IMG/VR virus record: IMGVR_UViG_3300006217_002764 | Reading direction: 5' to 3' (one strand) | Origin: a virus | Lineage: Duplodnaviria; Heunggongvirae; Uroviricota; Caudoviricetes | DNA length: 64,000 bases | In this document: positions 1 to 64,000 of the stretch, one piece after another | Numbering within the stretch: position 1 is the stretch's first letter | How the letters are laid out: every line of letters begins with the position of its first letter | The notes under the pieces: generated by a model | Databases searched by the model: none | Told to the model about the DNA's origin: nothing | What the model saw: the letters and a program-made list of their open reading frames with translations, nothing else | Made by a program: the position numbers and the translations under genes

Positions 1-647
1 ATGACCGCGAACATGGCGAACCGTGGCCGGCTGCGATGCGCTTCGACGGCGCTGATCAACGGGAACAACGCTTTTCCGGTCTGTTGTGCGAGACGTGCAC
101 TATTGTCTTTCGGCATGCACCCCACACTGACGCGGGCACACATCGTGTTCGAAGACACCAACTCACTGTCGTTCTCGGTCGTCGCGTATTCAGACGCCAC
201 CCAATCGCGTACACGGTCATCCTCAACGGTTTTGCCCTTGAGCCGTAGATGTATGGAGACGTACGAGTTCGGGGGCATGTTCGCTTCGATGCTTTTGCGC
301 ATCCCCGACCAGTCGCTGCGCATGTCTTTCATGATACTGCGCGCGTTGAGTTTCGCATTGCTGGGGATGATGGGGTGGCTGATATTGCGCGCATCCTCAG
401 GCAGTTCGGGATCCCGCCCGCCCGGCAATGGTTCGCATCCGAACCCCGCGAGTTTGCCTGCCGCCTCAAGTTCGGAAGGTAGGCCGTACAGGTATTCGTG
501 TACGGGGTCGTCGCCGGATTTGACCAATAACAGTATCGCCCCGTCAAGGTTCGGGGGAACGTTGTCGGTGATCACACGGTGTTCGTCATCATTGTGTTGC
601 GCGAGGGTGCGGATGATGTGCATCCACTGAGGAGTTTCACGTCCCAT
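1..647 (-). CDS. hypothetical protein, 3' end beyond window edge
   Basis: My own reverse translation from ATG at 647 (RBS aaaaggaacc upstream) gives over 215 codons with no stop to position 1. The ORF track missed it because it runs off the edge. No recognisable motif. Confidence 0.5.
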   Translation of the reverse strand, partial: MGRETPQWMHIIRTLAQHNDDEHRVITDNVPPNLDGAILLLVKSGDDPVHEYLYGLPSELEAAGKLAGFGCEPLPGGRDPELPEDARNISHPIIPSNAKLNARSIMKDMRSDWSGMRKSIEANMPPNSYVSIHLRLKGKTVEDDRVRDWVASEYATTENDSELVSSNTMCARVSVGCMPKDNSARLAQQTGKALFPLISAVEAHRSRPRFAMFAV

Positions 648-749
648 GGTGGTTCCTTTTCTGACATTCCTATGGTTTCATGGTTTTGTGGATATTGGGC
701 GGGAACAATTGAACGGCTGGTATCGCACGTTTGAGTCAGCTATGGCGGT

Positions 750-1190
750 TTATGACACGTCCCCTCCCCCATGATCGAACAACGCGCCATAGGGGAAGTC
801 CTCGGGGCGTTCCGGTTTGCACAGATGTTCACGGAGCAGCAGTTCATACAACCATGCGGCCATACGCACACTTGACTCGCGTGATTCCAACGCCCAAGCC
901 AGACTCGTGTACCCGTCCGGCATCGTGCTCGTATCCCCGATAAGCTCACGGGTCTTACGAATCCACCGTATCGCACGGTCACGTGTCGTACCGAACATCA
1001 CCGCATCCAACTGCCAGAGCCTGATCTTGCCCAGCTCAGGGTGCCTGCGCATGTTCTCCAACAGGAACGGCATCACCTTATGCCGTTGCCCCGTCTCGCA
1101 CAGTTCACGCACCTTCGCCAACGCCATGGCACGCATATGCTGTGCACGTTCCAACGCCGCGACCGCACGGGGGAAATCCTCCTTTGTCAT
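750..1190 (-). CDS. hypothetical protein, last gene of parA-like operon
   Basis: 146-aa ORF. ATGA start/stop overlap with the upstream gene at 1187-1190 suggests translational coupling. Confidence 0.5.
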   Translation of the reverse strand: MTKEDFPRAVAALERAQHMRAMALAKVRELCETGQRHKVMPFLLENMRRHPELGKIRLWQLDAVMFGTTRDRAIRWIRKTRELIGDTSTMPDGYTSLAWALESRESSVRMAAWLYELLLREHLCKPERPEDFPYGALFDHGGGDVS

Positions 1191-2509
1191 GCGTCCACCT
1201 CCTCGAAATGTGATTCGCCTTCACCAGGGAGCGACAACGGGTTAGGGTACAGGTCGGCGTGTGTCTGATCCCCGAACCTGCGCCGATGCGCCCTGTTGTT
1301 GCAAGTGAACCCGGTGAACCCTCCCCGCCACTGTTCAGGCAACACCCATTGCGACGGGTCAACACCCCATTCAGCGGATAGTTGGCGCCGCACATTCTCC
1401 CACCCCCAATCACGTACCACCCGGGGGTCACGCACCACTGGGGTAACGGAACGCCAATGTTCATCAAACAGACTGCGCGCCGCCCCAAGCATATCCGTAT
1501 ATGAACCGAACCCCTCAACCGGCTGCCCGGTCTGCTCGTCGAACCAATCCTCCCAACGTGCCCATCCAAGGCGGGCCGCCACGGACGGTTCGCCCATCAT
1601 CATCTCCGCCATGCCACCCACATGCTCCACGGCGGTGGACACCGCCGGGTAAGCACCGCGCTGCGTGTCCTTCACGAACAGGAACACGCACACCAATCCA
1701 CGGCGCTGCATCGGTGAATGCGCGAGGAACCGCGCCCAGTTGCGCATCTTCTGCTCCGTGCCGTCCGCGTGCACCTGCACTTCAATGCCAGCAAACACAT
1801 TGTTGTCGCACATGGCCAACACGTCCGTGCACGACATGCGTTCCATGCCGGACTCGTCCAAAGCAAGACGGTCAATGTACCGGAAACCACCGTACCCATC
1901 ACCATTCGTGAACTGGACACGTGGATCACGGGACAACATCAACCCGACATGGGAAGCAATGGTGTTGTGCCTCGCATGTGGACGGGACAACACCACACGG
2001 TTCTCCGCGTACATCTTATGCTGCCATTGGTCAGCGCTCACCAGCTTGAGCAGGTCCTTCACCAGTTTCGCCCTGTTGCCCAACGTCACCCATGTCTCAG
2101 GGCACTGCTCCCCGGTCACACGCTCATACCGCGCGAACCCTACGTTCAAAGCCCCCAACCGCACCAACGCCCCATAAAGGTTCGGTACATCACGGGTGAA
2201 CGTGGGCACCTCCCCCACAGCCAAACCACCCTGCAATTGCGAGACCGTGCACGTCTGCCAACTGATCAACGCATCCACGATGTTGAGTACATGCGCACGG
2301 TTCGCGCGTACCATCGCCTCCGCAAACACCCGGTTCGCCACATACCACGGGTGCAGTTGCGCAATCGAACGTTGATGATCGGACCTGTACACTTCGTCAC
2401 CACGAATCCAATCCACATCCGACGACCCCCGCCACAGGTCAGGCACCACAGGGTTGACGGGGACACGGTTCAACCATTTCGAACGATCCGCTATCTCCTG
2501 TGGAACCAT
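1187..2509 (-). CDS. hypothetical 440-aa protein in operon with ParA-like ATPase
   Basis: Long uninterrupted ORF that overlaps the 3' end of the ParA-like gene. No motif I can name. Confidence 0.55.
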   Translation of the reverse strand: MVPQEIADRSKWLNRVPVNPVVPDLWRGSSDVDWIRGDEVYRSDHQRSIAQLHPWYVANRVFAEAMVRANRAHVLNIVDALISWQTCTVSQLQGGLAVGEVPTFTRDVPNLYGALVRLGALNVGFARYERVTGEQCPETWVTLGNRAKLVKDLLKLVSADQWQHKMYAENRVVLSRPHARHNTIASHVGLMLSRDPRVQFTNGDGYGGFRYIDRLALDESGMERMSCTDVLAMCDNNVFAGIEVQVHADGTEQKMRNWARFLAHSPMQRRGLVCVFLFVKDTQRGAYPAVSTAVEHVGGMAEMMMGEPSVAARLGWARWEDWFDEQTGQPVEGFGSYTDMLGAARSLFDEHWRSVTPVVRDPRVVRDWGWENVRRQLSAEWGVDPSQWVLPEQWRGGFTGFTCNNRAHRRRFGDQTHADLYPNPLSLPGEGESHFEEVDA

Positions 2510-3666
2510 GACCTCTTCTCCTTCCGCTGTTTGACTTCATACTTCATTGGGTCGAACCCGACTTCGGGCATCAACCATGACAGGACACGTTCACGCGCCA
2601 TGTCCGCACAAGGGTCAGCCCACCCCATCTCACCATTGTTCAGATGGTTGGCCGCTTCGACACTCATATGCTCCACACCAAGGAACGTGCCATACTCCTC
2701 ATAATCGAACTGGCGGTAATCCTTCAACCCGATCGGCACCGTATCCTTGATGCCGACAAGTTCCCGAGGGATTTCCTCAGCACGCAACGCGCCCAACAGG
2801 TTCGCTGCATCCGCCTGCGTCTGGCGTCCAGCACGCACAATCAGCAGAAAAGGGTCACCGGCCATCACGTTGGGAATAAGCAGATCGCCGGCTGCCGTAC
2901 CATGCGTGTACAGGTCATCCGCATTGATGCGGTCAAGGTCAATGATGACCAACTGCCATAGGCGTCGCGCCTGCCTGACATACCTTCGGTAGGTCTCCCA
3001 TGTGACAGGCACTCCCGCTGGTGGCGCGAACACGACATCGTACCCCACACCCAGATGCTTGCCCGCGGTCGCGGCCACCTGCGGCCGCATCCCTCCCCTC
3101 CATGTGGCTATGGTGGGCACCTCCAAGCGCATACCCGGGTCAAAGAAACTGCGTTGCGACGACTGGGCCATGTTCCCGTCCACCAGCAGTGTGCGAACCC
3201 CCATCTGTGTGGCACGTTCTGCAAGCCTGCGGCATGATGTGGTTTTGCCGACGCCACCCGTGTTCGATGTGACAGGAAGCAGCACGCCAACTGCGCTCAC
3301 CTTCCCCGCAAGCACATCGGATACAAGCCTTCGATCGACAACATGCACCCCCCAATATTCCTTGGCTATGTCACCAACCGTCCAAGCCTCATGCCGTTCC
3401 AAGACCCCTGTGGTACCGTACGGTGGATTGTTTTCACCGCACCACAGGATTTCCCAACCTGATTTGGAGACCGGGAGCCAATTCGCCGCACTGTTCGTGA
3501 ACACCACGCCACGCTGACCGGATGGCACAGGATGCTCCACCAGGAACCGTGCCTGCTCCTCGACCTGTATACCCACCGGCACGGTGTACACCGATGCGGG
3601 AATCGATTTGAGACGTGTCCTCAATGCATCAAGAAGCGGCGATTCCCCGATAATAAGGCTACGCAT
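2491..3666 (-). CDS. ParA/MinD-family P-loop ATPase (CpaE/partition-like)
   Basis: Deviant Walker A SNTGGVGKTT typical of the ParA/MinD/CpaE family. It has an N-terminal extension of about 130 aa before the ATPase domain. Confidence 0.75.
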   Translation of the reverse strand: MRSLIIGESPLLDALRTRLKSIPASVYTVPVGIQVEEQARFLVEHPVPSGQRGVVFTNSAANWLPVSKSGWEILWCGENNPPYGTTGVLERHEAWTVGDIAKEYWGVHVVDRRLVSDVLAGKVSAVGVLLPVTSNTGGVGKTTSCRRLAERATQMGVRTLLVDGNMAQSSQRSFFDPGMRLEVPTIATWRGGMRPQVAATAGKHLGVGYDVVFAPPAGVPVTWETYRRYVRQARRLWQLVIIDLDRINADDLYTHGTAAGDLLIPNVMAGDPFLLIVRAGRQTQADAANLLGALRAEEIPRELVGIKDTVPIGLKDYRQFDYEEYGTFLGVEHMSVEAANHLNNGEMGWADPCADMARERVLSWLMPEVGFDPMKYEVKQRKEKRSWFHRR

Positions 3667-4365
3667 AACATCAGCTCCTTTCTTTTTCGTTCCAAGAATA
3701 GGGTATGTTCCGGCTTTTCGTGACGGAACATGGGTATTTCACGGAAAGCGGCGGTCACTTTCCCTAGTCTTCGTTATCTGATTCCATCCATTACACGGCA
3801 TTACGTTCCGCTACACGATATTCAATTGGCATTGCATACCGTTGCCCTTCACTAGATCCCATTCCATTCCCATCATCAGATACTCAGACTGTCGCCCCTA
3901 CCATGCGCCCTGCGGCTTATGGAGTACGTGGAAAAGTCCCAAGCCTCTTTCAGGAGCGCATGCTCTTCGTGCATGCTTGGTTCATGACTGGACGTCATGC
4001 CCCATCCTTTCAGTCAGCTTTCCTGATCGTCTTGTTTCTTTTGCTGTTGCCTTTTCTTTGGTTTTCTTGGATTTTCCGGTTCTGTGTTTCGTGTTCCTGT
4101 GTGCTCCTTTTTGTTGATTCGTCGTCTGGTTTTCTGTGATCAGCGCTTCGCTGGTTTTGGGTTCGTCTTTTGTCCGGGGAACAATTCCCCGAACCTCTTT
4201 TTGTGTTCCCTGCTGCTCTTGATGAGATGGGGGCGGGGCGCGATTCCTTTATCAGTATATGCTAGACTGAACTTGTTGGCTAACCGCCGTCGGCGGCACA
4301 TCGTTCCGTTCGTTGAACGCTGTCGGTGGATGCCATATCCATCCACAAACCATAGGAGGAGCCAC

Positions 4366-5040
4366 ATGGCCGCATGGGACTACACCAACAATTGGGGCAA
4401 TGACATTGCCGCAGACAATACTCAGGAACCAGCCGTACCGGAAGACGCAATTGAACAAGACACCGCCTCGGGGGAGGAAGCGGAACCGGAAACACCGAAC
4501 GCGTTCCCAGGGGAATCCGATAAGACGACATCCAGTGAACCAGCCGAAGAATCCACTGTCGCACCTTCCACGGCCTCCACGAAACGGAAGGCGGTGAAAA
4601 AGAAGAAAGACACGATCGCGAACGTTGACGCCAAGGATGTGCGCAAGCTTTATGATGTCGTTGAATATCTCAAGTCGGATGAGCATGCGGTCGCCGTCGC
4701 CAAGCTGATGACCAATTCGAACAAGTCTGATGTGTTCGAGCTGGCTGCTGAATTGACCAATGGCCGTAACGCTGTCCGTATCCGCAAGTTTGTGGATATG
4801 GCGCAAAAGCTTGGTGGCGCGACCAGTGCGACGGTCATGGCATTGGTCATCATTGAGTTCACCTCCCACCGTGATGGCGTGAAGGATGTGTTTGGCCTGC
4901 TGAACGCGGTTGCGCCGGATCGTGAGTTCGGGCGTGTGAACAAGCCGGAACCGGAGAAGTATTTCGATTACGCGTCGCAAATCGCCTCGAAGTGGGGCGA
5001 TGGCGTGGATATGGGTATCGTGCCGTTGCTGCGAATCTGA
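4366..5040 (+). CDS. hypothetical acidic protein
   Basis: ATG at 4366 preceded by RBS AGGAGG. Acidic N-terminal half and Lys-rich linker. Confidence 0.55.
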   Translation: MAAWDYTNNWGNDIAADNTQEPAVPEDAIEQDTASGEEAEPETPNAFPGESDKTTSSEPAEESTVAPSTASTKRKAVKKKKDTIANVDAKDVRKLYDVVEYLKSDEHAVAVAKLMTNSNKSDVFELAAELTNGRNAVRIRKFVDMAQKLGGATSATVMALVIIEFTSHRDGVKDVFGLLNAVAPDREFGRVNKPEPEKYFDYASQIASKWGDGVDMGIVPLLRI

Positions 5041-5198
5041 ATTGGTGTGTCGGTATCCGATATTGGCGGGTGGCCTCTGGGTCATCCGCTTTTTGCATTT
5101 GACGGCATGAATAACGTTCATATGTGCTATACTGGTTTTGTCCACAAAAACATGGGCGGCGATCCTGCCGCGCACCACAAAAAAGGAGCCACGTCAGC

Positions 5199-5579
5199 AT
5201 GCAAACCCATAGGGTCATCACTGCGAAACTCCATCCGATGTATTGGGGTCTGATTCACTCGTGTGAGAAGACCATCGAAGTTCGTGACAATCAGGACACA
5301 GACGTATGCGCGGGTGATGTGTTCCAATTCATCCATCCGACCACTCGTGAGATTCTCGGGTACGCGCGCATCAAGGCCATGGTCGAACTCCCGGACGGGT
5401 GGACGTTGGGGATGGTCGCGAGCATCGCCCGCATCAGCATGACGGATGCGGAACGTCTGTTCGGTTATCTGACCGTGGAGGGCCGGGGTGAAGCGTATCT
5501 GAACCTGTATGAAATCGAGCCGGTGGATACGACCGCCATGTTGGAACAGTTCGCAAAGGAGAACAAGAACCATGAGTGA
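5199..5579 (+). CDS. ASCH (PUA-like) domain protein
   Basis: ATG at 5199 after RBS AAGGAG. Sequence LHPMYWGLIHSCEKTIEVR...GDVFQF resembles the ASCH fold. Promoter motif lies 60 nt upstream. Confidence 0.55.
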   Translation: MQTHRVITAKLHPMYWGLIHSCEKTIEVRDNQDTDVCAGDVFQFIHPTTREILGYARIKAMVELPDGWTLGMVASIARISMTDAERLFGYLTVEGRGEAYLNLYEIEPVDTTAMLEQFAKENKNHE

Positions 5580-5871
5580 GACGACAGTGAAGGAAGACGT
5601 GACGCGCATTCCTGATAGCAAGGGCCTGTACTTGGACAAAAAAGGCGACCTATGGGGTGTGAGCAAGGAGCTCATAGCATTGCAACTCACAGACGAAGAA
5701 GGATTCTGTGAATTCTACTATGACGATTCCTGCTATACCTTCGACTCCCGAAATGATAGCCCCATATTGGAATACACGGATTTCCTTGATCTGACTAACT
5801 CTCGTGATGCCCGTCAAGCCGCTGAATTGTATGCGCCCTTTACCCGCGTCACGGGTTTCGTCACTGAATAA
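5572..5871 (+). CDS. hypothetical protein
   Basis: ATGA overlap with the ASCH gene stop. 99 aa. Confidence 0.45.
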   Translation: MSETTVKEDVTRIPDSKGLYLDKKGDLWGVSKELIALQLTDEEGFCEFYYDDSCYTFDSRNDSPILEYTDFLDLTNSRDARQAAELYAPFTRVTGFVTE

Positions 5872-5895
5872 CGATCGTAGAGTTGGGAGGTTCTG

Positions 5896-6288
5896 ATGCT
5901 TGACGCTCGAATGCAACAAGCGTATCTGGCGTCGTTCCAATACGACGACATCGACCATGAGGCCTTGCCCGGTGATGATGATTACACGCCGCGTGTGGGA
6001 GACGAGGGCGTGTTGTACATGGATTATCCGGATGGGTCAGGTGACGCGGAGGAACTGATGTTCCGTGTCGGGGCTATGGGTTCAGGCCTGCCGGTCATCG
6101 AGACGCGCACATCCACCGATACTGATTGGGATGAGGAGCCGCTGCTGTTCTTCGATCTGGTCGATCCCAGCGGCGGCATGATCCTTGTGTTGCAATCCCG
6201 TGCACATGTGGGCGAACCGCCCCAATACCCGTACGACATGACGGAAACCGATCCGAAACTCTTCGACCTCGACAAGGAGAACCTATGA
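5896..6288 (+). CDS. hypothetical acidic protein
   Basis: 130-aa ORF. Stop overlaps the RNA ligase start (ATGA). Confidence 0.5.
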   Translation: MLDARMQQAYLASFQYDDIDHEALPGDDDYTPRVGDEGVLYMDYPDGSGDAEELMFRVGAMGSGLPVIETRTSTDTDWDEEPLLFFDLVDPSGGMILVLQSRAHVGEPPQYPYDMTETDPKLFDLDKENL

Positions 6289-7394
6289 GCCGCAAACTCG
6301 TCAGCGTCCAGACCATCAGCCGGATCGAACCAATCCCGGGAGCCGACCGTATCGTGCTCGCGCACGTGCTGGGTTGGAAGGTCATCATCAGCAAGGACAT
6401 GCACCTATCCGTGGGCGACAAGGTTGCGTATTTCGAAACGGACAGCCTGCTGCCCGAATCGGATCCACGCTACACGCAGTTCATGCCGCGTGGCATACGC
6501 CACGTGCGGTTGGAGGACGGCGCCATGGTCACGGGGCATGTGCTGCGCACCATGAAGATGCGCGGCGTGTACTCACAAGGCTTGGTCATGCGATTGGATG
6601 ATCTGGGGTTGTCGGACACGCTGCCGGTGGGTACGGACATCACTGAAGCATGCAATGTCATCAAATACGAGCCGCCCGTGTTCACCGGCCGTGGCGCCAA
6701 CCGTCAGGACAAGGCATTGCAGCGCGCCATGCAGGGCATCATCGGCGAGTTCAACGCGCCATGCTCCAAGTCGGATGCCCCACGTGCCCAGACCCTCACC
6801 GGCATCTGGCATGAACTATGCAAACTGGAGGCGGTGCCTACGGTGAAAGTAGACGGGATGAGCCTGACGTTCTTCTTCGACGGCAGCGAGTTGCACATGT
6901 TCACCCGCAACTATGAGGTCGATCCCACACACCCGGATTGGCGGGACGCATGCGAGCTCGCGCACCGTTATTTCACCTCACGTATCGGCGGGTTGAGCGT
7001 GTTCGACATCGGCATGGGCATGTGTGTGCAGACCGAATACGCCGGACCCGGCATCAACGGCAACCGGCAGAAGCTAGCCAAGCGTGACCTGTTTGTGTTC
7101 GCCGTCTGGCAGGACGGAGAGAAACTGCCGCGTGACGAATGGGAGGATTCGTTCCTTGCGCGCGCGGCCCCTGAAGTCAACCCGTGGGAGTACCCGCTCG
7201 CCGACAGCATGGACACGTTGATCAGTGCCGTGGACGGCATGCGCGGCCACATCACCCCCGACGCGTTGGACGAAGGCATCGTCTGGCATCTCGACCCGAA
7301 CCAGCCCATTCCCGACACGGTACGCGGCGAGTTGGGAGACAACCTGTGTTTCAAGATCATCAACAACTCGTACCTGACCAAACACCACCTGTAA
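6285..7394 (+). CDS. ATP-dependent RNA ligase (N-terminal OB/tRNA-binding-like domain plus nucleotidyltransferase)
   Basis: Ligase motif I KxDG (VKVDGMSLTF) with a downstream covalent nucleotidyltransferase-like region. The N-terminal VSVQTISRIEPIPGADRIVLAHVLGWKVIISK resembles the OB fold seen in DRB0094-type RNA ligases. Confidence 0.65.
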   Translation: MSRKLVSVQTISRIEPIPGADRIVLAHVLGWKVIISKDMHLSVGDKVAYFETDSLLPESDPRYTQFMPRGIRHVRLEDGAMVTGHVLRTMKMRGVYSQGLVMRLDDLGLSDTLPVGTDITEACNVIKYEPPVFTGRGANRQDKALQRAMQGIIGEFNAPCSKSDAPRAQTLTGIWHELCKLEAVPTVKVDGMSLTFFFDGSELHMFTRNYEVDPTHPDWRDACELAHRYFTSRIGGLSVFDIGMGMCVQTEYAGPGINGNRQKLAKRDLFVFAVWQDGEKLPRDEWEDSFLARAAPEVNPWEYPLADSMDTLISAVDGMRGHITPDALDEGIVWHLDPNQPIPDTVRGELGDNLCFKIINNSYLTKHHL

Positions 7395-7407
7395 GGAGCA
7401 GTGACTT

Positions 7408-7842
7408 ATGGAACAATTGGAACTCTTCACTCTTGGAAACAATCTCGTCACAGCCGGGCACTGCCTGGACGCCTTGGCAAAGGCGAACGACATGATGCAA
7501 GCCCTGTTGAACGCCACCCGCGTCAGCGACGTCCATGACATGCACGACGACTACCCGACCCTGCCCGCCATCGTGTTGCCGTCCGAAACAACACCGGTGC
7601 AAGCATACGCGTTTCGCACCCGGTTGGCTGACTGCGAGGTCTACACCTGCGTGACAGTGAACCCGGATGATGTGGCCTGTGGCGTATTCAGCCCGGACGA
7701 CAACACATGGACACCCTACGAATTGGCCCAATCACTGACTGAGGACGCCGGTTACGGCGCGGACAACGACCTGTTCGACCTGACCTACAGCACACTGTTC
7801 GACCGTCTCGACCTCAAGCACATGGACACCATCGAAATCTAA
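7408..7842 (+). CDS. hypothetical protein
   Basis: 144-aa ORF in a co-directional gene string. Confidence 0.45.
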   Translation: MEQLELFTLGNNLVTAGHCLDALAKANDMMQALLNATRVSDVHDMHDDYPTLPAIVLPSETTPVQAYAFRTRLADCEVYTCVTVNPDDVACGVFSPDDNTWTPYELAQSLTEDAGYGADNDLFDLTYSTLFDRLDLKHMDTIEI

Positions 7843-7851
7843 GAGCGAACA

Positions 7852-8559
7852 ATGACTGGGAAAGAACCGACGAAACTCACCCTCATCGACACACCACTAG
7901 GGCACACCGCCTGGAACATGGACGATAACAACCTACTGCTGGTGTCCAGTGAAAACGAGCAGGAGACCACTGGGCTGTTGACGCGAATGGCCCAACAGGT
8001 GCGAAAGATGGGAGGGCGCGCGGTGTGCGCGGACACGGAACACGATTGGCCCACCCCGGGCCAGGGTGTCGATTCCGTCAAACCACGACAGTATGAATTG
8101 CTTCGCGCATACTGCGCACTGGCCCATGCCGTAGCACAGGTACGTGCCGAACAAGCTTCTCTCGCATATCCACCCTTCGTCATATTCATCGACCATTTCG
8201 ATCTGATGATGATGCGGGTCAACGAGCAGCCAACCCCCCACAAGACGGCCGGCATCCTACACGACATGCAACAACAGCTGGCCTCGATCATGTCCCATAC
8301 GGGAGTTGGGGTCGGTGTCGTGTTGTGCGCACAGAAGTTCGACACAGGTGTTCAGGCTGCCACGAAATGGGTTTTCCCGGAATGGTTGGATTCCGCCGAC
8401 CGTGTGCATGTCGATAAGCAGGGGCACATCCGTATCGAGCAGGGGGATGTGGACCTTTCCCTCACAATTCAGGATGAGGGGGCGGCATACGACCTGCTGA
8501 TGGAAGCCTTGATGGACGCCTTGCAACGGTTGAAACACACAGGAACAGAGGAGGAATAA
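7852..8559 (+). CDS. hypothetical protein
   Basis: 235-aa ORF. Weak Walker-B-like FVIFIDHFD. No clear family. Confidence 0.5.
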   Translation: MTGKEPTKLTLIDTPLGHTAWNMDDNNLLLVSSENEQETTGLLTRMAQQVRKMGGRAVCADTEHDWPTPGQGVDSVKPRQYELLRAYCALAHAVAQVRAEQASLAYPPFVIFIDHFDLMMMRVNEQPTPHKTAGILHDMQQQLASIMSHTGVGVGVVLCAQKFDTGVQAATKWVFPEWLDSADRVHVDKQGHIRIEQGDVDLSLTIQDEGAAYDLLMEALMDALQRLKHTGTEEE

Positions 8560-9174
8560 ATGTCGTACCAGTCTTGGCTTGACGCATGGAACGCGTATAA
8601 GGATTCAAAACAACCTGTCTGGCAGTACATCAGCGAACACGGGTGGGATGCCAAAACATGGTCATGGCTCGTCCCCTCGGCCGCCATGGCCCTGCTCATC
8701 CTCGCTGTCGTCGTATGTCTTGCCGGTGGCGCTATCCACAAGTTGCGAGTGAAGCGCGCCCCGGTCGAACAGCATGCGGACGTCGCCCTCAAGACGAAGA
8801 TCGACAACATTCCTTGGCTGCTGTGGGCTGTCGCGTCATTCATCCCTCTAGGTTTGACCATGATCGCGCTCCCCGACATAGGTTTCAATCCGGTTTCCAT
8901 CCAGACCGTCCAAGAACCCGTGTCGTTCACGCAATATGTCGAACAAGCCACGGGCACCCGTGACCTGACCTGCACCAAGGGAACCGGTGAGGAAACCTCC
9001 ACAATCGGCCCCTATGAGGATGCTGTGCCTGCCACGGGGTTCTACCAGTGCAACGCGATCCTCAAGGACGGTTCCATCCCAAACCTGACCCTGCACGTAG
9101 ATCAGGAGGCCCGTGAGTTCACTCTGGCGGATGCGGCCGCCGGGCAACCAGTGACAGAGAAAGCCTATCGATGA
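8560..9174 (+). CDS. membrane protein
   Basis: Two predicted TM helices (LVPSAAMALLILAVVVCLAGGAI and ASFIPLGLTMIAL). Confidence 0.5.
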   Translation: MSYQSWLDAWNAYKDSKQPVWQYISEHGWDAKTWSWLVPSAAMALLILAVVVCLAGGAIHKLRVKRAPVEQHADVALKTKIDNIPWLLWAVASFIPLGLTMIALPDIGFNPVSIQTVQEPVSFTQYVEQATGTRDLTCTKGTGEETSTIGPYEDAVPATGFYQCNAILKDGSIPNLTLHVDQEAREFTLADAAAGQPVTEKAYR

Positions 9175-9367
9175 TCGGTACGGAACAGGTGGAGCGTGCC
9201 GCGTTTGCGCTCATGTGCACGATGACGAATTGGGCGGATGGTGATAGGACGCCGCAAACGGTGAAGCGTGAGTATTGGATGCGGATGAACCCGGACGTCA
9301 AGGAACAGTATTACGGGTGGGCGCGCACCGTATTGGACGCTGCCACCCAAGGCGACGAGGAGGAAGC

Positions 9368-10579
9368 ATGAAGGACTGCAAACACGGACAGGTGCGTGAG
9401 AATAAGCGATATCTCACGCTCGGTTCCACCAAGCGGGGTAAACCATGCTTATGGGATCCGGTCAAAGAAAGCGGTATGTTGCTGGTCACAGGACCGACAG
9501 GTTCGGGGAAAACCTGCCTATTGGCAATGCTGGCCACGCAGACGCTGACCAATGGAGGGCGCGTGTTCTACACGTCCTTGGCAAAAGACTCCGATTTCCC
9601 TGATGCAGTGCTCCGGCATTGCGATTCCGTCACGGGCATAGGTGACTTCGCTGGTGTGGTCGATCATCTCGAACGCCTATGTGACGAGTTGGAGCAGCGG
9701 GCTGCTCTTGTGGTGGAACACCATACGGACTCCATCTACAAGATCGACGAAAGCATGGTATCCGCTGGTGAACAGCATCTGATTGCACCCGTGACTGTGA
9801 TCATCGATGATTTCGATTACCTGTTCCAATGGTGGCACACACACCCGGAGGAATATGCCCGAAAATTGGATGTCTACAGGCTTATGGGCAGCCTTGCCGC
9901 ACTGGTGGGACGGGGACGTCTGCTCGGAATACGGTTGGCCATGGCTGCACAGCACTTCACCATCGATGATATGGTGTCGGTTCCCCCTATCGGTCATGCC
10001 CTGCGGTTCGGCGTCGAAGTGCAGACACTTCTTTCGCCACGCTGGCACGCGGACTACTTCTCCCGCTATGCCAAACAGTCAGGCATCCTCCAGCTCGCCT
10101 GTTTCGACGGCGAACAACTGGCGGATACGCACGCCGGCCTCCCACAAAAACCACGGGCGGACACAAGTGGCAAACGCGACCTGCGGTTCACCGGCGATAG
10201 TGACGACATGCATGTTCTCGTCCCGTTGAGCAATAACACGTTCGCCTGCCGGCCGGACGAATGCCCAGTGGTGTTGACCAACCACAGTACCGAGGATGAC
10301 ATCATCCTCGAATGCGCACGCTTGTTGGACATGTTGGAACCAATGCGCGACCACAGTGACCGGTTACTGCCCAGCGCGTATTGGAACACATGCAGTGCAC
10401 TGCACCAGCTGGTTGCAGCATTCACGGATTGCGATCCAAAAACCACAATCGCCCAATCATACGGGGGTCTGCCACGTGTCACCTGCCTGCATGGGGAATT
10501 CGACTCATGGGAAGCGTACGCGCAACATGCAATCCACTACACGCCTGAACCGGATAATGGGAAAGGAGTGGAATCATGA
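9368..10579 (+). CDS. FtsK/SpoIIIE- or VirD4-like P-loop ATPase (putative conjugative coupling/translocase protein)
   Basis: Walker A LVTGPTGSGKTCLL and Walker B-like VTVIIDDFD. ATG at 9368 overlaps the stop of the upstream small ORF. Confidence 0.55.
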   Translation: MKDCKHGQVRENKRYLTLGSTKRGKPCLWDPVKESGMLLVTGPTGSGKTCLLAMLATQTLTNGGRVFYTSLAKDSDFPDAVLRHCDSVTGIGDFAGVVDHLERLCDELEQRAALVVEHHTDSIYKIDESMVSAGEQHLIAPVTVIIDDFDYLFQWWHTHPEEYARKLDVYRLMGSLAALVGRGRLLGIRLAMAAQHFTIDDMVSVPPIGHALRFGVEVQTLLSPRWHADYFSRYAKQSGILQLACFDGEQLADTHAGLPQKPRADTSGKRDLRFTGDSDDMHVLVPLSNNTFACRPDECPVVLTNHSTEDDIILECARLLDMLEPMRDHSDRLLPSAYWNTCSALHQLVAAFTDCDPKTTIAQSYGGLPRVTCLHGEFDSWEAYAQHAIHYTPEPDNGKGVES

Positions 10580-11154
10580 CGTTCGATTTGACGGATTGGT
10601 GGCCTGTGCGGATGGTAGGTGGCCTTGACTGGAGGGTGGAGTTGGCACTCATAGTTTTTCTTGGTGCCGCTATCGCCGTGACGTTTCACCTCGTGAAGGC
10701 CGTCAGAAACAGTGGTATCGCATGGGTCCGGAATCATCATGTGGTTGTTTCCGTACTGATTTTCGTGTGGTGCGGTATGACAGTTTTTACGCTTGGCAGG
10801 ATGATACTGGACTATCCCGCAGCCACACGGCAGACAACCACCTTGGGCACCTACATCACCGAACAGGCGGAGGCGTACACGCCGGCGCTGACTAACGTGG
10901 AGTGCGAAACACCCGCGACGGACAACAAGAACACGCTCCTTGAACAGGAGGGACGCTACCTGCGAACATGGCGGTTTGACGGCAAACCCGTCAAAGGCAG
11001 TGTGAGTATCGCTACTTCCAAGGCAACCGGATGGTTCTCCAGTACCCCACCCACCGCAACCCTTGTCGATTCGCATGGTGGTGTGTGGTGCCCCGTGGAA
11101 TGGAAAACGTCAAACGGATGCGAACCGGTTTCCAAGCCGCCGGAGGCATCATGA
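10576..11154 (+). CDS. membrane protein
   Basis: Hydrophobic N-terminal helices. ATGA overlap with the upstream ATPase. Confidence 0.45.
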   Translation: MTFDLTDWWPVRMVGGLDWRVELALIVFLGAAIAVTFHLVKAVRNSGIAWVRNHHVVVSVLIFVWCGMTVFTLGRMILDYPAATRQTTTLGTYITEQAEAYTPALTNVECETPATDNKNTLLEQEGRYLRTWRFDGKPVKGSVSIATSKATGWFSSTPPTATLVDSHGGVWCPVEWKTSNGCEPVSKPPEAS

Positions 11155-11732
11155 TGATGGGTTTGGAACCGTACCTTGACCAATACCGGCAGTGGGTGGA
11201 CACATTGCATACGCCGCATGGTGGTGAACTGTTTCCCGCATGGTGGCAAGCGAAGACCGTTAATCTTGCCCATGTTGTTCTTGCGCTGCTCGTCATGATG
11301 ATGGCACTGGCCGCGGTGTGGGTCGTGGTGAAAGGTTCGGTGAACGCCATCCTCCTCATCAGGGGGAGGCAACCACATTCAGCAAGGCATTGCATGGGGT
11401 GGTTCCTCCAAGCCGGACTCTGCGTATGCGCGGCGGTAACCCTGTTCTTCACAGGGGTTCCGAAATGGTACACAGCCATCCCGCAGCCGACACAGACCAT
11501 CGCCAACTACGTCGAACGGCAGGCCGGTGTCTCGCATATGGCATGCAAACGGCTCCCAAAAACGCCCATAGACACCTATGACCCTAAGAACCTGCTGGAT
11601 TTGACCGGCTACTATCCGTGCACCGTCACCCTGCCGGATGGGGCCGCCGTGAACGCCACGTTGAACATCCGCGGCACTCAGTTCTCCCTTACGCAAACCT
11701 CGAACGGCAAACTATTGACGAAAGGATCCTAA
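11151..11732 (+). CDS. membrane protein
   Basis: ATG (MMMGLEPY) overlaps the previous stop. Several TM segments. Confidence 0.45.
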   Translation: MMMGLEPYLDQYRQWVDTLHTPHGGELFPAWWQAKTVNLAHVVLALLVMMMALAAVWVVVKGSVNAILLIRGRQPHSARHCMGWFLQAGLCVCAAVTLFFTGVPKWYTAIPQPTQTIANYVERQAGVSHMACKRLPKTPIDTYDPKNLLDLTGYYPCTVTLPDGAAVNATLNIRGTQFSLTQTSNGKLLTKGS

Positions 11733-11734
11733 TC

Positions 11735-11989
11735 ATGGCTTCGATGACCGGACCGCTACGACGCATATGGGCGCACTTGGCCTGCCATGGCTGGCCGCTC
11801 ATGGTGGGCGGTTTTTTGAGCGGGTTCGCATTCCGTTTTTCCTTATATGACAACCTGTGGTTCATCCTCCCCGCATTGGCCGGCATCCTACTGGTCATCC
11901 CCCTCATCACCGCCACCATAACGGACACGATCACAACAGTGAAACATTGGCGAGAGGAACCGCCAAGCACGAAAGGAAGCAAACAATAA
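11735..11989 (+). CDS. small membrane protein
   Basis: 84 aa, two TM helices. Confidence 0.4.
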   Translation: MASMTGPLRRIWAHLACHGWPLMVGGFLSGFAFRFSLYDNLWFILPALAGILLVIPLITATITDTITTVKHWREEPPSTKGSKQ

Positions 11990-12156
11990 TGCGACGAATC
12001 TGGTCATGGCTGGACAACAGCATAGTGGCCCTGCTGATCACATTCCCGTTCAGTCTTGGCGTGGTCCTCGCTGACAACATATCCCCTTGGTTCCTCATGC
12101 TGTCCGCATTGTCGGCATTGTTGTGGATCCCATACGTCACGGGTGTGGCACAGTAG
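11989..12156 (+). CDS. small membrane protein
   Basis: 55 aa, two TM helices. Stop overlaps the previous gene. Confidence 0.35.
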   Translation: MRRIWSWLDNSIVALLITFPFSLGVVLADNISPWFLMLSALSALLWIPYVTGVAQ

Positions 12157-13728
12157 CTAGTTTTGTACTAAGTCATGGTACTTACTAGTTCCGGCCAGTT
12201 TCCCGTTGGCTGGTGCGGGTCGCTGTCCACCCGGAGCGCCTGTAACGTCCGGGACCGCGCCGTCTATCGGCTGGTTCCAGCGTTGCCGGAATCGCCAGTC
12301 GAGTAGTTGGCGGGTGTTCTTGCGCGCCTTGGGGCCCGTGTTGTCCGGATGTTGCCACGAACGTCGTGACTGGATGACACGGGCCGCGTTGATGTCGGCG
12401 TGCATGGTTTTGCCGCAGAAACGGCAAGTGAATCTGGCTCGGCTGGCACGGTTCTTTTTGTCCGTGTATCCGCAGCCGGAGCATTCCTGTGACGTGTATT
12501 GTGCGGGTACCTGTTCAACCGTGATGCCCGCGGTTTCCTGTATGGCTTCGAGTTTGCGTTTCAGTGCGGCGCGGCCGGTGCGGGTGATGAGACGGTTCAT
12601 GCGTTTGCTCATGCCGCCTCCCCGGAAGTCGAGGCGTTCGACCACGAGCGTCTTGACTTGTTCGGGGTCGTGTTTCAGGGCGAGCTGGTTGATGATGCGC
12701 CCCACCTCGTTCTTCACGGTTTCGCGGATGCGTCGGTTGAGGCGTTCGTGTTCCCGGTCGCCTTTTCTTTTCAGGCTGCGTTTGGCGAGCCACTGGTCAT
12801 GCTCGATCAGCTGTTCATCCAACACGCGCAGTCGTTCGAGCATTTTTCTGCCGAACAGGTGTCCGTCGCTGGTGGCGAGGAGTGCGTCGGCCATACCGAA
12901 ATCGAGGCCCACGGTGCGTCCGGTGTCGCGTTGTGCACTGTCGGGGATGTCGAGCACGAGACTCATCGAGAAATCCTTCGTGCCCTTGACGCGATGCAAC
13001 TGGACCACGCCGCACATGCCACCACCCCGTGCTACGGCATCCTCATAGGCGTGCTCGAAATGCGTGTTGGCCAGCAAGCCGACTTCGACAGGCTTTCCCT
13101 TGGTGAGGGTACTGGTCTTGACCCACCATGAGACGCGTGGATGGTCTGTGTTGTCTGGACGTTCCGGCTTGGCGACGATACGGTCCAGCACCAACGTATT
13201 CACGCGCCCCATATCGGGAAACCTGTTGCTCTTGGTGGCTTGTTTGACCAAGAGGCGCGCCAGTTTCAACAGGCGTGGCTCCACGTCCACCATGACCTTG
13301 TTCCTGACCTTCATGCCACACGGTACGAGCACACCGTCCTTGTCGGGTTTCCATGGCAGTTGGAACTCGGGTTTCCACCACGCATGCCACTTGTTGACCC
13401 GCAGCAGCACCAGCTTGTCGTCATCCGTCAGGGACGAATCCGTGACGAGATGGCGTACGCGCAGTTCCAGCAACGCCTGCCATGATAGGAGCTGGGTGCG
13501 TACCATGTTGCCCACGCTTTTCATCTGCCGCGCCGACAAGCCCCCAACGCTTGTCTTGTCCGGCAACGCCACATACAAGGGCAGGTCGGCGCCCTGCTGC
13601 AACCGGACATGCCAGTACGCCATCGTTTTCTTCAACGCGTCCCTGAACGGCGCGAACAGCGCGTTAAGCGCGTTAAGCTTACCTGCGTTTAAGTCGAGGA
13701 TTCCATGCAGATACGCGCGCTTCATCAC
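12157..13728 (-). CDS. tnpB: TnpB-like RuvC/zinc-finger protein (IS607-type OrfB)
   Basis: RuvC motifs GLDFG and VVERLDF, C-terminal zinc finger CSGCG...CRFCG, and DINAARVI. Confidence 0.8.
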   Translation of the reverse strand: MMKRAYLHGILDLNAGKLNALNALFAPFRDALKKTMAYWHVRLQQGADLPLYVALPDKTSVGGLSARQMKSVGNMVRTQLLSWQALLELRVRHLVTDSSLTDDDKLVLLRVNKWHAWWKPEFQLPWKPDKDGVLVPCGMKVRNKVMVDVEPRLLKLARLLVKQATKSNRFPDMGRVNTLVLDRIVAKPERPDNTDHPRVSWWVKTSTLTKGKPVEVGLLANTHFEHAYEDAVARGGGMCGVVQLHRVKGTKDFSMSLVLDIPDSAQRDTGRTVGLDFGMADALLATSDGHLFGRKMLERLRVLDEQLIEHDQWLAKRSLKRKGDREHERLNRRIRETVKNEVGRIINQLALKHDPEQVKTLVVERLDFRGGGMSKRMNRLITRTGRAALKRKLEAIQETAGITVEQVPAQYTSQECSGCGYTDKKNRASRARFTCRFCGKTMHADINAARVIQSRRSWQHPDNTGPKARKNTRQLLDWRFRQRWNQPIDGAVPDVTGAPGGQRPAPANGKLAGTSKYHDLVQN

Positions 13729-14309
13729 GCACCGTCCTCATCAGCTGGTGCCTGTAATGCCTTGACCGCATGCCTCACGCGACGCTTTGACCCGCGCAAC
13801 CCGTACAGGCGCGCCGTGAACGAATACAGGACACTGGTCATGTCGGCCATCAGGTCGCTCGTATCATCCTGTGCCTCGTTGGCCACGACCACGCTGCGCC
13901 CCTGCCTGCCCAGCAGCACGCGGAACCATTCGAACCCGACCCGTGTCAGACGGTCTTTGTGCTCCACGACCAGAGTGCCCCACTCGTCGGATTCCAACAG
14001 GCGCGTCAGCTTGACTCTATGGTCGTTGACGCCGGAACCGACTTCCTTGACAACCTTGACGACCCGGTATCCGGCAGCGTTGGCGAACGCGACCATGCGC
14101 TGCGCCTGACGTTCCAAGTCATCCCGCTGCCGGTTCGTGGACACGCGCGCATACACTGCCGCGTTCCTCAAATTCTCGACCTTCGGATCGGGCACGACCA
14201 CATGACCTGCCTCGTCCAAGTATGCGCCGGGGATACGCCCTTTCTTCCACCGCAGGTACGCACCCTTGTAGGTGATACCCTCATTCTTCGCATACTGGGA
14301 CAATTTCAT
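13725..14309 (-). CDS. tnpA: IS607-family serine recombinase transposase
   Basis: N-terminal MerR-like HTH plus the resolvase catalytic motif AVYARVSTNRQRDDLERQ. Confidence 0.8.
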   Translation of the reverse strand: MKLSQYAKNEGITYKGAYLRWKKGRIPGAYLDEAGHVVVPDPKVENLRNAAVYARVSTNRQRDDLERQAQRMVAFANAAGYRVVKVVKEVGSGVNDHRVKLTRLLESDEWGTLVVEHKDRLTRVGFEWFRVLLGRQGRSVVVANEAQDDTSDLMADMTSVLYSFTARLYGLRGSKRRVRHAVKALQAPADEDGA

Positions 14310-14360
14310 GGCATCCAGTATACCACAAATGGGGCGGAATGTGATAGAATCAGAAAATAG

Positions 14361-14933
14361 TTACAACACCATGCGGTCGAGGTCACGGATCATGAACTGC
14401 CGGTCCACCATGTCGGGTTTGAAGCCCAACTGTTTGAGTTCGGCTGCCGTGTATCCCCGTTTCATCAGGTCTTTGAACACGTATTCCTGGCCGAGCGGGG
14501 TGAGCCGCACATACCCTGTTGCCGGCTTCCATGACCATCCGTTCTTGAAGTATTCGATGGCGGTATGCTCGTCGGGCATGGGTTGCAATGTCTGCATCGG
14601 GCATTTCTGGTTTAAGCATGTGGCGTGCATGAAGAAATCGACCGGCCTGTCCGTGAACTCCCGCACGTTCGAATACGGCGGGAAACATGTCGCAACCACG
14701 TTCGCATACCCGGTGTTGCACATGGGGCAACCACGCTCCATGCGGATCGCAGCCAATTCCACTTGCCGTTCCGCCTTCCGGACGGCACGTTCCGCTTGCT
14801 TGATGGCCTGCTGCTTCTCCATATCCACGGCCATACGCTCCACAAGCACACGAGGAAACCCCGTACGCTTGCACACCTCATCCACCGGACGGCGCTGCTC
14901 CAGCAACAACCACGCGAGCTCACTGTAATTCAT
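14361..14933 (-). CDS. hypothetical Cys-containing protein
   Basis: ORF with CPMCNTG...C motif. Unknown family. Confidence 0.45.
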   Translation of the reverse strand: MNYSELAWLLLEQRRPVDEVCKRTGFPRVLVERMAVDMEKQQAIKQAERAVRKAERQVELAAIRMERGCPMCNTGYANVVATCFPPYSNVREFTDRPVDFFMHATCLNQKCPMQTLQPMPDEHTAIEYFKNGWSWKPATGYVRLTPLGQEYVFKDLMKRGYTAAELKQLGFKPDMVDRQFMIRDLDRMVL

Positions 14934-14970
14934 GCAACGCCCCAATACGATTGATCACACCAATGAGGGC

Positions 14971-15513
14971 CTAGTTCGGGAACACGGTTTCGACTCCTGT
15001 GCCGGTACGGCGCAAGCGGTCGAGGTCATGTCGGATGGAGGCGTCATCGTGTCCGCGTTCCTTGAGGGTGATGGAACGTAGATCAAAATCCGGAGAGAGC
15101 GTGCTGTCGCCCATAGGAAGAAAATCGCATGGGTCCCCTGCGTTGAATTTGAACACTGCGAGTTTTGTCCTCAACTGGTTGAGTTGCGCGTCCACTCCCT
15201 TGATCCATTCGGGGATGTTCGTGGAATCATCGTAATGGACATGGTATTTGTCGCCGGGTTGCAGCACATTGCTTTTGAGGTTCATGGCGACGAGTTGGGT
15301 GCGCAGGTCTTCGTATGCGGCAATGGTGCGGTTGAGTTTGCGGATGGTGTGTTCGCAGATCTGCAATGGTGTGCGCTGGTATTCCGTGATGGGAGGGATA
15401 TGCATCGTGATCGGCTCGGCCTGGGACTGTGATTGTTCAGCGTTGGTCTTGATACGATCGAGGACGGGCTGTCGGTGCGGTGCGGTCATGGGCGTGGTTC
15501 CTTCTCGGTCCAT
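14971..15513 (-). CDS. hypothetical protein
   Basis: 180-aa ORF. A conserved promoter motif lies immediately upstream at 15515-15548. Confidence 0.55.
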   Translation of the reverse strand: MDREGTTPMTAPHRQPVLDRIKTNAEQSQSQAEPITMHIPPITEYQRTPLQICEHTIRKLNRTIAAYEDLRTQLVAMNLKSNVLQPGDKYHVHYDDSTNIPEWIKGVDAQLNQLRTKLAVFKFNAGDPCDFLPMGDSTLSPDFDLRSITLKERGHDDASIRHDLDRLRRTGTGVETVFPN

Positions 15514-15514
15514 A

Positions 15515-15548
15515 AGGTTGTTTTGTGGATAATGTCAGTATAGCATAT
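15515..15548 (-). promoter_or_regulatory. element-wide conserved promoter motif (extended -10 TGCTATACTG plus TCCACAAA)
   Basis: Minus-strand reading gives cagacatatatgcTATACTgacattatccacaaaac. Same motif upstream of at least 14 genes. Confidence 0.55.
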
Positions 15549-15674
15549 ATGTCTGTCGTCGCAGACGCATATAAGCACAGAAACCGAACCAGGGCCTTGC
15601 GCGGAAAACCGTCTCGCTATTGGACGCGACACGCGGTGCTATACTGAACTCGTGCAAAAAGATACAATTGAGGC

Positions 15675-16235
15675 ATGACCACGACACACAACACTCCACA
15701 GACCACACCCCTACGCGGGGACACCCTGCTCGTCGTCCTCAGCCCGGCGATAAGGCCAGGGAAGGCATACATACCCCCCGAGCCATTGATGCGCGAGTTC
15801 CTGCATGTAGCCAACGAGAATGATGGCAGACTCCTATGGGTGTCGAACCGTGGCATGAAGGCGGCAACCAAAAAGAACCGGAGCATCGTCTTCGCAAGCA
15901 GTGCGACACCACTTATGGTATGCGCAGATATCGTCGGCAGCGGTACTCCATACAATCCAAAGACTTGGAAACGATCCGACCCCTACCAGCCGATCAGCAC
16001 CGAAATGGAACCGAGGCGCAGTTGGATCAAACTCGACAATGTTCGGGAACTCCAAGGCTTCGACCCGTCGGATTACATGGTGCATACACCCGATGGCGTC
16101 ATGGGCCTCGAAGAATTCCTGAACAAGCGGATAACGGGGTCGGTGATCAAAGATGGTCAACGTCGGTACTTCGAGACCGGACGACATGCAAGCCTGCTCT
16201 CCATCACAGACAAAACCGATTGCCCGAAGGCATAG
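15675..16235 (+). CDS. hypothetical protein
   Basis: 186-aa ORF. Confidence 0.45.
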   Translation: MTTTHNTPQTTPLRGDTLLVVLSPAIRPGKAYIPPEPLMREFLHVANENDGRLLWVSNRGMKAATKKNRSIVFASSATPLMVCADIVGSGTPYNPKTWKRSDPYQPISTEMEPRRSWIKLDNVRELQGFDPSDYMVHTPDGVMGLEEFLNKRITGSVIKDGQRRYFETGRHASLLSITDKTDCPKA

Positions 16236-16247
16236 ACAGCCGTGCGG

Positions 16248-16583
16248 CTACGACTGCTTTTCTAACGTGGCCTCATGGGCACGCACATCCTGATCGACCT
16301 GCGCCACAATCTCCTCGACGATGCGCCGCAATTCCGGATTCTGCTCCAGGTCGAAACCATACGCCCGGTTGAACGGTCCCTTGACGTTCATGTATTTGGA
16401 TGAGGACATGTCCACACGGCTCACTCGCCAACCATCATCGCCGCGGTCAAGGATGGCGAACACTGTCCTCCCCAATCCGAAGATGCCATCGGGTCGCGTG
16501 ACCTCGATGGGCTGGTGAAGTCTTCGTGTCACCTCGACATGGACTCGACGGCTTTCCATGACTCCACGTGACATGCTAATCAT
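16248..16583 (-). CDS. hypothetical protein
   Basis: 111-aa ORF overlapping the next gene by 8 nt. Confidence 0.4.
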   Translation of the reverse strand: MISMSRGVMESRRVHVEVTRRLHQPIEVTRPDGIFGLGRTVFAILDRGDDGWRVSRVDMSSSKYMNVKGPFNRAYGFDLEQNPELRRIVEEIVAQVDQDVRAHEATLEKQS

Positions 16584-17112
16584 CCTTTCTCATCGCGAAA
16601 ATGACGGACATCTTGCTGTTCTCCAGACACTCCGTCAAAGGCATTGACACCACTTCGACATCAGAGGACCTGTAGGTGTCCTTCATGTAATCGTCGAACG
16701 GGAAGTTTCGCCCCTGCTTCAGATTGAATAATTTCACCCACCGGGTCGCCTTCGGGGCCAGGAACTCAGGGGGTGCTGTGTATTTGTCTCCATCATCCAT
16801 GCCTCTCAGGTAGCCTTTGCCCGCATCATAGATTGATCCGCTGATGTATTCATCGCCGTCCGGGAGCTTTCTCCACATGACGAAATAAGTGCACAATTTG
16901 ATATTGCGGGCTGATGCGATGCTGTTGAAGGGGACCAGGACTTTACCATTATTCTGCCGTGCGTGTTTCATAATTGCGTCAAAATAGGTTGGGCCGCCTT
17001 CCCAGTTGTACCGGGCGATGGTGTCCTTGTCCAAGCGTACTGAGTCTTTTCCCAGCCGGTCTTCTCCGACGCGCATGAATACGGTGCGTCTCTCCATGAG
17101 CGAGGTTGCCAT
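16576..17112 (-). CDS. hypothetical protein
   Basis: Start chosen at MATSLMERR. The longer ORF would run into the promoter region. Confidence 0.45.
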   Translation of the reverse strand: MATSLMERRTVFMRVGEDRLGKDSVRLDKDTIARYNWEGGPTYFDAIMKHARQNNGKVLVPFNSIASARNIKLCTYFVMWRKLPDGDEYISGSIYDAGKGYLRGMDDGDKYTAPPEFLAPKATRWVKLFNLKQGRNFPFDDYMKDTYRSSDVEVVSMPLTECLENSKMSVIFAMRKDD

Positions 17113-17237
17113 GATGCTCCTTTCCACGGCCGGAACCGTCGGTTTGCAGACAGGTTCAGTATACCACGGGACTGAACATGCCCACAAAAACACCATATAT
17201 GCTAAATTGAACATATCCACAAAACCAAGGGCCCTAT

Positions 17238-19874
17238 ATGGTGAAATCTCAACTCATACCAGAAAGCTACATCGCTCCATCCAGCCGATACGGCATGCTA
17301 CGCAGCGCCACCCCGACAGGGGATGTCTGGCTGTACGCTGCCATCCCCCAAATCGAAAATCTGATGGGGGGCACGGACAACCAGCACAGAATCGACGCCA
17401 AACAACAGCTTCAACACTTCTTCGAGGGATTGGCGGCCTTGGTCCCCCACGCGGCGATGCAACGTCGCGACATGCTCAAACGCTACTACCGTGAAATCCA
17501 CTTGCTTACCAGCTCCATGAGCGTGCGATACCGTCCTCCCCGAAGCGAACGTGGCACCCTGATCGGCGAGGAACAGTCCTATGCGTACGGTGACTATTTC
17601 ACCCGCAAACAATTCGCCGTCATCGGGGTCAAGCTCATCCCGTCTGGACGCGCCACCAAACACGACCGACATAAATCCTTGCTGACCCGAATAATGGATT
17701 GGTTCGATTCCGTCGCGTTCTCCATTGCAAACGGCTGCCAACCCTTCGAGGACTACCTAGAAGACAAAGACATCATTGAAAGCATCATGAGCGAAGCCGG
17801 GCTGCGCCCGTTCAGCCGTATGGACGCCACGGAATTCGAACACATTCGTAACCAGATGGAAACATGGTGGGTGAGCCGCCCCACTTCCAACGGGCTGCCC
17901 ATCATCGCCGAATACGATCACGTGCATTTCTTCCCCAATGAAGGACGGTGCCAAGACGCAAAAAACAAATACAACCGTGACGTGGATTGCGTGGATTGGA
18001 ACATCGACGGAGAATACCCCGCCACTGTTTGCGCTCTTAAATCAACCAGTTTCAACCACACCCCCATCGAAAATCCAAGCAGCCTATGGATTGCGAACCT
18101 CATGGCATCCGCGCGTGGGGGTGGTGCAAGCGCCATGGCGGTAAGCGTCCGTGGGATTGTGGAACCGGCGAAAGTGACCGCTCAAGAGATTCGAAGAAAC
18201 AAACGAACATTGGATGAAACAGTCGGCGCCAGGGAGGAAAAAGGCCATGATGCGACCGGCGACATGTTGGACGCCCAAGAAAACCTGCACGAAGGCAATG
18301 ACCTATACCGGTTGCGTAGTGTGCCTCCCACATTGACCGAGACAAGCGTGTTCGCATGCGTCGCAGGGCGAGCTGACAGGGCTGCCCGCAACCTCGAGTA
18401 TGTCCCCTACGTGGATTTTGTCGCATTGAACTCTGCGAACCAGCAGCTCATGGCGTTCAAAAGCATGCAGGCATGTTCGGATGTGCGGCTCATCCCCTAC
18501 GAACGGCATTTGTCTAGCACCTGCTTGTCAGGAGGTGGGGCGGGATCTCTCGCCGTGGCAGGTGATGACGATGGAGCGTTGGTCGGATTCACCGAAGCGA
18601 ACCGTCAACCCGTCTACGTAGGCCCCTCTATCGCATCCGTCAAGGATAAGAGGCCTGCCATGCTCATCATCGGCGACACTGCTTCCGGCAAGTCCATGCT
18701 TATGACGAAACTCTGCTACGAATGGTCTCTCATTAATACGCCAGATGGCAAACGGACTCCCGTCATCCTGTTCAACCCTAAGAAAGGCAATGATTTCGAG
18801 GATGCGGTAACCGCGGTCGGAGGCACTGTGGTCAGATTGGATTCCGAGGTGGCGAACGGCACGTTTGATCCGTTTAATGTCATCCCCAATCAAGATGAGG
18901 CGTTGCAGACCGCGACAACGATGATCGCCGACATCCTCAAAATGTCCAACGACAGTGTGGAGGACGAGCTCGCCGTTTCATGCATGCTTAAATACGGTTT
19001 GAGCCGTGGCATGCAATGCTGTGGCACAATGGTCGCTTGCGCAGCACGGGATTATCTTGAATATCAACGTAAAGGAGTTGATCCAGAGCATCTACCGGAC
19101 GGCAACATCCTCCCGGCAAACACATTGGCCATGGCGGACAAGATTCGCCGCGCATTGAGCACCAACCAGTTCCTGCGGTTGATCTTCGGGACAGAGGACG
19201 GCACGAAACCGTTGCGCGTGTCCGAAGGATGGACGTTGGTGAACGCCGGCAACCGCAACATCATGCCTGAACCAAATTCCCGAGCCAGTATGACCGGACG
19301 CATCCAACAATGGGCGATGTTCATGATCGTCATGGGTTCTTTCAGCGCGGTTGAGGAACGTGATGGCGTTGTAGCTGTAGATGAGGCGTGGTCCATCCTT
19401 GACCCTGATTCGCCGACGTGCGCATTGATTGATCAGAAGCTGCGCACAGCACGTTCCATGCGTGTCACTCCAGTGTTCGCCAGCCAAAAGGTCAAAGAAT
19501 TCATTGGTGCGAACATGGTGGGCGGGTTCAGCCGTGCGTTCTTGCTGTCCATGTCCGACACGTCGGACGAGAAGGCCTCCCCTGCCCGCCTTGCGTTGAA
19601 ACTGCTCGATATTCGTGATGAGAACGACGTCATCCTCAACCGTATGCGCGCTGATGCCGAAAAGGACAACGGTGATCCGAACTGGTCAAGCCTCAAAGCA
19701 TTGTATAATTCAGGCACTCGAGACAATATCCGCGGCTCGGTAGCCTATTTCATTGACGGGGAGAAACAACCGACCCCGATCGAAATCGTCATACCGCCAG
19801 ACCTGTTGCGCAAGATATCAACGAACGCGATAGACAAACGCAACCGTCTCGCCACCCACCAACAAGTGGCATAA
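17238..19874 (+). CDS. VirB4-like conjugative transfer ATPase (large P-loop NTPase)
   Basis: 878 aa. Walker A IIGDTASGKS about 480 aa in, and Walker B VAVDEAWSIL (the DEAW motif typical of the VirB4/TraC family). Two promoter-motif copies upstream at 17165-17232. Confidence 0.55.
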   Translation: MVKSQLIPESYIAPSSRYGMLRSATPTGDVWLYAAIPQIENLMGGTDNQHRIDAKQQLQHFFEGLAALVPHAAMQRRDMLKRYYREIHLLTSSMSVRYRPPRSERGTLIGEEQSYAYGDYFTRKQFAVIGVKLIPSGRATKHDRHKSLLTRIMDWFDSVAFSIANGCQPFEDYLEDKDIIESIMSEAGLRPFSRMDATEFEHIRNQMETWWVSRPTSNGLPIIAEYDHVHFFPNEGRCQDAKNKYNRDVDCVDWNIDGEYPATVCALKSTSFNHTPIENPSSLWIANLMASARGGGASAMAVSVRGIVEPAKVTAQEIRRNKRTLDETVGAREEKGHDATGDMLDAQENLHEGNDLYRLRSVPPTLTETSVFACVAGRADRAARNLEYVPYVDFVALNSANQQLMAFKSMQACSDVRLIPYERHLSSTCLSGGGAGSLAVAGDDDGALVGFTEANRQPVYVGPSIASVKDKRPAMLIIGDTASGKSMLMTKLCYEWSLINTPDGKRTPVILFNPKKGNDFEDAVTAVGGTVVRLDSEVANGTFDPFNVIPNQDEALQTATTMIADILKMSNDSVEDELAVSCMLKYGLSRGMQCCGTMVACAARDYLEYQRKGVDPEHLPDGNILPANTLAMADKIRRALSTNQFLRLIFGTEDGTKPLRVSEGWTLVNAGNRNIMPEPNSRASMTGRIQQWAMFMIVMGSFSAVEERDGVVAVDEAWSILDPDSPTCALIDQKLRTARSMRVTPVFASQKVKEFIGANMVGGFSRAFLLSMSDTSDEKASPARLALKLLDIRDENDVILNRMRADAEKDNGDPNWSSLKALYNSGTRDNIRGSVAYFIDGEKQPTPIEIVIPPDLLRKISTNAIDKRNRLATHQQVA

Positions 19875-19890
19875 AGAGAAAGGCACCACC

Positions 19891-20733
19891 ATGACAAGCA
19901 CGAACCCCAACGCGGAACCGTACGATTACGAAATCACCTCAACTCCACACGCAGACACCTCGTTAGACGAGTACAACACCAACAGCAGTGAACCAACGCT
20001 ATGGGATTTCGAAGGGTTCACATCCGGTACACCGTTCCTGTTGGAGCGCCCCAGCCGGTATATCACGCGCATGCGCCGCAGCATGAATTCTCTACTGGCC
20101 CTCCCTGAGCGGGACACACAGGAAAGCATCGACTCCCGTATCCTGTGGTCCCCCATCGTGGAACTCCCCATCCCACTTGCGCAAAAAGACGACACCGCCC
20201 GCACCATGGCCGCCGTCTCATACCCCTTCATGTATGTACCGCAGAACCAGCCCCTCACCGGCAACATGGACCCTGAACGGTATGCGTTGACATTGCATGT
20301 GTACCTCGCCGCCACACAGGCCATCGTCTACGACACGCAGCATATCCATGACTTGTATACGTATGGCGTGGATGCTAGTTCATTCCTCGTTGATGATGCC
20401 ACATGGGAGCGGGCTGGAATGGTCGCGGATTATTACGCTGGTGCTTTGCGTGATTTGAACATTGGACGGTTGACCCAGTTTATGCTCGCCGACATGGACA
20501 ATGAATATGATGCATGGGATCGGCTCATGCTGACATGGGGTATCGATGTGGAGGACAAGCAGCATCCGGGCGAGGTATCCGAATCCATTGTTGGCCAATT
20601 GTTGGATCGTGGTGCCCAAGCCAGTACGCGGATGGCATCCATGTACGATAAGGTCTTCGACTTGTCAGATACGGAAAGTGGCACTGTGCTCCCATACAAT
20701 GCTTTCCACGAGAATGACACTGACGGTCTCTGA
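19891..20733 (+). CDS. hypothetical acidic protein
   Basis: 280-aa ORF 16 nt downstream of the ATPase. Confidence 0.5.
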   Translation: MTSTNPNAEPYDYEITSTPHADTSLDEYNTNSSEPTLWDFEGFTSGTPFLLERPSRYITRMRRSMNSLLALPERDTQESIDSRILWSPIVELPIPLAQKDDTARTMAAVSYPFMYVPQNQPLTGNMDPERYALTLHVYLAATQAIVYDTQHIHDLYTYGVDASSFLVDDATWERAGMVADYYAGALRDLNIGRLTQFMLADMDNEYDAWDRLMLTWGIDVEDKQHPGEVSESIVGQLLDRGAQASTRMASMYDKVFDLSDTESGTVLPYNAFHENDTDGL

Positions 20734-20821
20734 CGCCCTATTGGCAGACGCAATGAGGAAGGTTTCCTCGTGCATGAGATAGGCGAGGACGGTATATGAG
20801 GTATACCGTACAGCCAGTACA

Positions 20822-20971
20822 GGAGTTTCCATGCCTGTACGGGGATGCCCAGGTCGAACCGCCCCTCCCACTCACGCAGGTAGGAGTGTCCTCGCTTGTA
20901 CGGGGCATCCGCAGACCGTCCACCAGACGAATCTCACCAGTCTGGAGTGTCCTCGCTTGTACGGGGCATCC
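20822..20971 (-). CRISPR. mini CRISPR-like array (3 repeats of 28 nt, 2 spacers of 32-33 nt)
   Basis: Identical repeats GGAGTGTCCTCGCTTGTACGGGGCATCC at 20883-20910 and 20944-20971 (plus strand). A degenerate copy GGAGTTTCCATGCCTGTACGGGGATGCCC sits at 20822-20850. Spacers are unique. The degenerate repeat is distal to a conserved promoter motif at 21236-21266 on the minus strand, which gives a leader of about 270 nt. Confidence 0.4.
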
Positions 20972-21235
20972 CCTATCCAAACCGTTGCAAAACCAAGGTT
21001 CTGCAACATTAGGGAACCCGAAAAACTTCAGCTTGCCCCACACGCGTGGACATGACCACCTTGCGGCGGTCAGCTTCAAGTCTCACACCACCAGTTCGAC
21101 GGCTGCTTGATAGGCGTTTCATCGAACCTGTCCAGCAAACCCGAAGGTGGCTGGCACTGGGTTCTCCACGCCCGTTGTCCGTATCCGCCACACTCTCGAA
21201 AAGTGTGGTTCGTGTCCTGCACAAGCCTCTTATGC

Positions 21236-21266
21236 AGCTGTCTTCAGTATAGCACATACATGTTTA
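21236..21266 (-). promoter_or_regulatory. conserved promoter motif upstream of the CRISPR-like array
   Basis: Minus-strand reading gives catgtatgtgcTATACTgaagacagc. Partial match to the element-wide motif. Confidence 0.4.
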
Positions 21267-21482
21267 TGAAGCGGGCCGTCGCGTCAACATCACCCCGTCC
21301 ACGTATTGTTCGACCATCATCGGCTCGTGTATGTACGCTGGCGCCCGTGTTCGCCGTTGTGCATGCCAGTTGGCGCCATATCTTGCGGTGCCATGATGCG
21401 GCTCGCCGTACATACAGTGTGATTTGCACCAGACATGGGAGCCGTGAAATACTGAAACCGTACACAAAACGGGAAGACAACG

Positions 21483-21932
21483 GTGGGAATCATGGCTGAC
21501 GTGTTCGATGTCGCGGCGTACATCCTGAACAAACAGGGACGCATGACGACGATGAAATTGCAGAAACTCTGCTACTACGCGCAGGCATGGCATCTGGTAT
21601 GGGCGGAGAAACCACTGTTCGACGAACCCATTCAAGCGTGGGCGAATGGCCCGGTATGCCCAGAACTGTACCAAGCACATAAAGGGAAGTTCGACATCGA
21701 TGCCCGTGAGCTTCCACAGGGCAACCCGCAGGCATTGACGGATCGAGAACGCAGGGACATCGACGAGGTTCTACGTTTCTATGCGCCCATGGGAGCCTAT
21801 CACCTCAGTGAACTCACCCATCATGAGGATCCCTGGAAGGATGCCCGCGGGGACCTACCGGTAGGGGCCAGATGCAATACGGTCATAACCTTGGCCGCAA
21901 TGGCCGAATATTACGGTTCTATCACTGACTGA
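21483..21932 (+). CDS. Panacea-domain (SocA/GepA-like, DUF4065) protein, putative antitoxin
   Basis: Hallmark KLQKLCYYAQAWHLVW plus downstream conserved aromatic and Pro residues. Confidence 0.65.
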   Translation: MGIMADVFDVAAYILNKQGRMTTMKLQKLCYYAQAWHLVWAEKPLFDEPIQAWANGPVCPELYQAHKGKFDIDARELPQGNPQALTDRERRDIDEVLRFYAPMGAYHLSELTHHEDPWKDARGDLPVGARCNTVITLAAMAEYYGSITD

Positions 21933-22438
21933 TGTCACGCAGACGATCATTGCGGAACCGTGCAAGGCCACAAGCCTCGGCGGAGAGGGTTCCGCAGGCG
22001 GCGCTGAACAGACACGGCGCGTATCGGGTACCCAAGAACGCTGACAGTTTCGACGGTCTGCCGGACAAGCATCATATCGTGTTCCGTTTCGACTGTGTGG
22101 ATATAGAAGCCGATTGCCCGTGGTCGTTGGCGGACATCACCCAGACCGATCACGTGACGTTGCTGCGCAAACTCCGAGAGTTCGAATGCTGCACCCTCAG
22201 TGAAATACTCAGTCCAAGCTATAAGGCTTTCCACCTGTATACGAATTTCAGTGATTGTCCGAACAGGAAGGCGGTGAGGCGTCTGGGTGAGCGCTACGAG
22301 TGCGACAGTGATGCCATCGCACGGTTCCGTCTTGGCGGGACGGAACGGTTGTATGGTTTTCTTGTCGGCCATGAGTTTCATATTCTGTGGTGGGACAAGG
22401 ATCATGAGATCTGGCCGAGCAGGAAGAAGAATACCTGA
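21932..22438 (+). CDS. hypothetical protein translationally coupled to the Panacea gene (candidate toxin)
   Basis: TGATG overlap with the Panacea gene. 168 aa. No recognisable fold. Confidence 0.45.
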   Translation: MSRRRSLRNRARPQASAERVPQAALNRHGAYRVPKNADSFDGLPDKHHIVFRFDCVDIEADCPWSLADITQTDHVTLLRKLREFECCTLSEILSPSYKAFHLYTNFSDCPNRKAVRRLGERYECDSDAIARFRLGGTERLYGFLVGHEFHILWWDKDHEIWPSRKKNT

Positions 22439-22492
22439 AGACCGTTGGGCGTCCACATGGGATGCACTTGCCTCGGCGGTAGAACGCCAAGC

Positions 22493-23521
22493 TCACGCTC
22501 GCATTTTATCGTCGATGCTGATTGGGTCGAGTATGTGCACGACGCTTCCGGTGTTCAGGCTTTTGTAGGTCAGTTGGCGGGTGAATTCGGCGAATGCCGC
22601 GTCCGTGAGGCTTTGCGCGAGCATGTGGTGTCGCATGCCGCGTTTGATGTTGACTTTCTGTATGTTGATGACGGCGTATTGGTCCACAAGCCGGCGGGTC
22701 AATTCGTGCAGCATCGTGTCACGCAACGCTTTGATGCGCTTGTGGATGCGGTTGACCTTGCGGCGTTGCTCCTCGTAGCGGACGCTTCCACGGGCTTTGC
22801 GTGACAGGTCACGGGACGCCTTGCGCAACCCCTCCAACGCCTGCCGGTATGGTCGCGGCAGATCGATCCGGGTACCGTCCGACAGGATGATGTGTTCCAA
22901 GGTGAACACGCACCAGATGTCGGGTTTTGTGTTCACGGGTGGCGCCGGTTCGGGGGTTTCGCACAATAGGCTCGCGTACCATGTGTCGTGTTCGCAACGG
23001 ATGGTGGTGGTTTTCACCTTGCGGCCGGCCACGAGCCGGTGGATGTTGCGCAAGGTGTGCACGCGTCCGATGCGGGGCAGTCTGATGCCATGGTCGTCGG
23101 GGATGGTGATGGCGCTGAATGCGAACGATTTGACCGCGCTACGGGGTTTGAACTTGGGGAAGCCGACGGGGGATCCTTTGCGTTTGCCTGACAGGCTTTT
23201 GAGGAAATTGCTGGATGCTTTGCCGAGGTTGTCGAACGCGCAGTTATAAACCTGTGAGGCGACCTCATCCCACCATGGGGCCAACCGGTCGCGGTTGGCG
23301 CGCCACCAGTAGCCGAGTTTGATGACATTGTTGTCGATTTTGATGAGGTCTTTCTTGCCGACGCCTGATTCGACCTGCGCCTTGCGCTCCTCCAACTGTT
23401 CCTTCATATGTTGCAACGCGGCGTTGTACGCGAAACGTGCCGCGCCCGCGTACATGCGGAACATGCGCTCTTGTACGGGGGTGGGGTCGAGCGGGACTTT
23501 CACCGCCTCATACGTGGTCAT
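22493..23521 (-). pseudogene. tnpB: TnpB-like gene truncated before the zinc finger
   Basis: N-terminal TnpB signature VKVPLDPTPVQERMFRMYAGAARFAYNAAL and RuvC-II region INIQKVNIKRGM...LTDAAFAEF. The ORF stops right after ILDP, where the YTSQ..C..CG zinc finger should follow. Confidence 0.55.
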
Positions 23522-24072
23522 GACCGGTTCTCATTGTTGGTTGTGGTGCTTTGCACCAATGCGGTTTTGAGCGACACATATCCCATTAGTGGATGTGGAC
23601 GCGGACCGCCGTAGGTGCGGATGGACATGTCCCCGTCCGTGTCGAACATGGCGACCAGTTCTCCGGCTTCCCCGAGCGCGAGTAGCGCCGACTGCCAGAG
23701 CAATGCCGACCGCAACGCACCATCCGGGTTCGCGCCACCGTAGGCATCCATGTTGCCGCATCGTTGCCGGAGCGCATCCAACGCGACGGCCGCACGATTG
23801 TCGTATTCCGACGCCCAACCTTCGTAGAACACCCGACCGTCAGGCGCTACGACGAGCCATGCGGCGCTGTCGTAATCGTCAAAGCGCCTGCGCATACGGT
23901 ACGCCTGTTCGTGGCTCAGCAGTCCGTGTTTCTCCAGCTCGACATAGATGTCCCCATGTGGGCGGATGAGATTATGGGGAACATCAGGCAAGGGCGTCAG
24001 GTCGTCGATCAGCGCACTGGTCTTCGGTTCGAGAATATCCGGTATCATGACGGTTCCCTCCCTTGGGATCAA
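23518..24072 (-). CDS. hypothetical protein
   Basis: 184-aa ORF in the minus-strand operon. Confidence 0.45.
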   Translation of the reverse strand: MIPREGTVMIPDILEPKTSALIDDLTPLPDVPHNLIRPHGDIYVELEKHGLLSHEQAYRMRRRFDDYDSAAWLVVAPDGRVFYEGWASEYDNRAAVALDALRQRCGNMDAYGGANPDGALRSALLWQSALLALGEAGELVAMFDTDGDMSIRTYGGPRPHPLMGYVSLKTALVQSTTTNNENRS

Positions 24073-24479
24073 CAGTATTGGAGCAGGTCTCGCACGGTCA
24101 GTCCGTGCAGGCCGGTGGCGTGGTCGGTCAGGTACTGTTCGACCTCATGGTTCATATCGTCATCGGGTATGCCTTGTTTCAGTGCTTGGAATTGCATGTC
24201 AATGATGGTGTCATGCAGCTCGTTGTGTCTGTCCCACCATGCGCGGGCGCGTTGCTTCACGTTCTTCGCGCTTGTTTTGCGTGCGCGCATCGTGCGCTTA
24301 TACCCGTGCGCACGATGCGCGGCTTGCGCGGTTTTGTATCCATGGCCTTGCGCGTCATCGACAATCCGGCCCGTGGACTCGTCCACGAGCCGCCAACGGG
24401 TCTCTGTACGGTCAAAATCGTATTCATCCCCGGCGGGAACCATGACCGGGTACGGGACGGCTTTAATCTGGCTGGTCAT
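24069..24479 (-). CDS. hypothetical protein
   Basis: 136-aa ORF with overlapping start and stop codons. Confidence 0.45.
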   Translation of the reverse strand: MTSQIKAVPYPVMVPAGDEYDFDRTETRWRLVDESTGRIVDDAQGHGYKTAQAAHRAHGYKRTMRARKTSAKNVKQRARAWWDRHNELHDTIIDMQFQALKQGIPDDDMNHEVEQYLTDHATGLHGLTVRDLLQYC

Positions 24480-25075
24480 GATGCCTCCTTACTGGCGTGG
24501 TCGTACAAATACAATGCGTCCCGTTTGACCTCCACCCGTTCCAGCATGTCGCCCAATTGGCGGGTGTCGAACCCGTGCGAGCAGACCAGGTGGTAGCCGT
24601 TGATAGTGGCGATGACGGTGACCGCGCCCGGCGCCTCACTCTCCTCGTAGATGCGTTCGATGCGCCGGCGCAACGCTTCGGCACGGATCCAGCTTGGATC
24701 GTCCACGTCGAGCAGCCAGTGGCGTTCGGCGCGTTGTTCGGGTTGCATGGCGACGCTCAGGGCCATCTGATCGAGGGTGGCCATGTCCATGTCCGTCGTG
24801 TCGATGAGCACATGCATGAGCGCGGTGCGAGTCTTCGCGTTGTCGCGTGCGTTGACAGACACGTAGAAGCGGCTCACCTCGCCCGGTTTGCCTTGGTTCA
24901 CGAACCGGGTGAACCGGTCGCGCAGTTCGAAGGGTCTCTTGCGGGTCAGGAACGACTCGCACCGTTCTACGAACCCGTCCACCTGTTGGTTGTCCTTGCG
25001 GCGGGAACGGAACAGGACACCATGCAACGGACGGCTGTCGGCGGTGATGCGTTTGGGATGGTAATGGTTGCTCAT
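24476..25075 (-). CDS. hypothetical protein
   Basis: 199-aa ORF. ATGA overlap with the kinase-ligase gene. Confidence 0.45.
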   Translation of the reverse strand: MSNHYHPKRITADSRPLHGVLFRSRRKDNQQVDGFVERCESFLTRKRPFELRDRFTRFVNQGKPGEVSRFYVSVNARDNAKTRTALMHVLIDTTDMDMATLDQMALSVAMQPEQRAERHWLLDVDDPSWIRAEALRRRIERIYEESEAPGAVTVIATINGYHLVCSHGFDTRQLGDMLERVEVKRDALYLYDHASKEAS

Positions 25076-26805
25076 GATGCGGTCTCCTTGTCATGGTGGG
25101 CCAGCCAGTCGGTGACTTGGGTCATGTCCACCGCATCCCGGTCGAATGCGCTTTGATGGTAGACGAGTTGTTCGCGTGGGATCGCAGCCAACACGGCCCG
25201 CACCAACCGCGAGCGTTCCGAATCGTCCTGCGGGACGGGCTTGCCGCGCAGCAGGATGTTCTCCAGTACGGGGCGCAAACGTTTCGACTGGAGGTACAGG
25301 TCGGATTTGACTTTCACCATGTACCCGTCCGCACCGTAGATGACCACGCCCTCGCGTGATGATAGGGCCGCATCATGCAAGGCTTGGCGCAGTCCGGTCT
25401 CGTCCTGAATCATGTACCAGTCTGGACGGTACGGAAACAACGTGTTCAACAGGCTGTCCGCCTGCATGTCGATGGCGAATTCCACATGGTTGTGGATTGC
25501 ATGCAGGTAATACAGGCGTGACTTGTCGTAGTGGATGATGTGCTGGTCGGATTCCGCGTCCACGATCTCACAGGCCACGGTGACATCATGCGCACGCATG
25601 GTCTGCCATATCTCATGCCGCGTGTATGGGTCGGGCAGGTCACGGAGGAACGCTTTCTCAATCAGCGGCGAATAGTCGGTCTGGCCGCTCTTCGAATAGA
25701 AACGGAACACGCCCTCCTGTTCGGTTGCGCCGATCAATCCGAGGAAACCGTTCTCCTTCATCTCCACGCGCGCCGGGTACGTCATATGTTCCAGCACGTT
25801 GTCAAGACTGGTCTGCTTGTTCTCCCCGAGGTTGAAGAACTTGTCGAACCCACGCATCACCACGTCACCGGCGCTGTTGAGGAACAGGCCGCGGGCCTTC
25901 GACGAGTATTCGTCCCATGCGTGGTTGCGGAACGCGTCCCGGGTGAAATTGCACGCCCATAGATCTTCCTCGCCACGTACCGGCATGACGCGCACATTCG
26001 GGTTGTCGCGCATCTGGTCCAACAGGGTCGGTTCCGGTTCGGGGCAGGGCAGGTCGTCCGTGTTGCTCATCCGCCAGTCCAACCACTGTTGCGATGCACC
26101 GTGGCACAGCCAAGTGCAGTACACGTCGGACGGCATGAGTGGATTGTTCACCGCGGGCACACACAGCATGTCAGCGGTGTGGTTGCGGCCGTGCTGGGAG
26201 GGGAGAAACGCTTTGACCATGCGGAACGTGTCCACGCTCAACGGTTTGCATGCCATCCGGTACGCGCCCATCGCGTCGACCAACGCGAATGTGTGGCTGT
26301 GTTCGCTGGGACGCCACATGTGGCGTCCGGCGGGTTCGACGGGCACATGCACCCACTGCATGGGTGTGGAGATACTGTCCGTATACCGTTCGTACTGGGC
26401 CCGCAAATACTCCTCGGGCACCTGGTCGTCCTCGGCGCGATGGCGGTTGCGTTCCAGCAACGTGTCCAACGGTACGGGGAATGCCACGGTTTGCACGTCC
26501 GCGTTGCAGTCGGCGGCCAACCCTACCAGTTCATGCACGCGTTCCATGTTGGCGTTCTGTGCGTCCATGATCACGTTCAGGCCTTTGCGCAACGCGTCGC
26601 AGACCATGGCGTGCGCCGTACGCACAATCAGTTTCTCTGTTGTCGCAGTGCGATGCGCATGGTAGGCGGCCAGACTTCCCGCCGTCATACGTCGCAACCC
26701 ATCCAAGGACACGATGATCGTATCTGGATGGTTCGTCACGCACTTGCGCGCCCATGTGCTTTTGCCGCTCGCGGGCAGCCCGCGCAGGATGACCAACGTC
26801 GCCAT
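25072..26805 (-). CDS. polynucleotide kinase (P-loop) fused to RNA ligase (nucleotidyltransferase)
   Basis: N-terminal Walker A VILRGLPASGKSTWARK (T4 Pnk/AAA_33-like kinase). C-terminal ligase motif I KENG (RVEMKENGFLGLIG). Confidence 0.6.
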   Translation of the reverse strand: MATLVILRGLPASGKSTWARKCVTNHPDTIIVSLDGLRRMTAGSLAAYHAHRTATTEKLIVRTAHAMVCDALRKGLNVIMDAQNANMERVHELVGLAADCNADVQTVAFPVPLDTLLERNRHRAEDDQVPEEYLRAQYERYTDSISTPMQWVHVPVEPAGRHMWRPSEHSHTFALVDAMGAYRMACKPLSVDTFRMVKAFLPSQHGRNHTADMLCVPAVNNPLMPSDVYCTWLCHGASQQWLDWRMSNTDDLPCPEPEPTLLDQMRDNPNVRVMPVRGEEDLWACNFTRDAFRNHAWDEYSSKARGLFLNSAGDVVMRGFDKFFNLGENKQTSLDNVLEHMTYPARVEMKENGFLGLIGATEQEGVFRFYSKSGQTDYSPLIEKAFLRDLPDPYTRHEIWQTMRAHDVTVACEIVDAESDQHIIHYDKSRLYYLHAIHNHVEFAIDMQADSLLNTLFPYRPDWYMIQDETGLRQALHDAALSSREGVVIYGADGYMVKVKSDLYLQSKRLRPVLENILLRGKPVPQDDSERSRLVRAVLAAIPREQLVYHQSAFDRDAVDMTQVTDWLAHHDKETAS

Positions 26806-26832
26806 CGTTCGATTCCTTTCCGTAAGTCGTGT

Positions 26833-27570
26833 TCAGCGGTGCCGTTTCAGCGTGGGATGCGGCTCCGGCGGGAAGGAGATCAACCGTTCCGCGTCGACGA
26901 AATGCCACAGCACCTGTTCCTCGCTCACCGGCCGCATGTTCCATGCGTCCACACCGATGTTGAGCTCACGCGGGTTGGCGAACTCGAACGGGTCCGTGGA
27001 GTGTGTATGCCCGTGCAGCAGCCAGCTGAAGCCGTTGTCCACGAACGCATACTGGGCGTATTGCGGGTCGCATGCGTTCGTGCTCAACCCGCTGGGCGTG
27101 GGCTGTTCGAAATGGTGGCGGAATTGGAAGTGCGACAAGAGCACGTTGAGTTTGCCGATGGTGGTCGCACCCCCGGTATCGACGGTGACGAACACGTCCA
27201 ACAGTTGCCGCATCTGCGAGTATCCGCAGCGCAGGTCCTCATGGTTACCGAGGATCAGGTGCCGCCTGCCGCGTGGCACGCGCAGCCCTTCGAGGGTTTG
27301 CAACGCGCCGGTCAGGCTTGCCCGTCCGCCGGTGCTCAAGTCCCCCAGCACGTAGAGTTCGTCTTCCTCCCCGACCCGTTCGTTGATGTTGTCGATGATG
27401 GTGTGGTCGTGGCGCTGCCAGTCCACCATGTCAGCGAGTTTCCAACGGTTCGTGCGCGCGTATTCGCGTAGGTCGGCGGCGGCCAGATGCGCGTATTCAG
27501 GTTTTGCGTATCCACGCAACGCGGCCACGAACGGGTGGTGCAAATGCAAATCGGAAGTGAAATACTTCAT
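26833..27570 (-). CDS. calcineurin-like metallophosphoesterase
   Basis: Motifs SDLHLHH, YVLGDLS, GNHE and GHTH. Start MKYFTSDLH at 27570. Confidence 0.7.
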   Translation of the reverse strand: MKYFTSDLHLHHPFVAALRGYAKPEYAHLAAADLREYARTNRWKLADMVDWQRHDHTIIDNINERVGEEDELYVLGDLSTGGRASLTGALQTLEGLRVPRGRRHLILGNHEDLRCGYSQMRQLLDVFVTVDTGGATTIGKLNVLLSHFQFRHHFEQPTPSGLSTNACDPQYAQYAFVDNGFSWLLHGHTHSTDPFEFANPRELNIGVDAWNMRPVSEEQVLWHFVDAERLISFPPEPHPTLKRHR

Positions 27571-27583
27571 GGCTTGTTCTCCC

Positions 27584-28030
27584 TTAGTCTTTGCTGATGG
27601 ACTCGTCGATGGGGGCCCAACCAGTGTTCTCGTCGTACAGGTCGCGCACGGACCATGCATCATTGACGAACAGGTACACGTATTCGGCCCACATGCCACG
27701 TGCGGCCTCCACGAATGCGTCACGGTCCACATATACGGCGGCCTGCATGGCATCATTCTTGCCGTAGGTGCTGGCGGCCGCTGTTTTCGAAGGCGGATAG
27801 CCGTTCTTGTCGATGTCGCGGCGTTTCTCCGCATCGTCCATGAATGCGGCAGGCGTCTGCCCGAGCACGTCGATCTCACCCAACGCCATGAGCTCCTCCA
27901 CTTGCACCCCATCTGTGTAATGGTCGCGCAACACTTTCCCGTTGTATGACGGGTACCCGTCGCACTGGCAGTAGATGGCCGTGATGGAACCGTCCCCATG
28001 CTGCATGCCGATCAAGCTACGAGTAGTCAT
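27584..28030 (-). CDS. hypothetical protein
   Basis: ORF immediately upstream of the phosphoesterase. Confidence 0.4.
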   Translation of the reverse strand: MTTRSLIGMQHGDGSITAIYCQCDGYPSYNGKVLRDHYTDGVQVEELMALGEIDVLGQTPAAFMDDAEKRRDIDKNGYPPSKTAAASTYGKNDAMQAAVYVDRDAFVEAARGMWAEYVYLFVNDAWSVRDLYDENTGWAPIDESISKD

Positions 28031-28179
28031 CCTTTTCTCCTTTGTGTCGATGTCTTTTGTGAATACGGATTCAGGCTTTCCCGCACTTGGATATCTTGCC
28101 CACCCCGCCATTGATCGTGACGTGTTCGCTTCTCATGATTACTCCTTGTCTCGGTCTCTGATTTCGAACTCGTTGAGGA

Positions 28180-28506
28180 TTACTTTTCGCTGTGGAGCTC
28201 CTTGGGGATTTGCCTGATGACCGCGCTCATCATCTCCAGCCAGTCGGCGAGGATGTCAGCGTGTGCGGCATCGCAGTGGATTTCCAACACGGGCGGTTTG
28301 CCGTTGTGGGGTGCGCGGAAGCTCACGACCTGTGTGGTGTGGGTGCGCGCGCCCTGTTGCGTGGTCATGGTCAGGTCGATGCTGTTGGGGCGCGTCCCCT
28401 CGTCGTCGTATCGCCTCATGTTGAGCGAGTCTGCCATAAAATCCCAGTACGATTCGTCTTCCGGGTCCGGGTGTTCCGGGGTCAGATTGTTGACGAACAC
28501 TCGCAT
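28180..28506 (-). CDS. hypothetical protein
   Basis: Start MRVFVNN. The overlapping 247-aa ORF in another frame was judged an artifact. Confidence 0.4.
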   Translation of the reverse strand: MRVFVNNLTPEHPDPEDESYWDFMADSLNMRRYDDEGTRPNSIDLTMTTQQGARTHTTQVVSFRAPHNGKPPVLEIHCDAAHADILADWLEMMSAVIRQIPKELHSEK

Positions 28507-28547
28507 TTCGTCTCCTTGCAATGGTTGGTGATGTGTGTCTTGGTGCT

Positions 28548-28943
28548 TCAGGCAGCCAATGGCAGACGGTTCGCATGACGCGCGCGGCGGATAGTCTCCG
28601 CGAGGGTCTCCCCGCTGCATTCCAGCCCTGAAATCTGCTCGTACAGGTCGCTGGTCGGACAGGTGTGGCTGCCGTCGTCCCAATAGGGGTAGAGGTCGTC
28701 ATGCAGGTCGCTACGGTCGAGCAGTGTGCCGGCCCGTGAGGAAACCTCAAGTGCGGCGTCCTGCAAGGCGGCGGCGTACCCGTCGAACAGGTCCTCCCCC
28801 AGTCGCATACGGTTGCTTTCCACGAGCTTCCACTGTGCGGCCACCTCGTCGTACCCTGTTTCCAGATCGTCGATGGTGCCCGTCGGGTCGACAAGGCCCG
28901 CGACCTCATCAAGGGGGTACAGGCCGTTGATGCCATACGCCAT
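28548..28943 (-). CDS. hypothetical acidic protein
   Basis: 131-aa ORF with the promoter motif immediately upstream at 28955-28986. Confidence 0.5.
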   Translation of the reverse strand: MAYGINGLYPLDEVAGLVDPTGTIDDLETGYDEVAAQWKLVESNRMRLGEDLFDGYAAALQDAALEVSSRAGTLLDRSDLHDDLYPYWDDGSHTCPTSDLYEQISGLECSGETLAETIRRARHANRLPLAA

Positions 28944-28954
28944 GATGTGCTTCC

Positions 28955-29030
28955 TCCTGTGGTTTTGTGGATAATCTCAGTATAGCACATATATCGCATG
29001 TTCTCCCCCGGCGTGTTCTCCTATACTGGA
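28955..29030. promoter_or_regulatory. divergent conserved promoter motifs
   Basis: ttgtggataatctcagtatagcacatat (minus promoter) and cctatactggaaccatccacaaaa (plus promoter for the hydrolase). Confidence 0.5.
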
Positions 29031-29072
29031 ACCATCCACAAAACCACCCCGAACCCATACAAGGAACGCCCC

Positions 29073-30362
29073 ATGTCCTCCAAAACCGGCAGCATGATCG
29101 CAGCAGGCGCCGCAGCAGCGATCGCACCAATCCTCATAATGACCACCATGACCACCAGCATGCTCTCCGGCATGGGCACCATCATCGCCACCGAAGCAGG
29201 GAACGCCGCAATCAACGCCAGTGCCGCCGATTGCGAAGAGACCACGGAAACCACCGTTGCGACGATAAGTATCGGCAAGCTGGAAGGCGACAGCACTGCC
29301 GCCCGTCTCGCGAACGCGTTCTCCAAGGCCGGGTTCTCCAAGGAAGCAACTGCGGGAATGATGGGCAATGTGCAATGGGAGTCGGGGTTCCGCGCCGATT
29401 CCATCAATGAGATCGGCGCCACGGGAATCATGCAATGGTATCCAGGCAGCAAGATCACCGACTGGTTCAACACGCAGGACGACCTCAAGGGCCGGCCGGC
29501 CACTGACGAGGAAGGCCAGATCCGCATGGCGGTGTGGGTCGGACAGGACACCAGCTCGTGGAACAATGTGTTTCTATCCAAGGCCAAGGCCGAGGGGATG
29601 CGCGCCATCGGCGACGATCTCTACCGGTCGTGGCGGGAGGCGTCCAGTCCGGAGGATGCGGCCCTCGCTTGGCATTGGGGGTTCGAACGTGCCGACGATT
29701 CGACCGGGCCACGACGGCAGACCGCCGCACGCGGTTTCTACGACAAGGGGCTGGAAGGGCTTTCATTCACTGGGAAACCCAACAGTGACAACACCGCCGA
29801 GACAACCTCAACGCGGTGCAGCACAACCAACGGAGGATCCAGTGGGAACGTCAAAGCAGGATCCGCGGGCGGTGCGCCGGATGATACCGACAATTATGCG
29901 TGGATGTGTTCCGCGATCGGCGTATGCAAGGACGGCGACGGGTTCGAAGGCAGCCCGAAAGTCAAGTATCCGCACAACGTGTCAAGGTACCAGTGCGTGT
30001 GGTATGCGTGGAACCGTCTCGGTATGATCCACGGCAACGACGGATGGGATACGGTCATGGGCAACGGTGGCGTCATCGCCTCCAATCTGCAAGGAAAACC
30101 CGGATGGACCGTGGACGGCTCTCCCCACCCCGGGGACGGAGTGAGCCAATTGGGTGGCGCATTGGGCGGGGACACGTCGGTCGGGCACGTCGCCGTCGTC
30201 GAGGATGTGAAGACGGAAGGCGGCAAATGGAAGATACGCATCAGCGAGGGCAACTGCGACGGTACCGGTGCTGGCAACTGGACCGGATACCGGACCCGTT
30301 GGCTCACACAGGACCAGTTCGCGGGCGCCCAGGTGTTCTTCCGCAACGGCGCATGGAAATAG
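29073..30362 (+). CDS. secreted/membrane cell-wall hydrolase (lysozyme-like domain plus CHAP amidase/peptidase domain)
   Basis: N-terminal hydrophobic segment and a muramidase-like region (MGNVQWESGF...IMQW). C-terminal CHAP-type Cys...His signature (QCVWYAWNRLG ... GHVAVVEDV). Confidence 0.65.
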   Translation: MSSKTGSMIAAGAAAAIAPILIMTTMTTSMLSGMGTIIATEAGNAAINASAADCEETTETTVATISIGKLEGDSTAARLANAFSKAGFSKEATAGMMGNVQWESGFRADSINEIGATGIMQWYPGSKITDWFNTQDDLKGRPATDEEGQIRMAVWVGQDTSSWNNVFLSKAKAEGMRAIGDDLYRSWREASSPEDAALAWHWGFERADDSTGPRRQTAARGFYDKGLEGLSFTGKPNSDNTAETTSTRCSTTNGGSSGNVKAGSAGGAPDDTDNYAWMCSAIGVCKDGDGFEGSPKVKYPHNVSRYQCVWYAWNRLGMIHGNDGWDTVMGNGGVIASNLQGKPGWTVDGSPHPGDGVSQLGGALGGDTSVGHVAVVEDVKTEGGKWKIRISEGNCDGTGAGNWTGYRTRWLTQDQFAGAQVFFRNGAWK

Positions 30363-30368
30363 GCGCCG

Positions 30369-31307
30369 CTAACTGGCGCATGACGCGATGCAGATGCCCA
30401 TTTTCCCAGCGTCCCACAGCGTCCAATCCACGTTGTCCATCTCGCCCATGTTCTCCACGCCGCGCAACCACCGTCCGGCCGGCAGATGAGCGAGGCCCAT
30501 GCGCGGCCGTCCTTTGACAGGGATGACTTGGCGGTGTCCGTCGCCGAGGTTGGCAGGCATGTCCTCGTCCCATTCGTTCAGATAGGGGTTGATCCACCAA
30601 TAATCAGACTTGTGGTGCTGGATCGATGTCACACGTCCGTCAGCATCGAAGGTCAGGGTGTCTTTGACCGGGTAGGTGCGCCATGCGGGGGTGATCGCAT
30701 ACCAGTCGCCGTAATGGTAGCTGTCCCCATCCTGCAACAGGATGGCGCGCACATCGCCGGTGACCTCCACTGTTCCGTCGTCAAGCACACGTGCTTGTGG
30801 CTCGCCGCTCCAACGGCTTCCGTAGGACCATGCTTCATGCGCCCACCATTGGCCCATGGAGGGTGATTGAGTGCAAGCGCCGTTCATATCCAAAGTGCAG
30901 GGGACGCTGGACGTGTCGGGGCCCCATGTGTCCTTGATGTCGAGTGAGGTGAGGCTTTTCAACGGGTTGCCGCTGATTGGGGTAGCGTGCAGTTGGTTGA
31001 GTGCTTCATCTACGTTCTTGTACGCGTATGTGGCTGCTGGCTGGTTGGCGTCCGCACCCCAATCGCGCATGGCATGTTCGACCTGCACCGCCATATTGGC
31101 ACGGGCCTGTCGTTCCTCCTCGGTCAATGAGGGTTGCTGGGGTGTGCTTTTCGCCTGCGATGGCGCCACGGTTGACACAGAGGGTGACGCAGACGAGGAC
31201 GGGTTCTCTCGGGTGGCGGTGCTCAGGATCACCCCCACAATGATGGCCGTCAAGGCGATGATCGCGATGACGGCCGAGGTTTTCTTTCCGTTACCCATAC
31301 ACGTCAT
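30369..31307 (-). CDS. membrane-anchored hypothetical protein
   Basis: N-terminal TM helix AVIAIIALTAIIVGVIL followed by a Ser/Pro-rich linker. Confidence 0.5.
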   Translation of the reverse strand: MTCMGNGKKTSAVIAIIALTAIIVGVILSTATRENPSSSASPSVSTVAPSQAKSTPQQPSLTEEERQARANMAVQVEHAMRDWGADANQPAATYAYKNVDEALNQLHATPISGNPLKSLTSLDIKDTWGPDTSSVPCTLDMNGACTQSPSMGQWWAHEAWSYGSRWSGEPQARVLDDGTVEVTGDVRAILLQDGDSYHYGDWYAITPAWRTYPVKDTLTFDADGRVTSIQHHKSDYWWINPYLNEWDEDMPANLGDGHRQVIPVKGRPRMGLAHLPAGRWLRGVENMGEMDNVDWTLWDAGKMGICIASCAS

Positions 31308-31717
31308 CCCTTGGCGGGGCGAACAATGTGTTTGATGGCGCTCGATGGGATGTAGACGTCTGAACCGTTGACGGCGCGGACATGGGTGAGCTTGGAGGCT
31401 TCGAAGTCAACCGGTTCATCGACGGTGACCGATGCGCCATCGTCAAGGATGACGCGCGTCATACCCTGTGTCTGCTCAACCGGGATGATGCTTACTGTAT
31501 CGAGAACAGCTTGTGTGGGGACAACGCGCAGTCCGGGGGTGAACATGTCATGGCCAAAGAAGGGTGGGCGTAGGCAATCAGGTTCCTCATTCCAGCGGAT
31601 GTCCCCGGCTTCGTTGATGCCCGTGACGTTGATGACGGTCTCTATGTAGCCTTTGAGGGGATTGACCCAAGCAACCAGATAGGCGCCGGTGTGGTCGATG
31701 GTTTTGCTGTCGATCAT
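31304..31717 (-). CDS. hypothetical protein
   Basis: 137 aa. Promoter motif at 31738-31768 immediately upstream. Confidence 0.5.
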   Translation of the reverse strand: MIDSKTIDHTGAYLVAWVNPLKGYIETVINVTGINEAGDIRWNEEPDCLRPPFFGHDMFTPGLRVVPTQAVLDTVSIIPVEQTQGMTRVILDDGASVTVDEPVDFEASKLTHVRAVNGSDVYIPSSAIKHIVRPAKG

Positions 31718-31830
31718 ATGTGTGACCCTTTCCGTGGTTTGTGGACAAGTTCAGTGTAGCATATTATGGATGTAATGCCGGTATAGGCCAGTACAATAAA
31801 CAACCAACGCAACCCGATGGGAGGGCGGAC

Positions 31831-32802
31831 GTGACTACAAAGAAAACCGATGGGAAACACAGCGGCAAACCACCGATCCCGATGACCATGCGGCAACTCG
31901 AACTCGCCGCCGACATCGACACGCATACCCCCACACCGCAACAGGTCGGCTACGGTCATTCGATTCTCACCGCGACCCTTTACCCCGCCGTCCCCCCGGC
32001 GCCCGGCACTGACTTCGTCTCCAAACGCAACGGCAGTTTCGAATACATGCTCGAGGCGGGCGTGGATGAAGAGACCCATGAACGAGATTTCCCATATGGC
32101 AAATACCCGAGGCTCATCATGGCGTGGATGGCGAAACAGATACGTTCCGCTCATGGCCATAGGACGGACACGGTGGACCCCGAGACGAGGACCATCACCA
32201 TCCCCACCATCAACCGCCTATGTGACGAGATGGGTGTGGGACATGGCGGCAAGACCGCAGAAGCGGTGCAGGAGCAGTTGAGGCGATTGCTTGCGGCGCG
32301 CATCAGCGTCCGCCGTCGTGGGGGCTTCTCCGAGCGGAAGGGCAACAAGGTCAGCCAGATCCTCTACCTGCCGTTCGCCCGCGCCATCGAGTATACGGAC
32401 GATGAGCGGGGGCGTGCCTATTCGGGTGCGAGGTTCATATTGACGGAGGACGCGTATGAACGGCTTAAATTGGAGAGTGCCCCGTTTGACACGAGGGTCA
32501 GCGAGTATCTGTTGGCAGGACGTTCTGTGATGCCGTATGACCTGTATCTGTGGCTCAACGGGTCGATGGCGGGGTTGACCCATCCGGTCACGGTGTCATG
32601 GGAATGGCTGTATGAGCAGTTCGGTGATGGGATTGCGAGTATGAGCCGGTTCAAGGCGACGTTCAAGCGTGCGTTGGCGAAGGTGCTGGAGGTGTATCCG
32701 GCTGCGAATGTGTCGGTTCCCCCGCGGGGCGAGGGTGTGGTGCTCAAGCCGTCGTTGACAAGTGTGGAGATGCGTGATCCGAAACATGGTTTGTCGCGAT
32801 AG
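31831..32802 (+). CDS. putative replication initiator (Rep-like DNA-binding protein)
   Basis: GTG start after RBS GGGAGGG. The gene ends inside the first iteron copy and is followed by a tandem iteron array and an AT-rich stretch. No catalytic motif. Confidence 0.45.
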   Translation: MTTKKTDGKHSGKPPIPMTMRQLELAADIDTHTPTPQQVGYGHSILTATLYPAVPPAPGTDFVSKRNGSFEYMLEAGVDEETHERDFPYGKYPRLIMAWMAKQIRSAHGHRTDTVDPETRTITIPTINRLCDEMGVGHGGKTAEAVQEQLRRLLAARISVRRRGGFSERKGNKVSQILYLPFARAIEYTDDERGRAYSGARFILTEDAYERLKLESAPFDTRVSEYLLAGRSVMPYDLYLWLNGSMAGLTHPVTVSWEWLYEQFGDGIASMSRFKATFKRALAKVLEVYPAANVSVPPRGEGVVLKPSLTSVEMRDPKHGLSR

Positions 32803-33020
32803 TCCCCACGTTGAGCAGAGATTCTTGTTGCAATACCGTCCAGCTTGCTTTCTGGGGCCAGTGAACTGGGTTATTTAGTGGAGCAGCTGCTTGATGGACA
32901 CAAGATACGGGAGCACAAGGGGACTATCGCGATAAAAACAAACACGGAAAGACCGTCACGCACAGCTCCATAGCAATATTTCATGCCCTGCCGCAAGATT
33001 GAGGGGACTATCGCGACAGG
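32797..33020. repeat. iteron copies (one direct, two inverted) flanking the rep gene 3' end
   Basis: TTTGTCGCGATAGTCCCCAC at 32797, with inverted copies GGGGACTATCGCGA at about 32911 and 33003. Confidence 0.6.
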
Positions 33021-33028
33021 ACGCCCAT

Positions 33029-33541
33029 TCAGGACGCGGCAACACCGTAGTCATCGATATCCTCGACATCAGCCTCGCTGCGCCCTTCGGAAGCATTCGA
33101 CTCCCCGATCTCAGGACGACTGCCGTCAGAACCCTCAAAAACGCCCTCCTGAGCCCCTTTCCCGGCAAATACGGTAAACAACACCAAGAGCAGAAGAAAA
33201 ACGATTCCAGAAGCGATTACAGCAAGAACAAGCCCTGAAGACCACGACGACGAGAACAACCAATCAACAAACGAACCATCCACCACCTCCGAAGCCGATT
33301 CAGGATCATCCTCAAGCAACGAAGAGCGAACCGACGACACATCTGCCAAATGAGACAACCACCCCACCATCGGAGCCCCCACCGTGGCCCCAACGCTTCC
33401 AATCCAACACAGAAGCCTATAACGGGCAACCCAACGTGAACACACTGAGAACATACGACGCATGGAAACCACCTCGATACCGTTGCCGTCAAGACGTAGG
33501 ATTCGAAACCAGGAAACGAACCACCACAGCATCCACGCCAT
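33029..33541 (-). CDS. hypothetical membrane protein
   Basis: ORF with a strong TM helix GIVFLLLLVLFTVFAG. The call is uncertain because the region is repeat-rich. Confidence 0.35.
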   Translation of the reverse strand: MAWMLWWFVSWFRILRLDGNGIEVVSMRRMFSVCSRWVARYRLLCWIGSVGATVGAPMVGWLSHLADVSSVRSSLLEDDPESASEVVDGSFVDWLFSSSWSSGLVLAVIASGIVFLLLLVLFTVFAGKGAQEGVFEGSDGSRPEIGESNASEGRSEADVEDIDDYGVAAS

Positions 33542-33659
33542 CCCCGCTCACGCCGAAGGCGGATCAAGCGAACAGGGGTTCGAGGGGCGCTTCCGATAGG
33601 TTTGACATGAACGATATCGGGTGCGCGCTGAGCATGGTCTACGGCACTCGGTTTTTCGA

Positions 33660-33720
33660 ATTTCTCGCCAACTATTATATATATTACTATATTACACTAT
33701 TAGGGGGTGCCCTGAGGTCA
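33660..33720. other. AT-rich stretch (candidate DNA-unwinding element of oriV)
   Basis: tttcgaatttctcgccaactattatatatattactatattacactatta in an otherwise 60% GC background, directly before the iterons. Confidence 0.45.
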
Positions 33721-33736
33721 ATCGGCAGTAGGGCTG

Positions 33737-33897
33737 AGGTGGAATCGTTTGTCGCGATAGTCCCCATGTTTTGTCGCGATAGTCCCCATTTTCATTCGCG
33801 ATAGTCCCCATTTTCATTCGCGATAGTCCCCACGGTTTTGGCCCCTAACCCCCTGTTTGTCGCGATGGTCCCCATAGTTTTGTCGCGATAGTCCCCA
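33737..33897 (+). repeat. iteron array, 6 direct copies of TTTGTCGCGATAGTCCCCAT at 22-24 bp spacing
   Basis: Copies at about 33740, 33762, 33786, 33809, 33852 and 33876, with minor variants (TTCATTCGCGATAGTCCCCA, GCGATGGTCCCCA). Confidence 0.7.
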
Positions 33898-34096
33898 TAA
33901 TTCAAAAGTTATCCACATTGGTGCAAAGAATGATGCAGCAGTAAGCGTAAGCCTGTGGATAAAGGACGCATGTCCGCGGCGGCAGCGATCTTCCTCAAAA
34001 CTCGGGGCGTGCTGCAAAACACTATATGCTATACTGAACGTATCCACAAAACCCATGGCCTCCACAGGCCCATACCGAAAAGGAACCCATGCAACC

Positions 34097-34438
34097 ATGG
34101 ACACCGCATCCGACCTCATCCGACAATTGCACATCACCATCGCACCGGAAAACAACCTAACCACAATGGGTCTGCTCCACCACGCCCAACTCCGGCGCCA
34201 ACGCGAACACATCACCTGCCCCGAGCACAACGTGGACAACCACACGCGAGAACGCTGGGCTGTCGATTACATCCGCCACAAACTCACCAACTACGACGAA
34301 ATCGTAGCCAGATCCGACAGCCAACGAACCGCCAGCCGGATCAAGAACGCCGTGCTTGAACTCATCGCACGCACCTACCCCACCTACCGGAACGCATGCC
34401 AGATGCAACGCGTCCCCATCCCTGGCGTCGCCGCCTAA
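34097..34438 (+). CDS. hypothetical protein
   Basis: Start MDTASD chosen downstream of the promoter motif at 34023-34052. Confidence 0.4.
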   Translation: MDTASDLIRQLHITIAPENNLTTMGLLHHAQLRRQREHITCPEHNVDNHTRERWAVDYIRHKLTNYDEIVARSDSQRTASRIKNAVLELIARTYPTYRNACQMQRVPIPGVAA

Positions 34439-34465
34439 ACACCATCCATAAAAGCAAGGACACAT

Positions 34466-34936
34466 ATGCCACACTTGGGAACACTCGATTACTCCACCAT
34501 CTCCGTCTCTGCATACGGGCGGGCCACGCCGCGCAAACAAGACACCAACAGGCTGCGCGGCGCACTCTTCCACACTTCATACGAACCCCAATACGACACA
34601 GATGGGAAACAGCTCCCCCTCTACGCTTGCGTCAACCGACTCCTCATGTTCTTCGGACACGAACCTATCGACATCGACAGGATCGAACGCGAATACTACA
34701 AGGTATGCAACATGATGCACATTGACCTACCGGAAGACCCTGTACCCTATCAGAAATGCGAAGATTGCGCGTACACACAGGTCGCGGCTATCACCTTCGC
34801 CAACCGGATCATTCACGCCATGCCCGACGACAAGATCACTCCACGGCGCGAGCACAGCATGGCCATCAACTTCATCGACATGGACAAGCCGTACACGGAG
34901 CGTGCAGCCCGCCGACACCTCAAGGAAGCCAATTGA
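34466..34936 (+). CDS. hypothetical Cys-containing protein
   Basis: 156-aa ORF. Confidence 0.45.
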   Translation: MPHLGTLDYSTISVSAYGRATPRKQDTNRLRGALFHTSYEPQYDTDGKQLPLYACVNRLLMFFGHEPIDIDRIEREYYKVCNMMHIDLPEDPVPYQKCEDCAYTQVAAITFANRIIHAMPDDKITPRREHSMAINFIDMDKPYTERAARRHLKEAN

Positions 34937-35688
34937 CACCGGAACACGAAGCGAGGCGGACCATTGAATCCGCAAGACGGCAAAGCCGAGCCATCGCCAG
35001 CCGTTCCACCCCACTCAGGGCGATTGAATGGCTTCTTGAAATGGAGTCCAACATCGCACGATTGATGGGGACGCTCGTCGCACATGCCATCAGTGACGGG
35101 TGTGATGTGCGGATGGTGGCCGCCGCGCTCCGCGTGTCGGAAAACACCGTGCGCAACAAGTGGGGAAGCCAGATCGAACAAGCACGAGACGGACGCCTAG
35201 CGTCTCTAAGCCAAGCGCACTATCCGTCCCTGTGGGAACAGCGGTTGGTGGAACAAGCCAAACGCATCAACACCGAAGACCCGAATCAGGCTCTCGAATG
35301 GATCCGCAGTGTATTCGCGCAATGGTTGGTACTGCTCGACAACTGGGTTCAGACAGCATTCGAACACGGGTATGGCGTCAAGGACATCGCCGGCATCATG
35401 GGTATTGAGCCGGCCACCGTGTCTCGAAAATACAAGACGGCCATCGCGCGTGCGAACTTGGCGCGAACCCGTGCCGAGGCATTCCCCGTACCCATCCTCC
35501 CCCATTGGCGCGCCTTCCAGCATGATTGCTACCAGCAAGGGGTCAAGGCAACCATTGCTGCGTTTGCCTCCAAATACCCACAGGCGAATTATTCAGCGGT
35601 ATGGCGCGCGATCCATCGAGAGCTCTGCGCTTCCGTCGACGACCCATGCCAAGCTGTGGGCGACCGAAAGGATCCTCCGCGAACATGA
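34933..35688 (+). CDS. DNA-binding regulator with two sigma-70 region-4-like HTH segments
   Basis: TTG start overlapping the previous stop. HTH-like segments VSENTVRNKW and IMGIEPATVSRKYKTAI. Confidence 0.45.
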   Translation: MTPEHEARRTIESARRQSRAIASRSTPLRAIEWLLEMESNIARLMGTLVAHAISDGCDVRMVAAALRVSENTVRNKWGSQIEQARDGRLASLSQAHYPSLWEQRLVEQAKRINTEDPNQALEWIRSVFAQWLVLLDNWVQTAFEHGYGVKDIAGIMGIEPATVSRKYKTAIARANLARTRAEAFPVPILPHWRAFQHDCYQQGVKATIAAFASKYPQANYSAVWRAIHRELCASVDDPCQAVGDRKDPPRT

Positions 35689-35909
35689 ACCGTGACCCCC
35701 GCAGCCTCGACCCGTTGGCACTCCCCCTGCACCAATATGTCATGCTCGACACCGAAACCACCGGATTGGATCCGAGGACGGGGGCAAGACTGCTGGAGAT
35801 CGGCATCCTACAAGGTGAATCCCCAGCCGTGGTAGAAGACGTCTCCGATGTGTGGTGTGCGGGTGGTGGTGTTCATGGCGTCGCTCCTTGGTGCATGGGT
35901 TTTCGTTGA
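35688..35909 (+). pseudogene. N-terminal fragment of a DEDD (DnaQ-like) 3'-5' exonuclease
   Basis: Exo I motif VMLDTETTGLDPRTGARLLEIGIL, then the ORF ends after 74 aa. The truncation point coincides with a copy of the second conserved promoter/5'UTR motif. Confidence 0.45.
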
Positions 35910-35950
35910 CAAAACTAACTATAGTCCAATCAGTTTATTCAAGCAAGTTT
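35884..35950 (-). promoter_or_regulatory. conserved promoter/5'UTR palindrome motif (type 2), minus-strand copy
   Basis: Minus-strand reading gives ctgattggacTATAGTtagttttgtcaacgaaaaccc...AAGGAG and an ATG opening a 22-codon micro-ORF. Confidence 0.45.
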
Positions 35951-36061
35951 CGGAGCGTCGCGGTGGCACAAGGGCACGATAAATGTGAACCATATATATT
36001 ACATGTGTATATGGAGAGCAGCGCGTTTCCGTGCGACATGCCGAATCTTGTATATGTATAC

Positions 36062-36114
36062 TGATTGGGCTATAGTAGTGTTTGTCAACGAAAACACCAC
36101 ACAAGGAGAAGCGC
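36062..36114 (+). promoter_or_regulatory. conserved promoter/5'UTR palindrome motif (type 2)
   Basis: ctgattgggcTATAGTagtGTGTTTgtcaacgAAAACACcacaCAAGGAGaagcgcATG. Confidence 0.5.
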
Positions 36115-36636
36115 ATGAACCCCGCGACCAACCCCAACAACACCGCCGGCACCGAGTTCGCCCGCGTGCATGACTACCTGCACGGCCGCCGCCCCTTAGA
36201 TGCTAGCCTCGCTTCTGTCGCGGCGTCCATGCTGTCCATGCGGCTGGCCGTGCGCGACGCGCTCATTCTCGCGGCCATACGCCCCGACGCGGTGGACGCG
36301 GACACGATGTACGCATTCGCATTCACCCCGCACGAGCCGCACACCGCGACGCTCATGAGCCGCCTGCTCACCAATGCATTCGACACCGGCGACGGCTACG
36401 AGCCACAGGTCATCGAACGGTTCGACGAACTCGTAAAGGCCGCGTCAAACGAACAGGACGCGCCGGCCGCGCAATGCCTCGCCGTGCGCGCCTACCTCGC
36501 ATGGTGGCAGCGCGACAGGGACACCGCGATGCGCTACGCAGTCGAAGCGTTGGACATCAGCGAGGATTGCACGCTCGCGGCCATCGTGCTCGCCGCCTTC
36601 TCCCGCGGTATCCTGCCGCGCGGTCAGGAGCGATGA
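36115..36636 (+). CDS. hypothetical protein
   Basis: ATG 7 nt after the conserved AAGGAG. Confidence 0.5.
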   Translation: MNPATNPNNTAGTEFARVHDYLHGRRPLDASLASVAASMLSMRLAVRDALILAAIRPDAVDADTMYAFAFTPHEPHTATLMSRLLTNAFDTGDGYEPQVIERFDELVKAASNEQDAPAAQCLAVRAYLAWWQRDRDTAMRYAVEALDISEDCTLAAIVLAAFSRGILPRGQER

Positions 36637-36885
36637 CATAGATCGGCCCTGTTTCGGCGGAGTGCGACCCGGCCCCCTCTTGTCGCGAAAGACAGGGAGG
36701 GGCCGGTCGCGTTTCCTGCTGCCTGGGTAGTGTTCGCCAACGGATTCGACTGTAGCGTTGTCGGGATATTCGTTCGGGTTCGCGAAAGATGCCATGTCAC
36801 TTGTGTTCGCGGGGTTCTTCGTTGATATGATTGCTGTGGGCGTGGATTACTGGAGGCGTGAGCGACGCGCCAAGACTTGAGTTAA

Positions 36886-36944
36886 TACTCTGATTGAGCT
36901 ATAGTGGTGTTTGTCAACGAAAACACCGCCCAAGGAGCAACACC
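36886..36944 (+). promoter_or_regulatory. conserved promoter/5'UTR palindrome motif (type 2)
   Basis: ctgattgagcTATAGTggtGTGTTTgtcaacgAAAACACcgccCAAGGAG. Confidence 0.5.
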
Positions 36945-37274
36945 ATGAAGACCCTCACCTACCATGCCGACACCCACACCACCATCATCAACGAATGCGA
37001 CGAAGATAATGCCCTCGCCCACCTTCAGCACGAGGTCGGCGGATACGTCGAACACGTGGACGCCTCCCCGTTGGGTGTCGACGGACTCGACATCTGGATC
37101 AACGACATGGGCGCCGCCGACGGACTGCCGTACGCTTTCAGCCTGCCCCACCCTGGCGGTCGCGTGGACCTGTTCGGCAATGTCGTGTTCACCCGCTGCG
37201 ACGAATATGGCGACACCATCGGCCTGACCGACGGCGACATCAAGGCGCTTGAGGCCAAGCTGCACGCGGCGTAA
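36945..37274 (+). CDS. hypothetical protein
   Basis: 109-aa ORF driven by the type-2 motif. Confidence 0.5.
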   Translation: MKTLTYHADTHTTIINECDEDNALAHLQHEVGGYVEHVDASPLGVDGLDIWINDMGAADGLPYAFSLPHPGGRVDLFGNVVFTRCDEYGDTIGLTDGDIKALEAKLHAA

Positions 37275-37392
37275 GCCCATAGGATGACTGTGCCGGATAC
37301 GGGAAAGGGGCGCCGCGGCGCCCCCAGTGAACTTTTTCCGCGGACTTGGCGGATAAGCTGTATACCATTGTACCCGGAAAGGAAGGTGGCGC

Positions 37393-37785
37393 ATGGTTGC
37401 CGACCCACAGATCACAGTGGAACACACCGAAGACGGCGTGCTGCTCACGATCACTGACGCCGCGAGGCTCTCGCTGCCATTGTCCGCCTCCATGGCACAC
37501 ACCTTGGCGACGATGATCGACACATGCATGAAGACAGGCGAACGGCAGACTACTGGTTCGGTGGACGTGTGGCGCGCCCGCCCCGGCGCCTACGGGCTGC
37601 ACCTTGTGGTCAACAGGGTATCGTGGACGTGCCCGGCAATGGAATCATGGGCGATCGAGGAGATCGCCGACGGCTTGGAGGCGGTGCCGTTGGAGGACGG
37701 GAAGCGGGGTCGCACCTTGCTTGACGAGCTCTCCGCAGAAGTGAACCCGGAGGACATGCTTGACAATCCGTTGAGGCGCGAGTAG
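37393..37785 (+). CDS. hypothetical protein
   Basis: 130-aa ORF. Confidence 0.45.
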   Translation: MVADPQITVEHTEDGVLLTITDAARLSLPLSASMAHTLATMIDTCMKTGERQTTGSVDVWRARPGAYGLHLVVNRVSWTCPAMESWAIEEIADGLEAVPLEDGKRGRTLLDELSAEVNPEDMLDNPLRRE

Positions 37786-37869
37786 GGCGCCAGACCTCGC
37801 TGCCGGCGGGTGGCTCCCGGTGGGCTTCGAGCGCTGTATATAATGTGATAGGAAAGGACAACGTGGAGC

Positions 37870-38853
37870 ATGGATCGACTTGACGACGAGAACATCGCGC
37901 TGCTCACGCTGCTCTACTCCTGCAAACGACCCGACAGTTGGAAGAGCCTGACTAACCAGTGTCTGGTCGAGGGAAGCGCGCGGCGGGTGTTGATGAACCG
38001 GCTGGACGCGCAAAGCAACCCGTTGCGCGAATTCGACGAGGTAGAACCCGAAGATTTCGCCTTGTTCCCCGAACCGTTGAGCGACGCGCGCCAGCGAGAA
38101 TACGACGCCGCGGCTAGGGAAGCAGAGCGAGACTACGACGAGTGGATGCGCGCCGAGTTGAGGTTCGTCAGCATCTTCGATTCCGACTATCCGCATCTGC
38201 TGCTTGATAGCGTGGACGCCCCGCCGTTCATGTTCTCCAAAGGCCTGCTTCTGTCTGACGATCGTGGTGTCAGTGTCGTAGGGTCGCGCCATGCCAGTCC
38301 GCAAGGTCTGGAGTTCGCGCAGGAAGTCGCAGCGATGCTCGCGAAGCGGAGTTTGACCGTTGTCGCAGGATTGGCCGAAGGTGTGGATACCGCGGCGCAT
38401 CAGGCTGCATTGGATGCCGGTGCGAGGACCGTCGCGTTCATCGGCACCGGCATCAACCGCGCCTACCCCGCATCCAACCGTGCTTTGCAGGAACGCATAG
38501 CGCATGAAGGATTGGTGTTGTCCCAGTTCAAGCCGGACGCGCCACCGACTCGCCAGACGTTCCCTATGCGCAACGCGGTCATGTCATCCTACGGGTTGGC
38601 GTCCGTCATCTGCGACGCCGGGGAACATTCCGGCACGCGCATCCAAGCAAGGCAGGCCATGCAGCACGGCCGGCCGATCATCTTCCGTCAGCAGGTCGTT
38701 GAGCAGACGCGATGGGCGCATAGCTATCTGGACAAGCCCAACGTGTACGTTGCTCGCACCGTAAACGATGTGGCGCGGTTCATTGACGCCATCTTCCACA
38801 CGGCGCTTGTGCAGGTGGACGACGACTATCTGCGTATACCGTTGGGAGTGTGA
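37870..38853 (+). CDS. dprA: DprA/Smf-like DNA-processing protein (Rossmann/SLOG fold)
   Basis: VVGSRHASPQG...VVAGLAEGVDTAAHQAALDAG...FIGTGINRAYP...FPMRNAVMS...VICDAGEHSGTRIQARQAMQHGRPI matches the DprA core. TATAAT at about 37832. Confidence 0.7.
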   Translation: MDRLDDENIALLTLLYSCKRPDSWKSLTNQCLVEGSARRVLMNRLDAQSNPLREFDEVEPEDFALFPEPLSDARQREYDAAAREAERDYDEWMRAELRFVSIFDSDYPHLLLDSVDAPPFMFSKGLLLSDDRGVSVVGSRHASPQGLEFAQEVAAMLAKRSLTVVAGLAEGVDTAAHQAALDAGARTVAFIGTGINRAYPASNRALQERIAHEGLVLSQFKPDAPPTRQTFPMRNAVMSSYGLASVICDAGEHSGTRIQARQAMQHGRPIIFRQQVVEQTRWAHSYLDKPNVYVARTVNDVARFIDAIFHTALVQVDDDYLRIPLGV

Positions 38854-39668
38854 TGATGGACGGGGCCAGTGAAATCCGCAGACGGCATGAGGCGTCATTG
38901 GCGGCCACGGTGGGCAGTTTCGCACAGAGCGTCGTCTACCGCAGTACCAGAGATCACGTCTGCCCTATCTGTGGCGGGGCAAAGAAAGATGGATACGCGT
39001 GGTGTGTCTCATGTAGCGCCCATCATCATTCGCCATACAAGGCGCAGCTGGCGGATATGGTTCGCATCTTCGCGTATGCGCCGATGGAATGCTCCAGCGA
39101 TGTATCCAATCAGATGACACGGTACATGTACCGATACAAGGAAGACCGGGCCGGTTCCGAACTGGCGCAGGCGGCGGTCACAGAGATTCTGGTCACGGAG
39201 CTGGTGTTGCGTTGGGGCTGCATAAAAGAGGTCTCGGGAGGCGTAGCGCCTACCGCGTGGTCAACCATCCCCTCGACCACGAACAGCCCGAGGGCCGGTA
39301 TCGAGCATCCTTTGCATCGCATTGTCCGTCAGGTTTTGCCCCGTGTCCCGGAGGTCAAGCTGAGGGCGGTAGGCGCGAAAGGCAGGAGCTTGTCGCCTGA
39401 TCTGTTCCAGATGGAGTGCGAGTGTGCGCCTGACACGCTTCGGCATGTGTTGCTGATCGATGACACGTGGGCCACCGGGGGCAATGTGCAGTCGGCCGCG
39501 GTCTCGTTGAAGCGCGCCGGCGCGCAACGGGTCACGGTGTTCTGTGTGGCGCGTGTTGTGAACTATGCGTTTTGCGCCTCGATAGGCGAGGGGGTGGCGG
39601 ACGGTTTCCGTTCGCTGTCTTTCCGCGGCGGTCAGTGGTGCCCGTGGCATTGCATGGTCGAACCGTAA
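38850..39668 (+). CDS. ComF-like phosphoribosyltransferase-fold protein with N-terminal Cys4 zinc finger
   Basis: CPICGG...CVSCS finger, then the PRPP-binding signature HVLLIDDTWATGGNVQSAAVSLKRAGAQRVTVFCVAR. Start overlaps the dprA stop. Confidence 0.6.
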   Translation: MMMDGASEIRRRHEASLAATVGSFAQSVVYRSTRDHVCPICGGAKKDGYAWCVSCSAHHHSPYKAQLADMVRIFAYAPMECSSDVSNQMTRYMYRYKEDRAGSELAQAAVTEILVTELVLRWGCIKEVSGGVAPTAWSTIPSTTNSPRAGIEHPLHRIVRQVLPRVPEVKLRAVGAKGRSLSPDLFQMECECAPDTLRHVLLIDDTWATGGNVQSAAVSLKRAGAQRVTVFCVARVVNYAFCASIGEGVADGFRSLSFRGGQWCPWHCMVEP

Positions 39669-39710
39669 CGTGCTTTGTTGTGGCGTATGTTTTGCGGCGG
39701 CTTGCAATAA

Positions 39711-39768
39711 TAATCTGATTGGGCTATAGTTGTGGTTGTCAACGAAAACACACCACAAGGAGACCATC
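39711..39768 (+). promoter_or_regulatory. conserved promoter/5'UTR palindrome motif (type 2)
   Basis: ctgattgggcTATAGTtgtggttgtcaacgAAAACACaccaCAAGGAGaccatcATG. Confidence 0.5.
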
Positions 39769-40563
39769 ATGGACACCAAGCAAAGCGCCACCCTGTTGTG
39801 CGCCGCTATCGACAAGGACGGCGAACCATACACCACACAGATTGTCGCCTTCATCTCCCCCGGCCTGCCGTACTTCTCGATCATCGGCATGCCCGACACC
39901 TTTTTGGGAGGCGTACGCGAACGCATCCACACCGCCATGGGTGCACAAGGGTTCACATGGCCCGCCACGCGCGTCACGGCCAACATCATGCCCGCCAGCA
40001 GGCACAAGGACGGGCGCGCGCACGAACTCGCCGTCGCCGCCAGCATCCTGTGCGCCAACGGTGTCCTGGACAAAGCGCTGTTCGACCATGCGGCCCTGAT
40101 CGGCCGCCTCGACGACGATGGAGACTGGCATAGCGGCGGGCGCATCCAGCGCGTCGAACACCTGCCCGAACTCGTACGCCATCTCGCTACGCAGGATGTG
40201 CGCACCATCATCATTCCCGCAGCAAACACGGATGTCGAACCCATCGACGGCGTACGGTTCATCCGCGTATCCACGTTGGCGGACCTGACCACCATCAATG
40301 AAGGCACCCGGCCAGTGTGCGACCGTATCGACCGGTTGGTGAATGAGGCGCGCGGCGTCATGGACACCCGGCAGGAAGAACTATTGGACGCGCGCATCCG
40401 GGAACTCGAAGACGCAGTGGACACGCTCAACAGCGTCATCGAACAAGAAGAACGCGACCCCAACGCACGGGAATCGGCCGACATCGCCGAAGCCGAACAA
40501 ACCATCGACGAACTACAGGACCAGCTCGACACACTGAACGACAAGGAAAGGGAAGAATATTGA
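39769..40563 (+). CDS. ComM/YifB N-terminal-domain protein lacking the AAA+ ATPase module
   Basis: ISPGLPYFSIIGMPDTFLGGVRERIHTAMGAQGFTWPATRVTANIMPASRHKDGRAHELAVAASIL aligns to the ComM N-terminal (Lon-like) domain. The C-terminal half is an acidic coiled-coil. No Walker motifs. Confidence 0.55.
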   Translation: MDTKQSATLLCAAIDKDGEPYTTQIVAFISPGLPYFSIIGMPDTFLGGVRERIHTAMGAQGFTWPATRVTANIMPASRHKDGRAHELAVAASILCANGVLDKALFDHAALIGRLDDDGDWHSGGRIQRVEHLPELVRHLATQDVRTIIIPAANTDVEPIDGVRFIRVSTLADLTTINEGTRPVCDRIDRLVNEARGVMDTRQEELLDARIRELEDAVDTLNSVIEQEERDPNARESADIAEAEQTIDELQDQLDTLNDKEREEY

Positions 40564-41027
40564 AAGCACCCGACACCGACCAAGCGACCCGCTTGGCCCG
40601 CGGCCAACGGTTAAAAACCATGCGCACGGCCGCAGGCCTGTCGCAAAGCCAACTCGCCGCATCCATGAGCGCACGCTACAGCGTCAGCCGCTACGAGACC
40701 GGCAGCCGCGACGCGGGCAACATGACCCTGGGAATGGCAAGCAAACTCGCCACCGCCCTAGGCATGGACGTGGACACCTTCACCCAAACCCTATTGGACA
40801 TCCCCGCGTGGCCCACCCTGCCCGCACGCCGCTACGAAACCCTCAAACGCCGCCTACGCCGCCTCGACCACACCCAAGCATGGCTCGCCGAACAGACCGG
40901 ACTCACCCCGTTGCAGGTCAGCCGGTACGCGACCGGCAATACGTACCTGACCCAGTTGAGCCTGGAACGCGCCACCCGGATCGCGCAGGCCCTGCAAGCG
41001 GACCTCGCGGACTTGTCGCAATGGTGA
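40560..41027 (+). CDS. tandem XRE-family HTH transcriptional regulator
   Basis: TTG start overlapping the upstream stop. Two Cro/C1-type HTH units (LKTMRTAAGLSQSQLA and AWLAEQTGLTPLQVSRYATG). Confidence 0.55.
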   Translation: MKAPDTDQATRLARGQRLKTMRTAAGLSQSQLAASMSARYSVSRYETGSRDAGNMTLGMASKLATALGMDVDTFTQTLLDIPAWPTLPARRYETLKRRLRRLDHTQAWLAEQTGLTPLQVSRYATGNTYLTQLSLERATRIAQALQADLADLSQW

Positions 41028-41078
41028 TCGAGGCTGCCGCGACTTGCACAAGTGTATCCCTTGAGATACAATCATGGT

Positions 41079-41390
41079 ATGAGGATACTAACCACCAGAG
41101 AGTACGAGCGCTGGCTCTCGAAACTCAAAGACAAACAAGCGAAAGCGCGAATCATCCTCAAAACAAACCAGATCCAGCAAAGCGGCATCAAGACCGCCGA
41201 CTTCAAACACGTGGGACGGGAGGTTCTGGAACTGCGGTTCCACTTCGGAGCCGGATACCGCGTATATTGCGCCACCAAGCAAGACACCCTGCTCCTGCTG
41301 CTCACAGGCGGAGACAAAAGCTCCCAGCGCAAGGACATCGAAACCGCTCAACGGCTTCTGGATGAAGCCAGAAAGGAACATCAATGGTGA
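41079..41390 (+). CDS. HigB/RelE-superfamily addiction-module killer protein
   Basis: REYERWLSKLKDKQAKARI...VGREVLELRFHFGAGYRVYCATKQDTLLLLLTGGDKSSQ matches the addiction-module killer family. Confidence 0.6.
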   Translation: MRILTTREYERWLSKLKDKQAKARIILKTNQIQQSGIKTADFKHVGREVLELRFHFGAGYRVYCATKQDTLLLLLTGGDKSSQRKDIETAQRLLDEARKEHQW

Positions 41391-41671
41391 ACATCAGCGA
41401 ATGGGACGCCAGCGAATACCTCGACGACGAGGAAACCATCCTCGAATACCTCAACGCCGCCGCCCAGGCAGGCGACCCCCGGCTGCTCCAAACCGCACTT
41501 GGGGACGTCGCCAAAGCACGTGGCATGGCACAGGTCGCCAAAGACGCCGGAGTCGGCCGTGAAAGCCTGTACAAGAGCCTCAGCCCAAGTGGCAACCCAT
41601 CGTTCGGCACGATCATGAAAGTCGTACGTTCTTTGGGCGGGCGCATCACCATCGAACCCGCCGCCGTCTAA
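41384..41671 (+). CDS. HigA-type HTH antidote protein
   Basis: ATGGTGA overlap with the toxin gene. DPRLLQTALGDVAKARGMAQVAKDAGVGRESLYKSLS matches the addiction-module antidote family. Confidence 0.6.
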   Translation: MVNISEWDASEYLDDEETILEYLNAAAQAGDPRLLQTALGDVAKARGMAQVAKDAGVGRESLYKSLSPSGNPSFGTIMKVVRSLGGRITIEPAAV

Positions 41672-42021
41672 CCCGGAAAACTGCGGCTGCCCCGTCCGAA
41701 CATGTGTCGGACGGGGCAGCCGTGGTAGAGAAAATGCCGGCACGACAAAACATGCCGGACGACACAAGTTAGCGTACCACAATCCGGCACCAGCACCGGC
41801 GGGCAGCTGCGCGATCAGCGCCGTATGCAACGGCAGACAGGAACGGATACGGCTGGCGGTTCGACAGTTGAGCACAACAAAAGGGTGTGATAGCCGAAAC
41901 TTCCAGCCATCACACCCTGAAATACCCTTTGGTTGTTTAATGTCAACGAAAACACCCAAGGAGCACAAACCAGTATAACACGTTTAGATACTAACAGCAG
42001 CCCAAATCCCGCCCATGCTGG

Positions 42022-43299
42022 TCACCACTCGTCGCGCAGGCGGTCCAGTTCGTCGAACGGTGCCGCCAGTTGCATCATGTAATCCGCCTGCCTGCTCTCA
42101 TCGGCCTCGTTGAACACGTCCATGCCATGCTCATCCCTCGTCGGAAGGTACACATGGAACCGGTCGAGCATTCCCTCATGTTCCATGTATACGTGCAATG
42201 CGTCAAGGAAATACGGCGAATGCGTCGTGACCAGCACCTTGACATCCATGCGTTGCGCCATCATCACCAGTATCTTCGCATAGCTGAGCTGCCATTTGGG
42301 ATGCAGATGGATTTCCGGCTCGTCCAATATCAGCACCGTGCCCGCCCTGACCACGCCAGTGGATAGCAGCCGGTGCAGCATCAGGAGGGATTTGACACCC
42401 ATGGACGCGTTGTGCAGTTTCAACGCCTCACCATCACGCACATCCAACGTCCGATCGCGGAACTGCCGCCCCTGCATATCTGGGCGCCTGTCCAACGAAA
42501 CTGGTGTGATGTGTTCGATCGCGCGCATCACCTCCAGCACCCTGTCGTCCGGCTGCCACTCCTCCACGATCGCATTGTGGGTGGCGTCCGTGATCGCCCG
42601 CAACGCCACATGACGATCGTCCTCGCGGGGACGGCCGTACAATACATGACCGTACAAGCCGGTCAGGTTCTCGATCAACGCCGGGGTGTCCACCCACACC
42701 GCGTTCGGTCCCGCGAACGAGTCCCCGTCGAAAACATGGTCATCCGGCATGTCCCATGACATCGATGTCACCGCCCCGTCATCGGTATGCAACGCCAGAC
42801 GATGCCCCTTCCCATAGCCATCCACACGGGACAACGCATCCTCGTCGAACAGCGAGGACAAGCGCAGGTCGATCTGGGATGCCGCGTACTCCGTCAACCG
42901 CATGTTCACTGCGGCTTCGATCTGCGCGCGGACGGCATTGACGTCTTGCATCCGGATGCCTTCACTGTGCAAGGCAGTGATGAAATCCTCCACATCCATG
43001 TCTGTCGATTCCATAAACCGATCGGTCTGCTCATGCACCTGAAGGACCGTCTGCCGCCGCTGAGCCCATGTCTCGTCCTCATCCGACGGGACCATCCCGC
43101 TTTGCACGGCCTGTCGTATGGCCCGGCGTGTGGCATCCGTCATGCGCCGATCCAAGTCGAACCGTCCGTCGATCAACGCCAACGCCGCCTTGCCTATAGT
43201 GGACTTGCCCGTGTTGTTCTCACCGGCGATGACCGTGACCCCATCAAGCCTGATATGCGCTTCAGCGATACGACCGATTCCCATGACCTCAAGTTCCAT
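42022..43299 (-). CDS. AAA_21/ABC-like ATPase of the OLD/Gabija/PARIS ATPase class
   Basis: Walker A GENNTGKST, Walker B/D-loop LILDEPEIHLHP, and H-loop VTTHSPYFL. Confidence 0.6.
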   Translation of the reverse strand: MELEVMGIGRIAEAHIRLDGVTVIAGENNTGKSTIGKAALALIDGRFDLDRRMTDATRRAIRQAVQSGMVPSDEDETWAQRRQTVLQVHEQTDRFMESTDMDVEDFITALHSEGIRMQDVNAVRAQIEAAVNMRLTEYAASQIDLRLSSLFDEDALSRVDGYGKGHRLALHTDDGAVTSMSWDMPDDHVFDGDSFAGPNAVWVDTPALIENLTGLYGHVLYGRPREDDRHVALRAITDATHNAIVEEWQPDDRVLEVMRAIEHITPVSLDRRPDMQGRQFRDRTLDVRDGEALKLHNASMGVKSLLMLHRLLSTGVVRAGTVLILDEPEIHLHPKWQLSYAKILVMMAQRMDVKVLVTTHSPYFLDALHVYMEHEGMLDRFHVYLPTRDEHGMDVFNEADESRQADYMMQLAAPFDELDRLRDEW

Positions 43300-43364
43300 G
43301 CCGACCATTCAGCCGTCTCCCGTCGATAACTTCCATGCCGCCAAACGGATTGCCTACAAGCCGT

Positions 43365-43529
43365 TCACTCCACCTGTAATCTGCGCCGGCGTTCATGTTC
43401 TTTCTTGGCCGCCTCAATGAAATCCTTGGTGAAGGAACGCTCGAGGCTGTCCCAGTACTGTCTTGCGTTCAAATTGCGTCCGGTGGGCGCGGTCGGCTTC
43501 CGGGGCGTGTTCGACATGCTTCCGATCAT
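43365..43529 (-). CDS. small basic protein, tandem paralog A
   Basis: 54 codons ending ...FTKDFIEAAKKEHERRRRLQVE. About 70% identical at the DNA level to the adjacent copy. Confidence 0.3.
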   Translation of the reverse strand: MIGSMSNTPRKPTAPTGRNLNARQYWDSLERSFTKDFIEAAKKEHERRRRLQVE

Positions 43530-43720
43530 TGCGTTGACCTTTCTTTCACCGCTGCCGATGGGATTGGGCAAGGGCCACCGGCCTGCATTCGCCGTCGCCG
43601 CTCGTATTCCTTCTTGGCCTTTCGAAGGAAATCCTGGTTGAACGATCGTCGCAGACTCTCCCCGTACTCTTTCGGGGTCAGGCCGCGTCCGGTGGGCGCG
43701 CTCGGCTTGTCGGGTGTGGG
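43526..43720 (-). CDS. small basic protein, tandem paralog B
   Basis: MSGTMPPTPDKPSAPTGRGLTPKEYGESLRRSFNQDFLRKAKKEYERRRRMQ... paralog of A. Confidence 0.3.
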   Translation of the reverse strand, partial: PTPDKPSAPTGRGLTPKEYGESLRRSFNQDFLRKAKKEYERRRRMQAGGPCPIPSAAVKERSTQ

Positions 43721-43759
43721 CGGCATGGTTCCGGACATTTGAGGCACTCCTTGCTGGCG

Positions 43760-43855
43760 GGATTGTTCCTTGTAGGACGGCCCGGAATCGAACCGGCGCC
43801 ACCACCCGAGCACGAATGGTGACGAACCTGCTGTACCGCCCTGGATACCGACCGG
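43760..43855 (-). other. tRNA-like fragment (T-arm plus acceptor present, no clean cloverleaf)
   Basis: GGTTCGATTCC T-loop and a pairing acceptor (agggcgg/ccgtcct). The internal region has direct rather than inverted repeats. Confidence 0.3.
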
Positions 43856-44042
43856 CGTCTAGAATCCGGTCGGAGAACCCGGTCCCAGTCATCCTCCCTT
43901 GCCGCCATTGTCTCCTCCGCAACAGAGGGGGCCGCCGGGTCGAGAGGCTCCCGTTCTCCCACGTTCGCAGCCAATACTCCTCCCCGTCTTCAATCGGGGG
44001 AACAGCTACCCGTTCGGTGAGATCCCGGACGGAACCGGATTC

Positions 44043-44115
44043 GTGGGCTGGCGGGATTCGAACCCGCGACCTCCGGATTAAACGTCCGGTGCTCTGTCCT
44101 CTGAGCTACAGCCCC
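44043..44115 (-). tRNA. tRNA-Lys(TTT)-like with unusual G33 (anticodon loop cgTTTaa)
   Basis: Hand-folded. D-stem gctc/gagc, anticodon stem ccgga/tccgg, T-arm gcggg-TTCGAAT-cccgc. 1:72 is G:A. Confidence 0.45.
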
Positions 44116-44256
44116 GCGCATGCCCACCGTCATGATCGGCCGGATATGCGGGATGCGTTCACCATCGCCTTATGGTGTTGCCGAAGATGGCGTGTCTTCG
44201 ACCGTTCCGATCTTTAATAGGATCGTAGACGAGCCTGCACCAAGGCCCGACCTGCG

Positions 44257-44325
44257 TGGGGCGGCCGGATTCGAACCAGCATCCGCTAGCGCTCTGCCAT
44301 TTGAGCTACGCCCCCGGTGGGATGG
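44257..44325 (-). other. truncated tRNA-like element (acceptor, D-arm and T-arm but no anticodon arm)
   Basis: About 64 nt. gggggcg-ta-gctcaaatggcagagc...gctgg-TTCGAAT-ccggc-cgcccc. Confidence 0.35.
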
Positions 44326-44413
44326 CGATCAACCCATCCCCTCCACCTGCACCGATACCGGTGGGGCCCCGTATTGGCGGGGCCATCGGCTCGGGGATAC
44401 CGGTCCGATCGGA

Positions 44414-44484
44414 ACCGGAATCGCACACCGGGATGGAATCGAACCACCGCCTGCGGTTTTGGAGACCGCCGTCCTACCATTGGA
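44414..44484 (-). tRNA. tRNA-Trp(CCA)
   Basis: Hand-folded. Anticodon loop ctCCAaa on stem gcggt/accgc, D-stem gtcc/ggac, T-loop TTCGATT, acceptor with two G-U pairs. Confidence 0.55.
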
Positions 44485-44659
44485 CCACCGGCATATATGG
44501 TGCGCGTCCCTCATGGGCAACGCACCACCGTCCCATGCGTCCGCCTACCATCACGACCTATAGCCACGCCCCTTGATGGGCACAACAACGCCGCTCGGCA
44601 AGCCGACCACACGGGCCCGCATCCAAAACCGTCAACTGGCGTTCCGGTTGGATGCCTCG

Positions 44660-44732
44660 CAGGCGAGGCAGGATTCGAACCTGCAACCCACGGTTCCAAA
44701 GACCGTCGTGCTGCCAATTGCACCACTCGCCT
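44660..44732 (-). tRNA. tRNA-Gln(TTG)
   Basis: Acceptor aggcgag/ctcgcct perfect, D-stem gtgc/gcac, anticodon loop ctTTGga, T-arm gcagg-TTCGAAT-cctgc. Confidence 0.6.
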
Positions 44733-44947
44733 ATACCATGCGGCCTATGCGGCCGCGATGGTCACGGTTTGCGCGCCCAATCACCCGCTGGGCACCCTCC
44801 GCCGGTGCCGGAGGAGACGGACATTGCCCGCCTGTACGCCACCATGCTCTGCTTGGTCTGCCACGACAAGGTGGATGCCGCGGGAAGCCCGTATCATGGA
44901 CCCCTATGCCTGCCCATTGGACGCCGGGCAGGTGGCGTATCCTTTCG

Positions 44948-45020
44948 TGCTTTCGGCGGGATTCGAACCCGCGGCCTTCCGCTCCGGAGGCGGACGCCCT
45001 ATCCACTGGGCCACGAAAGC
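44948..45020 (-). tRNA. tRNA-Arg(CCG)
   Basis: Acceptor gctttcg/cgaaagc perfect, D-arm gccc-agtggata-gggc, anticodon loop ctCCGga, T-arm gcggg-TTCGAAT-cccgc. Confidence 0.65.
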
Positions 45021-45059
45021 GTAGTGTCCAGCGCCGTGCCAACGGCTGTGCACGTGCCT

Positions 45060-45110
45060 GATACGCACCGTGCGTGGAATCGAACCACGATCGGGATCGC
45101 CACCATAACC
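45060..45110 (-). other. tRNA fragment (isolated T-arm hairpin)
   Basis: cgtgg-TTCGATT-ccacg without matching acceptor or D-arm. Confidence 0.3.
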
Positions 45111-45233
45111 CGGTCGCCGCCCCCGCACCCCATACCGGGAGGGGCCGCACCACCAACCACACCGCTTTCATATCAGTACTCACGGCCAGCCGCGTGCGCA
45201 ACCGGTTCACAGCGCTTTCCAGCTCTGGACTCG

Positions 45234-45307
45234 TGCCCCCGGCAGGATTCGAACCTGCGACCGGACGGGTAGAAACCGTCTGCTCTGATCCACTGAGCTA
45301 CAAAGGC
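45234..45307 (-). tRNA. tRNA-Arg(TCT)
   Basis: D-arm gctc-agtggat-cagagc, anticodon loop ttTCTac on stem gacgg/ccgtc, T-arm gcagg-TTCGAAT-cctgc, acceptor with three G-U pairs. Confidence 0.55.
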
Positions 45308-45538
45308 AATCTCTTTCCCCCCGAGCGTATGAGTACGACCACCCGAGGGGAAAGAGCTGGAATGCCGGATTCGTTTTCACCAGCAGCGCCAAGGTACGGT
45401 GCGTGAGCTCCGTTTTAAGCGTACCGTCCGTTAGGTTACTAGCCTGACTGTGAAGCCCGAACGTGCCTTGCCCTCCATACCGTAGGGCGTTTCAGCCAAT
45501 TCCATGGACACCGAGTGATGGCCGTCACCCGGTGCCTG

Positions 45539-45613
45539 TGCTTCCCACGGGATTCGAACCCGTACTGAACTGGGTTTGAGCCAGTCACCTCTACCGGATT
45601 GGGTTAGAGAAGC
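45539..45613 (-). tRNA. tRNA-like with anticodon CAA (Leu codon UUG) but short variable arm
   Basis: Anticodon stem actgg/ccagt perfect with loop ctCAAac. T-arm acggg-TTCGAAT-cccgt. D-stem has one mismatch. Class-I architecture is atypical for Leu. Confidence 0.4.
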
Positions 45614-45712
45614 GTGACCACCTACCCCGCCTGACACGGAGCCGGCCAGCCGTCAGGAAACCAGCCTTCCATAATCGTGGCATCACAGCCGATGATCGAA
45701 CTGCTTCTTTCG

Positions 45713-45785
45713 TGCTCCCCGTGGGACTCGAACCCACAACCCAAGGCTTAAAAGGCCCCTGCTCTACCAATTGAGCTAGAAAAGC
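45713..45785 (-). tRNA. tRNA-Lys(TTT)
   Basis: D-arm gctc-aattggta-gagc, anticodon loop ctTTTaa, T-arm gtggg-TTCGAGT-cccac, acceptor with G-U pairs. Confidence 0.55.
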
Positions 45786-45817
45786 AATGGTGCACAAAAT
45801 AACCTAATCAGATTTTG

Positions 45818-45848
45818 CGAACATGTTCAGTTTAGCACATATAGACGA
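45818..45848 (-). promoter_or_regulatory. conserved promoter motif at head of tRNA array
   Basis: Minus-strand reading gives atatgtgcTAAACTgaacatgttcgc, 30 nt upstream of the first tRNA 5' end. Confidence 0.45.
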
Positions 45849-45898
45849 CCTCTGCAAATCTATGTACATCTCCTTGTTTTGGATCATCGGTATGCGGA

Positions 45899-46309
45899 TC
45901 AATCGACGCGAATACGTGTGTATGGTGCGAGCTCCGGCAAGGCATGGGTGGTAAAACCTTGGGCTGCCACAGCAGTGGTGTATGCCTGCATGTGTTTGTC
46001 GATGATCCATGTGCGGCCTTCCCTGTCCTTCCATAGTCCGGGGGTGTCGGGCATGCCGGGCTCCGGTGTTGGTGTGGCGGTTGTGGAGCGTTTGATTTTG
46101 ACAATGTGGTAGAGGGCGTCCGCTATGGGGTAGATGCGCCTGTCGGAAGCTCCGAGCATGTCCTGCACTCCCAGGGGGAAGAACAGGACGGTGAACCGGA
46201 TGCGTTTGTGTCGCCACCGTAGGGTCACTTTGTCCCCGGTGCGCACCATGGCGAACAGGTCATGTTGCGAGGCGTGTTCGGGCAGGGGGATGGTCGTCCA
46301 TCGGGTCAT
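45899..46309 (-). CDS. hypothetical protein (paralog family with 46584..47075, shared GLWxDxxGxxWxxD motif)
   Basis: 136-aa ORF with motif PGLWKDREGRTWIID. Confidence 0.5.
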   Translation of the reverse strand: MTRWTTIPLPEHASQHDLFAMVRTGDKVTLRWRHKRIRFTVLFFPLGVQDMLGASDRRIYPIADALYHIVKIKRSTTATPTPEPGMPDTPGLWKDREGRTWIIDKHMQAYTTAVAAQGFTTHALPELAPYTRIRVD

Positions 46310-46587
46310 GGCTGTACCTCATTGTTCGGGATTGGCGTGTATACGGCTAGCAGATCGTACGCCATGATGTCGTTTTCGTTGAAGTCCACGGCGCAACGCA
46401 CGCCTTCATGGTCGCGACCGGTGAAGGACCATGTGCCGGCTCCGGAGTATGTGCGGCGGACTTCGAACGCTTGGATGTCAGTTGGGTCGTAGTGATCGCA
46501 TGTAACGATCAGATCGTTCACGTTGATCGTCCCGTAGTCGAATCCTTCGGATAGGTCGAGGCTTTCGTATCCTCGTGGTGCTCTCAT
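46306..46587 (-). CDS. hypothetical protein
   Basis: 93-aa ORF with an overlapping start. Confidence 0.4.
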   Translation of the reverse strand: MRAPRGYESLDLSEGFDYGTINVNDLIVTCDHYDPTDIQAFEVRRTYSGAGTWSFTGRDHEGVRCAVDFNENDIMAYDLLAVYTPIPNNEVQP

Positions 46588-47075
46588 GCTTCCTCCTTGC
46601 TGGTGGTGTCTAGGATTGTGGTGAGTTTCGTAAACGGCGCGTACGGGGCGTAGTCAGGGCAAAGGGCAACCAATCCGAGATATGTCCACGCGCCGCAACC
46701 CCACACGATTCGCGCTGCGAGAGTTGGGTCGACGACCCAAATATTTCCCTTGGAGTCCTCCCACAGACCCTGCGAGTCGGGGAGCATGTTCTCCACCGGG
46801 CGTTTGATGGACGTGATCTCATAGAGGTACGGCGGTTTGCCATTTGGTGTTTTGATGAGGTAGTCCCTCTCATCGCCCATCACGTTGACGGTCACGATGT
46901 TCCTGCCAAGCCAACGGACTGTGCCGGTTATTTTGACGCTTTCCGACTTGTCCCCGTTCTGCCGCAGTAGTGTCACGATGTCACCGACGTTGAGCATGGC
47001 GCGCAGTTCCTTGTGCGCACCCGAGTATTTCACGCACTTCCTGTTGCCGATATAACTGTGCTTGCTGGTAATCAT
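46584..47075 (-). CDS. hypothetical protein (paralog of 45899..46309)
   Basis: QGLWEDSKGNIWVVD motif shared with the paralog. Confidence 0.5.
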   Translation of the reverse strand: MITSKHSYIGNRKCVKYSGAHKELRAMLNVGDIVTLLRQNGDKSESVKITGTVRWLGRNIVTVNVMGDERDYLIKTPNGKPPYLYEITSIKRPVENMLPDSQGLWEDSKGNIWVVDPTLAARIVWGCGAWTYLGLVALCPDYAPYAPFTKLTTILDTTSKEEA

Positions 47076-47473
47076 GATTCCTCCTGCGATGAATGAGGCT
47101 CGCTATCACTGATCGGCGTGAGTTCCCTGCCGGTGGCGTTGTATACAAGGCGCCAATGTTCGGTTGTGCAACAGTCCGGCAAGGGTTGGAATCTGCCGAT
47201 ATGGCAGTCTTTGCGAAATTGGTTCAAATAGAATCGTTGTGTGACGGTGATGCTGTGCCCCGGCAGCAGGGTCGCTTGCAACAGGTCCGGCAGGCCTTCC
47301 GGGACCGTGGCGCCGCAGATGCGCAAGGTGAACCCGCTCACGGGGTAGATCTCTATGGCTTCGGTTGAATCGTTGTGGACGCGGTAGCGTAATTCCATCA
47401 TGCCGCCCGACCATCCGTCCAAACGGATATGGTCAATCCGCGCCTTATCGGTCTGGATGGGTGGGAACGCCAA
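47072..47473 (-). CDS. hypothetical protein
   Basis: 133-aa ORF. Confidence 0.45.
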   Translation of the reverse strand: MAFPPIQTDKARIDHIRLDGWSGGMMELRYRVHNDSTEAIEIYPVSGFTLRICGATVPEGLPDLLQATLLPGHSITVTQRFYLNQFRKDCHIGRFQPLPDCCTTEHWRLVYNATGRELTPISDSEPHSSQEES

Positions 47474-47599
47474 AGGCAGGCCGAGTTTTGTGACATGCTC
47501 TCCCCGCTTATAGAAGCGGGGGCTTCCTGCTCAAGAACCCTGACGGATTCAGTGTCAACAGGCTATCCCCGTATGCCCTACGGTTCATGATGTGTTCGG

Positions 47600-48790
47600 T
47601 TATGAGTCGTGCGGATCGCTAACGATACGTTCGGCTTCGTTTCGTATGTTCAGCGCGGCGTTCACATCCCGATCGTGGAGAGTACCGCACTGCGGGCATG
47701 CCCATTCACGTATGGACAGGTCCTTTACCGCACGATTGCGGTATCCGCACGTATGGCATAGTTGGCTGGACGGGTACCATGCGTCCACTCGGATGAATTG
47801 TTTTCCGGCGTGTTCGAGCTTGTAGCGCAACAGGTCGCAGAACATGCCATACCCGTTGTCGAGCGTGCTTTTCGCCAGCCCGCTTTTCGCTGTGCGCCCG
47901 TTCGGTAGATACCTGTTCGGGTCGTGCGGGTCGGTTTTGGGTTTCGGCCTGCGCGTCATACCTTGCAGATTCAAGCTCTCCACGGCGATGGCGTCACAGC
48001 TCGCGACGAGTTTGTTCGCGGTCTTGTGTTGGAAGTCCCGACGACGATTCGCTGTCTTTTCGAACAGGCGGGCGACTCGTATGCGTTGTTTCCTCCAATT
48101 GGCCGAGCCTTTCACCATATGTGCCAGGCGACGTTGCTCGCGCGCCAAGCGTGGTTCCATGTCACGGTAGTATCCGGGGTATTGGGCGTGTTCGCCTTCG
48201 CTGGACACATACAGGCCGTGGGATGCGTAGTCCAGTCCGATGATGTGCGCGGGCGGTGTCGGGTCAGGCATTTGGTTCTCATGCTCGAACAGCACCGTCA
48301 CGATGTACCTGTCGGATCGGGTGTGTTCCACGGTCGCTGATTTGAGTTTCCAGTCGGCGGGAATGTGTTTGTGTTGACGGACGGTGACCCATCCCAGTTT
48401 CGGTAGTCGTAGCCTCCTTGCGTTGTCGGACAGGCGGATGCTGTTGTTGATCGAGTTGGTGGTGTATGCGGCTTTCGAGTGATGCTTCGACTTGTATTTC
48501 GGGAACCCCGCGTGCTTATGGTCGAAGAAGTTCCGGTATGCCTTTTGCAGGGCGAGTTGCGCGTTGCACAACGCCATGCTGTCCACTTCGCGCAGGAACG
48601 GGTATGCGTCCTTGTACATGGCGGGTGTGGGATTGCATGATTCCCACGTGGTCTGATAGTGCGCGATGCGGGTTTCGAGCATGAGGTTGTACACGAACCG
48701 GGTGCAGCCGATGGTGCGGTCGATCATGGCCGCCTGTTCCCGGGTGGGGTATGCGCGGAACCTGACGGCGGTGTGCTGTGTGATGTTCAT
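47600..48790 (-). CDS. tnpB: TnpB (IS605 OrfB, RuvC-like plus zinc finger)
   Basis: N-terminus AVRFRAYPTREQAAMIDRTIGCTRFVYNLML. RuvC motifs IGLDYA, AVESLNLQGM and DVNAALNI. Zinc finger CHTCGY...CPQCG. Confidence 0.8.
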   Translation of the reverse strand: MNITQHTAVRFRAYPTREQAAMIDRTIGCTRFVYNLMLETRIAHYQTTWESCNPTPAMYKDAYPFLREVDSMALCNAQLALQKAYRNFFDHKHAGFPKYKSKHHSKAAYTTNSINNSIRLSDNARRLRLPKLGWVTVRQHKHIPADWKLKSATVEHTRSDRYIVTVLFEHENQMPDPTPPAHIIGLDYASHGLYVSSEGEHAQYPGYYRDMEPRLAREQRRLAHMVKGSANWRKQRIRVARLFEKTANRRRDFQHKTANKLVASCDAIAVESLNLQGMTRRPKPKTDPHDPNRYLPNGRTAKSGLAKSTLDNGYGMFCDLLRYKLEHAGKQFIRVDAWYPSSQLCHTCGYRNRAVKDLSIREWACPQCGTLHDRDVNAALNIRNEAERIVSDPHDS

Positions 48791-49218
48791 ACGTCGCGTT
48801 CCTTGCCTTGGTTTTCGATGTAGCGGCGTATCACTTCGATGGGTGCGCCTCCCGTGGTGAGCAGGCAGAAGCTGCGGCTCCAGAAGTATTCGCGCCACAG
48901 TTTCTTGCGTATTTGCGGATACTCCTGTTTAAGCAGGCGTGAGCTGGCGCTTTTGTACGCGTTGATGAACTTCGACAACTCGCTCTTGGGTTGGGCGCGG
49001 AACAGGACGTGCACGTGGTCGAGGTCATGGTTCCATTCCTCGACGGTTATCCCGTACTTGGGTGCGATGTACTCGAAGATTTCCCGCGCGCGAGCGGAGA
49101 TTTCGTCGTCGAACACTTTGCGCCGGTATTTCGTGACGAGCACGAGATGATAATGCATGAGGAACACCGAATGATGATTCGACTCCAGTTTCACTACTAT
49201 CACCTCGCTTTCAAGCAT
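48787..49218 (-). CDS. tnpA: IS200-type Y1 HUH transposase
   Basis: HUH motifs HYHLVLV and HVHVLF, plus the catalytic Tyr region. ATGA overlap with tnpB. Confidence 0.8.
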   Translation of the reverse strand: MLESEVIVVKLESNHHSVFLMHYHLVLVTKYRRKVFDDEISARAREIFEYIAPKYGITVEEWNHDLDHVHVLFRAQPKSELSKFINAYKSASSRLLKQEYPQIRKKLWREYFWSRSFCLLTTGGAPIEVIRRYIENQGKERDV

Positions 49219-49463
49219 GTACGACTGATAATGATTCTACCATATGTCGCACGCCGATTCATCCCCCGCCTACGCTCCCGCTAAGAGGCGGGGGAATCCT
49301 CGGCGCCACCGTTGAAGGATTTCGCACCATTCCATCCGGTCAACGTGCAATACCGTCCACTGGGCGACACCACTGCCGAATGGCAGGACGCGACCGAGGA
49401 CATGGCAATGAGATGGTGACTGACCAATAACCGACCACAAACACTACCAGAAAGAATCCGGCC

Positions 49464-50192
49464 ATGAAAACATGGGAAGCCCCGATGGAAGACGAGAACG
49501 GAACCATTCTCAACCGGTACATCATCACTGAATGCGAGAGCGTGGACGATGTCCTCAGCCTTGACGCAACCGTGGAGGGACAGCGGTTGCAACGTGCGTT
49601 GACGGCACCTCATATCAGTGACATCGATGAATGGTTATGGGATTTGGAAGACAATCAGGATCCCGACGCCCTCCGCCCGGATGAGGTCGTGTTCCTCGAC
49701 GACGAGCATACGTGGTACCACGTCAAGGGATCCGGCCTATGCCTCGCGAACGGTTGCTCAGCGGAATATTGGCTGCCATACATGTTCACGGACGAGAATC
49801 GTTGGGAAACGTTCTACCTCGACCGTGACCACAGTAAACTGTTTCATTCCGGGATGCCGAGACTGTGGACAATGAACCCGTCCGCATTCATGCCCTGCAA
49901 CGATTGGCAGGAAGGATACACCGTCGCCAATCCAGAAAGACCCGCTTCCGTCTACGGTCAGCAAGACCCGTTTATCCAAGGACGCACCCCTGATGACGCG
50001 TTAATCTTCCATCAGGGCGATTCCGCCTCACCTGAAGATTGTTGTCGGGACGATTCTGTGTCAGTGTCCCTCGCGCAATACCAGAAAATATTGCGCGAGT
50101 ACGCGCCGTTCGAAGCGGTGGAGCTACGCTACCACCCCAAGAACAACACGGATGCCGGATGGACGGACATGGAACCCGCCAAGGAGGAATGA
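49464..50192 (+). CDS. hypothetical protein (paralog of 50958..51607)
   Basis: Shared blocks VDDVLSLDATVEG, VVFLDDEHTWYHVKGSGLC and SLAQYQKILREYAPF. Confidence 0.5.
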   Translation: MKTWEAPMEDENGTILNRYIITECESVDDVLSLDATVEGQRLQRALTAPHISDIDEWLWDLEDNQDPDALRPDEVVFLDDEHTWYHVKGSGLCLANGCSAEYWLPYMFTDENRWETFYLDRDHSKLFHSGMPRLWTMNPSAFMPCNDWQEGYTVANPERPASVYGQQDPFIQGRTPDDALIFHQGDSASPEDCCRDDSVSVSLAQYQKILREYAPFEAVELRYHPKNNTDAGWTDMEPAKEE

Positions 50193-50665
50193 TGAGCGCA
50201 AGAAACAAGCCAGACAACCTTGAGCAACCCGTCGTTTACAAGTGTGAGGATTGCAGCAAGCCCACGCACACCTGTGCCTGCGGGCACTGCCACAACCACA
50301 TATGGCGGTGCCTACGATGTGGTAGGAAACTCTGCGCGGAATGCGATTTCACCTTCGACGGCCTTTGCGGGGAATGCTACCGCAAGCCGGAACAAGAACT
50401 CACCTACCGGCAGCTCGCCTTCGATTCCTACCATGCCAACCACCGACTGCTCAGAAACCTCATAGAGATCCGGGAACGACACGGCATCAGCCAGGCGGAA
50501 CTCGCCGAACGCATGAACATACCCGTGCAAACCATCATCGGCATCGAGAACGGCTCACTGGAATTCCTGCCATACCTGACCGATTACGCGTTGGAAGTCG
50601 GCGCGCTCGTCGAATACAAGATCACACCATACGACATCACCATAACGGAAGGAGAACGGGAATGA
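50191..50665 (+). CDS. Cys-rich zinc-ribbon plus XRE-type HTH regulator
   Basis: CEDCS...CACGHC...CLRCGRKLCAEC...CGEC, then the HTH RERHGISQAELAERMNIPVQTIIGIENG. Confidence 0.55.
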
Positions 50666-50957
50666 GCGGAGTGGACACGTTCGATGATGCGAAAGCCTGC
50701 GGCTACTACGCCGGATATAGAGGTTGCGAACAGGAGAAGCACCATGACCCGCAGCGTTACGCGTGGGGCAGGGACGATTTCGAACACCAACGCAACACCG
50801 TCCACCATGTCACATGTTCCCCATATACGAACAATCTGGACGTGTATTCGCGTATGCGGCTGTTCTTCCCACCGGTCATCGAGACCAGATTGCTCTGACA
50901 TCGCATATTCCCCAGCGTGCGACCCGCCACCGCCAACCAACAGAAAGGAAACCATTA

Positions 50958-51607
50958 TGAAAACAGTGCAGCAAGAATATTGTGTTTATGTGGGCGATGA
51001 AGAGGAAGAGACCACTCTACCCATCACCATGTGCGAAACCGTTGAGGATGTGCTGAGCCTTGACGCAACCGTGGACAAGGAACGACTACGGCGCGCAATC
51101 GCTCACCCACTCGATGACACAACGATCGAAGCTGACTGGGCCGACGATCTTGCCAATGACCCGGAAGGTGAGGGGATATTGCGACCGGATGAGATGGTGT
51201 TCCTCGACAAGGGCCTGAACTCCTGGTTCGTGAAGGGATCCGGCATGTGCTACGGCTACGACGGCTGCTGCATGGAGGATCTCATCCCCTACTTGTATAA
51301 CAAGCCACGGCGTGAGAACGGTCTGTTGTACACAGACAGGAACAACGACCTTTGGGTAATGGAAAGACCAGTCCTCACGCCGGTCGCGGATCGGGAATGC
51401 TGCCTTGCTGTCGCGGATCCGTTCATTGACATCAACAAAACATGTGATGGAATGTTTTTCCACCGTAAAGATAAAACGTCACCAGACTTTTATCTTTTCG
51501 GCTTCTCCCTTGCGCAATACCAGCATGTGCTGCGCTGTCATGCGCCACTTACCCAAATCGAAGTGGAAGCCCACCCCATGTCATACGACGAATGGCTAAA
51601 CTCCTGA
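50958..51607 (+). CDS. hypothetical protein (paralog of 49464..50192)
   Basis: VEDVLSLDATVDK, MVFLDKGLNSWFVKGSGMC and SLAQYQHVLRCHAPL. Confidence 0.5.
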
Positions 51608-51620
51608 AAGGAAAATCATC

Positions 51621-53087
51621 ATGATTACCGGCACCATCATCGCAGCGGTCGCTGTATTGCTGCTCATCATCCTTCTCTGCATGGGGTACGTGTCCGCGCC
51701 CCCGAACAAGGCGATCATCATCACCGGGTTGGGCAAGCAACGCACCCTGATCGGACGGGCGGGGTGGATGATCCCGTTCTTGGAGAAGAAATCCTATCTG
51801 GACATCGAACAGTTCAACGTGGATGTCGTCACTTCTGATTTCGTACCCACGCTCGATTTTATCAATGTGAAAGCCGACGCCGTGGTGAAAGCCAAGATCG
51901 GCACCACGCCGGACATGATCGCCGCGGCAGCACAGAATTTCCTCGGCTGGAAGACCAAAGACATCGCCGACTCCGTGCGTGACGTGCTGGAAGGCAACCT
52001 ACGTGAGATCATTGGCAAAATGGATTTGAAAGCCATGGTCAACGACCGGCAGCAGTTCGCCGAACAGGTGCAGGACAACGCGGCGCCGGACTTGGCGAAG
52101 ATGGGTTTGCAGATCATCGCGTTCACCGTGCAATCATTCAAGGACGATTCGGACGCGATCAGGAACCTCGGCATCGACAACATCGTCACTATCCAGAAGG
52201 ACGCGGCCAACGCGAAAGCGAAAGCGGAACGGGAGATGGCCGAGGTCAAAGCCGCGCAACAGCAGGCCGCGAACGAAGCACAGGTGGCGTCCGACTTGGA
52301 GATCGCGCAGAAGCAGAACGATCTCGCCATCCGCAAGGCCGAGCTCAAAAAGCAATCCGACGTGGAACAGGCACGCGCCGACGCCGCCTACGACATCGAA
52401 CAACAGAACCAGCGCAAGGAGATCGAACGCACCACGGCGGAAGCTGAAATCGTCAAACAGACGAAACAGGCCGAAGTCAAGGAACGCGAGGTGAGCGTCA
52501 AGGAGCAGGAGCTCAACGCGACCGTGCGCAAACAGGCCGAGGCCGACAAGTACGCCGCCCAACAGAAGGCCGAAGCCCAGCTGATCGAACGGCAACGCCA
52601 AGCGGACGCGGAACTTTACGAAGCCCAGCAGAACGCCGAGAAGCAGAAGGCGGAAGCCGAGGCGGCCCGCTACGCCGCCGAGCAGGAAGCGGCAGGCGTC
52701 GCGGCGAAGGGTGAAGCCGAAGCGTCCGCGATCCAAGCGCGCCTCAACGCGGAAGCCGAAGGTCTGTCCAAGAAAGCGGATGCGATGAAGAAATACGGCG
52801 AAGCCGCCATCATGCAGATGCTTGTCGAAGCATTGCCTGAGGTCGCTAAGAACGTTGCCGCCCCATTGGCGAATGTGGACACGATCACCATGTACGGCGA
52901 AGGCAACGGCGCGCAGATGGTTAGCGACATCATGACCACCATGAGCAAAGTCAGTGAGGGCATGGGGTTGAACATCCCCGAACTGTTGCAAGCCACTCTC
53001 ACCGGACGTGCAGCAGGCAACGCGATCGGTCAGGAACTCACGGACACAAAAACCACGCCCACGCCGACAGGGAATCTGGCGAACTGA
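51621..53087 (+). CDS. flotillin-like SPFH/band-7 membrane protein
   Basis: N-terminal TM helix, SPFH domain, then a long Ala/Glu/Lys-rich coiled-coil (flotillin EA repeats). Confidence 0.7.
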   Translation: MITGTIIAAVAVLLLIILLCMGYVSAPPNKAIIITGLGKQRTLIGRAGWMIPFLEKKSYLDIEQFNVDVVTSDFVPTLDFINVKADAVVKAKIGTTPDMIAAAAQNFLGWKTKDIADSVRDVLEGNLREIIGKMDLKAMVNDRQQFAEQVQDNAAPDLAKMGLQIIAFTVQSFKDDSDAIRNLGIDNIVTIQKDAANAKAKAEREMAEVKAAQQQAANEAQVASDLEIAQKQNDLAIRKAELKKQSDVEQARADAAYDIEQQNQRKEIERTTAEAEIVKQTKQAEVKEREVSVKEQELNATVRKQAEADKYAAQQKAEAQLIERQRQADAELYEAQQNAEKQKAEAEAARYAAEQEAAGVAAKGEAEASAIQARLNAEAEGLSKKADAMKKYGEAAIMQMLVEALPEVAKNVAAPLANVDTITMYGEGNGAQMVSDIMTTMSKVSEGMGLNIPELLQATLTGRAAGNAIGQELTDTKTTPTPTGNLAN

Positions 53088-53232
53088 TACCCTTCCCCAT
53101 TGAGCTGATTGGGGGCATGCCTTTTCGGTATGCCCCCAATCTTATTTGGCATGTTACTCAACCGATGCTGAGATGCACCGTTGGTCCATGCAGATAACGG
53201 TCTTATTGCCATTCCGGCATGCCAGACTGTCG

Positions 53233-53442
53233 TCATTGGCTTGTCACCCCAATGCCTAATGCGACTATAGCGGTGATGAAACAGCTGGTCGCAAGCACAC
53301 CTGCAACCGTTGCAATGATGCGATAGGGCCGGTCATCACTGATTGACATATTCGACCGGTGTATACAAACCATGCTGAACACGGTCAATCCGATGGCGAA
53401 TACGAGCAGGATGATCGCATACCAAATCCAGCCGTTCACTGT
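53233..53442 (-). CDS. small two-TM membrane protein
   Basis: Probable GTG start. Helices WIWYAIILLVFAIGLTVF and IIATVAGVLATSCFITAIVALGI. Confidence 0.3.
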   Translation of the reverse strand, partial: TVNGWIWYAIILLVFAIGLTVFSMVCIHRSNMSISDDRPYRIIATVAGVLATSCFITAIVALGIGVTSQ

Positions 53443-54116
53443 TCGTCCTCCCGGTGCATGTGGGTGCGCAGGCCTTCGTCGAACATGCCACGCTTCATGT
53501 TCTTGAGGGTGCATTCGGTGTTGGCCAATCCCAGTTCGGCCGTGGTGATGCCGAATGCGGCGCACAAGTTGGTGGTGGTTTGCAACAAGTCGGCGATCTC
53601 ATCGACGAGATCAGCACGGTTGACAAGGGTTTGTCCGTCCATGACTGTGACGGTTCGGATGGTTTCCTTCGTGGCGTCCACGACCTCGGCCGCCTCCTCC
53701 AGCACTTTCAATGCCTGCCATTTGTCCATGCGTTGGTGGGACGGATGGAAGATGGGCCATGTGCCCAACTCCAATGTAGGCAGTGTGTCTATACGCGCCA
53801 AACATTGGTCGCATACGCCCACGCGCATGTCATCATCATCGCGGTCGAACAGCCACCCGGTGAACTCGCTCCGGTCAGCCTGCTCCACATGCCGGCCACA
53901 GGTTTCGCAACTGGCCGTCCAATGCTCGAAGCACCGGCAGTCCCAGTCGGTGTGATACAAATCCGGCCATGCCTGCCAACCGTCGTTGACCGCATCGGCC
54001 GCGGCCTGCTCTTTGTCCGCATACAACCCATACTCGTCGTACCGCAAGCCGCACACCTCGCATTGCGGCATGTAGTATGGTTTGCCATCCTGTTGTTCGA
54101 TATGCCAGCTCGTCAT
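53436..54116 (-). CDS. zinc-ribbon plus MazG-like nucleotide pyrophosphohydrolase
   Basis: N-terminal CEVCG...CETCGRH...CDQC. C-terminal MazG-like helices KWQALKVLEEAAEVVDA ... LVDEIADLLQTTTNLCAAFGIT. Confidence 0.55.
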   Translation of the reverse strand: MTSWHIEQQDGKPYYMPQCEVCGLRYDEYGLYADKEQAAADAVNDGWQAWPDLYHTDWDCRCFEHWTASCETCGRHVEQADRSEFTGWLFDRDDDDMRVGVCDQCLARIDTLPTLELGTWPIFHPSHQRMDKWQALKVLEEAAEVVDATKETIRTVTVMDGQTLVNRADLVDEIADLLQTTTNLCAAFGITTAELGLANTECTLKNMKRGMFDEGLRTHMHREDEQ

Positions 54117-54469
54117 CGGCCACCATCCTTTCCTACTGCCGTGCATTCATCGTCGTGCGCGCATTGCGGACACAGGCCTTCGGGGGTATCGTCCAGAAGC
54201 CATTCGTTGAACAATGTGACAGCGCCTTCCTCGTGCTTGCCGCATTTTGCGCAGTCTGCGATCCAATGGTCATCGCACCGGTGACGTATGATTCCCGTAC
54301 TTTCGTTCAGCCAGACTTGCCAACCGTTGCCTGTCGCCGTTTCATCGGCTTCATCCGCGTCGGGGAACAGGCACGTGTTCTCAATCACATTCCCCGCTGT
54401 TTTGCCGCATACTTCACACCGTGCCCGGTAGTAGAGCGTCTCCGCCCGTAGCTCCATGTCATAGCTCAT
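54113..54469 (-). CDS. Cys-rich zinc-ribbon protein (paralogous to the N-terminus of the MazG-like gene)
   Basis: CEVCGK...CAKCGKH...CPQC repeats. Confidence 0.45.
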   Translation of the reverse strand: MSYDMELRAETLYYRARCEVCGKTAGNVIENTCLFPDADEADETATGNGWQVWLNESTGIIRHRCDDHWIADCAKCGKHEEGAVTLFNEWLLDDTPEGLCPQCAHDDECTAVGKDGGR

Positions 54470-54486
54470 TATTCGCCTTTCCCTCT

Positions 54487-55056
54487 TCACCCGTGGATCG
54501 CATGCCTGGTGAAGTCTCTCCAGCACGTCCATGTGCGGTGTGCGCATTCGATCTGTGGCGTATGTTCCATCAACACATTGGCATGTTCGATGGTTCGCAA
54601 GCGCATAGCCGTGACAGGGCACGCGTACGCATAGTCGTCGAGCAGGAAACGGTACGTGTCCACCAGCCGCCCGTAGGCCGTGTCGATGTTCTCATCGCCT
54701 TGGTGCACGAGGGAGGCGACGCTGTCCAACAGGTCGGCGTAGGCGAACATGACCGCGTCCACCTGCCCGTACTCGTTGAGATCATAATAGGTTTCATCCA
54801 CCCGACATCCAGCTAAAACGTGCACGTCGCCGGTGTCCAAACCGTGTGCGGCCAACATGATCGCCTCCATGACGTCCATGTTCGCTTCCGTCTCGCGCAC
54901 AGTGCCGTCCGCTTCCCGTGACGCGATCTTCACGCCTAGCCAGGAAGGTGTTGCATACCGTTCTTCGCGTATGCTGTCCACCATGATTTCGTGTCCTTTC
55001 TGTGTAGAGTCTGATTGATGGTCGTCGCCAACGTAATCAGTGTGAATCCGATTCAT
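54487..55056 (-). CDS. hypothetical protein
   Basis: Acidic ORF. Start uncertain (MNRIHTD or MVDSIRE). Confidence 0.4.
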   Translation of the reverse strand: MNRIHTDYVGDDHQSDSTQKGHEIMVDSIREERYATPSWLGVKIASREADGTVRETEANMDVMEAIMLAAHGLDTGDVHVLAGCRVDETYYDLNEYGQVDAVMFAYADLLDSVASLVHQGDENIDTAYGRLVDTYRFLLDDYAYACPVTAMRLRTIEHANVLMEHTPQIECAHRTWTCWRDFTRHAIHG

Positions 55057-55237
55057 TTGCCAGTTCCTTGTTGTCTTCTGCCGGATTGTTCTGCAACGCG
55101 TTGATGCGGATGCGAATGCTGTTGATATCCTCGGCGCCACCGTTGAATTGGCGGCGGTCGAGCAGCGCGCATATGACGAATACGGCGATGATCGCTGCTA
55201 GGACAAACCAGCAGCCCATGATGAATGCATTATCCAT
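55037..55237 (-). CDS. small membrane protein
   Basis: 66 aa with one TM helix CWFVLAAIIAVFVICALL. Confidence 0.35.
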   Translation of the reverse strand: MDNAFIMGCWFVLAAIIAVFVICALLDRRQFNGGAEDINSIRIRINALQNNPAEDNKELANESDSH

Positions 55238-55247
55238 GAACGTCTCC

Positions 55248-55475
55248 CTACCGCACCGATGCCAGTAGGATGAGCGTCCATGCCACCCACCATGCGAGCC
55301 CGGTCAATGTGTATGCGCGTCCGCTCAACGTGTCCTTGCCTTGGCGGGTACACCACTGGTCGACGAGGATGCCGGTGGGCAGGGCGCACGCCATGCCGAG
55401 ACCGGACGCGAACCATGCGCACACCACGAATGCCAACATGCGCCCAATGGCGATGAATTCGGGTGTCAGTGTCAT
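55248..55475 (-). CDS. small membrane protein
   Basis: 75 aa with two TM helices. Confidence 0.35.
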   Translation of the reverse strand: MTLTPEFIAIGRMLAFVVCAWFASGLGMACALPTGILVDQWCTRQGKDTLSGRAYTLTGLAWWVAWTLILLASVR

Positions 55476-55864
55476 GCTGTCTCCTTGACGGTTGTCGTCG
55501 TGTGTGCTTCGCATCCGTTGCCGCAGCATTCGGAACACATGGGCGTGCCGCATTCGTCGCATTTGTCCACGCACCATCCGCACAGCGTGGCCCCGCATTT
55601 GGCACATTCAGGCAGGGATTCGCCGGTCTTGCATGTGGGGCACAGGCGCGCCCCGCAATGGCCGCATAGGGTGATGCACTCGTTGCAGCACGCGGTGTCG
55701 CAGGTCTCACATGCACGTGTCACTACACAATGGCTGCACATGGGTGTGCCGCATTCCTCGCAGATGGCCGTGTTCTTGGGGCTATAGTAGATCCGCTTCC
55801 CGCATGCGCAGTACGTGGTAGGGGCGTGTGTGCAGGTAATGGGTTCATGCAGTGTGCGAAGCAT
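55472..55864 (-). CDS. Cys-rich protein with about 12 CxxC pairs (repeated zinc-ribbon modules)
   Basis: CACGK..CEECG..CSHC..CETC..CNEC..CGHCG..CPTC..CAKCG..CGWC..CDECG..CSEC. Confidence 0.5.
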   Translation of the reverse strand: MLRTLHEPITCTHAPTTYCACGKRIYYSPKNTAICEECGTPMCSHCVVTRACETCDTACCNECITLCGHCGARLCPTCKTGESLPECAKCGATLCGWCVDKCDECGTPMCSECCGNGCEAHTTTTVKETA

Positions 55865-55880
55865 GGTGTGTTTCCTTCTT

Positions 55881-56108
55881 TCAACGCATGTTCATGCGGC
55901 ATTCGATGATGTCTGTGATGACTGCGCCGATTGGTATGGCGCTTGCGATTAGTAGGGCGAACATGCTGAGTGCAAGCAGGGGGTGTTCGCATGCATTGTT
56001 CCCAAGAAGGATGATGACCGATGCGATTAAGGCTGGCATGGCGAGTGTGGCATGGATGAGGTGCTGTCGCCTTGATTGGATGATCTGTGCATATTTCTTG
56101 GGTGTCAT
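55881..56108 (-). CDS. small membrane protein
   Basis: Two TM helices. Conserved promoter motif at 56123-56155 immediately upstream. Confidence 0.4.
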   Translation of the reverse strand: MTPKKYAQIIQSRRQHLIHATLAMPALIASVIILLGNNACEHPLLALSMFALLIASAIPIGAVITDIIECRMNMR

Positions 56109-56122
56109 GGTCGGACTCCTTG

Positions 56123-56155
56123 GTTTGTGGATAATCTCAGTATAGCACATATGGA
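56123..56155 (-). promoter_or_regulatory. conserved promoter motif
   Basis: ttgtggataatctcagtatagcacatat on the plus strand, a near-identical copy of the 28955 instance. Confidence 0.5.
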
Positions 56156-56244
56156 TTGATGTCATCCACATCGCATGTCGCGCTCTATAAGAATGCCGCC
56201 CCACCTTACAAGAGGCAGATCGGCATTCCCGTCAACTCACCAAA

Positions 56245-59040
56245 TCAGCCATCCAGCGAATCCGAAACGGATTGCGACGAACCGTCACCACCCGTATCAG
56301 TCGCATCTCTCCCAGCATTCTTGTCAGACTGATCGTCATTGACATTCTTGCGATTGCGGCGCAAGCGCAACACGCACGCATACAACACCGCGCCAATCGC
56401 CACCAACGCCCCTGCGAGAGCCGCGACCATACCAGTGTTCACGCCCGTGTTGGCAAGCTGGCCATCCAAAGCCACACCAGAGGATCCCGCGCCCTTGGCC
56501 CCAGCCACCGCATGCACCTTGTACACGGTCTTCACCAGCCCGTCACCACTGGTCACGGTCAACACCGCATCAGCGCCATGCTTGTCCACAGCCACGCTCA
56601 TGCCACTCGCCTTGTCGTACTGGGCGACAACCGTCCACTCGTCCGGGTCGGCGACCTTGACCTCATACTCCAGCTTCTTCGGGTCGAAACCCTCAACGGC
56701 TTTACCGTCCACGCTGATACCATCCAACACAGCCTTGTTCGTAGCCGGTGTCAGATACGTCGCCTTGTAGACGTGCTGCGCGAACGCCTGACCGTTCGGC
56801 GCGAGCACATTGACCGTATACGTGAACGTCATCCCATCACGCGCCACGGTCACCGTGGATGATTGGCCAACCTTCGCCTCATACGAGAACACACCGCCTT
56901 CGGGAATCCGGAACTCAGCTGAGTTCTGCGGCACATACTTACCCGAGGCGTCCACGTATCCCACGGAGGCAAGGTTCGTGTCCGCATCCGAATCCGCTTC
57001 GACGCTTGCTGTCTGCACGATCGGCGTCTTGGGTTGGAAATCGGTCACCGCGGTATGCACCGGACGTGTGACAGTCACCGAATACGTGCGAGACGTCCCA
57101 GAAGCAGTGTCCGTCACAATCCATTCCTGCCGTGTGGATTGTGCGGACTGCACCACATTGCCCGCCTTGACGTTCACCCCATCCGGGGCGATGGGAAGCA
57201 GATACGGTGACTGGTTCGCGTCCTTGAGGGCGATGGTGTAGTCCAGACGGTTCGGATTCCAATCATCGATCAGATCCCCTTTGACGTCCTTGCCGGAATA
57301 GTCCACGTAGATGCCTTCAAGTTTGGCGGGGCTGTCGGCCACAATATCCGCCTTGGCGAAGTTGACACGCACCGTGTACGGGATGCCATTGACTTCGACT
57401 TTGAGGATACGGCTGGCGCCGTCCAACGTGACCGTCGGAGTGCCTACAGTGGCATCCACACCCGCTTGCGTCGCCAATGCGAACGAATCCCCCACCGCCG
57501 ATGCGGGCAGTGTGATCGCGTAATCATGCTTGGCGGGGTTGAAATCCGTGAGCGTGATGGTCTTGGATTCACCCTTCGCGTTTGTCTGGGTGATGGTGAA
57601 CGCGGTGATCGCGTCATTGTAGGCGCGGTCTGCGACCGTCTGCACCCTATAGGATTGTTCACCGATTTTCCCCTCGGCTGTGCCATTCATGCGCAGGAAT
57701 TTGACATCGGCGCCATCAATGGTTTGGGTGATGGTTTCAACCTTGCCGTCCCATGTGATCGGAGCTGTATCGCCGTTGGAGAGTATCACCTTGTCCGTAT
57801 TGGGCTTGTTAGCGGAATCCAGCGTATAGTTCGTGTCCGTCGCTGTGAAGAGCCCATCGTCCCCCTTCGTGAAAGAAGAACCGTCCTTGATGGTGATGGG
57901 AGTCCCGGTGGTGGAGCCTTCCTTGATGTTGCCGAAGATCTGGAACGCGGGATGCTCGCCGTTCGCTTCGGCGGTGTAGCGGATTGTGCCGGTGATGGTA
58001 TCCACACCGAGCTGGTCGCCGGGCTTGGTGGTGACGTACCAGTCATTGCGGTCCAAGGTGACGGTCATGCCGTCGCTGTTGGTCGCGGTCAGGGTCTTCG
58101 GCATCCTGTCGTAGGCGGCGGTGAAGTTTGAGCTCATCGCGCCGCCCTTATACAGGAGGTTCGTTTTTACGCCGTCTGCATCGACGAACGTCCACGTGCC
58201 ATTGGTGTCCTCGGCTTCGGGGTCGTCCGCGGCGGCGTGCAGGATGATTTCGACCTTCTGTCCCGCGATCTCGCCTTTGGCTGTACCGACGGATTTGAGC
58301 AGGTGGCGTCCGTTCTCCACGGCTTTCTGTGGTTCACCCCATGTGACCAGCAGGCTTGGCAGGGTGTCGTAGTGGCCGTTGAATCCTTCACGGTCGGGGT
58401 TGTAGAAGATGACCTTTTCGCAGCTGCCTTGCCACCCGTCGCCGTTCTGGTTTTTGAACATTTCGAATGTGTGCTGGTAGTCGAAGCGGTAGGTGTCGTC
58501 ACCGGCCTTGCGCGTCGCATAGGAAGCACGGTCGAGATTCCAGAATCCGATAGGTTCGGCGTCGTAGGTGGCGTAGGTGATCCTGATGGGCATGCCGTCC
58601 ACGACGCCGGAGAACTGCCGCGAGTTCGCCTTGGTGGTGCCCAGCGGCACAGGGGTGTCCGCGTTGAAGCCACTGGCGGCGAGTTGCACGCGTTTGCTTT
58701 TGGTGCCGTCCTTGTAGGTGACGCTTGCTGTCATGGTGAGATCGTTTTCTCCGAGGATGGGGGTCCGGTAGGCGCGGCCGACCCATGCGCCGTCCTCCCA
58801 TGCCATGTTGTCGCTGGTGCCGATGGCGAAGCTGGTGCCGAAGTTGACGGTGTCGATGTCGATCCGTTTGACGTTCGCGGCCTTGGCGTCCAGTGAACCC
58901 GCATTCGAGGTTGTGGATACGGTCGGCGCCGATGATGGTGCATCCTGTGCGGTGGCGGGCAGCGTCATGCCGCCGGAGAGTGTCGCGGCCGCAATCAGGG
59001 ACGCAATCGTCGTCGTGGTTGTCTTCAATGGTTTGTTCAT
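56245..59040 (-). CDS. giant LAXTG-anchored cell-surface protein (putative adhesin)
   Basis: Signal peptide MNKPLKTTTTTIASLIAAATLSGGMTLPATAQD. C-terminal sorting signal LANTG plus hydrophobic helix plus RLRRNRKN (class-E sortase-type LAxTG). Repetitive beta-rich body. Confidence 0.7.
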   Translation of the reverse strand: MNKPLKTTTTTIASLIAAATLSGGMTLPATAQDAPSSAPTVSTTSNAGSLDAKAANVKRIDIDTVNFGTSFAIGTSDNMAWEDGAWVGRAYRTPILGENDLTMTASVTYKDGTKSKRVQLAASGFNADTPVPLGTTKANSRQFSGVVDGMPIRITYATYDAEPIGFWNLDRASYATRKAGDDTYRFDYQHTFEMFKNQNGDGWQGSCEKVIFYNPDREGFNGHYDTLPSLLVTWGEPQKAVENGRHLLKSVGTAKGEIAGQKVEIILHAAADDPEAEDTNGTWTFVDADGVKTNLLYKGGAMSSNFTAAYDRMPKTLTATNSDGMTVTLDRNDWYVTTKPGDQLGVDTITGTIRYTAEANGEHPAFQIFGNIKEGSTTGTPITIKDGSSFTKGDDGLFTATDTNYTLDSANKPNTDKVILSNGDTAPITWDGKVETITQTIDGADVKFLRMNGTAEGKIGEQSYRVQTVADRAYNDAITAFTITQTNAKGESKTITLTDFNPAKHDYAITLPASAVGDSFALATQAGVDATVGTPTVTLDGASRILKVEVNGIPYTVRVNFAKADIVADSPAKLEGIYVDYSGKDVKGDLIDDWNPNRLDYTIALKDANQSPYLLPIAPDGVNVKAGNVVQSAQSTRQEWIVTDTASGTSRTYSVTVTRPVHTAVTDFQPKTPIVQTASVEADSDADTNLASVGYVDASGKYVPQNSAEFRIPEGGVFSYEAKVGQSSTVTVARDGMTFTYTVNVLAPNGQAFAQHVYKATYLTPATNKAVLDGISVDGKAVEGFDPKKLEYEVKVADPDEWTVVAQYDKASGMSVAVDKHGADAVLTVTSGDGLVKTVYKVHAVAGAKGAGSSGVALDGQLANTGVNTGMVAALAGALVAIGAVLYACVLRLRRNRKNVNDDQSDKNAGRDATDTGGDGSSQSVSDSLDG

Positions 59041-59089
59041 GCTGGGCCTTTCGAATGAGGGCACGCGGATTGTGCGTGCCCTCATCTCT

Positions 59090-59125
59090 CATGGTTTGTG
59101 GACTATTTCAGAATAGCATATATGG
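59090..59125 (-). promoter_or_regulatory. conserved promoter motif
   Basis: ttgtggactatttcagaatagcatatatgggg. Minus-strand promoter for the surface-protein gene. Confidence 0.45.
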
Positions 59126-59136
59126 GGTTAACGGAA

Positions 59137-60522
59137 TCAACGAAGGTCGTGATGTTCGATGATCGCGGCAGCGACATCATCTGCCGTACGCCAAACGTTA
59201 TCATTGTTGTGGTGTTTGGCGGCTTCGCGTACCTGTTCGGCCGTGCGTCGCGCTTGGTCCTTGTTGCCGGTGCGGTAGTCGGCGAACGCCCCTAGGGATG
59301 TGGCGAGCCATCCCGCCCCATGTGTGTCGTCCGCGTTGTTGGCGACACAATCCATGATGGTGGACATCTTCTCAGCATCCTGTTGGCTCCATGTGTCGGT
59401 CTCCGAAGACAGTCGGTGTCGCAACCTTTGCGCCAGACCGGGTTCGTCGCCGCTTCGTGTGGATGTCATGGCGGTGACGACATCCACGGTTTCGGCGGGG
59501 TCATGGTTCAATCCCAATGCGATCGTGGACATGGTGTCCATGTCGGCGGTCGGGTTGGGTGCATCGAGGATCCTGTGTGTGGCGTCCCTCACGTTGGCGG
59601 TGAGTGTGCCGTCATTGCCCGTATAGGCGGATTCGCGCATGCAGATGACATCGTTCAGGTCACGGCCCGCGTATTGCGCGTTGCGTTCGTTCTGCCGGTA
59701 CATGTCAGCAGTGGCCCGGTCCTGTTCGCTCAACAGGGTGTCGGATTCACGCAGATGGTGGTTGCCTCCATCCTCGTAGATATATTGCTCGTATGCGTCT
59801 TCGTTGTTGTTCATGGTGATGATTTGCTTGGGCGACAGGGATTCCACGTTGAGGCCGGGATGACGGCAGGACAGTTCGTATGCGGCCCGCGCGTACACGG
59901 GTTTGCCCGCCCATGCCTGTTCCCATTCGGCATCGCTGACGAACCCGTCGGGTGTGGCGTGCACGTGTTCGCCTGGTTCGAAGTCCATGGATTCGCGGGA
60001 TTGTCCGGCTAATTGTTCGCCGGTCCGTCGGATGTCGGATGCCATGCCTTCGCCGATGGGTTCGTCGAGATCATAGTCGTCTTCTTCGTACTTTTCCGTA
60101 TAGTACGCATAGGTGGGATGCTGGTCGTACGTGTCGGTGTAGATGTCCCCCTCATCGTAGGCGGCTTCGATCTCGTCCGGGGACATTTTCGCCACGTCAT
60201 CGCTGGTGTATCTGCCGTTGTCGGCGAGCATCCACGCCTTCTCCTCCAACGGGTGACCGTCCCATACTTCATCCCAATCCTCTTCGGTGACGTAATCGCC
60301 GAAATCGTTGATCCGGTAGCAACCGCCGATGGGAAGGTCATCCCAGTCCTGTTTGCGTTCGAACAATCCTTCGGCGATGGTGTTCGCATTGTCGATGAAC
60401 TGTTCACCCACAGGCAGACTGTTGGTTGTTGGCGTGGGTACACGCAGTTTGCTGTCCTTGTTCATGTCGATGAACCGTCCGTCCAATCCGCGTGCATGCT
60501 CGTTGGGTTTGAAGTTGCTCAT
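59137..60522 (-). CDS. acidic hypothetical protein (paralog of 60547..61575)
   Basis: Shared N-terminus MSNFKPNEHARGLDGRFID and block KQDWDDLPIGGCYRINDFGDYVTEEDWDEVW. Confidence 0.55.
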   Translation of the reverse strand: MSNFKPNEHARGLDGRFIDMNKDSKLRVPTPTTNSLPVGEQFIDNANTIAEGLFERKQDWDDLPIGGCYRINDFGDYVTEEDWDEVWDGHPLEEKAWMLADNGRYTSDDVAKMSPDEIEAAYDEGDIYTDTYDQHPTYAYYTEKYEEDDYDLDEPIGEGMASDIRRTGEQLAGQSRESMDFEPGEHVHATPDGFVSDAEWEQAWAGKPVYARAAYELSCRHPGLNVESLSPKQIITMNNNEDAYEQYIYEDGGNHHLRESDTLLSEQDRATADMYRQNERNAQYAGRDLNDVICMRESAYTGNDGTLTANVRDATHRILDAPNPTADMDTMSTIALGLNHDPAETVDVVTAMTSTRSGDEPGLAQRLRHRLSSETDTWSQQDAEKMSTIMDCVANNADDTHGAGWLATSLGAFADYRTGNKDQARRTAEQVREAAKHHNNDNVWRTADDVAAAIIEHHDLR

Positions 60523-60546
60523 GGTAGTGTCCTTCCTTGAATGGTG

Positions 60547-61575
60547 TTATTGTTTGTCGTTCAATCGATCCAGCACGGATTGCACGATGTGGCGTGTCTT
60601 CGCGGTGTATGTGTCAGATCGCTTGTCCACGTAATCCAACGCTTCACGTGCTTCCCGCACAGCACGGTGCCTCTCCCCCAATGCGAGATGGCCGACCGCG
60701 GCTTGTGCCATGGCGAGGGATGCTTGATTGTCGTCGTTGTGGCAGTGGTCAGCGACTTGGTTCAATACGGTGATCATGCGTTGCGTGTGCTCACGGTTGA
60801 CACCACGTCCGGATGCTGCACGCTGTACGAGAGTGTCTATGCTGGCTTCCCAATGGTCGGGATAGTGGTCCACGTCCATAGCGGGGATCATCGTGTTCAG
60901 GTTGCGCAGGGATTCGTATTGCGGACTGTAGTCCATGGCTACGCTGAGGGTGCCGATGGCGTCTTTGTCGTCTGTTGGCATAGTTTCCGCCATGAGCCGG
61001 TTGCGGGCCGAGTCGGAAGTGGCGCCACCGCCGAAACCGTTGCGATGCTTGTGTTCGATGACCTGCTCCATGTCCATGCCGGCATAGGCGCGGTTGGCTT
61101 CCTGCATGGCTTTGTCGGCGTCCAGACTCTTGGCGTCCTCAAGGTCGTTCTCATGCTTCTCCGTATAGAATGAGACATCAGGGTTTAAATCATCGTCGTC
61201 GTAGGCGGCTTCGATTTCCCGTGGTGTCATATTCGGCAGGTCTTCAGAGTCGAACCATTCATTTGTCACACCCATCCATGCTTTCATTTCCAGTTCATGA
61301 TCCAGCCACATGCGATCCCAATCGTCTTCGGTGACATAATCACCCCATTCGTTAAGCCGATAGCAGCCGCCAGCCGGCAACTCATCCCAATCCCGTTTAT
61401 GGTCGAACAGTTCTTCAGCGATGCCGTACATGTCCTGCGAGAACCGGTCGCCGACTGGTAGGTCCTGTGGGCGTGGGGGGAAGTGGGACGTTCATCCTAG
61501 GTGTACCGTTTTTGTCAATGAACTGGCCGCCGATTCCCCTTGGGTGATCGCTTGGTTTGAAGCTATTCATGGTGA
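60547..61575 (-). pseudogene. paralog of 59137..60522 interrupted by a frameshift in a G6/C6 homopolymer
   Basis: ATG at 61575 gives MNSFKPSDHPRGIGGQFIDKNGTPRMNVPLP, then a stop. Removing one C from the C6 run (plus-strand gggggg at 61473-61478) restores ...PPRPQDLPVGDRFSQDMYGIAEELF in frame with the 60547..61431 ORF. Confidence 0.5.
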
Positions 61576-61590
61576 TCTTCTTGCCCTTTC

Positions 61591-61893
61591 TTATTGTCTG
61601 GCGTAGCGGCAGTGGGCTCCTTTTCCTCCTCCGTTGGCACAAGATGGACGCTTTCGGGCCCGGGCGGCGTGCAACTGGTTTATTAGGTGGCGAATCCCTT
61701 CACGACCCCAATGTGCCGGAATGGATAGCAGCAATCCACTTGAGACAATCAGACCGGTGACGGTGAGCAATGCTTCGCGCCAATCGACGACCCCATCTTG
61801 GGGCACGACCGCTCCAGCATAGGCGATGGTCAGCAATGCGACCCCGATACTGGTTCCGACGCGCAGAAGGACGGTCCGCCAATTGAGCCGCAT
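61591..61893 (-). CDS. small membrane protein
   Basis: Start MRLNWRTVLL with two TM helices. Palindromic promoter motif upstream at 61908-61960. Confidence 0.4.
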   Translation of the reverse strand: MRLNWRTVLLRVGTSIGVALLTIAYAGAVVPQDGVVDWREALLTVTGLIVSSGLLLSIPAHWGREGIRHLINQLHAARARKRPSCANGGGKGAHCRYARQ

Positions 61894-61981
61894 CTCGTCT
61901 CCATCTATATATGATAATCTGAGGCTATCCACAAATATATGGATAGCCTCAGTATACACATGGAAAAGTCGATTTGGGCCG

Positions 61982-62890
61982 TCAGGCGCTGGCGCCGACC
62001 GCGAACCGTTCCGCCCGATACAGGTCCCCGGCGTCGAACTCGATTTCGGTTGGTTGCTTCGGGTACCCGTGGCGGACCGCATAGCGTGCAGCGGCGTCCA
62101 CCCCTTCACCAAGTCCTTCACGCTCACCTTTTTCACGCATGGCGGCGATCCCGTTGAGTGCTTGACGCAAAGCGTTTTTCGCCATGTCCTCGATGGGGTT
62201 GTCGCGGCTGATGGTGAACGGCTGCCAATCGCATGCACCGGTCTTCTCGAACACCCAGAACTGGCATGCCTTCGGCATGCGGGCTGTGCGTTCGAACAGG
62301 TTGGGGTCGGTCATGGCGACGGCCTGCCGGTAGAACAGCGCTTGGATGTGGTACCCGTATTTGATGGCTTCCCGGTGGAAGTCGTCGGCCGATGCGGATT
62401 GAGCGGTTTTGAAGTCCACGATGTAGTCGGTTCCGCGTGGAATGAGGTCGGGTTTGGCTTTGAGGCGCAGCCCGGTCTTGCGGTCGGTCCAGAAGATTGT
62501 GTTCTCGCACCATCCGTCCGCGATCAGGTCGTAGAGTTCGGGGGTGTCGTCGATGAGGTTCTGTTTCATGCGTTCGAGTTTTTGCATGTCGTCCCAGCTG
62601 ACGATGATTGCGCCGGATTCGAGTTGTTCATCTCTCCATTCCCGGTTGGCTTTCTTGGTGAAGGTCTCACCTTCGGGGAGGGCTACTACGGGGGCGGTGC
62701 CCATGATGTAGGCGTGGAAGGCGGTCCCGAAGCGCATGGCGGACGTGTCCGTATGGGTGCCGGGGTTGAGTCGGCCGTATCCCCATTCGGCGGGGTTGCG
62801 TAGGAATTGTTTGAGTTGGCTTTGGTCTATGGCGGGGTCGGCGAAGTACGTTTCGTCGTCCATGTCTTCATAGTGGGTGGCGTTGGTCAT
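61982..62890 (-). CDS. PD-(D/E)xK nuclease of the Cas4/RecB/YqaJ-like (phage exonuclease) family
   Basis: Motifs DLIPRGTDYIVDFKT (D...(D/E)xK) and YGYHIQALFY (QxxxY). ATG at 62890. The upstream part of the listed 661-aa ORF is antisense to the next gene. Confidence 0.6.
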   Translation of the reverse strand: MTNATHYEDMDDETYFADPAIDQSQLKQFLRNPAEWGYGRLNPGTHTDTSAMRFGTAFHAYIMGTAPVVALPEGETFTKKANREWRDEQLESGAIIVSWDDMQKLERMKQNLIDDTPELYDLIADGWCENTIFWTDRKTGLRLKAKPDLIPRGTDYIVDFKTAQSASADDFHREAIKYGYHIQALFYRQAVAMTDPNLFERTARMPKACQFWVFEKTGACDWQPFTISRDNPIEDMAKNALRQALNGIAAMREKGEREGLGEGVDAAARYAVRHGYPKQPTEIEFDAGDLYRAERFAVGASA

Positions 62891-62907
62891 TATGTTCCTT
62901 ACAGTGG

Positions 62908-62997
62908 TGTTTGTGGACATGTTCAGTATAGCAGTGTTGTGGCGACACGCCCAAATGTCAAAAACGCCAATAAGTGCTATACTGAACATGTCCACAA
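62908..62997. promoter_or_regulatory. divergent pair of conserved promoter motifs forming an inverted repeat
   Basis: ttgtggacatgttcagtatagca ... tgctatactgaacatgtccacaaa, facing the nuclease (minus) and SSB-like (plus) genes. Confidence 0.55.
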
Positions 62998-63019
62998 ACG
63001 CCAAGCCAAGGAGACCAAC

Positions 63020-63907
63020 ATGGAGAGACTCAAGGAAACATTCATCAAAACAGGCATCGCACAACTCGGATATTCCCACCTCTACCAGCCCGGCGTCTAC
63101 AAAGGCAAGGACGACGACAAAAAGAAAGAGGACGACAAGGAGACAACCCCCAAATACGAGGCCACCATGATCCTCGACAAGGTGGAGGACGCCGACACCA
63201 TCGCCCGCCTCAAGAGTGCGCAGGACGAAATCGTCGCAATGCTCAAAAAAGCGAAGAAATGGAGCAAAGAGAAAGCCGTCTATCTGCCATTGGTAGACTG
63301 TGACGAGGCTGAAGCCACACTTGAGGACGGCACCATCGGCACCAAAGCCGACAAGAACCCTCGCCTCAAAGGCAAATGCATGCTCCGTGCCAAAACCCGC
63401 AACCGCGCCCCCGTCTACTATCTGGGCGACGACGAGGTGACCCGTGAACTTCCTACACCGATCATCAACCCCGACGAATCGGACGAGCAGGAAGTCGAAC
63501 GCAGCGAGGAAATCGCACAGCAATGGCGTGACAAGGTGTTCGCCGGACAGAACGCCATCTTGTCGGTCACCCTCTACGACTTCCCCACTAAACTGCCAAG
63601 CGGTCAAGGCGTAGGCGCGGAATTGAACAGTGTGTACATCGTCGGAGGCGGCACTCCATTGGGCACGCTTCGATTCGAGGAGATGTTCACAGACGAGGAC
63701 ATCGCCGACATCGCCGCATGGGTGCGCAAGAACGTGCGTGGCGCCACGCTCAAGGCAGCGGCGAAACACGCCGACAAGGAAGATGTGGCCGTGGACGACG
63801 AGACCGGGGAGATTGAGGAGAAGCCCCACAAGCGTCGTGTGCGCAAGCCTGAACCGGAACCAGAGCCGGAAGAGGATGTGGACGAAGACGACATCGACGC
63901 GTTCTAG
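63020..63907 (+). CDS. phage-type single-strand DNA-binding-like protein with acidic C-terminal tail
   Basis: Acidic C-terminal tail ending EEDVDEDDIDAF (SSB-like aromatic terminus). Lys/Asp-rich flexible segment. Paired with the Cas4-like nuclease, as in phage DUF2800/DUF2815 pairs. Confidence 0.45.
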   Translation: MERLKETFIKTGIAQLGYSHLYQPGVYKGKDDDKKKEDDKETTPKYEATMILDKVEDADTIARLKSAQDEIVAMLKKAKKWSKEKAVYLPLVDCDEAEATLEDGTIGTKADKNPRLKGKCMLRAKTRNRAPVYYLGDDEVTRELPTPIINPDESDEQEVERSEEIAQQWRDKVFAGQNAILSVTLYDFPTKLPSGQGVGAELNSVYIVGGGTPLGTLRFEEMFTDEDIADIAAWVRKNVRGATLKAAAKHADKEDVAVDDETGEIEEKPHKRRVRKPEPEPEPEEDVDEDDIDAF

Positions 63908-63912
63908 TCTAG

Positions 63913-63995
63913 CCTCCCGCTGAACATGCAGAAGGGGAGGGTCTCCCCCCAGGGGGGGAACAGCCACCTTCCCAATTGGTTTTTCGGGTTTTTTG
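63913..63995 (+). terminator. Rho-independent terminator candidates
   Basis: GC hairpin cctccc...ggggagg followed by cccccc-agg-ggggg and a T-rich tail ttggtttttcgggttttttgggg. Confidence 0.45.
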
Positions 63996-64000
63996 GGGTG

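Follow-up and report, generated by a model that had tools for sequence, protein, structure and literature searches.

The 64,000 nucleotides of DNA analysed here (the window) carry one shared promoter-type signal in many copies, with a strong bias towards gene starts. The same signal was published in 2024 for pMP7017, a conjugative megaplasmid of Bifidobacterium breve (Dineen, Bottacini, O'Connell-Motherway & van Sinderen, 2024, Microb Biotechnol 17:e14405; PMC10832533), and the window supplies a further, diverged case of it. The motif itself was thus already known; new here is a diverged mouse-gut plasmid with a box variant of its own. We consider it likely that the window sites represent the 34-bp pMP7017 promoter motif in the form it takes on this plasmid, with a promoter half used by host sigma-A and a box and flank read by a factor that is probably plasmid-encoded.

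Copies, placement and anatomy of the motif

We identified 12 full copies of cATATrTGCTATACTGa-N4-R-TCCACAAA, seven promoter-half copies with a degenerate box, and two copies of the box alone (Table 1). The box TCCACAAA occurs 15 times in the window (2.39 expected), a count reached in none of 100 shuffles, and TGNTATACT occurs 12 times (0.36 expected). A weight matrix placed 13 window sites above 29 bits and 5 further sites above 8 bits, whereas five shuffled windows peaked at 2.2 bits; this measure is partly circular, as the matrix was made from the same 12 full copies that it scores.

All 19 promoter-type sites fall within the 14.8% of the window that is neither coding nor RNA, and both box-only copies are also in this non-coding part (about 15%). 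Nearly all copies aim at the start of a gene or RNA 14-120 nt downstream. For 15 promoter-type sites before protein genes, the end of the box is 14-54 nt from the start codon; the site at 4276 (+) lies 82 nt ahead of its gene, and two RNA-facing sites precede the tRNA array and a Transposase-2 RNA match. The intergenic location of the sites and their orientation towards downstream genes and RNAs support a single promoter-type signal.

An earlier note on this DNA had proposed a recurrent promoter motif, and all 16 of its coordinates map to a site; the repeated sites are confirmed as real. Twelve are full copies of one consensus; the other four (4276 (+), 21238 (-), 45821 (-) and 61943 (-)) have a degenerate box. 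Absent from that list were the promoter halves at 15653 (+), 17150 (-) and 21461 (+) and the box-only copies at 4342 (+) and 692 (-). The positional bias that had been noted holds, as do both back-to-back divergent pairs (28955/29000 and 62908/62968). The true start of the lysozyme/CHAP hydrolase gene beside the first pair is at about 29073. It is not strictly true that the motif always precedes a start codon: the full copy at 61928 (+) has no gene ahead of it. This copy and the minus-strand one at 61932..61965 overlap face to face and make a perfect 13-bp inverted repeat (61919-61931 / 61940-61952); a transcript from this plus-strand copy would run antisense to the nuclease gene. The motif does precede the tRNA array, the surface adhesin, the nuclease and ssDNA-binding protein pair and the RNA-repair operons. 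Control of the whole element was an overstatement, however, as the motif serves 16 of about 38 transcription units and some 40% of the genes, and no copy other than the tRNA promoter was found in the 35-55 kb cargo region.

Table 1. Motif copies in the window, in order of position.
Type	Span	Strand	Box	Context
Box only	685..692	-		Intergenic space within operon; 37 nt ahead of start of 3-647
Promoter half alone, TGC TAGACT G	4254..4287	+	Degenerate, TTGGCTAA at 4276	Box displaced 66 nt downstream to 4342-4349
Box only	4342..4349	+		Immediately ahead of ribosome-binding site and ATG of 4366-5040
Full	5119..5152	+	5141-5148	Drives nine-gene operon 5199-10579, including RNA ligase 6285-7394
Full	15518..15551	-	15522-15529	Before 172-aa gene 14971-15489
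Promoter half, TGC TATACT G	15631..15664	+	Degenerate, TGCAAAAA	Before 15675-16235
Promoter half, TGG TATACT G	17139..17172	-	Degenerate, TCTGCAAA	Before 16576-17112
Full, -10 TAAATT	17194..17227	+	17216-17223	Before VirB4-like ATPase 17238-19874
Promoter half without box, TGC TATACT G	21227..21260	-	GCTGCATA at 21238	118 nt ahead of Transposase-2 RNA match 21049-21120
Weak variant, TGA AATACT G	21439..21472	+	TACACAAA	Before SocA/Panacea antitoxin-like gene 21492-21932
Full, left arm of divergent pair	28960..28993	-	28964-28971	Before 28548-28943; probably also ahead of downstream RNA-repair genes (phosphoesterase; kinase-RNA ligase 25072-26805)
Full without TG, right arm of divergent pair	29013..29046	+	29035-29042	Before lysozyme/CHAP hydrolase
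Full, -10 TACACT	31734..31767	-	31738-31745	Before 31304-31717; divergent from rep gene 31831-32802
Full	34021..34054	+	34043-34050	Adjoins iteron array on right; before 34097-34936; probably also ahead of two-HTH protein gene 35041-35688
Variant, -10 TAAACT	45810..45843	-	TTCGCAAA at 45821	36 nt ahead of first tRNA of array 44043-45785
Full	56120..56153	-	56124-56131	Before 75-aa membrane protein 55881-56108
Full, -10 TATTCT	59091..59124	-	59095-59102	Before 931-aa secreted, C-terminally anchored surface protein 56245-59040
Full, -10 TAATCT	61906..61939	+	61928-61935	No gene faced
Variant, TATACT	61932..61965	-	TCCATATA at 61943	Before 100-aa membrane protein 61591-61893
Full, left arm of divergent pair	62906..62939	-	62910-62917	Before PD-(D/E)XK nuclease 61982-62890
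Full, right arm of divergent pair	62969..63002	+	62991-62998	Before Enc34-type ssDNA-binding protein 63020-63907

TG is present at -15/-14 in 17 of the 19 promoter-type sites, and a G right after the hexamer and a purine right before the box in every one; no conserved -35 was found across them. At least 197 distinct metagenomic copies show the same anatomy. On these features the upstream module, ATAT-TGc-TATACT-Ga, fits an extended -10 promoter such as host sigma-A RNA polymerase recognises without a -35. Like extended -10 (TGn) sigma-70/sigma-A promoters, it has TG at -15/-14, a TAnnnT hexamer, no need of a -35, a G directly after the hexamer and a purine start about 7 nt downstream. Actinobacterial -10 regions favour G just past the hexamer, for example in Corynebacterium glutamicum. 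Unlike those promoters, the window motif has an invariant C at the fifth hexamer position, ATAT upstream of TG and 8 conserved nucleotides at +2 to +9, none of which is required for general promoter recognition. We infer the invariant purine 7 nt past the hexamer as the most likely start of transcription (the published RNA-seq starts for pMP7017 are approximate, according to their authors), and the downstream module TCCACAAA would therefore occupy +2 to +9. There it would lie inside the DNA covered by polymerase at initiation and at the extreme 5' end of the transcript.

The plasmid family and its box variants

The window is part of a diverged mouse-gut relative of pMP7017, a conjugative megaplasmid and not a phage. 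It shares 24 of its 81 proteins with pMP7017, at 25-52% identity, and the VirB4-like ATPase is 49% identical to its counterpart. Downstream of a RepA_C-type rep gene lie 22-bp tandem iterons containing GGACTATCG, a sequence that fits the published RepB iteron core, GGnCnAnnR. This array, previously taken as CRISPR-like and under motif control, consists of replication iterons and is not transcribed by the motif.

In pMP7017 the motif was reported in 19 copies, driving about 24% of the plasmid (a predicted 56 genes). It lies upstream of highly expressed genes, its promoters are highly active by RNA-seq, and it was called a probable transcription-factor site; homologous plasmids were found to carry it and bifidobacterial chromosomes to lack it (Dineen et al., 2024; PMC10832533). 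Our weight matrix matched 22 sites in the 190 kb of pMP7017, compared with 19 promoter-type sites in the 64 kb of the window. The consensus of these matches, ATATGYTATACTGAATATGTCCACATAAAA, is the motif printed by Dineen et al. (2024), and the pMP7017 form is AWAYATGYTATACTGAATATGTCCACATAAAAWA. Common to both plasmids are A-Y/R-A-T-G-Y-TATACT-G-A/G, 4 nt, a purine and TCCACA, at equal spacing, as well as placement before ribosome-binding sites, the plasmid family and absence from chromosomes. The gene classes overlap (RNA-ligase operon, ssb, WhiB operon, conjugation genes and tRNA array). The box differs, being TCCACAAA(A/C)C in the window and TCCACATAAAA in pMP7017. The spacer from -10 to box is much less conserved in the window, GA(A/G)NNT(A/G) as against GAATATG, and because of this divergence the TATGT-CC-ACATA palindrome of pMP7017 is lost. 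The pMP7017 homologue of gene 16576-17112 is preceded by a full motif, whereas the window copy has a degenerate box.

The box variant is fixed by lineage. All full copies seen in the window lineage have TCCACAAA (12 in the window, more in loci L253, L256 and L258), whereas 20 of the 22 pMP7017 sites have TCCACATA, the variant of pMP7017-type plasmids. Among loci with two or more copies, 98 of 100 are pure for one variant, although these loci are highly redundant. This suggests co-evolution with a putative reader, or homogenisation among copies; gene conversion, instead of co-evolution with a factor, could produce the same purity.

A composite motif scan of 185,579 species genomes matched 7 stretches, against about 9 that we estimate by chance, and 4 of the 7 look like chance. 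In B. biavatii and B. ramosum one copy precedes a gene that seems to be an ordinary chromosomal one, a hint that the host machinery may be enough by itself. The matches listed from metagenome and IMG/VR scans include large, mostly human-gut, megaplasmid-like contigs. These results support a motif confined to this plasmid family and distinct from the housekeeping consensus.

How the motif may be read

Polymerase contact by itself would not require conservation to reach from -19 to +12, nor the C that never varies in TATACT, nor a box variant fixed by lineage, and therefore a factor that reads the box is the most likely explanation. This candidate factor, probably plasmid-encoded, would recognise the box and its flank and tune the promoters. 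Together the copies bring a defined set of backbone and early functions under a shared signal: conjugation, origin-flanking genes, ssDNA-binding proteins and nucleases, RNA repair, the tRNAs and a surface protein. The operators of KorA and KorB in IncP RK2 are palindromes bound by known repressors. Those regulons similarly place a plasmid-private cis element at many backbone promoters, overlapping the -10 or start region, and coordinate replication, transfer and maintenance genes; the window motif differs in being asymmetric and in having a putative reader. The single control logic first envisaged is borne out as a shared signal, but we found neither a dedicated sigma factor nor a dedicated regulator in the window. 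Nor did we find a DNA-binding protein conserved between pMP7017 and the window, a negative weakened by the window being only part of its plasmid.

It is possible, though less likely, that there is no dedicated factor and that the motif is an expression cassette optimised for host machinery. A strong extended -10 would be joined to a conserved initial transcribed sequence, or to a single-stranded A/C-rich 5' leader, favouring promoter escape, mRNA stability or ribosome loading. The promoter half follows general extended -10 logic without a -35. The leaders are 72% A+C with no common structure, and the box is predicted to be unpaired (mean 0.85). Box-only copies lie just ahead of ribosome-binding sites, one of them 66 nt from its promoter, and many pMP7017 copies stay conserved through the ribosome-binding site. 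The chromosomal copy in two Bifidobacterium species also agrees with this reading, as do phage T5 early promoters, in which the initial transcribed region is likewise conserved. However, sigma-A recognition does not explain the invariant C, and the fixed box difference separates two lineages that both live in Bifidobacterium. The tRNA-array promoter of pMP7017 has an intact box, although nothing is translated there. The 8-nt box is identical in 12 of 12 full copies, tighter than the -10 hexamer, a point weakened by the copies having been chosen by their box.

We regard it as unlikely that the box is an asymmetric stoperator-type site at which a plasmid repressor, at promoters or between genes, damps initiation or blocks elongation. 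The mycobacteriophage L5 repressor gp71 binds such stoperator/operator sites. Like them, the box is short, asymmetric, present in many copies on one element and always oriented with transcription; it occurs at promoters and in intergenic spaces, and its sequence is lineage-specific. It overlaps start sites, and a few copies are intergenic within operons (692 (-), 4342 (+), and 60374 (+) and 107052 (+) in pMP7017). Unlike stoperators, most window copies form a unit with a promoter, at a constant distance from it. There are few box-only sites (about 5 independent loci), and the excess of these ahead of genes (13 of 48, compared with 24 of 276 in controls) is largely due to one orthologous locus. 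We found no repressor candidate for the window box. Genes with the motif rank with those most strongly transcribed in cells that carry the plasmid, and this activity argues against a simple tight repressor.

It is very doubtful that the motif is served by an alternative sigma factor or RNA polymerase of the plasmid's own, in the manner of T7-like or SPO1-like phages. Conservation covers a long (about 30 bp), asymmetric block that spans the start site and is specific to each lineage. Phage T5 early and T7-type promoters are likewise conserved into the initial transcribed region and occur in many near-identical copies per element; the window differs in being from a conjugative plasmid and in having no element-encoded polymerase that we could find. 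Neither RNA polymerase nor sigma region 2 was found among the 81 window proteins or in the pMP7017 annotation, and the core, TGn-TAnnnT, is that of a textbook extended -10. A motif-driven operon does encode a two-HTH protein (35041-35688) whose HTH segments resemble sigma region 4 at sub-threshold level, but it is an orphan (2 clusters in 5.8 billion proteins), and neither pMP7017 nor 2 Mb of motif-bearing contigs encodes a homologue.

Lastly, there is next to no likelihood that the motif is simply the host housekeeping promoter consensus, or a chance or repeat artefact without regulatory meaning: its -10 half looks like ordinary extended -10 promoters, but the sites combine a fixed TATACT and box with no -35, whereas the published bifidobacterial consensus is TTGACA-N17-TATAAT, and this reading is already contradicted by chance-level matches in the genome scan set against the copies in pMP7017 and the window, and by conservation of the motif between plasmids with such divergent proteins.

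Copies and anatomy of the motif

The motif consists of an extended -10 promoter half, a purine and an 8-nt downstream box, TCCACAAA. The box occurs 15 times on the two strands of the window versus 2.39 copies expected, a count reached in none of 100 dinucleotide-preserving shuffles, and an extended -10 lies at a fixed distance upstream of 12 of the 15. TGNTATACT is present in 12 copies versus 0.36 expected. The 12 full copies align as cATATrTGC-TATACT-Ga-N4-R-TCCACAAA-(a)cc. With a weight matrix made from these copies, 13 sites in the window score above 29 bits, and another five exceed 8 bits; the matrix scores the sites from which it was built, and the null is given by shuffled windows, five of which reached a maximum of 2.2 bits. 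All 16 coordinates listed in the earlier note map to a site (12 full copies and four half-sites).

Motif sites and HTH proteins in the window (window coordinates; each full copy is given by the first T of its box)
Feature	Position	Strand	Remark
Full copies	5141, 17216, 29035, 34043, 61928, 62991	+	
Full copies	15529, 28971, 31745, 56131, 59102, 62917	-	
Promoter half with degenerate box	4276+, 21238-, 45821-, 61943-	+ and -	in the earlier note
Promoter half with degenerate box	15653+, 17150-, 21461+	+ and -	absent from the earlier note
Box-only copies	4342+, 692-	+ and -	
Two-HTH protein	35041-35688	+	motif-driven operon adjoining the origin
Tandem XRE-type HTH protein	40560-41027		
Zinc-ribbon-plus-HTH protein	50192-50665		

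All 19 promoter-type sites are in non-coding DNA outside RNA genes, which makes up 14.8% of the window. The bias towards start codons described in the earlier note holds for 15 of them, which lie 14-54 nt (box end to start codon) upstream of a protein gene on the same strand, but 4276+ is 82 nt from its gene and 61928+ has no gene downstream. The site at 45821- is 36 nt upstream of the first tRNA of the array. There are about 38 transcription units in the window; the motif is upstream of 16, which together comprise at least 32 of the 82 genes. The 35-55 kb cargo region (genes for DprA, toxin-antitoxin pairs, an AbiE-like ATPase, insertion sequences and flotillin) has no motif except upstream of the tRNA array. 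The proposal of one shared promoter logic private to the element was largely right in spirit, but its scope was overstated and the motif is not element-wide.

TG is found at -15/-14 in 17 of the 19 promoter-type sites. The hexamer is TATACT in 12 and TAnnnT in 18, the exception being AATACT at 21461+. A G directly 3' of the hexamer is present in every site, followed by A in 17. All 19 also have a purine 7 nt after the hexamer, directly 5' of the box. No conserved -35 hexamer was identified among the aligned window sites or among 197 distinct metagenomic copies in the matches listed; the latter have the same anatomy, with an essentially invariant C in TATACT. From the TG, the TAnnnT, the following G and the missing -35, we infer that the upstream half is an extended -10 promoter that needs no -35 and is of the host sigma-A type. 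The purine before the box is the probable start site, which would place the box at +2 to +9. The TG and TAnnnT are shared with sigma-A extended -10 promoters, to which the window motif adds a start-site element; the purine, at 7 nt, falls within the 6-8 nt downstream at which the host holoenzyme would initiate. It differs from the canonical bifidobacterial promoter (TTGACA-N17-TATAAT; PMC10832533) in that the -35 at 16-18 nt spacing is missing. Experimental support for motif promoters comes from RNA-seq on pMP7017 only, where motif-driven units are highly transcribed (PMC10832533); the supplement of that 2024 paper gives no start-site coordinates.

The predicted leaders are 72% A+C and have no common RNA fold (mean z-score -0.4), and the box in them is unpaired with a mean probability of 0.85. 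The two halves of the motif are separable, with the promoter half standing alone at seven sites and the box at two. At 4276+/4342+, they are 66 nt apart, and the box still adjoins the ribosome-binding site. Box-only copies upstream of genes also occur in pMP7017 (60374+, 107052+). Such copies precede genes in 13 of 48 cases versus 24 of 276 for scrambled control words, a comparison that involves only about five independent loci. Three tandem TCCACA boxes, TTATCCACAATCCACAACAACTGTCCACATAAAAA, are present without a -10 at pMP7017 60340-60400 (10340-10400 of contig L002, a piece of this plasmid), inside an operon and directly upstream of a ribosome-binding site; the locus is kept in many related metagenomic contigs.

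Some motif copies have unusual settings. In the divergent pairs at 28960-29046 and 62906-63002, the -10 hexamers are 37 and 47 bp apart; the 10-bp difference corresponds to one helical turn, which with two pairs may be coincidence. At 61919-61952 two overlapping copies face each other; together they make a perfect 13-bp inverted repeat (CTGAGGCTATCCA / TGGATAGCCTCAG) with 8 nt between its arms. The copy on the minus strand is upstream of a gene for a 100-aa membrane protein, and from the plus copy a predicted RNA would run antisense to the 3' end of a PD-(D/E)XK nuclease gene. A Transposase-2 RNA match (Rfam, 57.9 bits) at 21049-21120 (-) follows the box-less promoter half of 21238- by 118 nt. 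It is 1.4 kb from the nearest TnpB-like gene (22493-23521), with an oppositely oriented SocA/Panacea pair between, and appears to be an IS605-associated orphan RNA under a plasmid-type promoter of its own. Two modules of RNA-repair type, 22493-28943 (-) and 5199-7394 (+), each follow a motif copy. The first encodes a fusion of polynucleotide kinase and T4-Rnl1-like RNA ligase (25072-26805), adjoining a metallophosphoesterase (26833-27570). The second encodes an RNA ligase (6285-7394) that has a PHA02142 OB-fold and shares 52% identity with its pMP7017 counterpart. An eighth, weak tRNA in the array, at 44256-44315 (-), was identified by Rfam (36.7 bits) and was not reported by ARAGORN.

The carrier of the motif

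The gene content of the window is that of a Gram-positive conjugative plasmid. It includes a RepA_C-type rep gene (31831-32802) and genes for a ParA-like protein, a lysozyme/CHAP cell-wall hydrolase and two ATPases, one VirB4-like (AAA_10) and the other FtsK/SpoIIIE-like. Downstream of the rep gene, at 33748-33898, a 22-bp unit, TTTGTCGCGATAGTCCCCATGT, is repeated 6.9 times head to tail without spacers. The reverse complement of the unit contains GGACTATCG and fits GGnCnAnnR, the critical bases of the RepB iterons of pMP7017 (PMC8313286). This is the probable replication origin, and probably what the earlier note had called a CRISPR-like array; the lack of unique spacers and the RepB-type core identify it as iteron repeats. 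The iterons were rejected as a source of the box, as GGnCnAnnR does not fit the motif on either strand. The element is a plasmid rather than a phage: a phage origin was rejected given this gene content, and megablast of 20 kb against 50,697 phage records gave no match. Many motif-bearing, pMP7017-like contigs (L130-L249, 9-217 kb) are filed as viral genomes in IMG/VR, presumably because of phage-like genes (Enc34-type SSB, PD-(D/E)XK nuclease, tail-type lysozyme, RNA ligases).

No near-identical plasmid was found in PLSDB, where the only matches are IS200/IS605 copies on B. longum megaplasmids (~75% identity). The VirB4-like ATPase shares 48-49% identity with its counterparts on pMP7017 (B. 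breve) and on B. longum megaplasmids; its next relatives, in Arthrobacter and Curtobacterium, are ~27% identical. Homologues in pMP7017 were identified for 24 of 81 predicted window proteins (25-52% identity), including the VirB4-like ATPase (49%), rep (50%), an RNA ligase (52%), the ParA-like protein, lysozyme and nuclease. Judged by these predicted proteins, the window belongs to a pMP7017-related conjugative megaplasmid. It is 99.9% identical to a metagenome-assembled contig at NCBI (GCA_948882765.1, 113.7 kb). The window's proteins turn up in hundreds of assemblies, among them several with the label mouse gut metagenome. Look-ups in assemblies indicate that this related plasmid lineage is common in mouse-gut metagenomes, and we infer a murine Bifidobacterium as host.

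Copies more than 99% identical to window 14366-35806 and 49311-55135 were retrieved from different samples (L250-L255). They display gains, losses and rearrangements of whole modules, some copies missing the IS605 and RNA-ligase block and others having an ssb-WhiB-NT5C operon. The breakpoints (14366, 22004-22028, 26775, 28388, 49311 and 55135) are off the motif sites, so motif copies were rejected as recombination breakpoints.

Lineage variants and occurrence elsewhere

To our knowledge, pMP7017-type megaplasmids are the only large conjugative plasmids in bifidobacteria. Dineen et al. (2024; PMC10832533) found them in ~10% of samples from the human gut. The pMP7017 motif was first noticed upstream of six highly expressed genes and then in 19 copies, predicted to drive 56 genes (~24% of the plasmid); it was read as a likely transcription-factor binding site, with no factor named, and was found upstream of comparable genes in related plasmids and to be absent from bifidobacterial chromosomes (Dineen et al., 2024; PMC10832533). 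We found no later paper naming the factor. A scan of all of pMP7017 with the window's matrix recovers 22 sites, the consensus of which, ATATGYTATACTGAATATGTCCACATAAAA, is the published motif.

The window motif shares with the published 34-bp motif the core ATGY-TATACT-GA and TCCACA 7 nt after the hexamer (12 full copies here), a position within ~60 nt upstream of translation starts (14-54 nt for 15 protein genes here), a carrier of the same megaplasmid family and, apart from one orthologous site among the species-representative genomes, absence from bifidobacterial chromosomes. It differs in the 3' part, which is TCCACATAAAAWA in pMP7017 and TCCACAAA(A/C)C in 12 of 12 full copies here. As one box base and the tail differ, we treat the window motif as a lineage variant rather than excluding it from the pMP7017 family. 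TCCACAAA is present in every full copy of the window and its sister contigs, and TCCACATA in 20 of 22 pMP7017 sites; in the window, TCCACATA was not found in promoter context. Among loci with two or more copies, 98 of 100 are pure for one box variant, although the loci are redundant, and pMP7017-type plasmids carry two orthologous TCCACAAA sites. The box variant is thus fixed by lineage: TCCACAAA here and TCCACATA in pMP7017-type plasmids. Since the motif had already been published for the type plasmid, that of the window is a new, diverged example of a known signal, and the basic published picture is unchanged. The TATGT-CC-ACATA palindrome of pMP7017 is lost in the window lineage, and a palindrome or direct repeat within the motif was rejected.

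Sequence collections were scanned with the degenerate pattern TGYTATACTGRNNNNRTCCACAWA, which covers both box variants. In 185,579 species genomes (one each, 596 Gb) it matched 7 stretches versus ~9 expected by chance on our own estimate. Judged by these species genomes, the composite motif is not the housekeeping consensus, an outcome that the earlier note had named as refuting its reading. Four of the seven stretches are chance-like (low G+C, unrelated taxa, no ribosome-binding-site context). Two copies of a third variant, ATAGTGTTATACTGAAAnnGTCCACAAAnCATGAAGCGCAA, occur at 1500-1523 and 3505-3528 of a 3.7-kb contig (L009). This contig, binned as an uncultured alphaproteobacterium and with 61% G+C, was probably mis-binned and is a plasmid fragment from another megaplasmid lineage. 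The only chromosomal-looking copies among species-representative genomes are at one orthologous site in B. biavatii / B. ramosum (TGTTATACTGrATGCGTCCACATA; contigs L011, 4082-4105 (+), and L008, 7885-7908 (-)), on large contigs and ~40 nt upstream of an ordinary-looking gene for a 275-aa protein. That gene adjoins a large conserved gene resembling a glycoside hydrolase. Most of the matches listed from metagenome and IMG/VR scans are on contigs from the human gut, which reach 229 kb and often carry several copies.

Candidate readers of the motif

The motif is conserved from -19 to +12, has an invariant C and shows a concerted difference between lineages. These features exceed what polymerase contacts need, and we read them as pointing to a dedicated reader; gene conversion among motif copies is the alternative. 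The remaining value of the window is comparative, as the box variant fixed in a second lineage offers a route to this putative reader. The two diverged lineages separate the invariant positions (TG-Y-TATACT-G, the purine and TCCACA) from those that shift between lineages, which is a starting point for finding it.

As a regulon spanning a plasmid, the motif functionally resembles KorA/KorB of RK2. In asymmetry, orientation and lineage specificity it resembles the stoperators of mycobacteriophage L5, and a few box-only sites lie within operons. No cognate repressor was found in the window, and the pMP7017 motif promoters are highly active in carrier cells, which disfavors a stoperator-type repressor. 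Conservation across the start site is shared with the T5 and T7 phage promoter sets. Unlike elements whose promoters are served by an alternative sigma factor or a phage-type polymerase, the window, which is part of the plasmid, was found to encode neither a sigma factor nor an RNA polymerase among its proteins (Pfam, PHROGs, NCBIfam). No Pfam, NCBIfam or PDB sequence matches were obtained for the genes that come first after the motif.

The two-HTH protein has similar HTH segments at residues ~13-39 and ~106-132 and resembles sigma-70 region 4 and ECF sigma factors at sub-threshold level. The protein is an orphan, with two clusters in 5.8 billion proteins, and homologues were found neither in pMP7017 nor in 2 Mb of motif-bearing contigs. 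We rejected it as the regulator, as it is unrelated to the pMP7017 HTH regulator, an orphan, and similar to sigma factors only below threshold. The product of 56245-59040 was rejected as a hidden polymerase, since its signal peptide, repeats and C-terminal anchor indicate a surface protein.

A WhiB-like gene is present in a motif-driven operon in both lineages (site 3761+ of the retrieved contig L253, ssb to WhiB; site 73570+ of pMP7017). WhiB-like proteins bind sigma-A region 4, and we regard the WhiB-like protein as a lead in the search for the reader. Tentatively, and with some doubt, the box (TCCACAAA/TCCACATA) may be recognized by a specificity factor that the plasmids encode and that evolves together with each megaplasmid lineage, be it an activator, a sigma-A partner (WhiB-like) or a protein reading the single-stranded 5' end of the transcript. 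If so, these plasmids would express about a quarter to 40% of their genes through a private channel. The motif is also a compact, -35-independent and apparently strong promoter-leader cassette that could serve expression in bifidobacteria.

Follow-up and report, generated by a model that had tools for sequence, protein, structure and literature searches.

The stretch of DNA analysed here (64,000 nucleotides; hereafter the window) encodes a 369-aa protein that, from its sequence and modelled fold, we assign with high confidence to the Rnl5 family of ATP-dependent RNA ligases (DraRnl/NgrRnl type) and predict to be active. Taking the parts of the statement jointly, we consider it likely that this is a competent Rnl5 ligase, encoded in the operon of a megaplasmid, and that it would form the duplex-nick arm of an RNA-repair set. 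The first-pass annotation had pointed to a KxDG ORF at this position and had described its product as an RNA ligase of DRB0094/Rnl5 type that has an OB-like domain at its N-terminus. The ORF, which contains PTVKVDGMSLTF, is indeed present, and Pfam, TIGR02306, the NgrRnl profile and the fold agree with that description. The gene and its immediate neighbour are as follows:

5896..6288, plus strand: very acidic ORF of 130 aa (pI 4.05); its stop codon overlaps the ligase ATG (from the ORF list)
6285..7394, plus strand: Rnl5-type RNA ligase ORF, 369 aa, ATG at 6285, stop at 7392-7394 (PF21189 and PF09414; match to the NgrRnl profile and fold)

The ATG at 6285 is a credible start because GGAG lies 7 nt 5' of it, because it overlaps the TGA stop of the upstream ORF as ATGA (junction sequence GGAGAACCTATGAGC), and because the N-terminus that it gives, MSRKLVS, aligns with the N-terminus of the family, conserved Arg3 included. 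The same overlap, within a long co-directional series of genes, suggests that the ligase is probably translationally coupled to the 130-aa ORF. The ligase gene is the fourth of this series, which extends from about 5199 to 12156 and has a terminator-like hairpin 5' of it at 5065-5090. A second acidic ORF flanks the ligase gene at 7408-7842. The acidic ORF at 5896-6288 has a counterpart of 70% identity in the relative L009 and no Pfam match, and a Pfam scan of ten operon neighbours of the ligase returned no significant family other than a generic FtsK/AAA P-loop. The possible association of Prim-Pol with Rnl5 seen in L009 and in a second relative, L010, was looked for and rejected for the window element, in which the 869-aa protein encoded upstream has neither a Prim-Pol/DUF5906 match nor similarity to the L010 protein. 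Pairwise dN/dS for the ligase gene was 0.19-0.32 against orthologs at 88%, 69% and ~50% identity, indicating that the gene is under purifying selection.

A lone KxDG is expected many times by chance in a six-frame translation of 64 kb, and the motif by itself is weak proof; the observation is secured by matches over the full length of the protein. The search against TIGR02306 and the RNA_ligase family that had been proposed as a check matched model positions 2-341 of 341 of TIGR02306 (RNA_lig_DRB0094; E 3.4e-29, 101.8 bits, which falls short of the trusted equivalog cut-off of 151.15 bits) and placed PF09414 (RNA_ligase) at aa 184-334 (1e-7). PF21189, the PHA02142 OB-fold domain, was found at aa 5-102 (2.5e-19), and the PHROG family phrog_968, 'RNA ligase', matched at 4e-44. 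A sequence search of the PDB returned solely NgrRnl chains (7e-28), and a profile derived from an alignment of 19 homologs (A1) matched end to end with NgrRnl 5cot (E 4e-82). The AlphaFold2 model computed from A1 has a mean pLDDT of 88.3 and a pTM of 0.82, with weak segments only at aa 134-141 and in the final three residues. When this model was compared with the PDB by Foldseek, 13 NgrRnl entries came out on top (E about 1e-26 to 1e-24, TM 0.70-0.80), with a full-length superposition that included the N-domain. The next match was T4 Rnl1 (E 1.6e-6, TM 0.33); as a group, T4 Rnl1, T4 Rnl2 and archaeal Rnl3 gave E 1e-6 to 1e-4 and TM 0.33-0.37, reflecting the shared nucleotidyltransferase (NTase) core only. 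Membership of Rnl1, Rnl2 or Rnl3 was rejected, as neither the family-specific C-terminal domain nor the global fold was matched.

The layout of the protein is that of the family. An N-terminal OB domain and the lack of a C-terminal appendage define the Rnl5 organization (PMC4408790), and the window ligase has no appendage after its NTase domain: it ends 12 residues past the motif V lysine, as NgrRnl does, and the profile alignment reaches the last NgrRnl residues. Its parts map as follows:

6285..6674, plus strand: N-terminal OB domain, aa 1 to about 130 (PF21189 at aa 5-102, alignments to NgrRnl, and a beta-rich model with pLDDT of about 90)
6684..6734, plus strand: interdomain insertion, aa 134-150, RGANRQDKALQRAMQG (clade-specific, predicted disordered, pLDDT 46-62)
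6735..7391, plus strand: nucleotidyltransferase domain (PF09414 at aa 184-334, residues mapped by alignment)
6846-6857, plus strand: motif I, K188-V-D190-G, with Lys188 at 6846-6848 (aligned to NgrRnl)
7035-7037, plus strand: motif III, E251 (aligned to NgrRnl)
7272-7283, plus strand: motif IV, E330-G-x-V (aligned to NgrRnl)
7353-7355, plus strand: motif V, K357 (aligned to NgrRnl)

The OB domain that had been annotated is therefore present, although it covers about the first 130 residues rather than about 50. Its labelling as tRNA-binding was not confirmed: no tRNA_bind match was found in the ligase with Pfam, and Foldseek matches to the PheRS-beta fold were weak (TM 0.23). In NgrRnl the OB domain serves adenylylation of the ligase by touching the ATP gamma-phosphate (PMC7261155).

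All 13 of the NgrRnl active-site residues named in the structural work (PMC7261155) are conserved in the window ligase, most of them being invariant across the 19 homologs. The motif I nucleophile of NgrRnl, Lys170, and its catalytic-metal ligands Asp172, Glu227 (motif III) and Glu312 (motif IV), together with the phosphate-binding Lys326 of motif V (PMC7261155), correspond to K188, D190, E251, E330 and K357, all invariant in the 19 homologs; the second phosphate-binding residue, Arg149 (PMC7261155), corresponds to R167. Arg4, Asp53 and Lys121, through which the NgrRnl OB domain holds the gamma-phosphate and a second metal (PMC7261155), are R3, D53 and K127 here, invariant or nearly so in A1. 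The NgrRnl nucleotide contacts Thr145, Asp146, Arg190 and Phe248 (PMC7261155) are represented by S163, D164, R208 and F272.

By homology to NgrRnl and DraRnl, Lys188 would attack the alpha-phosphate of ATP to give ligase-AMP, aided by a catalytic metal held via Asp190, Glu251 and Glu330, by Lys357 and Arg167, which would engage the phosphates, and by the OB-domain residues Arg3, Asp53 and Lys127, which would orient the pyrophosphate leaving group. The AMP would then be moved onto the 5'-phosphate at a nick, and attack by the 3'-OH of an RNA strand would seal the nick in the duplex. Characterized Rnl5 ligases seal 3'-OH/5'-PO4 nicks in duplexes whose 3'-OH strand is RNA, act weakly on single strands and prefer Mn2+ (PMC4408790).

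The window ligase nevertheless differs from the prototypes. NgrRnl (PDB 5cot/5cou), with which it shares the order of OB and NTase domains, the absence of a C-terminal domain and the residues contacting ATP, metal and AMP, is only about 26% identical and lacks two insertions that the window ligase has; NgrRnl is eukaryal, whereas the window ligase is bacterial and plasmid-borne, and its activity is predicted. The window ligase matches the family model of DraRnl (DR_B0094; TIGR02306 seed family) over its full length, but under the equivalog cut-off. The interdomain insertion (13-17 aa) occurs in A1 only in the window protein and two of its homologs (P0005 and P0014), and the second insertion lies after motif I. 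On the strength of these two insertions and the sub-threshold TIGR02306 score, we read the protein as belonging to a divergent bifidobacterial subgroup of Rnl5 rather than to a separate family; the same features mean that its substrate preference could differ from that of DraRnl and NgrRnl.

The window is 100% identical to a JGI metagenome contig, Ga0080701_1000039, of 135,237 bp. The exact ligase protein was found in 1173 sample blocks, mouse-gut metagenomes among them, and none of the contigs carrying it is longer than 200 kb. The B. canis and B. cuniculi genome assemblies contain orthologs of 88% identity, and five B. longum/B. breve megaplasmids contain orthologs of 52% identity. Megablast of positions 4000-12000 of the window against phage and plasmid collections gave no match, relatives being reachable at the protein level only. 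No phage hallmark gene was found among the window proteins scanned; plasmid-type genes include one for a replication protein:

31741..32802, plus strand: plasmid RepA (PF04796, RepA_C; 46% identity to RepA of pMP7017)

Others encode a ParA/CbiA-like ATPase, a VirB4-like AAA_10 ATPase, an FtsK/AAA-like ATPase and a lysozyme plus CHAP wall hydrolase. We take the element to be, most plausibly, a megaplasmid resembling pMP7017, about 135-145 kb in size, that comes from an animal-gut Bifidobacterium of the pseudolongum group, and it looks to be conjugative. pMP7017 itself is a 190-kb conjugative megaplasmid of Bifidobacterium breve (PMC8313286, PMC10832533); the paper on its transcriptome does not mention the ligase.

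The presence of a second ligase, a kinase and a phosphoesterase on the same element, also reported in the first-pass annotation, was borne out by two adjacent genes:

25072..26805, minus strand: kinase-ligase fusion of 577 aa (PF13671, 2.2e-25; PF09511, 3.5e-29)
26833..27570, minus strand: calcineurin-type metallophosphoesterase of 245 aa with DLHLHH/GDLS/GNHE/HGHTH motifs (PF00149, 1.9e-6)

The kinase part of the fusion (aa 4-144) is the one matched by PF13671, an AAA_33/T4-Pnk-like P-loop domain with the sequence GLPASGKST, and the ligase part (aa 303-504) is the one matched by PF09511, RNA_lig_T4_1 (Rnl1/Trl1-type), with K350-ENG as motif I. PDB matches of the fusion were to fungal Trl1 ligase (3e-10), Pnkp1 (5e-8) and T4 Pnk (3e-6), and its closest named relatives, at 90% identity, are from B. 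pseudolongum. The metallophosphoesterase, immediately upstream of the fusion, is presumed to be a 3'-end healing enzyme. As predicted from these domains, the locus at 25072-27570 is a complete heal-and-seal set, comprising a 5'-OH kinase, a 2',3'-phosphoesterase and an RNA ligase, similar to T4 Pnkp plus Rnl1. The pair of genes is kept in the same order, at 44.5% identity, on a plasmid of B. longum NBRC 114370 (CP084013). None of the PADLOC models matches either ligase. The two ligases had been called unrelated, and they do belong to different families, but the term is too strong, since a lysine-nucleotidyltransferase core is common to both.

We propose that the plasmid carries a set of enzymes for repairing RNA breaks, in which the Rnl5 ligase is probably one arm, sealing nicks in duplexes, and the metallophosphoesterase and the kinase-Rnl1-like fusion would be the other, healing 2',3'-cyclic-phosphate/5'-OH ends and sealing loop breaks. 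The phosphoesterase and the kinase would make the 3'-OH and 5'-PO4 ends that both ligases require, and the work would be divided between the Rnl1-like domain for loop breaks and Rnl5 for breaks in paired regions. This arrangement matches that of T4, in which Pnkp and Rnl1 serve tRNA anticodon loops and Rnl2 serves duplex nicks, as well as the general division of labour between loop-sealing and nick-sealing families of RNA ligase (PMC4408790). The suggestion of the first-pass annotation that two ligases imply different RNA substrates fits this division (PMC4408790); its alternative of different end chemistries finds no support, both enzymes being classic ATP-dependent ligases of 3'-OH/5'-PO4 ends.

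Such a combination was judged an unusual redundancy in the first-pass annotation, which overstates the case because there are precedents in T4 and in the D. radiodurans megaplasmid. T4 encodes Rnl1, Rnl2 and Pnkp, and hence two RNA ligases of different specificity (PMC3884662), and DraRnl, with which the family was founded, is encoded on a 178-kb megaplasmid where a 5'-OH polynucleotide kinase gene lies within a few genes of it (PMC5397189). The likeness to T4 is that one mobile element encodes end healing together with two ligases, one of loop type and the other for sealing nicks (PMC3884662). In the window element, however, the nick sealer is Rnl5 rather than Rnl2, the kinase is fused to a ligase rather than to a phosphatase, the phosphoesterase is a binuclear metallophosphoesterase rather than a DxDxT phosphatase, and the carrier is a plasmid rather than a lytic phage. 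The set also differs from that of DraRnl in having its partner kinase joined to an Rnl1-like ligase, with a calcineurin-type phosphoesterase alongside.

Rnl5 ligases have been recognized in numerous bacteria and phages as well as a few eukaryotes (PMC4408790), and homologs were found in 331 phage records and 16 plasmid records. The phage homologs (phrog_968; PHA02142 OB domain) have the same architecture as the window ligase, but all are less than 35% identical to it, those of Arthrobacter and Microbacterium jumbo phages being at 32-33%, and the window element, unlike their carriers, has plasmid hallmarks. Closer are the 'RNA ligase family proteins' of Bifidobacterium megaplasmids (WP_052791192.1 of pMP7017; B. 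longum CP065398), which are 52% identical over the full length. The pMP7017-type plasmids share the genus-level host range and replicon type of the window element; they differ from it in lacking the kinase-Rnl1/metallophosphoesterase pair and in the genes beside the ligase, which are not in common.

Several other readings have to be set against the proposed one. It is highly improbable, and largely refuted, that the 369-aa protein is a DNA ligase or a capping enzyme, or that it is an inactive relic. Its function is predicted from sequence, and the shortfall against the TIGR02306 equivalog cut-off would be compatible with such a reading. Nevertheless, although the annotation had named a DNA-ligase or mRNA-capping profile as the result that would speak against it, no Pfam family of either kind matched the protein at E<=1; DNA ligase structures matched the model by Foldseek with E 1e-4 to 1e-3 and TM 0.25-0.31, against 0.73-0.80 for NgrRnl; and the OB domain is N-terminal, with none at the C-terminus. 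Retention of every catalytic residue, together with purifying selection, argues against a relic. A different doubt concerns the connection between the two loci, which could be independent cargo on a large mosaic plasmid, so that their co-residence would have no functional meaning. In the window they lie on one contig but 17.7 kb apart and on opposite strands, the region between them is rearranged among variants, and the neighbourhoods of Rnl5 orthologs are poorly conserved. Each module is also found alone on other Bifidobacterium megaplasmids: Rnl5 without the kinase-ligase on the five pMP7017-type plasmids, and the kinase-ligase/metallophosphoesterase pair without Rnl5 on the NBRC 114370 plasmid. 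Against this, the two are found together on three backbones that have diverged from one another (100%, about 88% and about 50% identity). A metagenomic relative (NODE_119, 102 kb) has both on one contig, with proteins about 88-89% identical, and in B. callitrichidarum (QFFM01000012.1) they lie in a single array, in which Rnl5 (50% identity) is followed by two ORFs and a PDDEXK_4 nuclease gene, then by the metallophosphoesterase (35%) and, after three small ORFs, the kinase-Rnl1 fusion (about 45%); all genes are co-directional and within 6.5 kb. When this array was compared with the window by tblastn, Rnl5, the metallophosphoesterase and the kinase-Rnl1 fusion were all that the two had in common. 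We consequently regard independent cargo as unlikely and read the data as an association of the two modules that recurs but is not obligatory.

A role centred on DNA would agree just as well with the biochemistry; in it, Rnl5 would seal nicks bearing a short 3' ribonucleotide tract, independently of the tRNA-repair pair. Such nicks might arise in 'ribo-patch' gap repair, or at the junction of RNA primer and DNA during plasmid replication or complementary-strand synthesis after conjugation. For DraRnl and NgrRnl, only the 3'-OH side has to be RNA, and the 5'-PO4 strand may be DNA (PMC4408790, PMC5397189). Deletion of DraRnl, which provides the sole genetics of an Rnl5 ligase, renders D. radiodurans sensitive to ionizing radiation, and ribo-patch repair of DNA was proposed from that work (PMC5397189). 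Other genes of the plasmid operon that includes the ligase encode membrane proteins and an FtsK/AAA-like ATPase, DprA is encoded in the window as well, and in L009 and L010 the ligase has a Prim-Pol/DUF5906 gene 0.6-5.5 kb upstream; the pMP7017-type plasmids, with Rnl5 and no kinase-ligase, somewhat favour this role. However, the large gene upstream in the window element is not a Prim-Pol relative, an RlaP RNA-repair nucleotidyltransferase adjoins the Rnl5 ortholog in L010, and Rnl5 is clustered with the metallophosphoesterase and kinase-Rnl1 in B. callitrichidarum. We therefore think a DNA-centred role possible but doubtful, and retain the reading in which Rnl5 is the duplex-nick arm of an RNA-repair set.

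In conclusion, the finding is a correct identification of a somewhat divergent member of the Rnl5 family, in a context that has precedents. As annotation it is routine, RefSeq already naming the bifidobacterial relatives 'RNA ligase family protein' (rather than 'RNA ligase (ATP)'). What gives it wider interest is that, on an abundant megaplasmid of gut bacteria, Rnl5 repeatedly travels with a complete heal-and-seal module, in one relative within the same array. Since pMP7017 is capable of conjugation and B. breve UCC2003 has been made to carry it (PMC10832533, PMC8313286), plasmids of this type offer a setting in which to test whether Rnl5 acts on RNA, DNA or both, and whether RNA repair serves as counter-defence. 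We suggest, tentatively, that Rnl5, the metallophosphoesterase and the kinase-Rnl1 fusion might constitute a conserved system of RNA repair and counter-defence carried by Bifidobacterium megaplasmids. On arrival of the plasmid in a new cell, this system would restore tRNA or rRNA cleaved by ribotoxins of the host or of competitors, with Rnl5 specifically dealing with base-paired breaks. If true, this would provide the first defined physiological RNA substrate for the Rnl5 family.

Two clade-specific insertions set the ligase apart from other Rnl5 proteins:

6684-6734 (+), insertion 1, amino acids 134-150 of the ligase
about 6930-7010 (+), insertion 2, amino acids about 215-242 of the ligase

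Insertion 1 lies at the hinge between the OB and NTase domains and is predicted to be disordered. These two insertions may be the reason why the protein scores below the cut-off of TIGR02306, the NCBIfam Rnl5 equivalog model.

The ligase gene is flanked by small ORFs, the nearer upstream one of which overlaps its start codon:

5572-5871 (+), small acidic ORF
5896-6288 (+), small acidic ORF, overlapping the ligase start codon
7408-7842 (+), small acidic ORF

All three products are extremely acidic (pI 4.05-4.24; net charge -11 to -23) and none has a family match; in charge they resemble DNA-mimic anti-restriction proteins.

In relatives, the surroundings of the Rnl5 gene differ from locus to locus. 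On the B. callitrichidarum contig QFFM01000012.1 (L019 coordinates 10001-16564), a compact, co-directional array runs in the order Rnl5, 100-aa ORF, 286-aa ORF, PDDEXK_4 nuclease, metallophosphoesterase, three small ORFs and kinase-Rnl1, and is followed directly by type I restriction-modification methylase and specificity genes. At L010, the locus of a 49%-identical relative, a gene just downstream of Rnl5 encodes a Pol-beta nucleotidyltransferase of the RlaP family (PF10127; 11469-12191); this gene is missing from the otherwise similar locus L011. RlaP proteins have been proposed, in a recent preprint, to put back nucleotides taken off by 'smart' ribotoxins.

The commoner contig variants of the element (L001, L002, L004 and L005) are collinear with the window over 1-12152 and break at 12152/12153, beyond which they carry 1.1 kb not found in the window, followed by window 55135 to 51005 in inverted orientation. 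The breaks at 12152/12153 and about 55135 are a structural polymorphism among contig variants. Exactly at the 12152/12153 junction is an IS607-type element, present in a single copy within the window, whose TnpB gene is one of three TnpB/OrfB_IS605-type genes in the 64 kb:

12157-14309 (-), IS607-type element: TnpB (12157-13728) and serine recombinase (13725-14309)
22493-23521 (-), TnpB-type gene, without the C-terminal TNB domain in precomputed matches and split in one MAG
47600-48898 (-), TnpB-type gene

Further genes of the window:

21483-21932 (+), SocA/Panacea-domain antitoxin-like gene
21932-22438 (+), next ORF, 168 aa, weak NsnC match
37870-38853 (+), DprA (DNA_processg_A, 9e-54)
39730-40563 (+), ChlI/ComM-like gene
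41381-41968 (-), 195-aa ORF, no match
42022-43308 (-), ABC/AAA_21 ATPase, adjoining the 195-aa ORF

The first two, with the VirB4-like gene to one side of them and the kinase-ligase locus to the other, are probably a toxin-antitoxin pair. DprA and the ChlI/ComM-like gene represent DNA-uptake and processing functions, uncommon as plasmid cargo. The ATPase matches defence-system models (PD-T4-4_A, 1.6e-23; AriA of PARIS, 1e-18; also PtuA and GajA), and together with its adjoining ORF it may constitute a plasmid-borne anti-phage system.

What the first reader, a model, noticed from the sequence alone, without database searches (positions are those of the whole stretch)
20822..21266. Orphan mini CRISPR-like array with promoter and leader, no cas genes in the window
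There are two identical 28-nt repeats and a third degenerate one, separated by unique 32-33-nt spacers. Repeat architecture (CCTCGC-loop-CGGGG core) loosely resembles type I-E repeats. The degenerate repeat lies distal to a 270-nt leader-like segment that begins with the element promoter motif on the minus strand, which matches canonical array polarity. Phages and plasmids are known to carry cas-less mini-arrays that borrow host Cas proteins to attack competing mobile elements. The two spacers would name the targets.
Basis: partly seen in the sequence, partly recalled or inferred. Interest (0 to 1): 0.7.

Follow-up and report, generated by a model that had tools for sequence, protein, structure and literature searches.

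The report
Guide array of a dead TnpB-derived effector
The mini CRISPR-like array is real but not orphan: it is the guide-RNA module of a tiny, nuclease-dead TnpB/Cas12-like protein encoded 1.5 kb away on a Bifidobacterium plasmid-like element, and this family probably silences rival plasmids.

Summary
**Observation: confirmed.**
- There are three 28-nt repeats (two identical, one 75% identical) with a 61-nt period at 20822-20971.
- They are transcribed on the minus strand from a recurrent extended -10 motif.

**Interpretation: partly right.**
- The 270-nt "leader" is a conserved structured scaffold RNA that contains Rfam RF03015. It is homologous to the omega-RNA of IS607 TnpB.
- The same strand encodes a 342-aa TnpB/Cas12n-like protein (23521->22493).
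  - It has lost all three RuvC catalytic residues and the zinc ribbon.
  - It is nevertheless under purifying selection (dN/dS 0.17-0.31).
- Gene, scaffold and array travel together in B. animalis, B. cuniculi, B. canis and metagenome loci. Nuclease-intact 394-400-aa sister proteins have the same layout.
- On this strand the repeats are 20-21/28 identical to Bifidobacterium type I-E repeats and have I-E dimensions. However, they have lost the Cas6e hairpin and the I-E handle.
- Spacers differ completely between close relatives.
- Three spacers from relatives match Bifidobacterium mobile elements: the plasmid pASV479 rep gene (32/33), a second pASV479 gene, and this element family. The two clear protospacers carry a 5'-AAC flank, as reported for Cas12n.
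- The window's own two spacers have no identifiable target.

**Verdict.** This is a new variant of a known kind: a V-U4/Cas12n/TranC-like system, naturally dead like TldR or Cas12m.

The parts
22493..23521 (-). Gene for a 342-aa nuclease-dead, C-terminally truncated TnpB/Cas12n-like effector. The RuvC-I Asp and RuvC-II Glu are replaced, and RuvC-III and the Zn ribbon are absent.
   Evidence: Pfam HTH_OrfB_IS605 + OrfB_IS605, no Zn ribbon. Alignment with intact relatives and with ISDra2 TnpB. PADLOC Cas12f/Cas12u4 at 3e-61/3e-59 and NCBIfam IS607_TnpB below cutoff. dN/dS 0.17-0.31.
21246..21254 (-). Extended -10 promoter-like motif TGCTATACT, the element's recurrent promoter motif, about 8 nt upstream of the scaffold start.
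   Evidence: 20 copies in the window versus 3.3 expected. The same motif is upstream of the scaffold in L026, L007 and L015. Promoter activity is inferred, not shown.
20972..21237 (-). Conserved, structured guide-RNA scaffold (tracrRNA/omega-RNA-like).
   Evidence: 8-module alignment with 75% mean identity. RNAalifold gives 61 pairs, 18 with compensatory changes. The nhmmer profile hits after the gene in all related loci that have sequence there. MFE -106.3 kcal/mol, z = -3.29, 0 of 200 shuffles as stable.
21049..21120 (-). Match to Rfam RF03015 'Transposase-2 RNA' inside the scaffold.
   Evidence: 57.9 bits (gathering score 42.7), full length 1-69. The same family overlaps the 3' end of canonical IS607-type tnpB genes in L005, L006 and L022.
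20944..20971 (-). Repeat 1 (scaffold-proximal): GGATGCCCCGTACAAGCGAGGACACTCC.
   Evidence: 20/28 identical to the B. animalis type I-E repeat.
20911..20943 (-). Spacer 1: AGACTGGTGAGATTCGTCTGGTGGACGGTCTGC.
   Evidence: No target found.
20883..20910 (-). Repeat 2, identical to repeat 1.
20850..20882 (-). Spacer 2: TACCTGCGTGAGTGGGAGGGGCGGTTCGACCTG.
   Evidence: The only match is a 20-nt one judged to be chance.
20822..20849 (-). Repeat 3 (distal, degenerate, 75% identical): GGCATCCCCGTACAGGCATGGAAACTCC.
   Evidence: Distal degeneration is also seen in L026 and L021.
20740..20821 (-). Structured 3' tail. One hairpin forms between repeat 3 and the conserved 15 nt TGTACTGGCTGTACG, followed by two further hairpins. 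It is the probable 3' end or terminator region, shared with the convergent gene.
   Evidence: The 15 nt are identical in L007. Fold -38 kcal/mol, z = -3.61. No T-run terminator was detected.
21483..22438 (+). Opposite-strand two-gene insertion between the effector gene and its scaffold: a SocA/Panacea-domain antitoxin-like ORF (21483-21932) and a 168-aa partner (21932-22438). It is not part of the system.
   Evidence: Pfam SocA_Panacea 1.8e-19. NCBIfam SocA_antitoxin below cutoff and PADLOC NsnC 6.5e-6 for the partner. Absent from the closest relative L026, where the scaffold starts 267 nt after the gene.
27074..27105 (-). Protospacer-like site in the element's metallophosphoesterase gene. It is matched 29/32 by the single spacer of a nuclease-intact relative's array (L015). 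The 5' flank is TTTCGAA.
   Evidence: The homologous sites in L007 and L027 are also matched.

Best explanation
The array is the guide-encoding part of a miniature type V-like system derived from an IS607-type TnpB. A recurrent element promoter (21254->21246) drives one minus-strand transcript. That transcript consists of a ~266-nt scaffold homologous to the TnpB omega-RNA, followed directly by repeat-spacer units.

The partner protein is the 342-aa TnpB/Cas12n-like product of 23521->22493. It keeps the RNA- and DNA-binding parts (WED, REC and the RuvC core fold). It has lost all three catalytic residues and the zinc-ribbon (TNB) domain, so it can bind DNA complementary to a spacer but cannot cut it.

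I infer that it acts as an RNA-guided roadblock or silencer on competing Bifidobacterium plasmids and related elements, next to a 5'-AAN motif, in the manner of Cas12m or TldR. I also infer that new 32-33-nt spacers are installed at the scaffold-proximal repeat by the host's type I-E Cas1-Cas2, because the repeats are I-E-like in sequence, length and period.

Shown: the anatomy; the conserved linkage of gene, scaffold and array; loss of the active site; purifying selection; I-E-like repeats; spacer turnover; and mobile-element protospacers for spacers of relatives.

Inferred: expression; binding without cleavage; silencing as the outcome; the acquisition route; and how the repeats downstream of the first one are processed or loaded.
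For: Linkage:
- RF03015 and the 184-position scaffold profile lie on the gene's strand directly after the gene in L001-L008, L021 (two modules), L022, L026 and L028, and after the intact relatives in L014-L017 and L019.
- Arrays with a 59-63-nt period follow the scaffold in all loci that extend far enough.

Origin:
- RF03015 overlaps the 3' end of canonical IS607 tnpB genes.
- Canonical omega-RNA ends (...CAACGG[hairpin]CACTCCACC) parallel the scaffold end plus repeat.

Dead but maintained:
- The catalytic Asp and Glu are replaced and the C-terminus is deleted in all short-clade members.
- dN/dS is 0.17-0.31 at dS 0.3-1.0.

Family placement:
- PADLOC Cas12u4 3e-59 and Cas12f 3e-61.
- By profile search, ISDra2 TnpB 7e-51 and RdCas12n (9J09) 1.6e-35.

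Targets:
- B. cuniculi spacer versus the pASV479 rep gene, 32/33, E = 2e-4 in 7.3 Gb.
- B. canis spacer versus a second pASV479 gene, 22/29 with an 18/19 core.
- L015 spacer versus the phosphoesterase gene of this element family in three loci.
- Both clear protospacers have a 5'-AA then C flank. This matches the Cas12n AAN/AAC PAM (PMC12216341).

Turnover and polarity:
- L026, whose protein is 87% identical, has 7 different spacers, and its repeats degenerate with distance from the scaffold.

Type I-E link:
- 20-21/28 identity to host-genus I-E repeats in the transcribed orientation.
- B. animalis subsp. animalis and B. cuniculi carry I-E systems with cas1 (PMC4521832, Table 1).
Against: - The window's own two spacers have no identifiable target in phages, plasmids, IMG/VR, GTDB genomes (S1) or JGI metagenomes (S2).
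- Only 3 of about 29 family spacers have targets, and one of those three comes from a nuclease-intact relative.
- In the window the scaffold is 1.25 kb from the gene, with two opposite-strand genes between them.
- The P0003 lineage (L009-L013) shows no scaffold or array in the sequence available.
- No scaffold segment pairs with the repeat better than with shuffled repeats, so loading of the second and later units is unexplained.
- Nothing here shows transcription, RNA processing, DNA binding or silencing.
- The I-E-like repeats leave room for some use by host type I-E proteins.
Confidence: 0.68

Rival explanations
1. The array is a cas-less type I-E mini-array. Its crRNAs are processed by host Cas6e and loaded into host Cascade/Cas3 to destroy competing elements. 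The nearby TnpB-like gene is incidental.
For: - Repeats are 20-21/28 identical to Bifidobacterium I-E repeats in the transcribed orientation, with the I-E length and 61-nt period.
- Species carrying related elements have I-E systems (PMC4521832).
- The AA-containing 5' flank of the protospacers is also compatible with I-E AAG-type PAMs.
Against: - The Cas6e hairpin is degraded: -2.7 to -7.6 kcal/mol versus -13 to -15 for genuine I-E repeats.
- The last ~8 nt, which form the I-E 5' handle, are replaced by ACACTCC, which resembles the omega-RNA terminus.
- Every array sits directly behind a conserved structured TnpB-type scaffold and a TnpB-like gene. This includes loci whose repeats have drifted far from I-E, such as L014 and L015.
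- An I-E leader would not be expected to carry RF03015 with compensatory base changes.
Confidence: 0.12
2. The protein is a TldR-type regulator of the element's own or the host's genes, not an anti-plasmid system. It uses the guides to tune expression of specific promoters, and the array is a way to hold several regulatory guides.
For: - The protein has the TldR hallmarks: a dead RuvC, a C-terminal truncation and a stable non-transposon neighbourhood.
- All three protospacers found are in the sense orientation of the targeted gene, which places the TAM-proximal end towards the promoter. The TldR paper reports this geometry as effective for blocking elongation.
- One target lies in the element family itself.
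Against: - Spacers are not conserved between close relatives, unlike fixed regulatory guides.
- No spacer of the window matches the window itself.
- The clearest target is the rep gene of an unrelated small plasmid.
- Spacer length and period are those of acquired CRISPR spacers, not ~16-nt omega-type guides.
- The apparent RBS+ATG enrichment in spacers is not significant (2/22, P = 0.075).
Confidence: 0.13
3. The locus is a decaying remnant. A formerly active Cas12n/TranC-like system lost its nuclease and is drifting, and the array is a fossil with no current function.
For: - All catalytic residues and the Zn ribbon are lost.
- The window has only two spacers and a degenerate terminal repeat.
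- The B. canis copy of the gene is interrupted (P0010).
- One lineage lacks a detectable array.
Against: - dN/dS is 0.17-0.31 across species-level divergence.
- The ORF is intact in at least 5 lineages.
- The scaffold is conserved with compensatory changes, and the promoter motif is retained.
- The two scaffold-proximal repeats are identical, and spacer sets differ in every lineage.
Confidence: 0.07

Closest known systems
Type V-N / V-U4 CRISPR-Cas (Cas12n, C2c9), e.g. RdCas12n (PDB 9J09) and AcCas12n
   Same: - Actinobacterial hosts and a miniature TnpB-proximal effector.
- A long tracr/omega-like scaffold encoded at the 3' side of the gene, then a short array with no adaptation genes.
- A-rich 5'-AAN PAM (AAC for RdCas12n) versus the AA+C flank of the two clear protospacers found here.
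- The PADLOC Cas12u4 model matches at 3e-59.
   Different: - Cas12n proteins are larger (average 544 aa) and are active nucleases (D287/E386/D484). Here the protein is 342 aa, with all three catalytic positions lost and no TNB domain.
- Sequence similarity to RdCas12n is partial (3.5e-15, RuvC core only; by profile 1.6e-35) and weaker than to ISDra2 TnpB.
- The scaffold does not overlap the ORF.
- I could not check whether Cas12n repeats are I-E-like.
TldR (TnpB-like nuclease-dead repressors; fliC- and oppF-associated clades)
   Same: - A TnpB derivative with a deteriorated RuvC site and a C-terminal truncation.
- No transposase partner, and a fixed gene neighbourhood on a mobile element.
- A guide RNA derived from the omega-RNA.
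- Expected mode of action: DNA binding without cleavage.
   Different: - TldRs use one adjacent gRNA with a short, fixed guide aimed at a specific host promoter.
- Here the scaffold is followed by a CRISPR-like array of 32-33-nt variable spacers, and the identified targets are coding regions of other mobile elements.
- This is a different, actinobacterial IS607-derived lineage.
Cas12m (type V-M, formerly V-U1)
   Same: - A CRISPR-associated type V effector, often plasmid-borne, that lacks dsDNA cleavage.
- It interferes with plasmids by binding and silencing, and has a short array without adaptation genes.
   Different: - Cas12m is about 600 aa, processes its own crRNA without a tracrRNA, and uses T/C-rich PAMs.
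- There is no specific sequence relationship: no Cas12u1 hit for the window's protein.
TranC (transposon-CRISPR intermediate) clades and V-U* systems of Altae-Tran et al. 2023
   Same: - TnpB-sized proteins nested among TnpBs that have acquired CRISPR arrays.
- The guide RNA is explained as an omega-RNA split or extended into scaffold plus repeats, with no adaptation module.
- Some V-U* branches have altered catalytic sites.
   Different: - Characterised TranCs are active nucleases.
- LaTranC is only distantly similar (9e-6; by profile 8e-20).
- In the papers available to me I found no description of I-E-like repeats or of a nuclease-dead, truncated sub-clade in Bifidobacterium. Whether this clade is among the unnamed V-U*/TranC clades could not be checked, because the supplements are not held.
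Type I-E CRISPR arrays of Bifidobacterium
   Same: - Repeat length of 28-29 nt, spacer length of 32-33 nt and a 61-nt period.
- 70-75% repeat identity in the same transcriptional orientation.
- The degenerate terminal repeat is distal to the upstream region.
   Different: - The GC hairpin recognised by Cas6e is broken, and the 3' handle differs.
- The upstream region is a TnpB-type scaffold RNA rather than an AT-rich leader.
- No type I cas genes were seen among the window ORFs I scanned.

Membership tests
Type I-E CRISPR array (host-Cascade-dependent mini-array) | 28-29-nt repeats, 32-33-nt spacers, regular 61-nt period | tested here: met
Type I-E CRISPR array (host-Cascade-dependent mini-array) | Repeat sequence of the I-E class in the transcribed orientation | tested here: met
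   20/28 (window) and 21/28 (L021b) to the B. animalis I-E repeat. Shuffles give a mean of 11.5 and a maximum of 16. The reverse complement scores 13, and I-C and I-G repeats are at background.
Type I-E CRISPR array (host-Cascade-dependent mini-array) | Stable 6-7-bp GC hairpin (Cas6e substrate) and a conserved 3' handle (ATGATCCG in Bifidobacterium) | tested here: not met
   Hairpin MFE is -2.7 to -7.6 kcal/mol, versus -12.9 to -15.1 for I-E repeats. The last ~8 nt are ACACTCC.
Type I-E CRISPR array (host-Cascade-dependent mini-array) | A cognate I-E cas operon in the same cell | not testable with these tools
   The window's host genome is unknown. No cas genes were seen among the window ORFs I scanned. 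Two species that carry related elements have I-E systems, according to PMC4521832 Table 1.
Type V-N (Cas12n / V-U4) | Effector belongs to the Cas12n protein family | tested here: inconclusive
   PADLOC Cas12u4 3e-59, but a Cas12f model (3e-61) and NCBIfam IS607_TnpB (6e-60, below cutoff) match equally well. RdCas12n 9J09 matches at 3.5e-15 over residues 220-327 only (by profile 1.6e-35), which is weaker than ISDra2 TnpB.
Type V-N (Cas12n / V-U4) | Long tracrRNA-type scaffold at the 3' side of the gene, followed by a short array, with no adaptation genes | tested here: met
   In the window the scaffold is displaced 1.25 kb by an insertion. The scaffold lies after the ORF and does not overlap it.
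Type V-N (Cas12n / V-U4) | 5'-AAN PAM | tested here: inconclusive
   Two clear protospacers, both of relatives' spacers, carry 5'-AA followed by C. A sample of two is too small, and there is none for the window's own spacers.
Type V-N (Cas12n / V-U4) | Intact RuvC D-E-D site and TNB zinc finger (dsDNA nuclease) | tested here: not met
   RuvC-I D->T/F, RuvC-II E->N/Q, and RuvC-III plus the Zn ribbon are deleted. The sister proteins P0012-P0016 retain them.
TldR (TnpB-like nuclease-dead repressor) | TnpB homologue with an inactivated RuvC site, maintained by selection | tested here: met
TldR (TnpB-like nuclease-dead repressor) | Loss of the transposon context and a stable association with non-transposase genes | tested here: met
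   The same upstream genes (136-aa, ~176-199-aa, and the RNA ligase/kinase) occur in the window, L007, L010, L026 and L027. There is no adjacent TnpA.
TldR (TnpB-like nuclease-dead repressor) | A single adjacent gRNA with a fixed short guide complementary to a promoter region of a specific host or neighbouring gene | tested here: not met
   Arrays hold 2-8 repeats with variable 32-33-nt spacers. There are no self-matches in the window. The identified targets are coding regions of other elements.
TldR (TnpB-like nuclease-dead repressor) | RNA-guided DNA binding that represses transcription | not testable with these tools
   Requires ChIP-seq, RNA-seq or reporter assays.
OMEGA (IS607 TnpB with omega-RNA) | Guide-RNA scaffold homologous to the omega-RNA at the 3' end of tnpB | tested here: met
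   RF03015 at 57.9 bits. The same family lies inside canonical tnpB 3' ends. nhmmer gives partial hits to canonical IS607 elements, including annotated B. longum IS607.
OMEGA (IS607 TnpB with omega-RNA) | Transposon context (TnpA, defined ends, a single guide taken from the flank) and an active nuclease | tested here: not met
   No TnpA is adjacent, the synteny is fixed, the guide module is an array, and the active site is dead.
Cas12m (type V-M) | Membership of the Cas12m/V-U1 protein family with self-processed crRNA | tested here: not met
   The window's protein has no Cas12u1 hit in PADLOC. UnCas12m4a matches only at 5e-5, and only for P0016. A long scaffold RNA is present. The resemblance is functional only.

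The most novel reading that the evidence does not exclude
This may be a natural hybrid system. A 340-358-aa nuclease-dead TnpB descendant would be the smallest CRISPR-associated programmable DNA binder known so far. It would read an array whose repeats are chimeras: a type I-E repeat body, kept so that the host's I-E Cas1-Cas2 can add spacers, joined to an omega-RNA guide-adjacent tail, kept so that the TnpB-type scaffold and protein can use them. In effect this would be an adaptive 'CRISPR-TldR': heritable, updatable transcriptional or replicative silencing used by Bifidobacterium conjugative elements against rival plasmids.
Probability: 0.35. Interest if true: 0.85.

Novelty: new variant of a known kind. 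Interest (0 to 1): 0.7.

Why it matters
- **Bridging two lines of work.** TnpB-derived dead repressors (TldR, fixed guide, gene regulation) and CRISPR-associated non-cutting effectors (Cas12m, Cas12k) have so far been treated separately. This would be a TnpB-sized dead protein that has an updatable spacer array.
- **A concrete evolutionary intermediate.** Nuclease-intact (394-400 aa) and dead (340-358 aa) sister proteins share the same scaffold and array design, so the steps of nuclease loss can be compared directly.
- **A testable idea about array origin.** The I-E-like repeats offer a testable case of how a system without an adaptation module gets its array and spacers, by capture or mimicry of a host type I-E array.
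- **Practical value.** A 342-aa natural RNA-guided DNA binder with an A-rich PAM would be attractive for compact CRISPRi or epigenome tools. Such systems may also affect plasmid maintenance and transformability in bifidobacteria.

Tried and rejected
1. **Targets of the window's spacers.**
   - BLAST against INPHARED phages and PLSDB plasmids gave only hits with E >= 1.
   - Exact 20-mers were absent from IMG/VR and, for S1, from GTDB genomes.
   - S2 gave one 20-nt match in a JGI metagenome contig. It has non-bacterial-looking coding density, no extension of the match and an unrelated flank, so I judged it chance.
   - There are no self-targets in the window.
2. **Spacers of relatives.** In IMG/VR there was nothing for two B. 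cuniculi spacers. One 21-nt match for an L007 spacer was judged chance. L026's seven spacers gave nothing.
3. **Spacers aimed at translation start regions.** 2 of 22 spacers, P = 0.075, and the test was post hoc. Rejected.
4. **A long tracrRNA-type anti-repeat.** RNAalifold suggested pairing of a scaffold GGUGUGGGG segment with the 5' half of the repeat. However, the same scaffold segment forms a covarying local hairpin, the pairing is absent in L014 and L015, and RNAduplex energies are no better than for shuffled repeats in 12-85% of shuffles. Not supported.
5. **The conserved 15-nt tail after the last repeat as a fixed guide.** There is no target in the window. It folds into a hairpin with the last repeat instead.
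6. **The element as a phage.** There are no relatives in IMG/VR or INPHARED. The gene content is conjugative or plasmid-like.
7. **My first impression that the plus strand resembles E. coli I-E repeats.** The quantitative comparison shows the minus strand is the I-E-like one.
8. **Literature on RF03015.** The motif is not discussed in the main text of Weinberg 2017, and no supplements are held.
Full report
**1. The observation.**
The sequence at 20822-20971 contains three 28-nt direct repeats with start-to-start spacing of 61 and 61 nt. The copies at 20883 and 20944 are identical, and the copy at 20822 is 75% identical to them. The exact repeat is absent from the rest of the window, against 0 expected in shuffles. 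A k-mer scan finds no other CRISPR-like array in the 64 kb. The two 33-nt spacers are unique.

TGCTATACT, an extended -10, occurs 20 times at <=1 mismatch versus 3.3 +/- 1.8 expected, often as divergent intergenic pairs. One copy lies at 21254->21246 on the minus strand. A strict two-hexamer sigma-70 scan finds nothing in the region, so promoter function is inferred from recurrence and position.

**2. What surrounds it.**
Rfam places a full-length match to RF03015 ('Transposase-2 RNA', 57.9 bits, gathering score 42.7) at 21120->21049. That is inside the supposed leader and on the minus strand.

On the same strand, 23521->22493 encodes a 342-aa protein with the Pfam domains HTH_OrfB_IS605 and OrfB_IS605, but no zinc-ribbon domain. 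Between this gene and the RNA lie two plus-strand ORFs: a SocA/Panacea antitoxin-domain protein and a 168-aa partner.

**3. The protein is a nuclease-dead TnpB derivative that is being maintained.**
Database searching finds a clade of 340-358-aa proteins that are 70-100% identical. It includes proteins of B. animalis subsp. animalis and B. canis. Next come 394-400-aa relatives at 52-59% identity that keep the zinc ribbon, and then ordinary ~430-aa TnpBs at ~40%.

In the alignment, the short clade shows three losses:
- The RuvC-I Asp (VGVDLG) is replaced by Thr or Phe.
- The RuvC-II Glu (IEDLN) is replaced by Asn or Gln.
- The clade ends before RuvC-III and the CxxC...CxxC motif.

The HMMER alignment to ISDra2 TnpB (8EXA) shows the same thing. 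No downstream ORF supplies the missing part: the scaffold RNA or unrelated genes follow immediately.

Pairwise dN/dS among five dead-clade genes is 0.17-0.31 at dS 0.3-1.0. The protein is therefore under purifying selection. Only the B. canis copy looks interrupted.

**4. Gene, scaffold and array form one conserved module.**
In B. animalis contigs (L001-L006), two metagenome lineages (L007/8, L026, L027-29), B. cuniculi (L021) and B. canis (L022), the gene sits in the same neighbourhood as in the window: the 136-aa and ~176-199-aa genes, and an RNA-ligase/kinase gene.

It is followed on the same strand by RF03015. A 184-position nhmmer profile of the scaffold matches with E between 1e-48 and 1e-60.

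Arrays of 2-8 repeats with a 59-63-nt period begin 20-80 nt after the scaffold, and each repeat ends in GGA(C/G/T)ACTCC.

B. cuniculi has two scaffold-plus-array modules. One is adjacent to the gene. The other is 1.4 kb further on, and its repeat differs from the window's by one base, so the window's layout corresponds to that distal module.

The closest relative, L026 (protein 87% identical), has the same TGCTATACT motif, the scaffold 267 nt after the gene, and no intervening genes. The toxin-antitoxin-like pair in the window is therefore an insertion.

The nuclease-intact sisters P0012, P0014 and P0016 have the same scaffold. Where the contig extends far enough, they also have arrays of 2 and 6 repeats with a 61-nt period.

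One dead lineage (P0003, L009-L013) shows no scaffold or array in the ~6 kb available. That is the only exception.

**5. The 'leader' is a structured scaffold of omega-RNA origin.**
Eight modules align with 75% mean identity from CTGCATAAGAGGCTTGTGCAG to the first repeat, and each has a -10-like hexamer 6-8 nt upstream.
- RNAalifold predicts 61 pairs, 18 of them with compensatory double changes.
- The window's 266-nt scaffold folds at -106.3 kcal/mol versus -90.3 +/- 4.9 for shuffles (z = -3.29, 0 of 200 as stable).
- RF03015 and the 3' part of the scaffold profile also match inside the 3' end of canonical IS607-type tnpB genes. These include a B. longum plasmid gene annotated 'IS607 family element RNA-guided endonuclease TnpB'. 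That is where an omega-RNA lies.
- Canonical elements end ...CAACGG-CACTCCACC|flank (L022) or ...CAACGG-[24-nt hairpin]-GGATGTTCCACC|flank (L005). The window has ...CAACGGTTTGGATAGG followed by the repeat GGATGCCCCGTACAAGCGAG-GACACTCC.
- So each repeat occupies the position of the terminal hairpin plus the guide-adjacent tail of an omega-RNA, and the spacer occupies the position of the guide.

**6. The repeats are also type I-E-like, in the transcribed orientation.**
I compared the repeats with those tabulated by Briner et al. 2015 (PMC4521832). The window's repeat matches the B. animalis subsp. animalis I-E repeat GTTTGCCCCGCACAGGCGGGGATGATCCG at 20/28 positions, and the B. cuniculi module b repeat matches at 21/28. 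Shuffles give a mean of 11.5 and a maximum of 16 in 200. The reverse complement (13) and the I-C and I-G repeats (10-12) are at background.

Repeat length, spacer length and the 61-nt period are those of I-E arrays. Two things have changed:
- The strong Cas6e-type hairpin is lost. MFE is -2.7 to -7.6 kcal/mol here versus -12.9 to -15.1 for genuine I-E repeats.
- The last ~8 nt (ATGATCCG, the I-E handle) are replaced by ACACTCC, which resembles the omega-RNA terminus.

I read this as an I-E-derived or I-E-mimicking repeat adapted to a TnpB-type ribonucleoprotein. This makes spacer acquisition by host I-E Cas1-Cas2 plausible. B. animalis subsp. animalis and B. cuniculi LMG 10738 both have I-E systems with cas1 according to that table. 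This step is inference.

**7. Spacer content and targets.**
Spacer sets differ completely between lineages, even at 87% protein identity. They are identical among six B. animalis contigs. The repeats nearest the scaffold are the best conserved, and the distal ones degenerate, which fits polarised addition.

Of about 29 spacers, three have credible targets:
- **(a)** Spacer 3 of B. cuniculi module b matches the rep gene of B. pseudolongum plasmid pASV479 at 32/33 (E = 2e-4 against 7.3 Gb). It is in the sense strand, with the 5' flank CCATTAA.
- **(b)** A B. canis spacer matches another pASV479 gene at 22/29, with an 18/19 core.
- **(c)** The single spacer of the nuclease-intact L015 system matches the metallophosphoesterase gene of this very element family: window 27105->27074 (29/32), L027 (29/32) and L007 (17/17 core). 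All are in the sense strand, and the 5' flank is TTTCGAA.

Both clear protospacers are thus preceded by AA and begin with C. This fits the 5'-AAN PAM of Cas12n, which is AAC for RdCas12n (PMC12216341). The first base after ...CTCC is C in 11 of 22 spacers.

The window's own spacers have no identifiable target.

**8. Placement among known systems.**
- PADLOC's best models are Cas12f (PDLC01700, 3e-61) and Cas12u4 (3e-59). NCBIfam's best is IS607_TnpB, below its cutoff.
- Against solved structures, ISDra2 TnpB is the best natural match (1.6e-32; by profile 7e-51; only an AI-designed TnpB-like nuclease, 9YYG, scores slightly better). It is followed by RdCas12n 9J09 (3.5e-15; by profile 1.6e-35) and, distantly, LaTranC.
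- The family therefore sits between canonical IS607 TnpB and characterised Cas12n. It lies within the space described as V-U*/TranC: TnpB-sized proteins that acquired arrays without adaptation genes. Altae-Tran et al. count about 50 independent origins, some with inactivated sites (PMC10691335).
- Functionally, the dead sub-clade resembles TldR and Cas12m. It fails the TldR criterion of a single fixed promoter-directed guide, and it fails the Cas12n criterion of an intact nuclease.
- In the searchable literature I found no description of a nuclease-dead Cas12n/TnpB-like effector with an I-E-like array in Bifidobacterium. The supplementary clade lists of the large surveys are not held, so prior listing cannot be excluded.

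**9. The carrier element.**
The window encodes the following:
- a ParA-like protein;
- an FtsK/SpoIIIE-like ATPase and an AAA_10 (VirB4-like) ATPase;
- a lysozyme+CHAP hydrolase;
- two RNA ligases, one with a polynucleotide kinase, and a phosphoesterase;
- a cluster of 7-8 tRNA genes;
- iteron-like 22-nt repeats.

Relatives carry RepA_C and SSB next to the module, and some are integrated in Bifidobacterium chromosomes. Nothing similar is present in IMG/VR, INPHARED or PLSDB. I regard the element as a conjugative, plasmid-like element rather than a phage.

**10. Mechanism, and what is still open.**
Shown:
- the anatomy and the conserved linkage;
- the homology of the scaffold to the omega-RNA;
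- active-site loss under purifying selection;
- I-E-like repeats;
- spacer turnover;
- mobile-element protospacers with AA flanks.

Inferred:
- One promoter yields scaffold-plus-array RNA.
- The dead protein binds it and occupies AAN-flanked complementary DNA without cutting.
- Occupancy of rep or other genes silences or destabilises rival plasmids.
- The sense-strand orientation of all three protospacers puts the PAM-proximal end towards the promoter. The TldR study found this geometry effective for blocking elongation. With three sites, this is only suggestive.

Open:
- How repeats beyond the first are used. I found no significant scaffold:repeat duplex. A long anti-repeat is therefore not supported, and the pairing may be limited to a few bases, as in the 3-bp pseudoknot of RdCas12n.
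- What the window's two spacers target.
- Whether host I-E proteins contribute anything beyond, possibly, adaptation.

**11. Verdict.**
The array is real and functional-looking, but it is not orphan. It is the guide module of a naturally nuclease-dead, TnpB-sized, Cas12n/TranC-like system with I-E-like repeats on a Bifidobacterium mobile element. It is a new variant of a known kind, and of good interest.

Noticed in passing
window 12157-13728 (minus strand): A second, larger TnpB/Cas12f-like ORF of 523 aa. Its RuvC motifs are intact (GLDFG, VVERLD, HADINAA) and it has a CxxC...CxxC zinc finger. Pfam Cas12f1-like_TNB 5e-17, and PHROG 'transposase'. No array or obvious repeat lies downstream (11300-12300). 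Its omega-RNA, its transposon ends and any relation to the dead system were not examined.
   Followed up: partly
window 33730-33897, and 32918-32932 / 33002-33016: There are 7-8 tandem iteron-like units with a 22-nt period (TCGCGATAGTCCCCA + 7 nt). Two inverted copies (AGGGGACTATCGCGA) lie on the other side of a 170-aa ORF (33541->33029). This looks like a plasmid replication-origin or partition site.
   Followed up: no
window 21483-22438 (plus strand): A SocA/Panacea-domain antitoxin-like ORF (149 aa) overlaps by its stop codon a 168-aa ORF that has a weak PADLOC NsnC match (6.5e-6). The pair is inserted between the dead tnpB-like gene and its scaffold, and it is absent from the closest relative L026. 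It may be a toxin-antitoxin or defence cassette.
   Followed up: partly
whole window, e.g. 5125, 15537/15637, 28979/29019, 34027, 56139, 62925/62975: The extended -10-like motif TGCTATACT recurs 10 times exactly and 10 more times with one mismatch, often as divergent pairs in intergenic gaps. It looks like the element's own promoter signature.
   Followed up: partly
window 44043-45785 (minus strand); 6285-7394; 25072-27999: A cluster of 7-8 tRNA genes (Lys x2, Trp, Gln, Arg x2, Leu, plus one weak Rfam hit) occurs together with two RNA ligases, a polynucleotide kinase domain and a metallophosphoesterase. This is an RNA-repair toolkit, unusual for a conjugative or plasmid-like element. It is conserved next to the dead tnpB-like gene in relatives (L007, L010, L027).
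   Followed up: no
L007 7346-7528; L022 9430-9697; L001 7292-7480: Some arrays are composites of two repeat types (…CCCACACGCGAGTGGAGACTCC followed by …CCCGTACAGGCGAGGACACTCC), with abnormally short junction 'spacers' of 2 or 11 nt. In B. cuniculi each of the two types has its own scaffold. This suggests that two modules were fused by deletion.
   Followed up: partly
literature: PMC4521832, Table 1: B. choerinum LMG 10510 is listed with an 'Undetermined' cas1-less array of 20 repeats, GTGCTCCTCGCAAGCGCGTGGACAACCCG. Its 3' half (GCGTGGACAAC) resembles the repeats of this family (e.g. L001 ...GGGCGTGGACACTCC). It could be a larger array of the same kind of system.
   Followed up: no
window 20740-20852 (minus strand): The 15 nt after the last repeat (TGTACTGGCTGTACG) are identical in L007 although the following sequence differs. 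They pair with the last repeat (GUACAGG/CCUGUAC), and two more hairpins follow (fold z = -3.61). This is probably a 3'-end or terminator structure rather than a guide.
   Followed up: partly
L022 8075-9102 (B. canis GSD1FS): The B. canis copy of the dead gene appears interrupted. The reading frame stops after 118 codons, and NCBI annotates a 305-aa N-terminally shortened protein. Its scaffold and 5-repeat array are nevertheless intact.
   Followed up: no
L015 5539-5575: After the last repeat of the L015 array (nuclease-intact relative) comes CTAGTTTGCAACGGC. This is identical to the segment that precedes the omega-RNA terminus in the canonical IS607-type element of L022 (18705->18691). It may be a relic of the ancestral omega-RNA end downstream of the array.
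   Followed up: no
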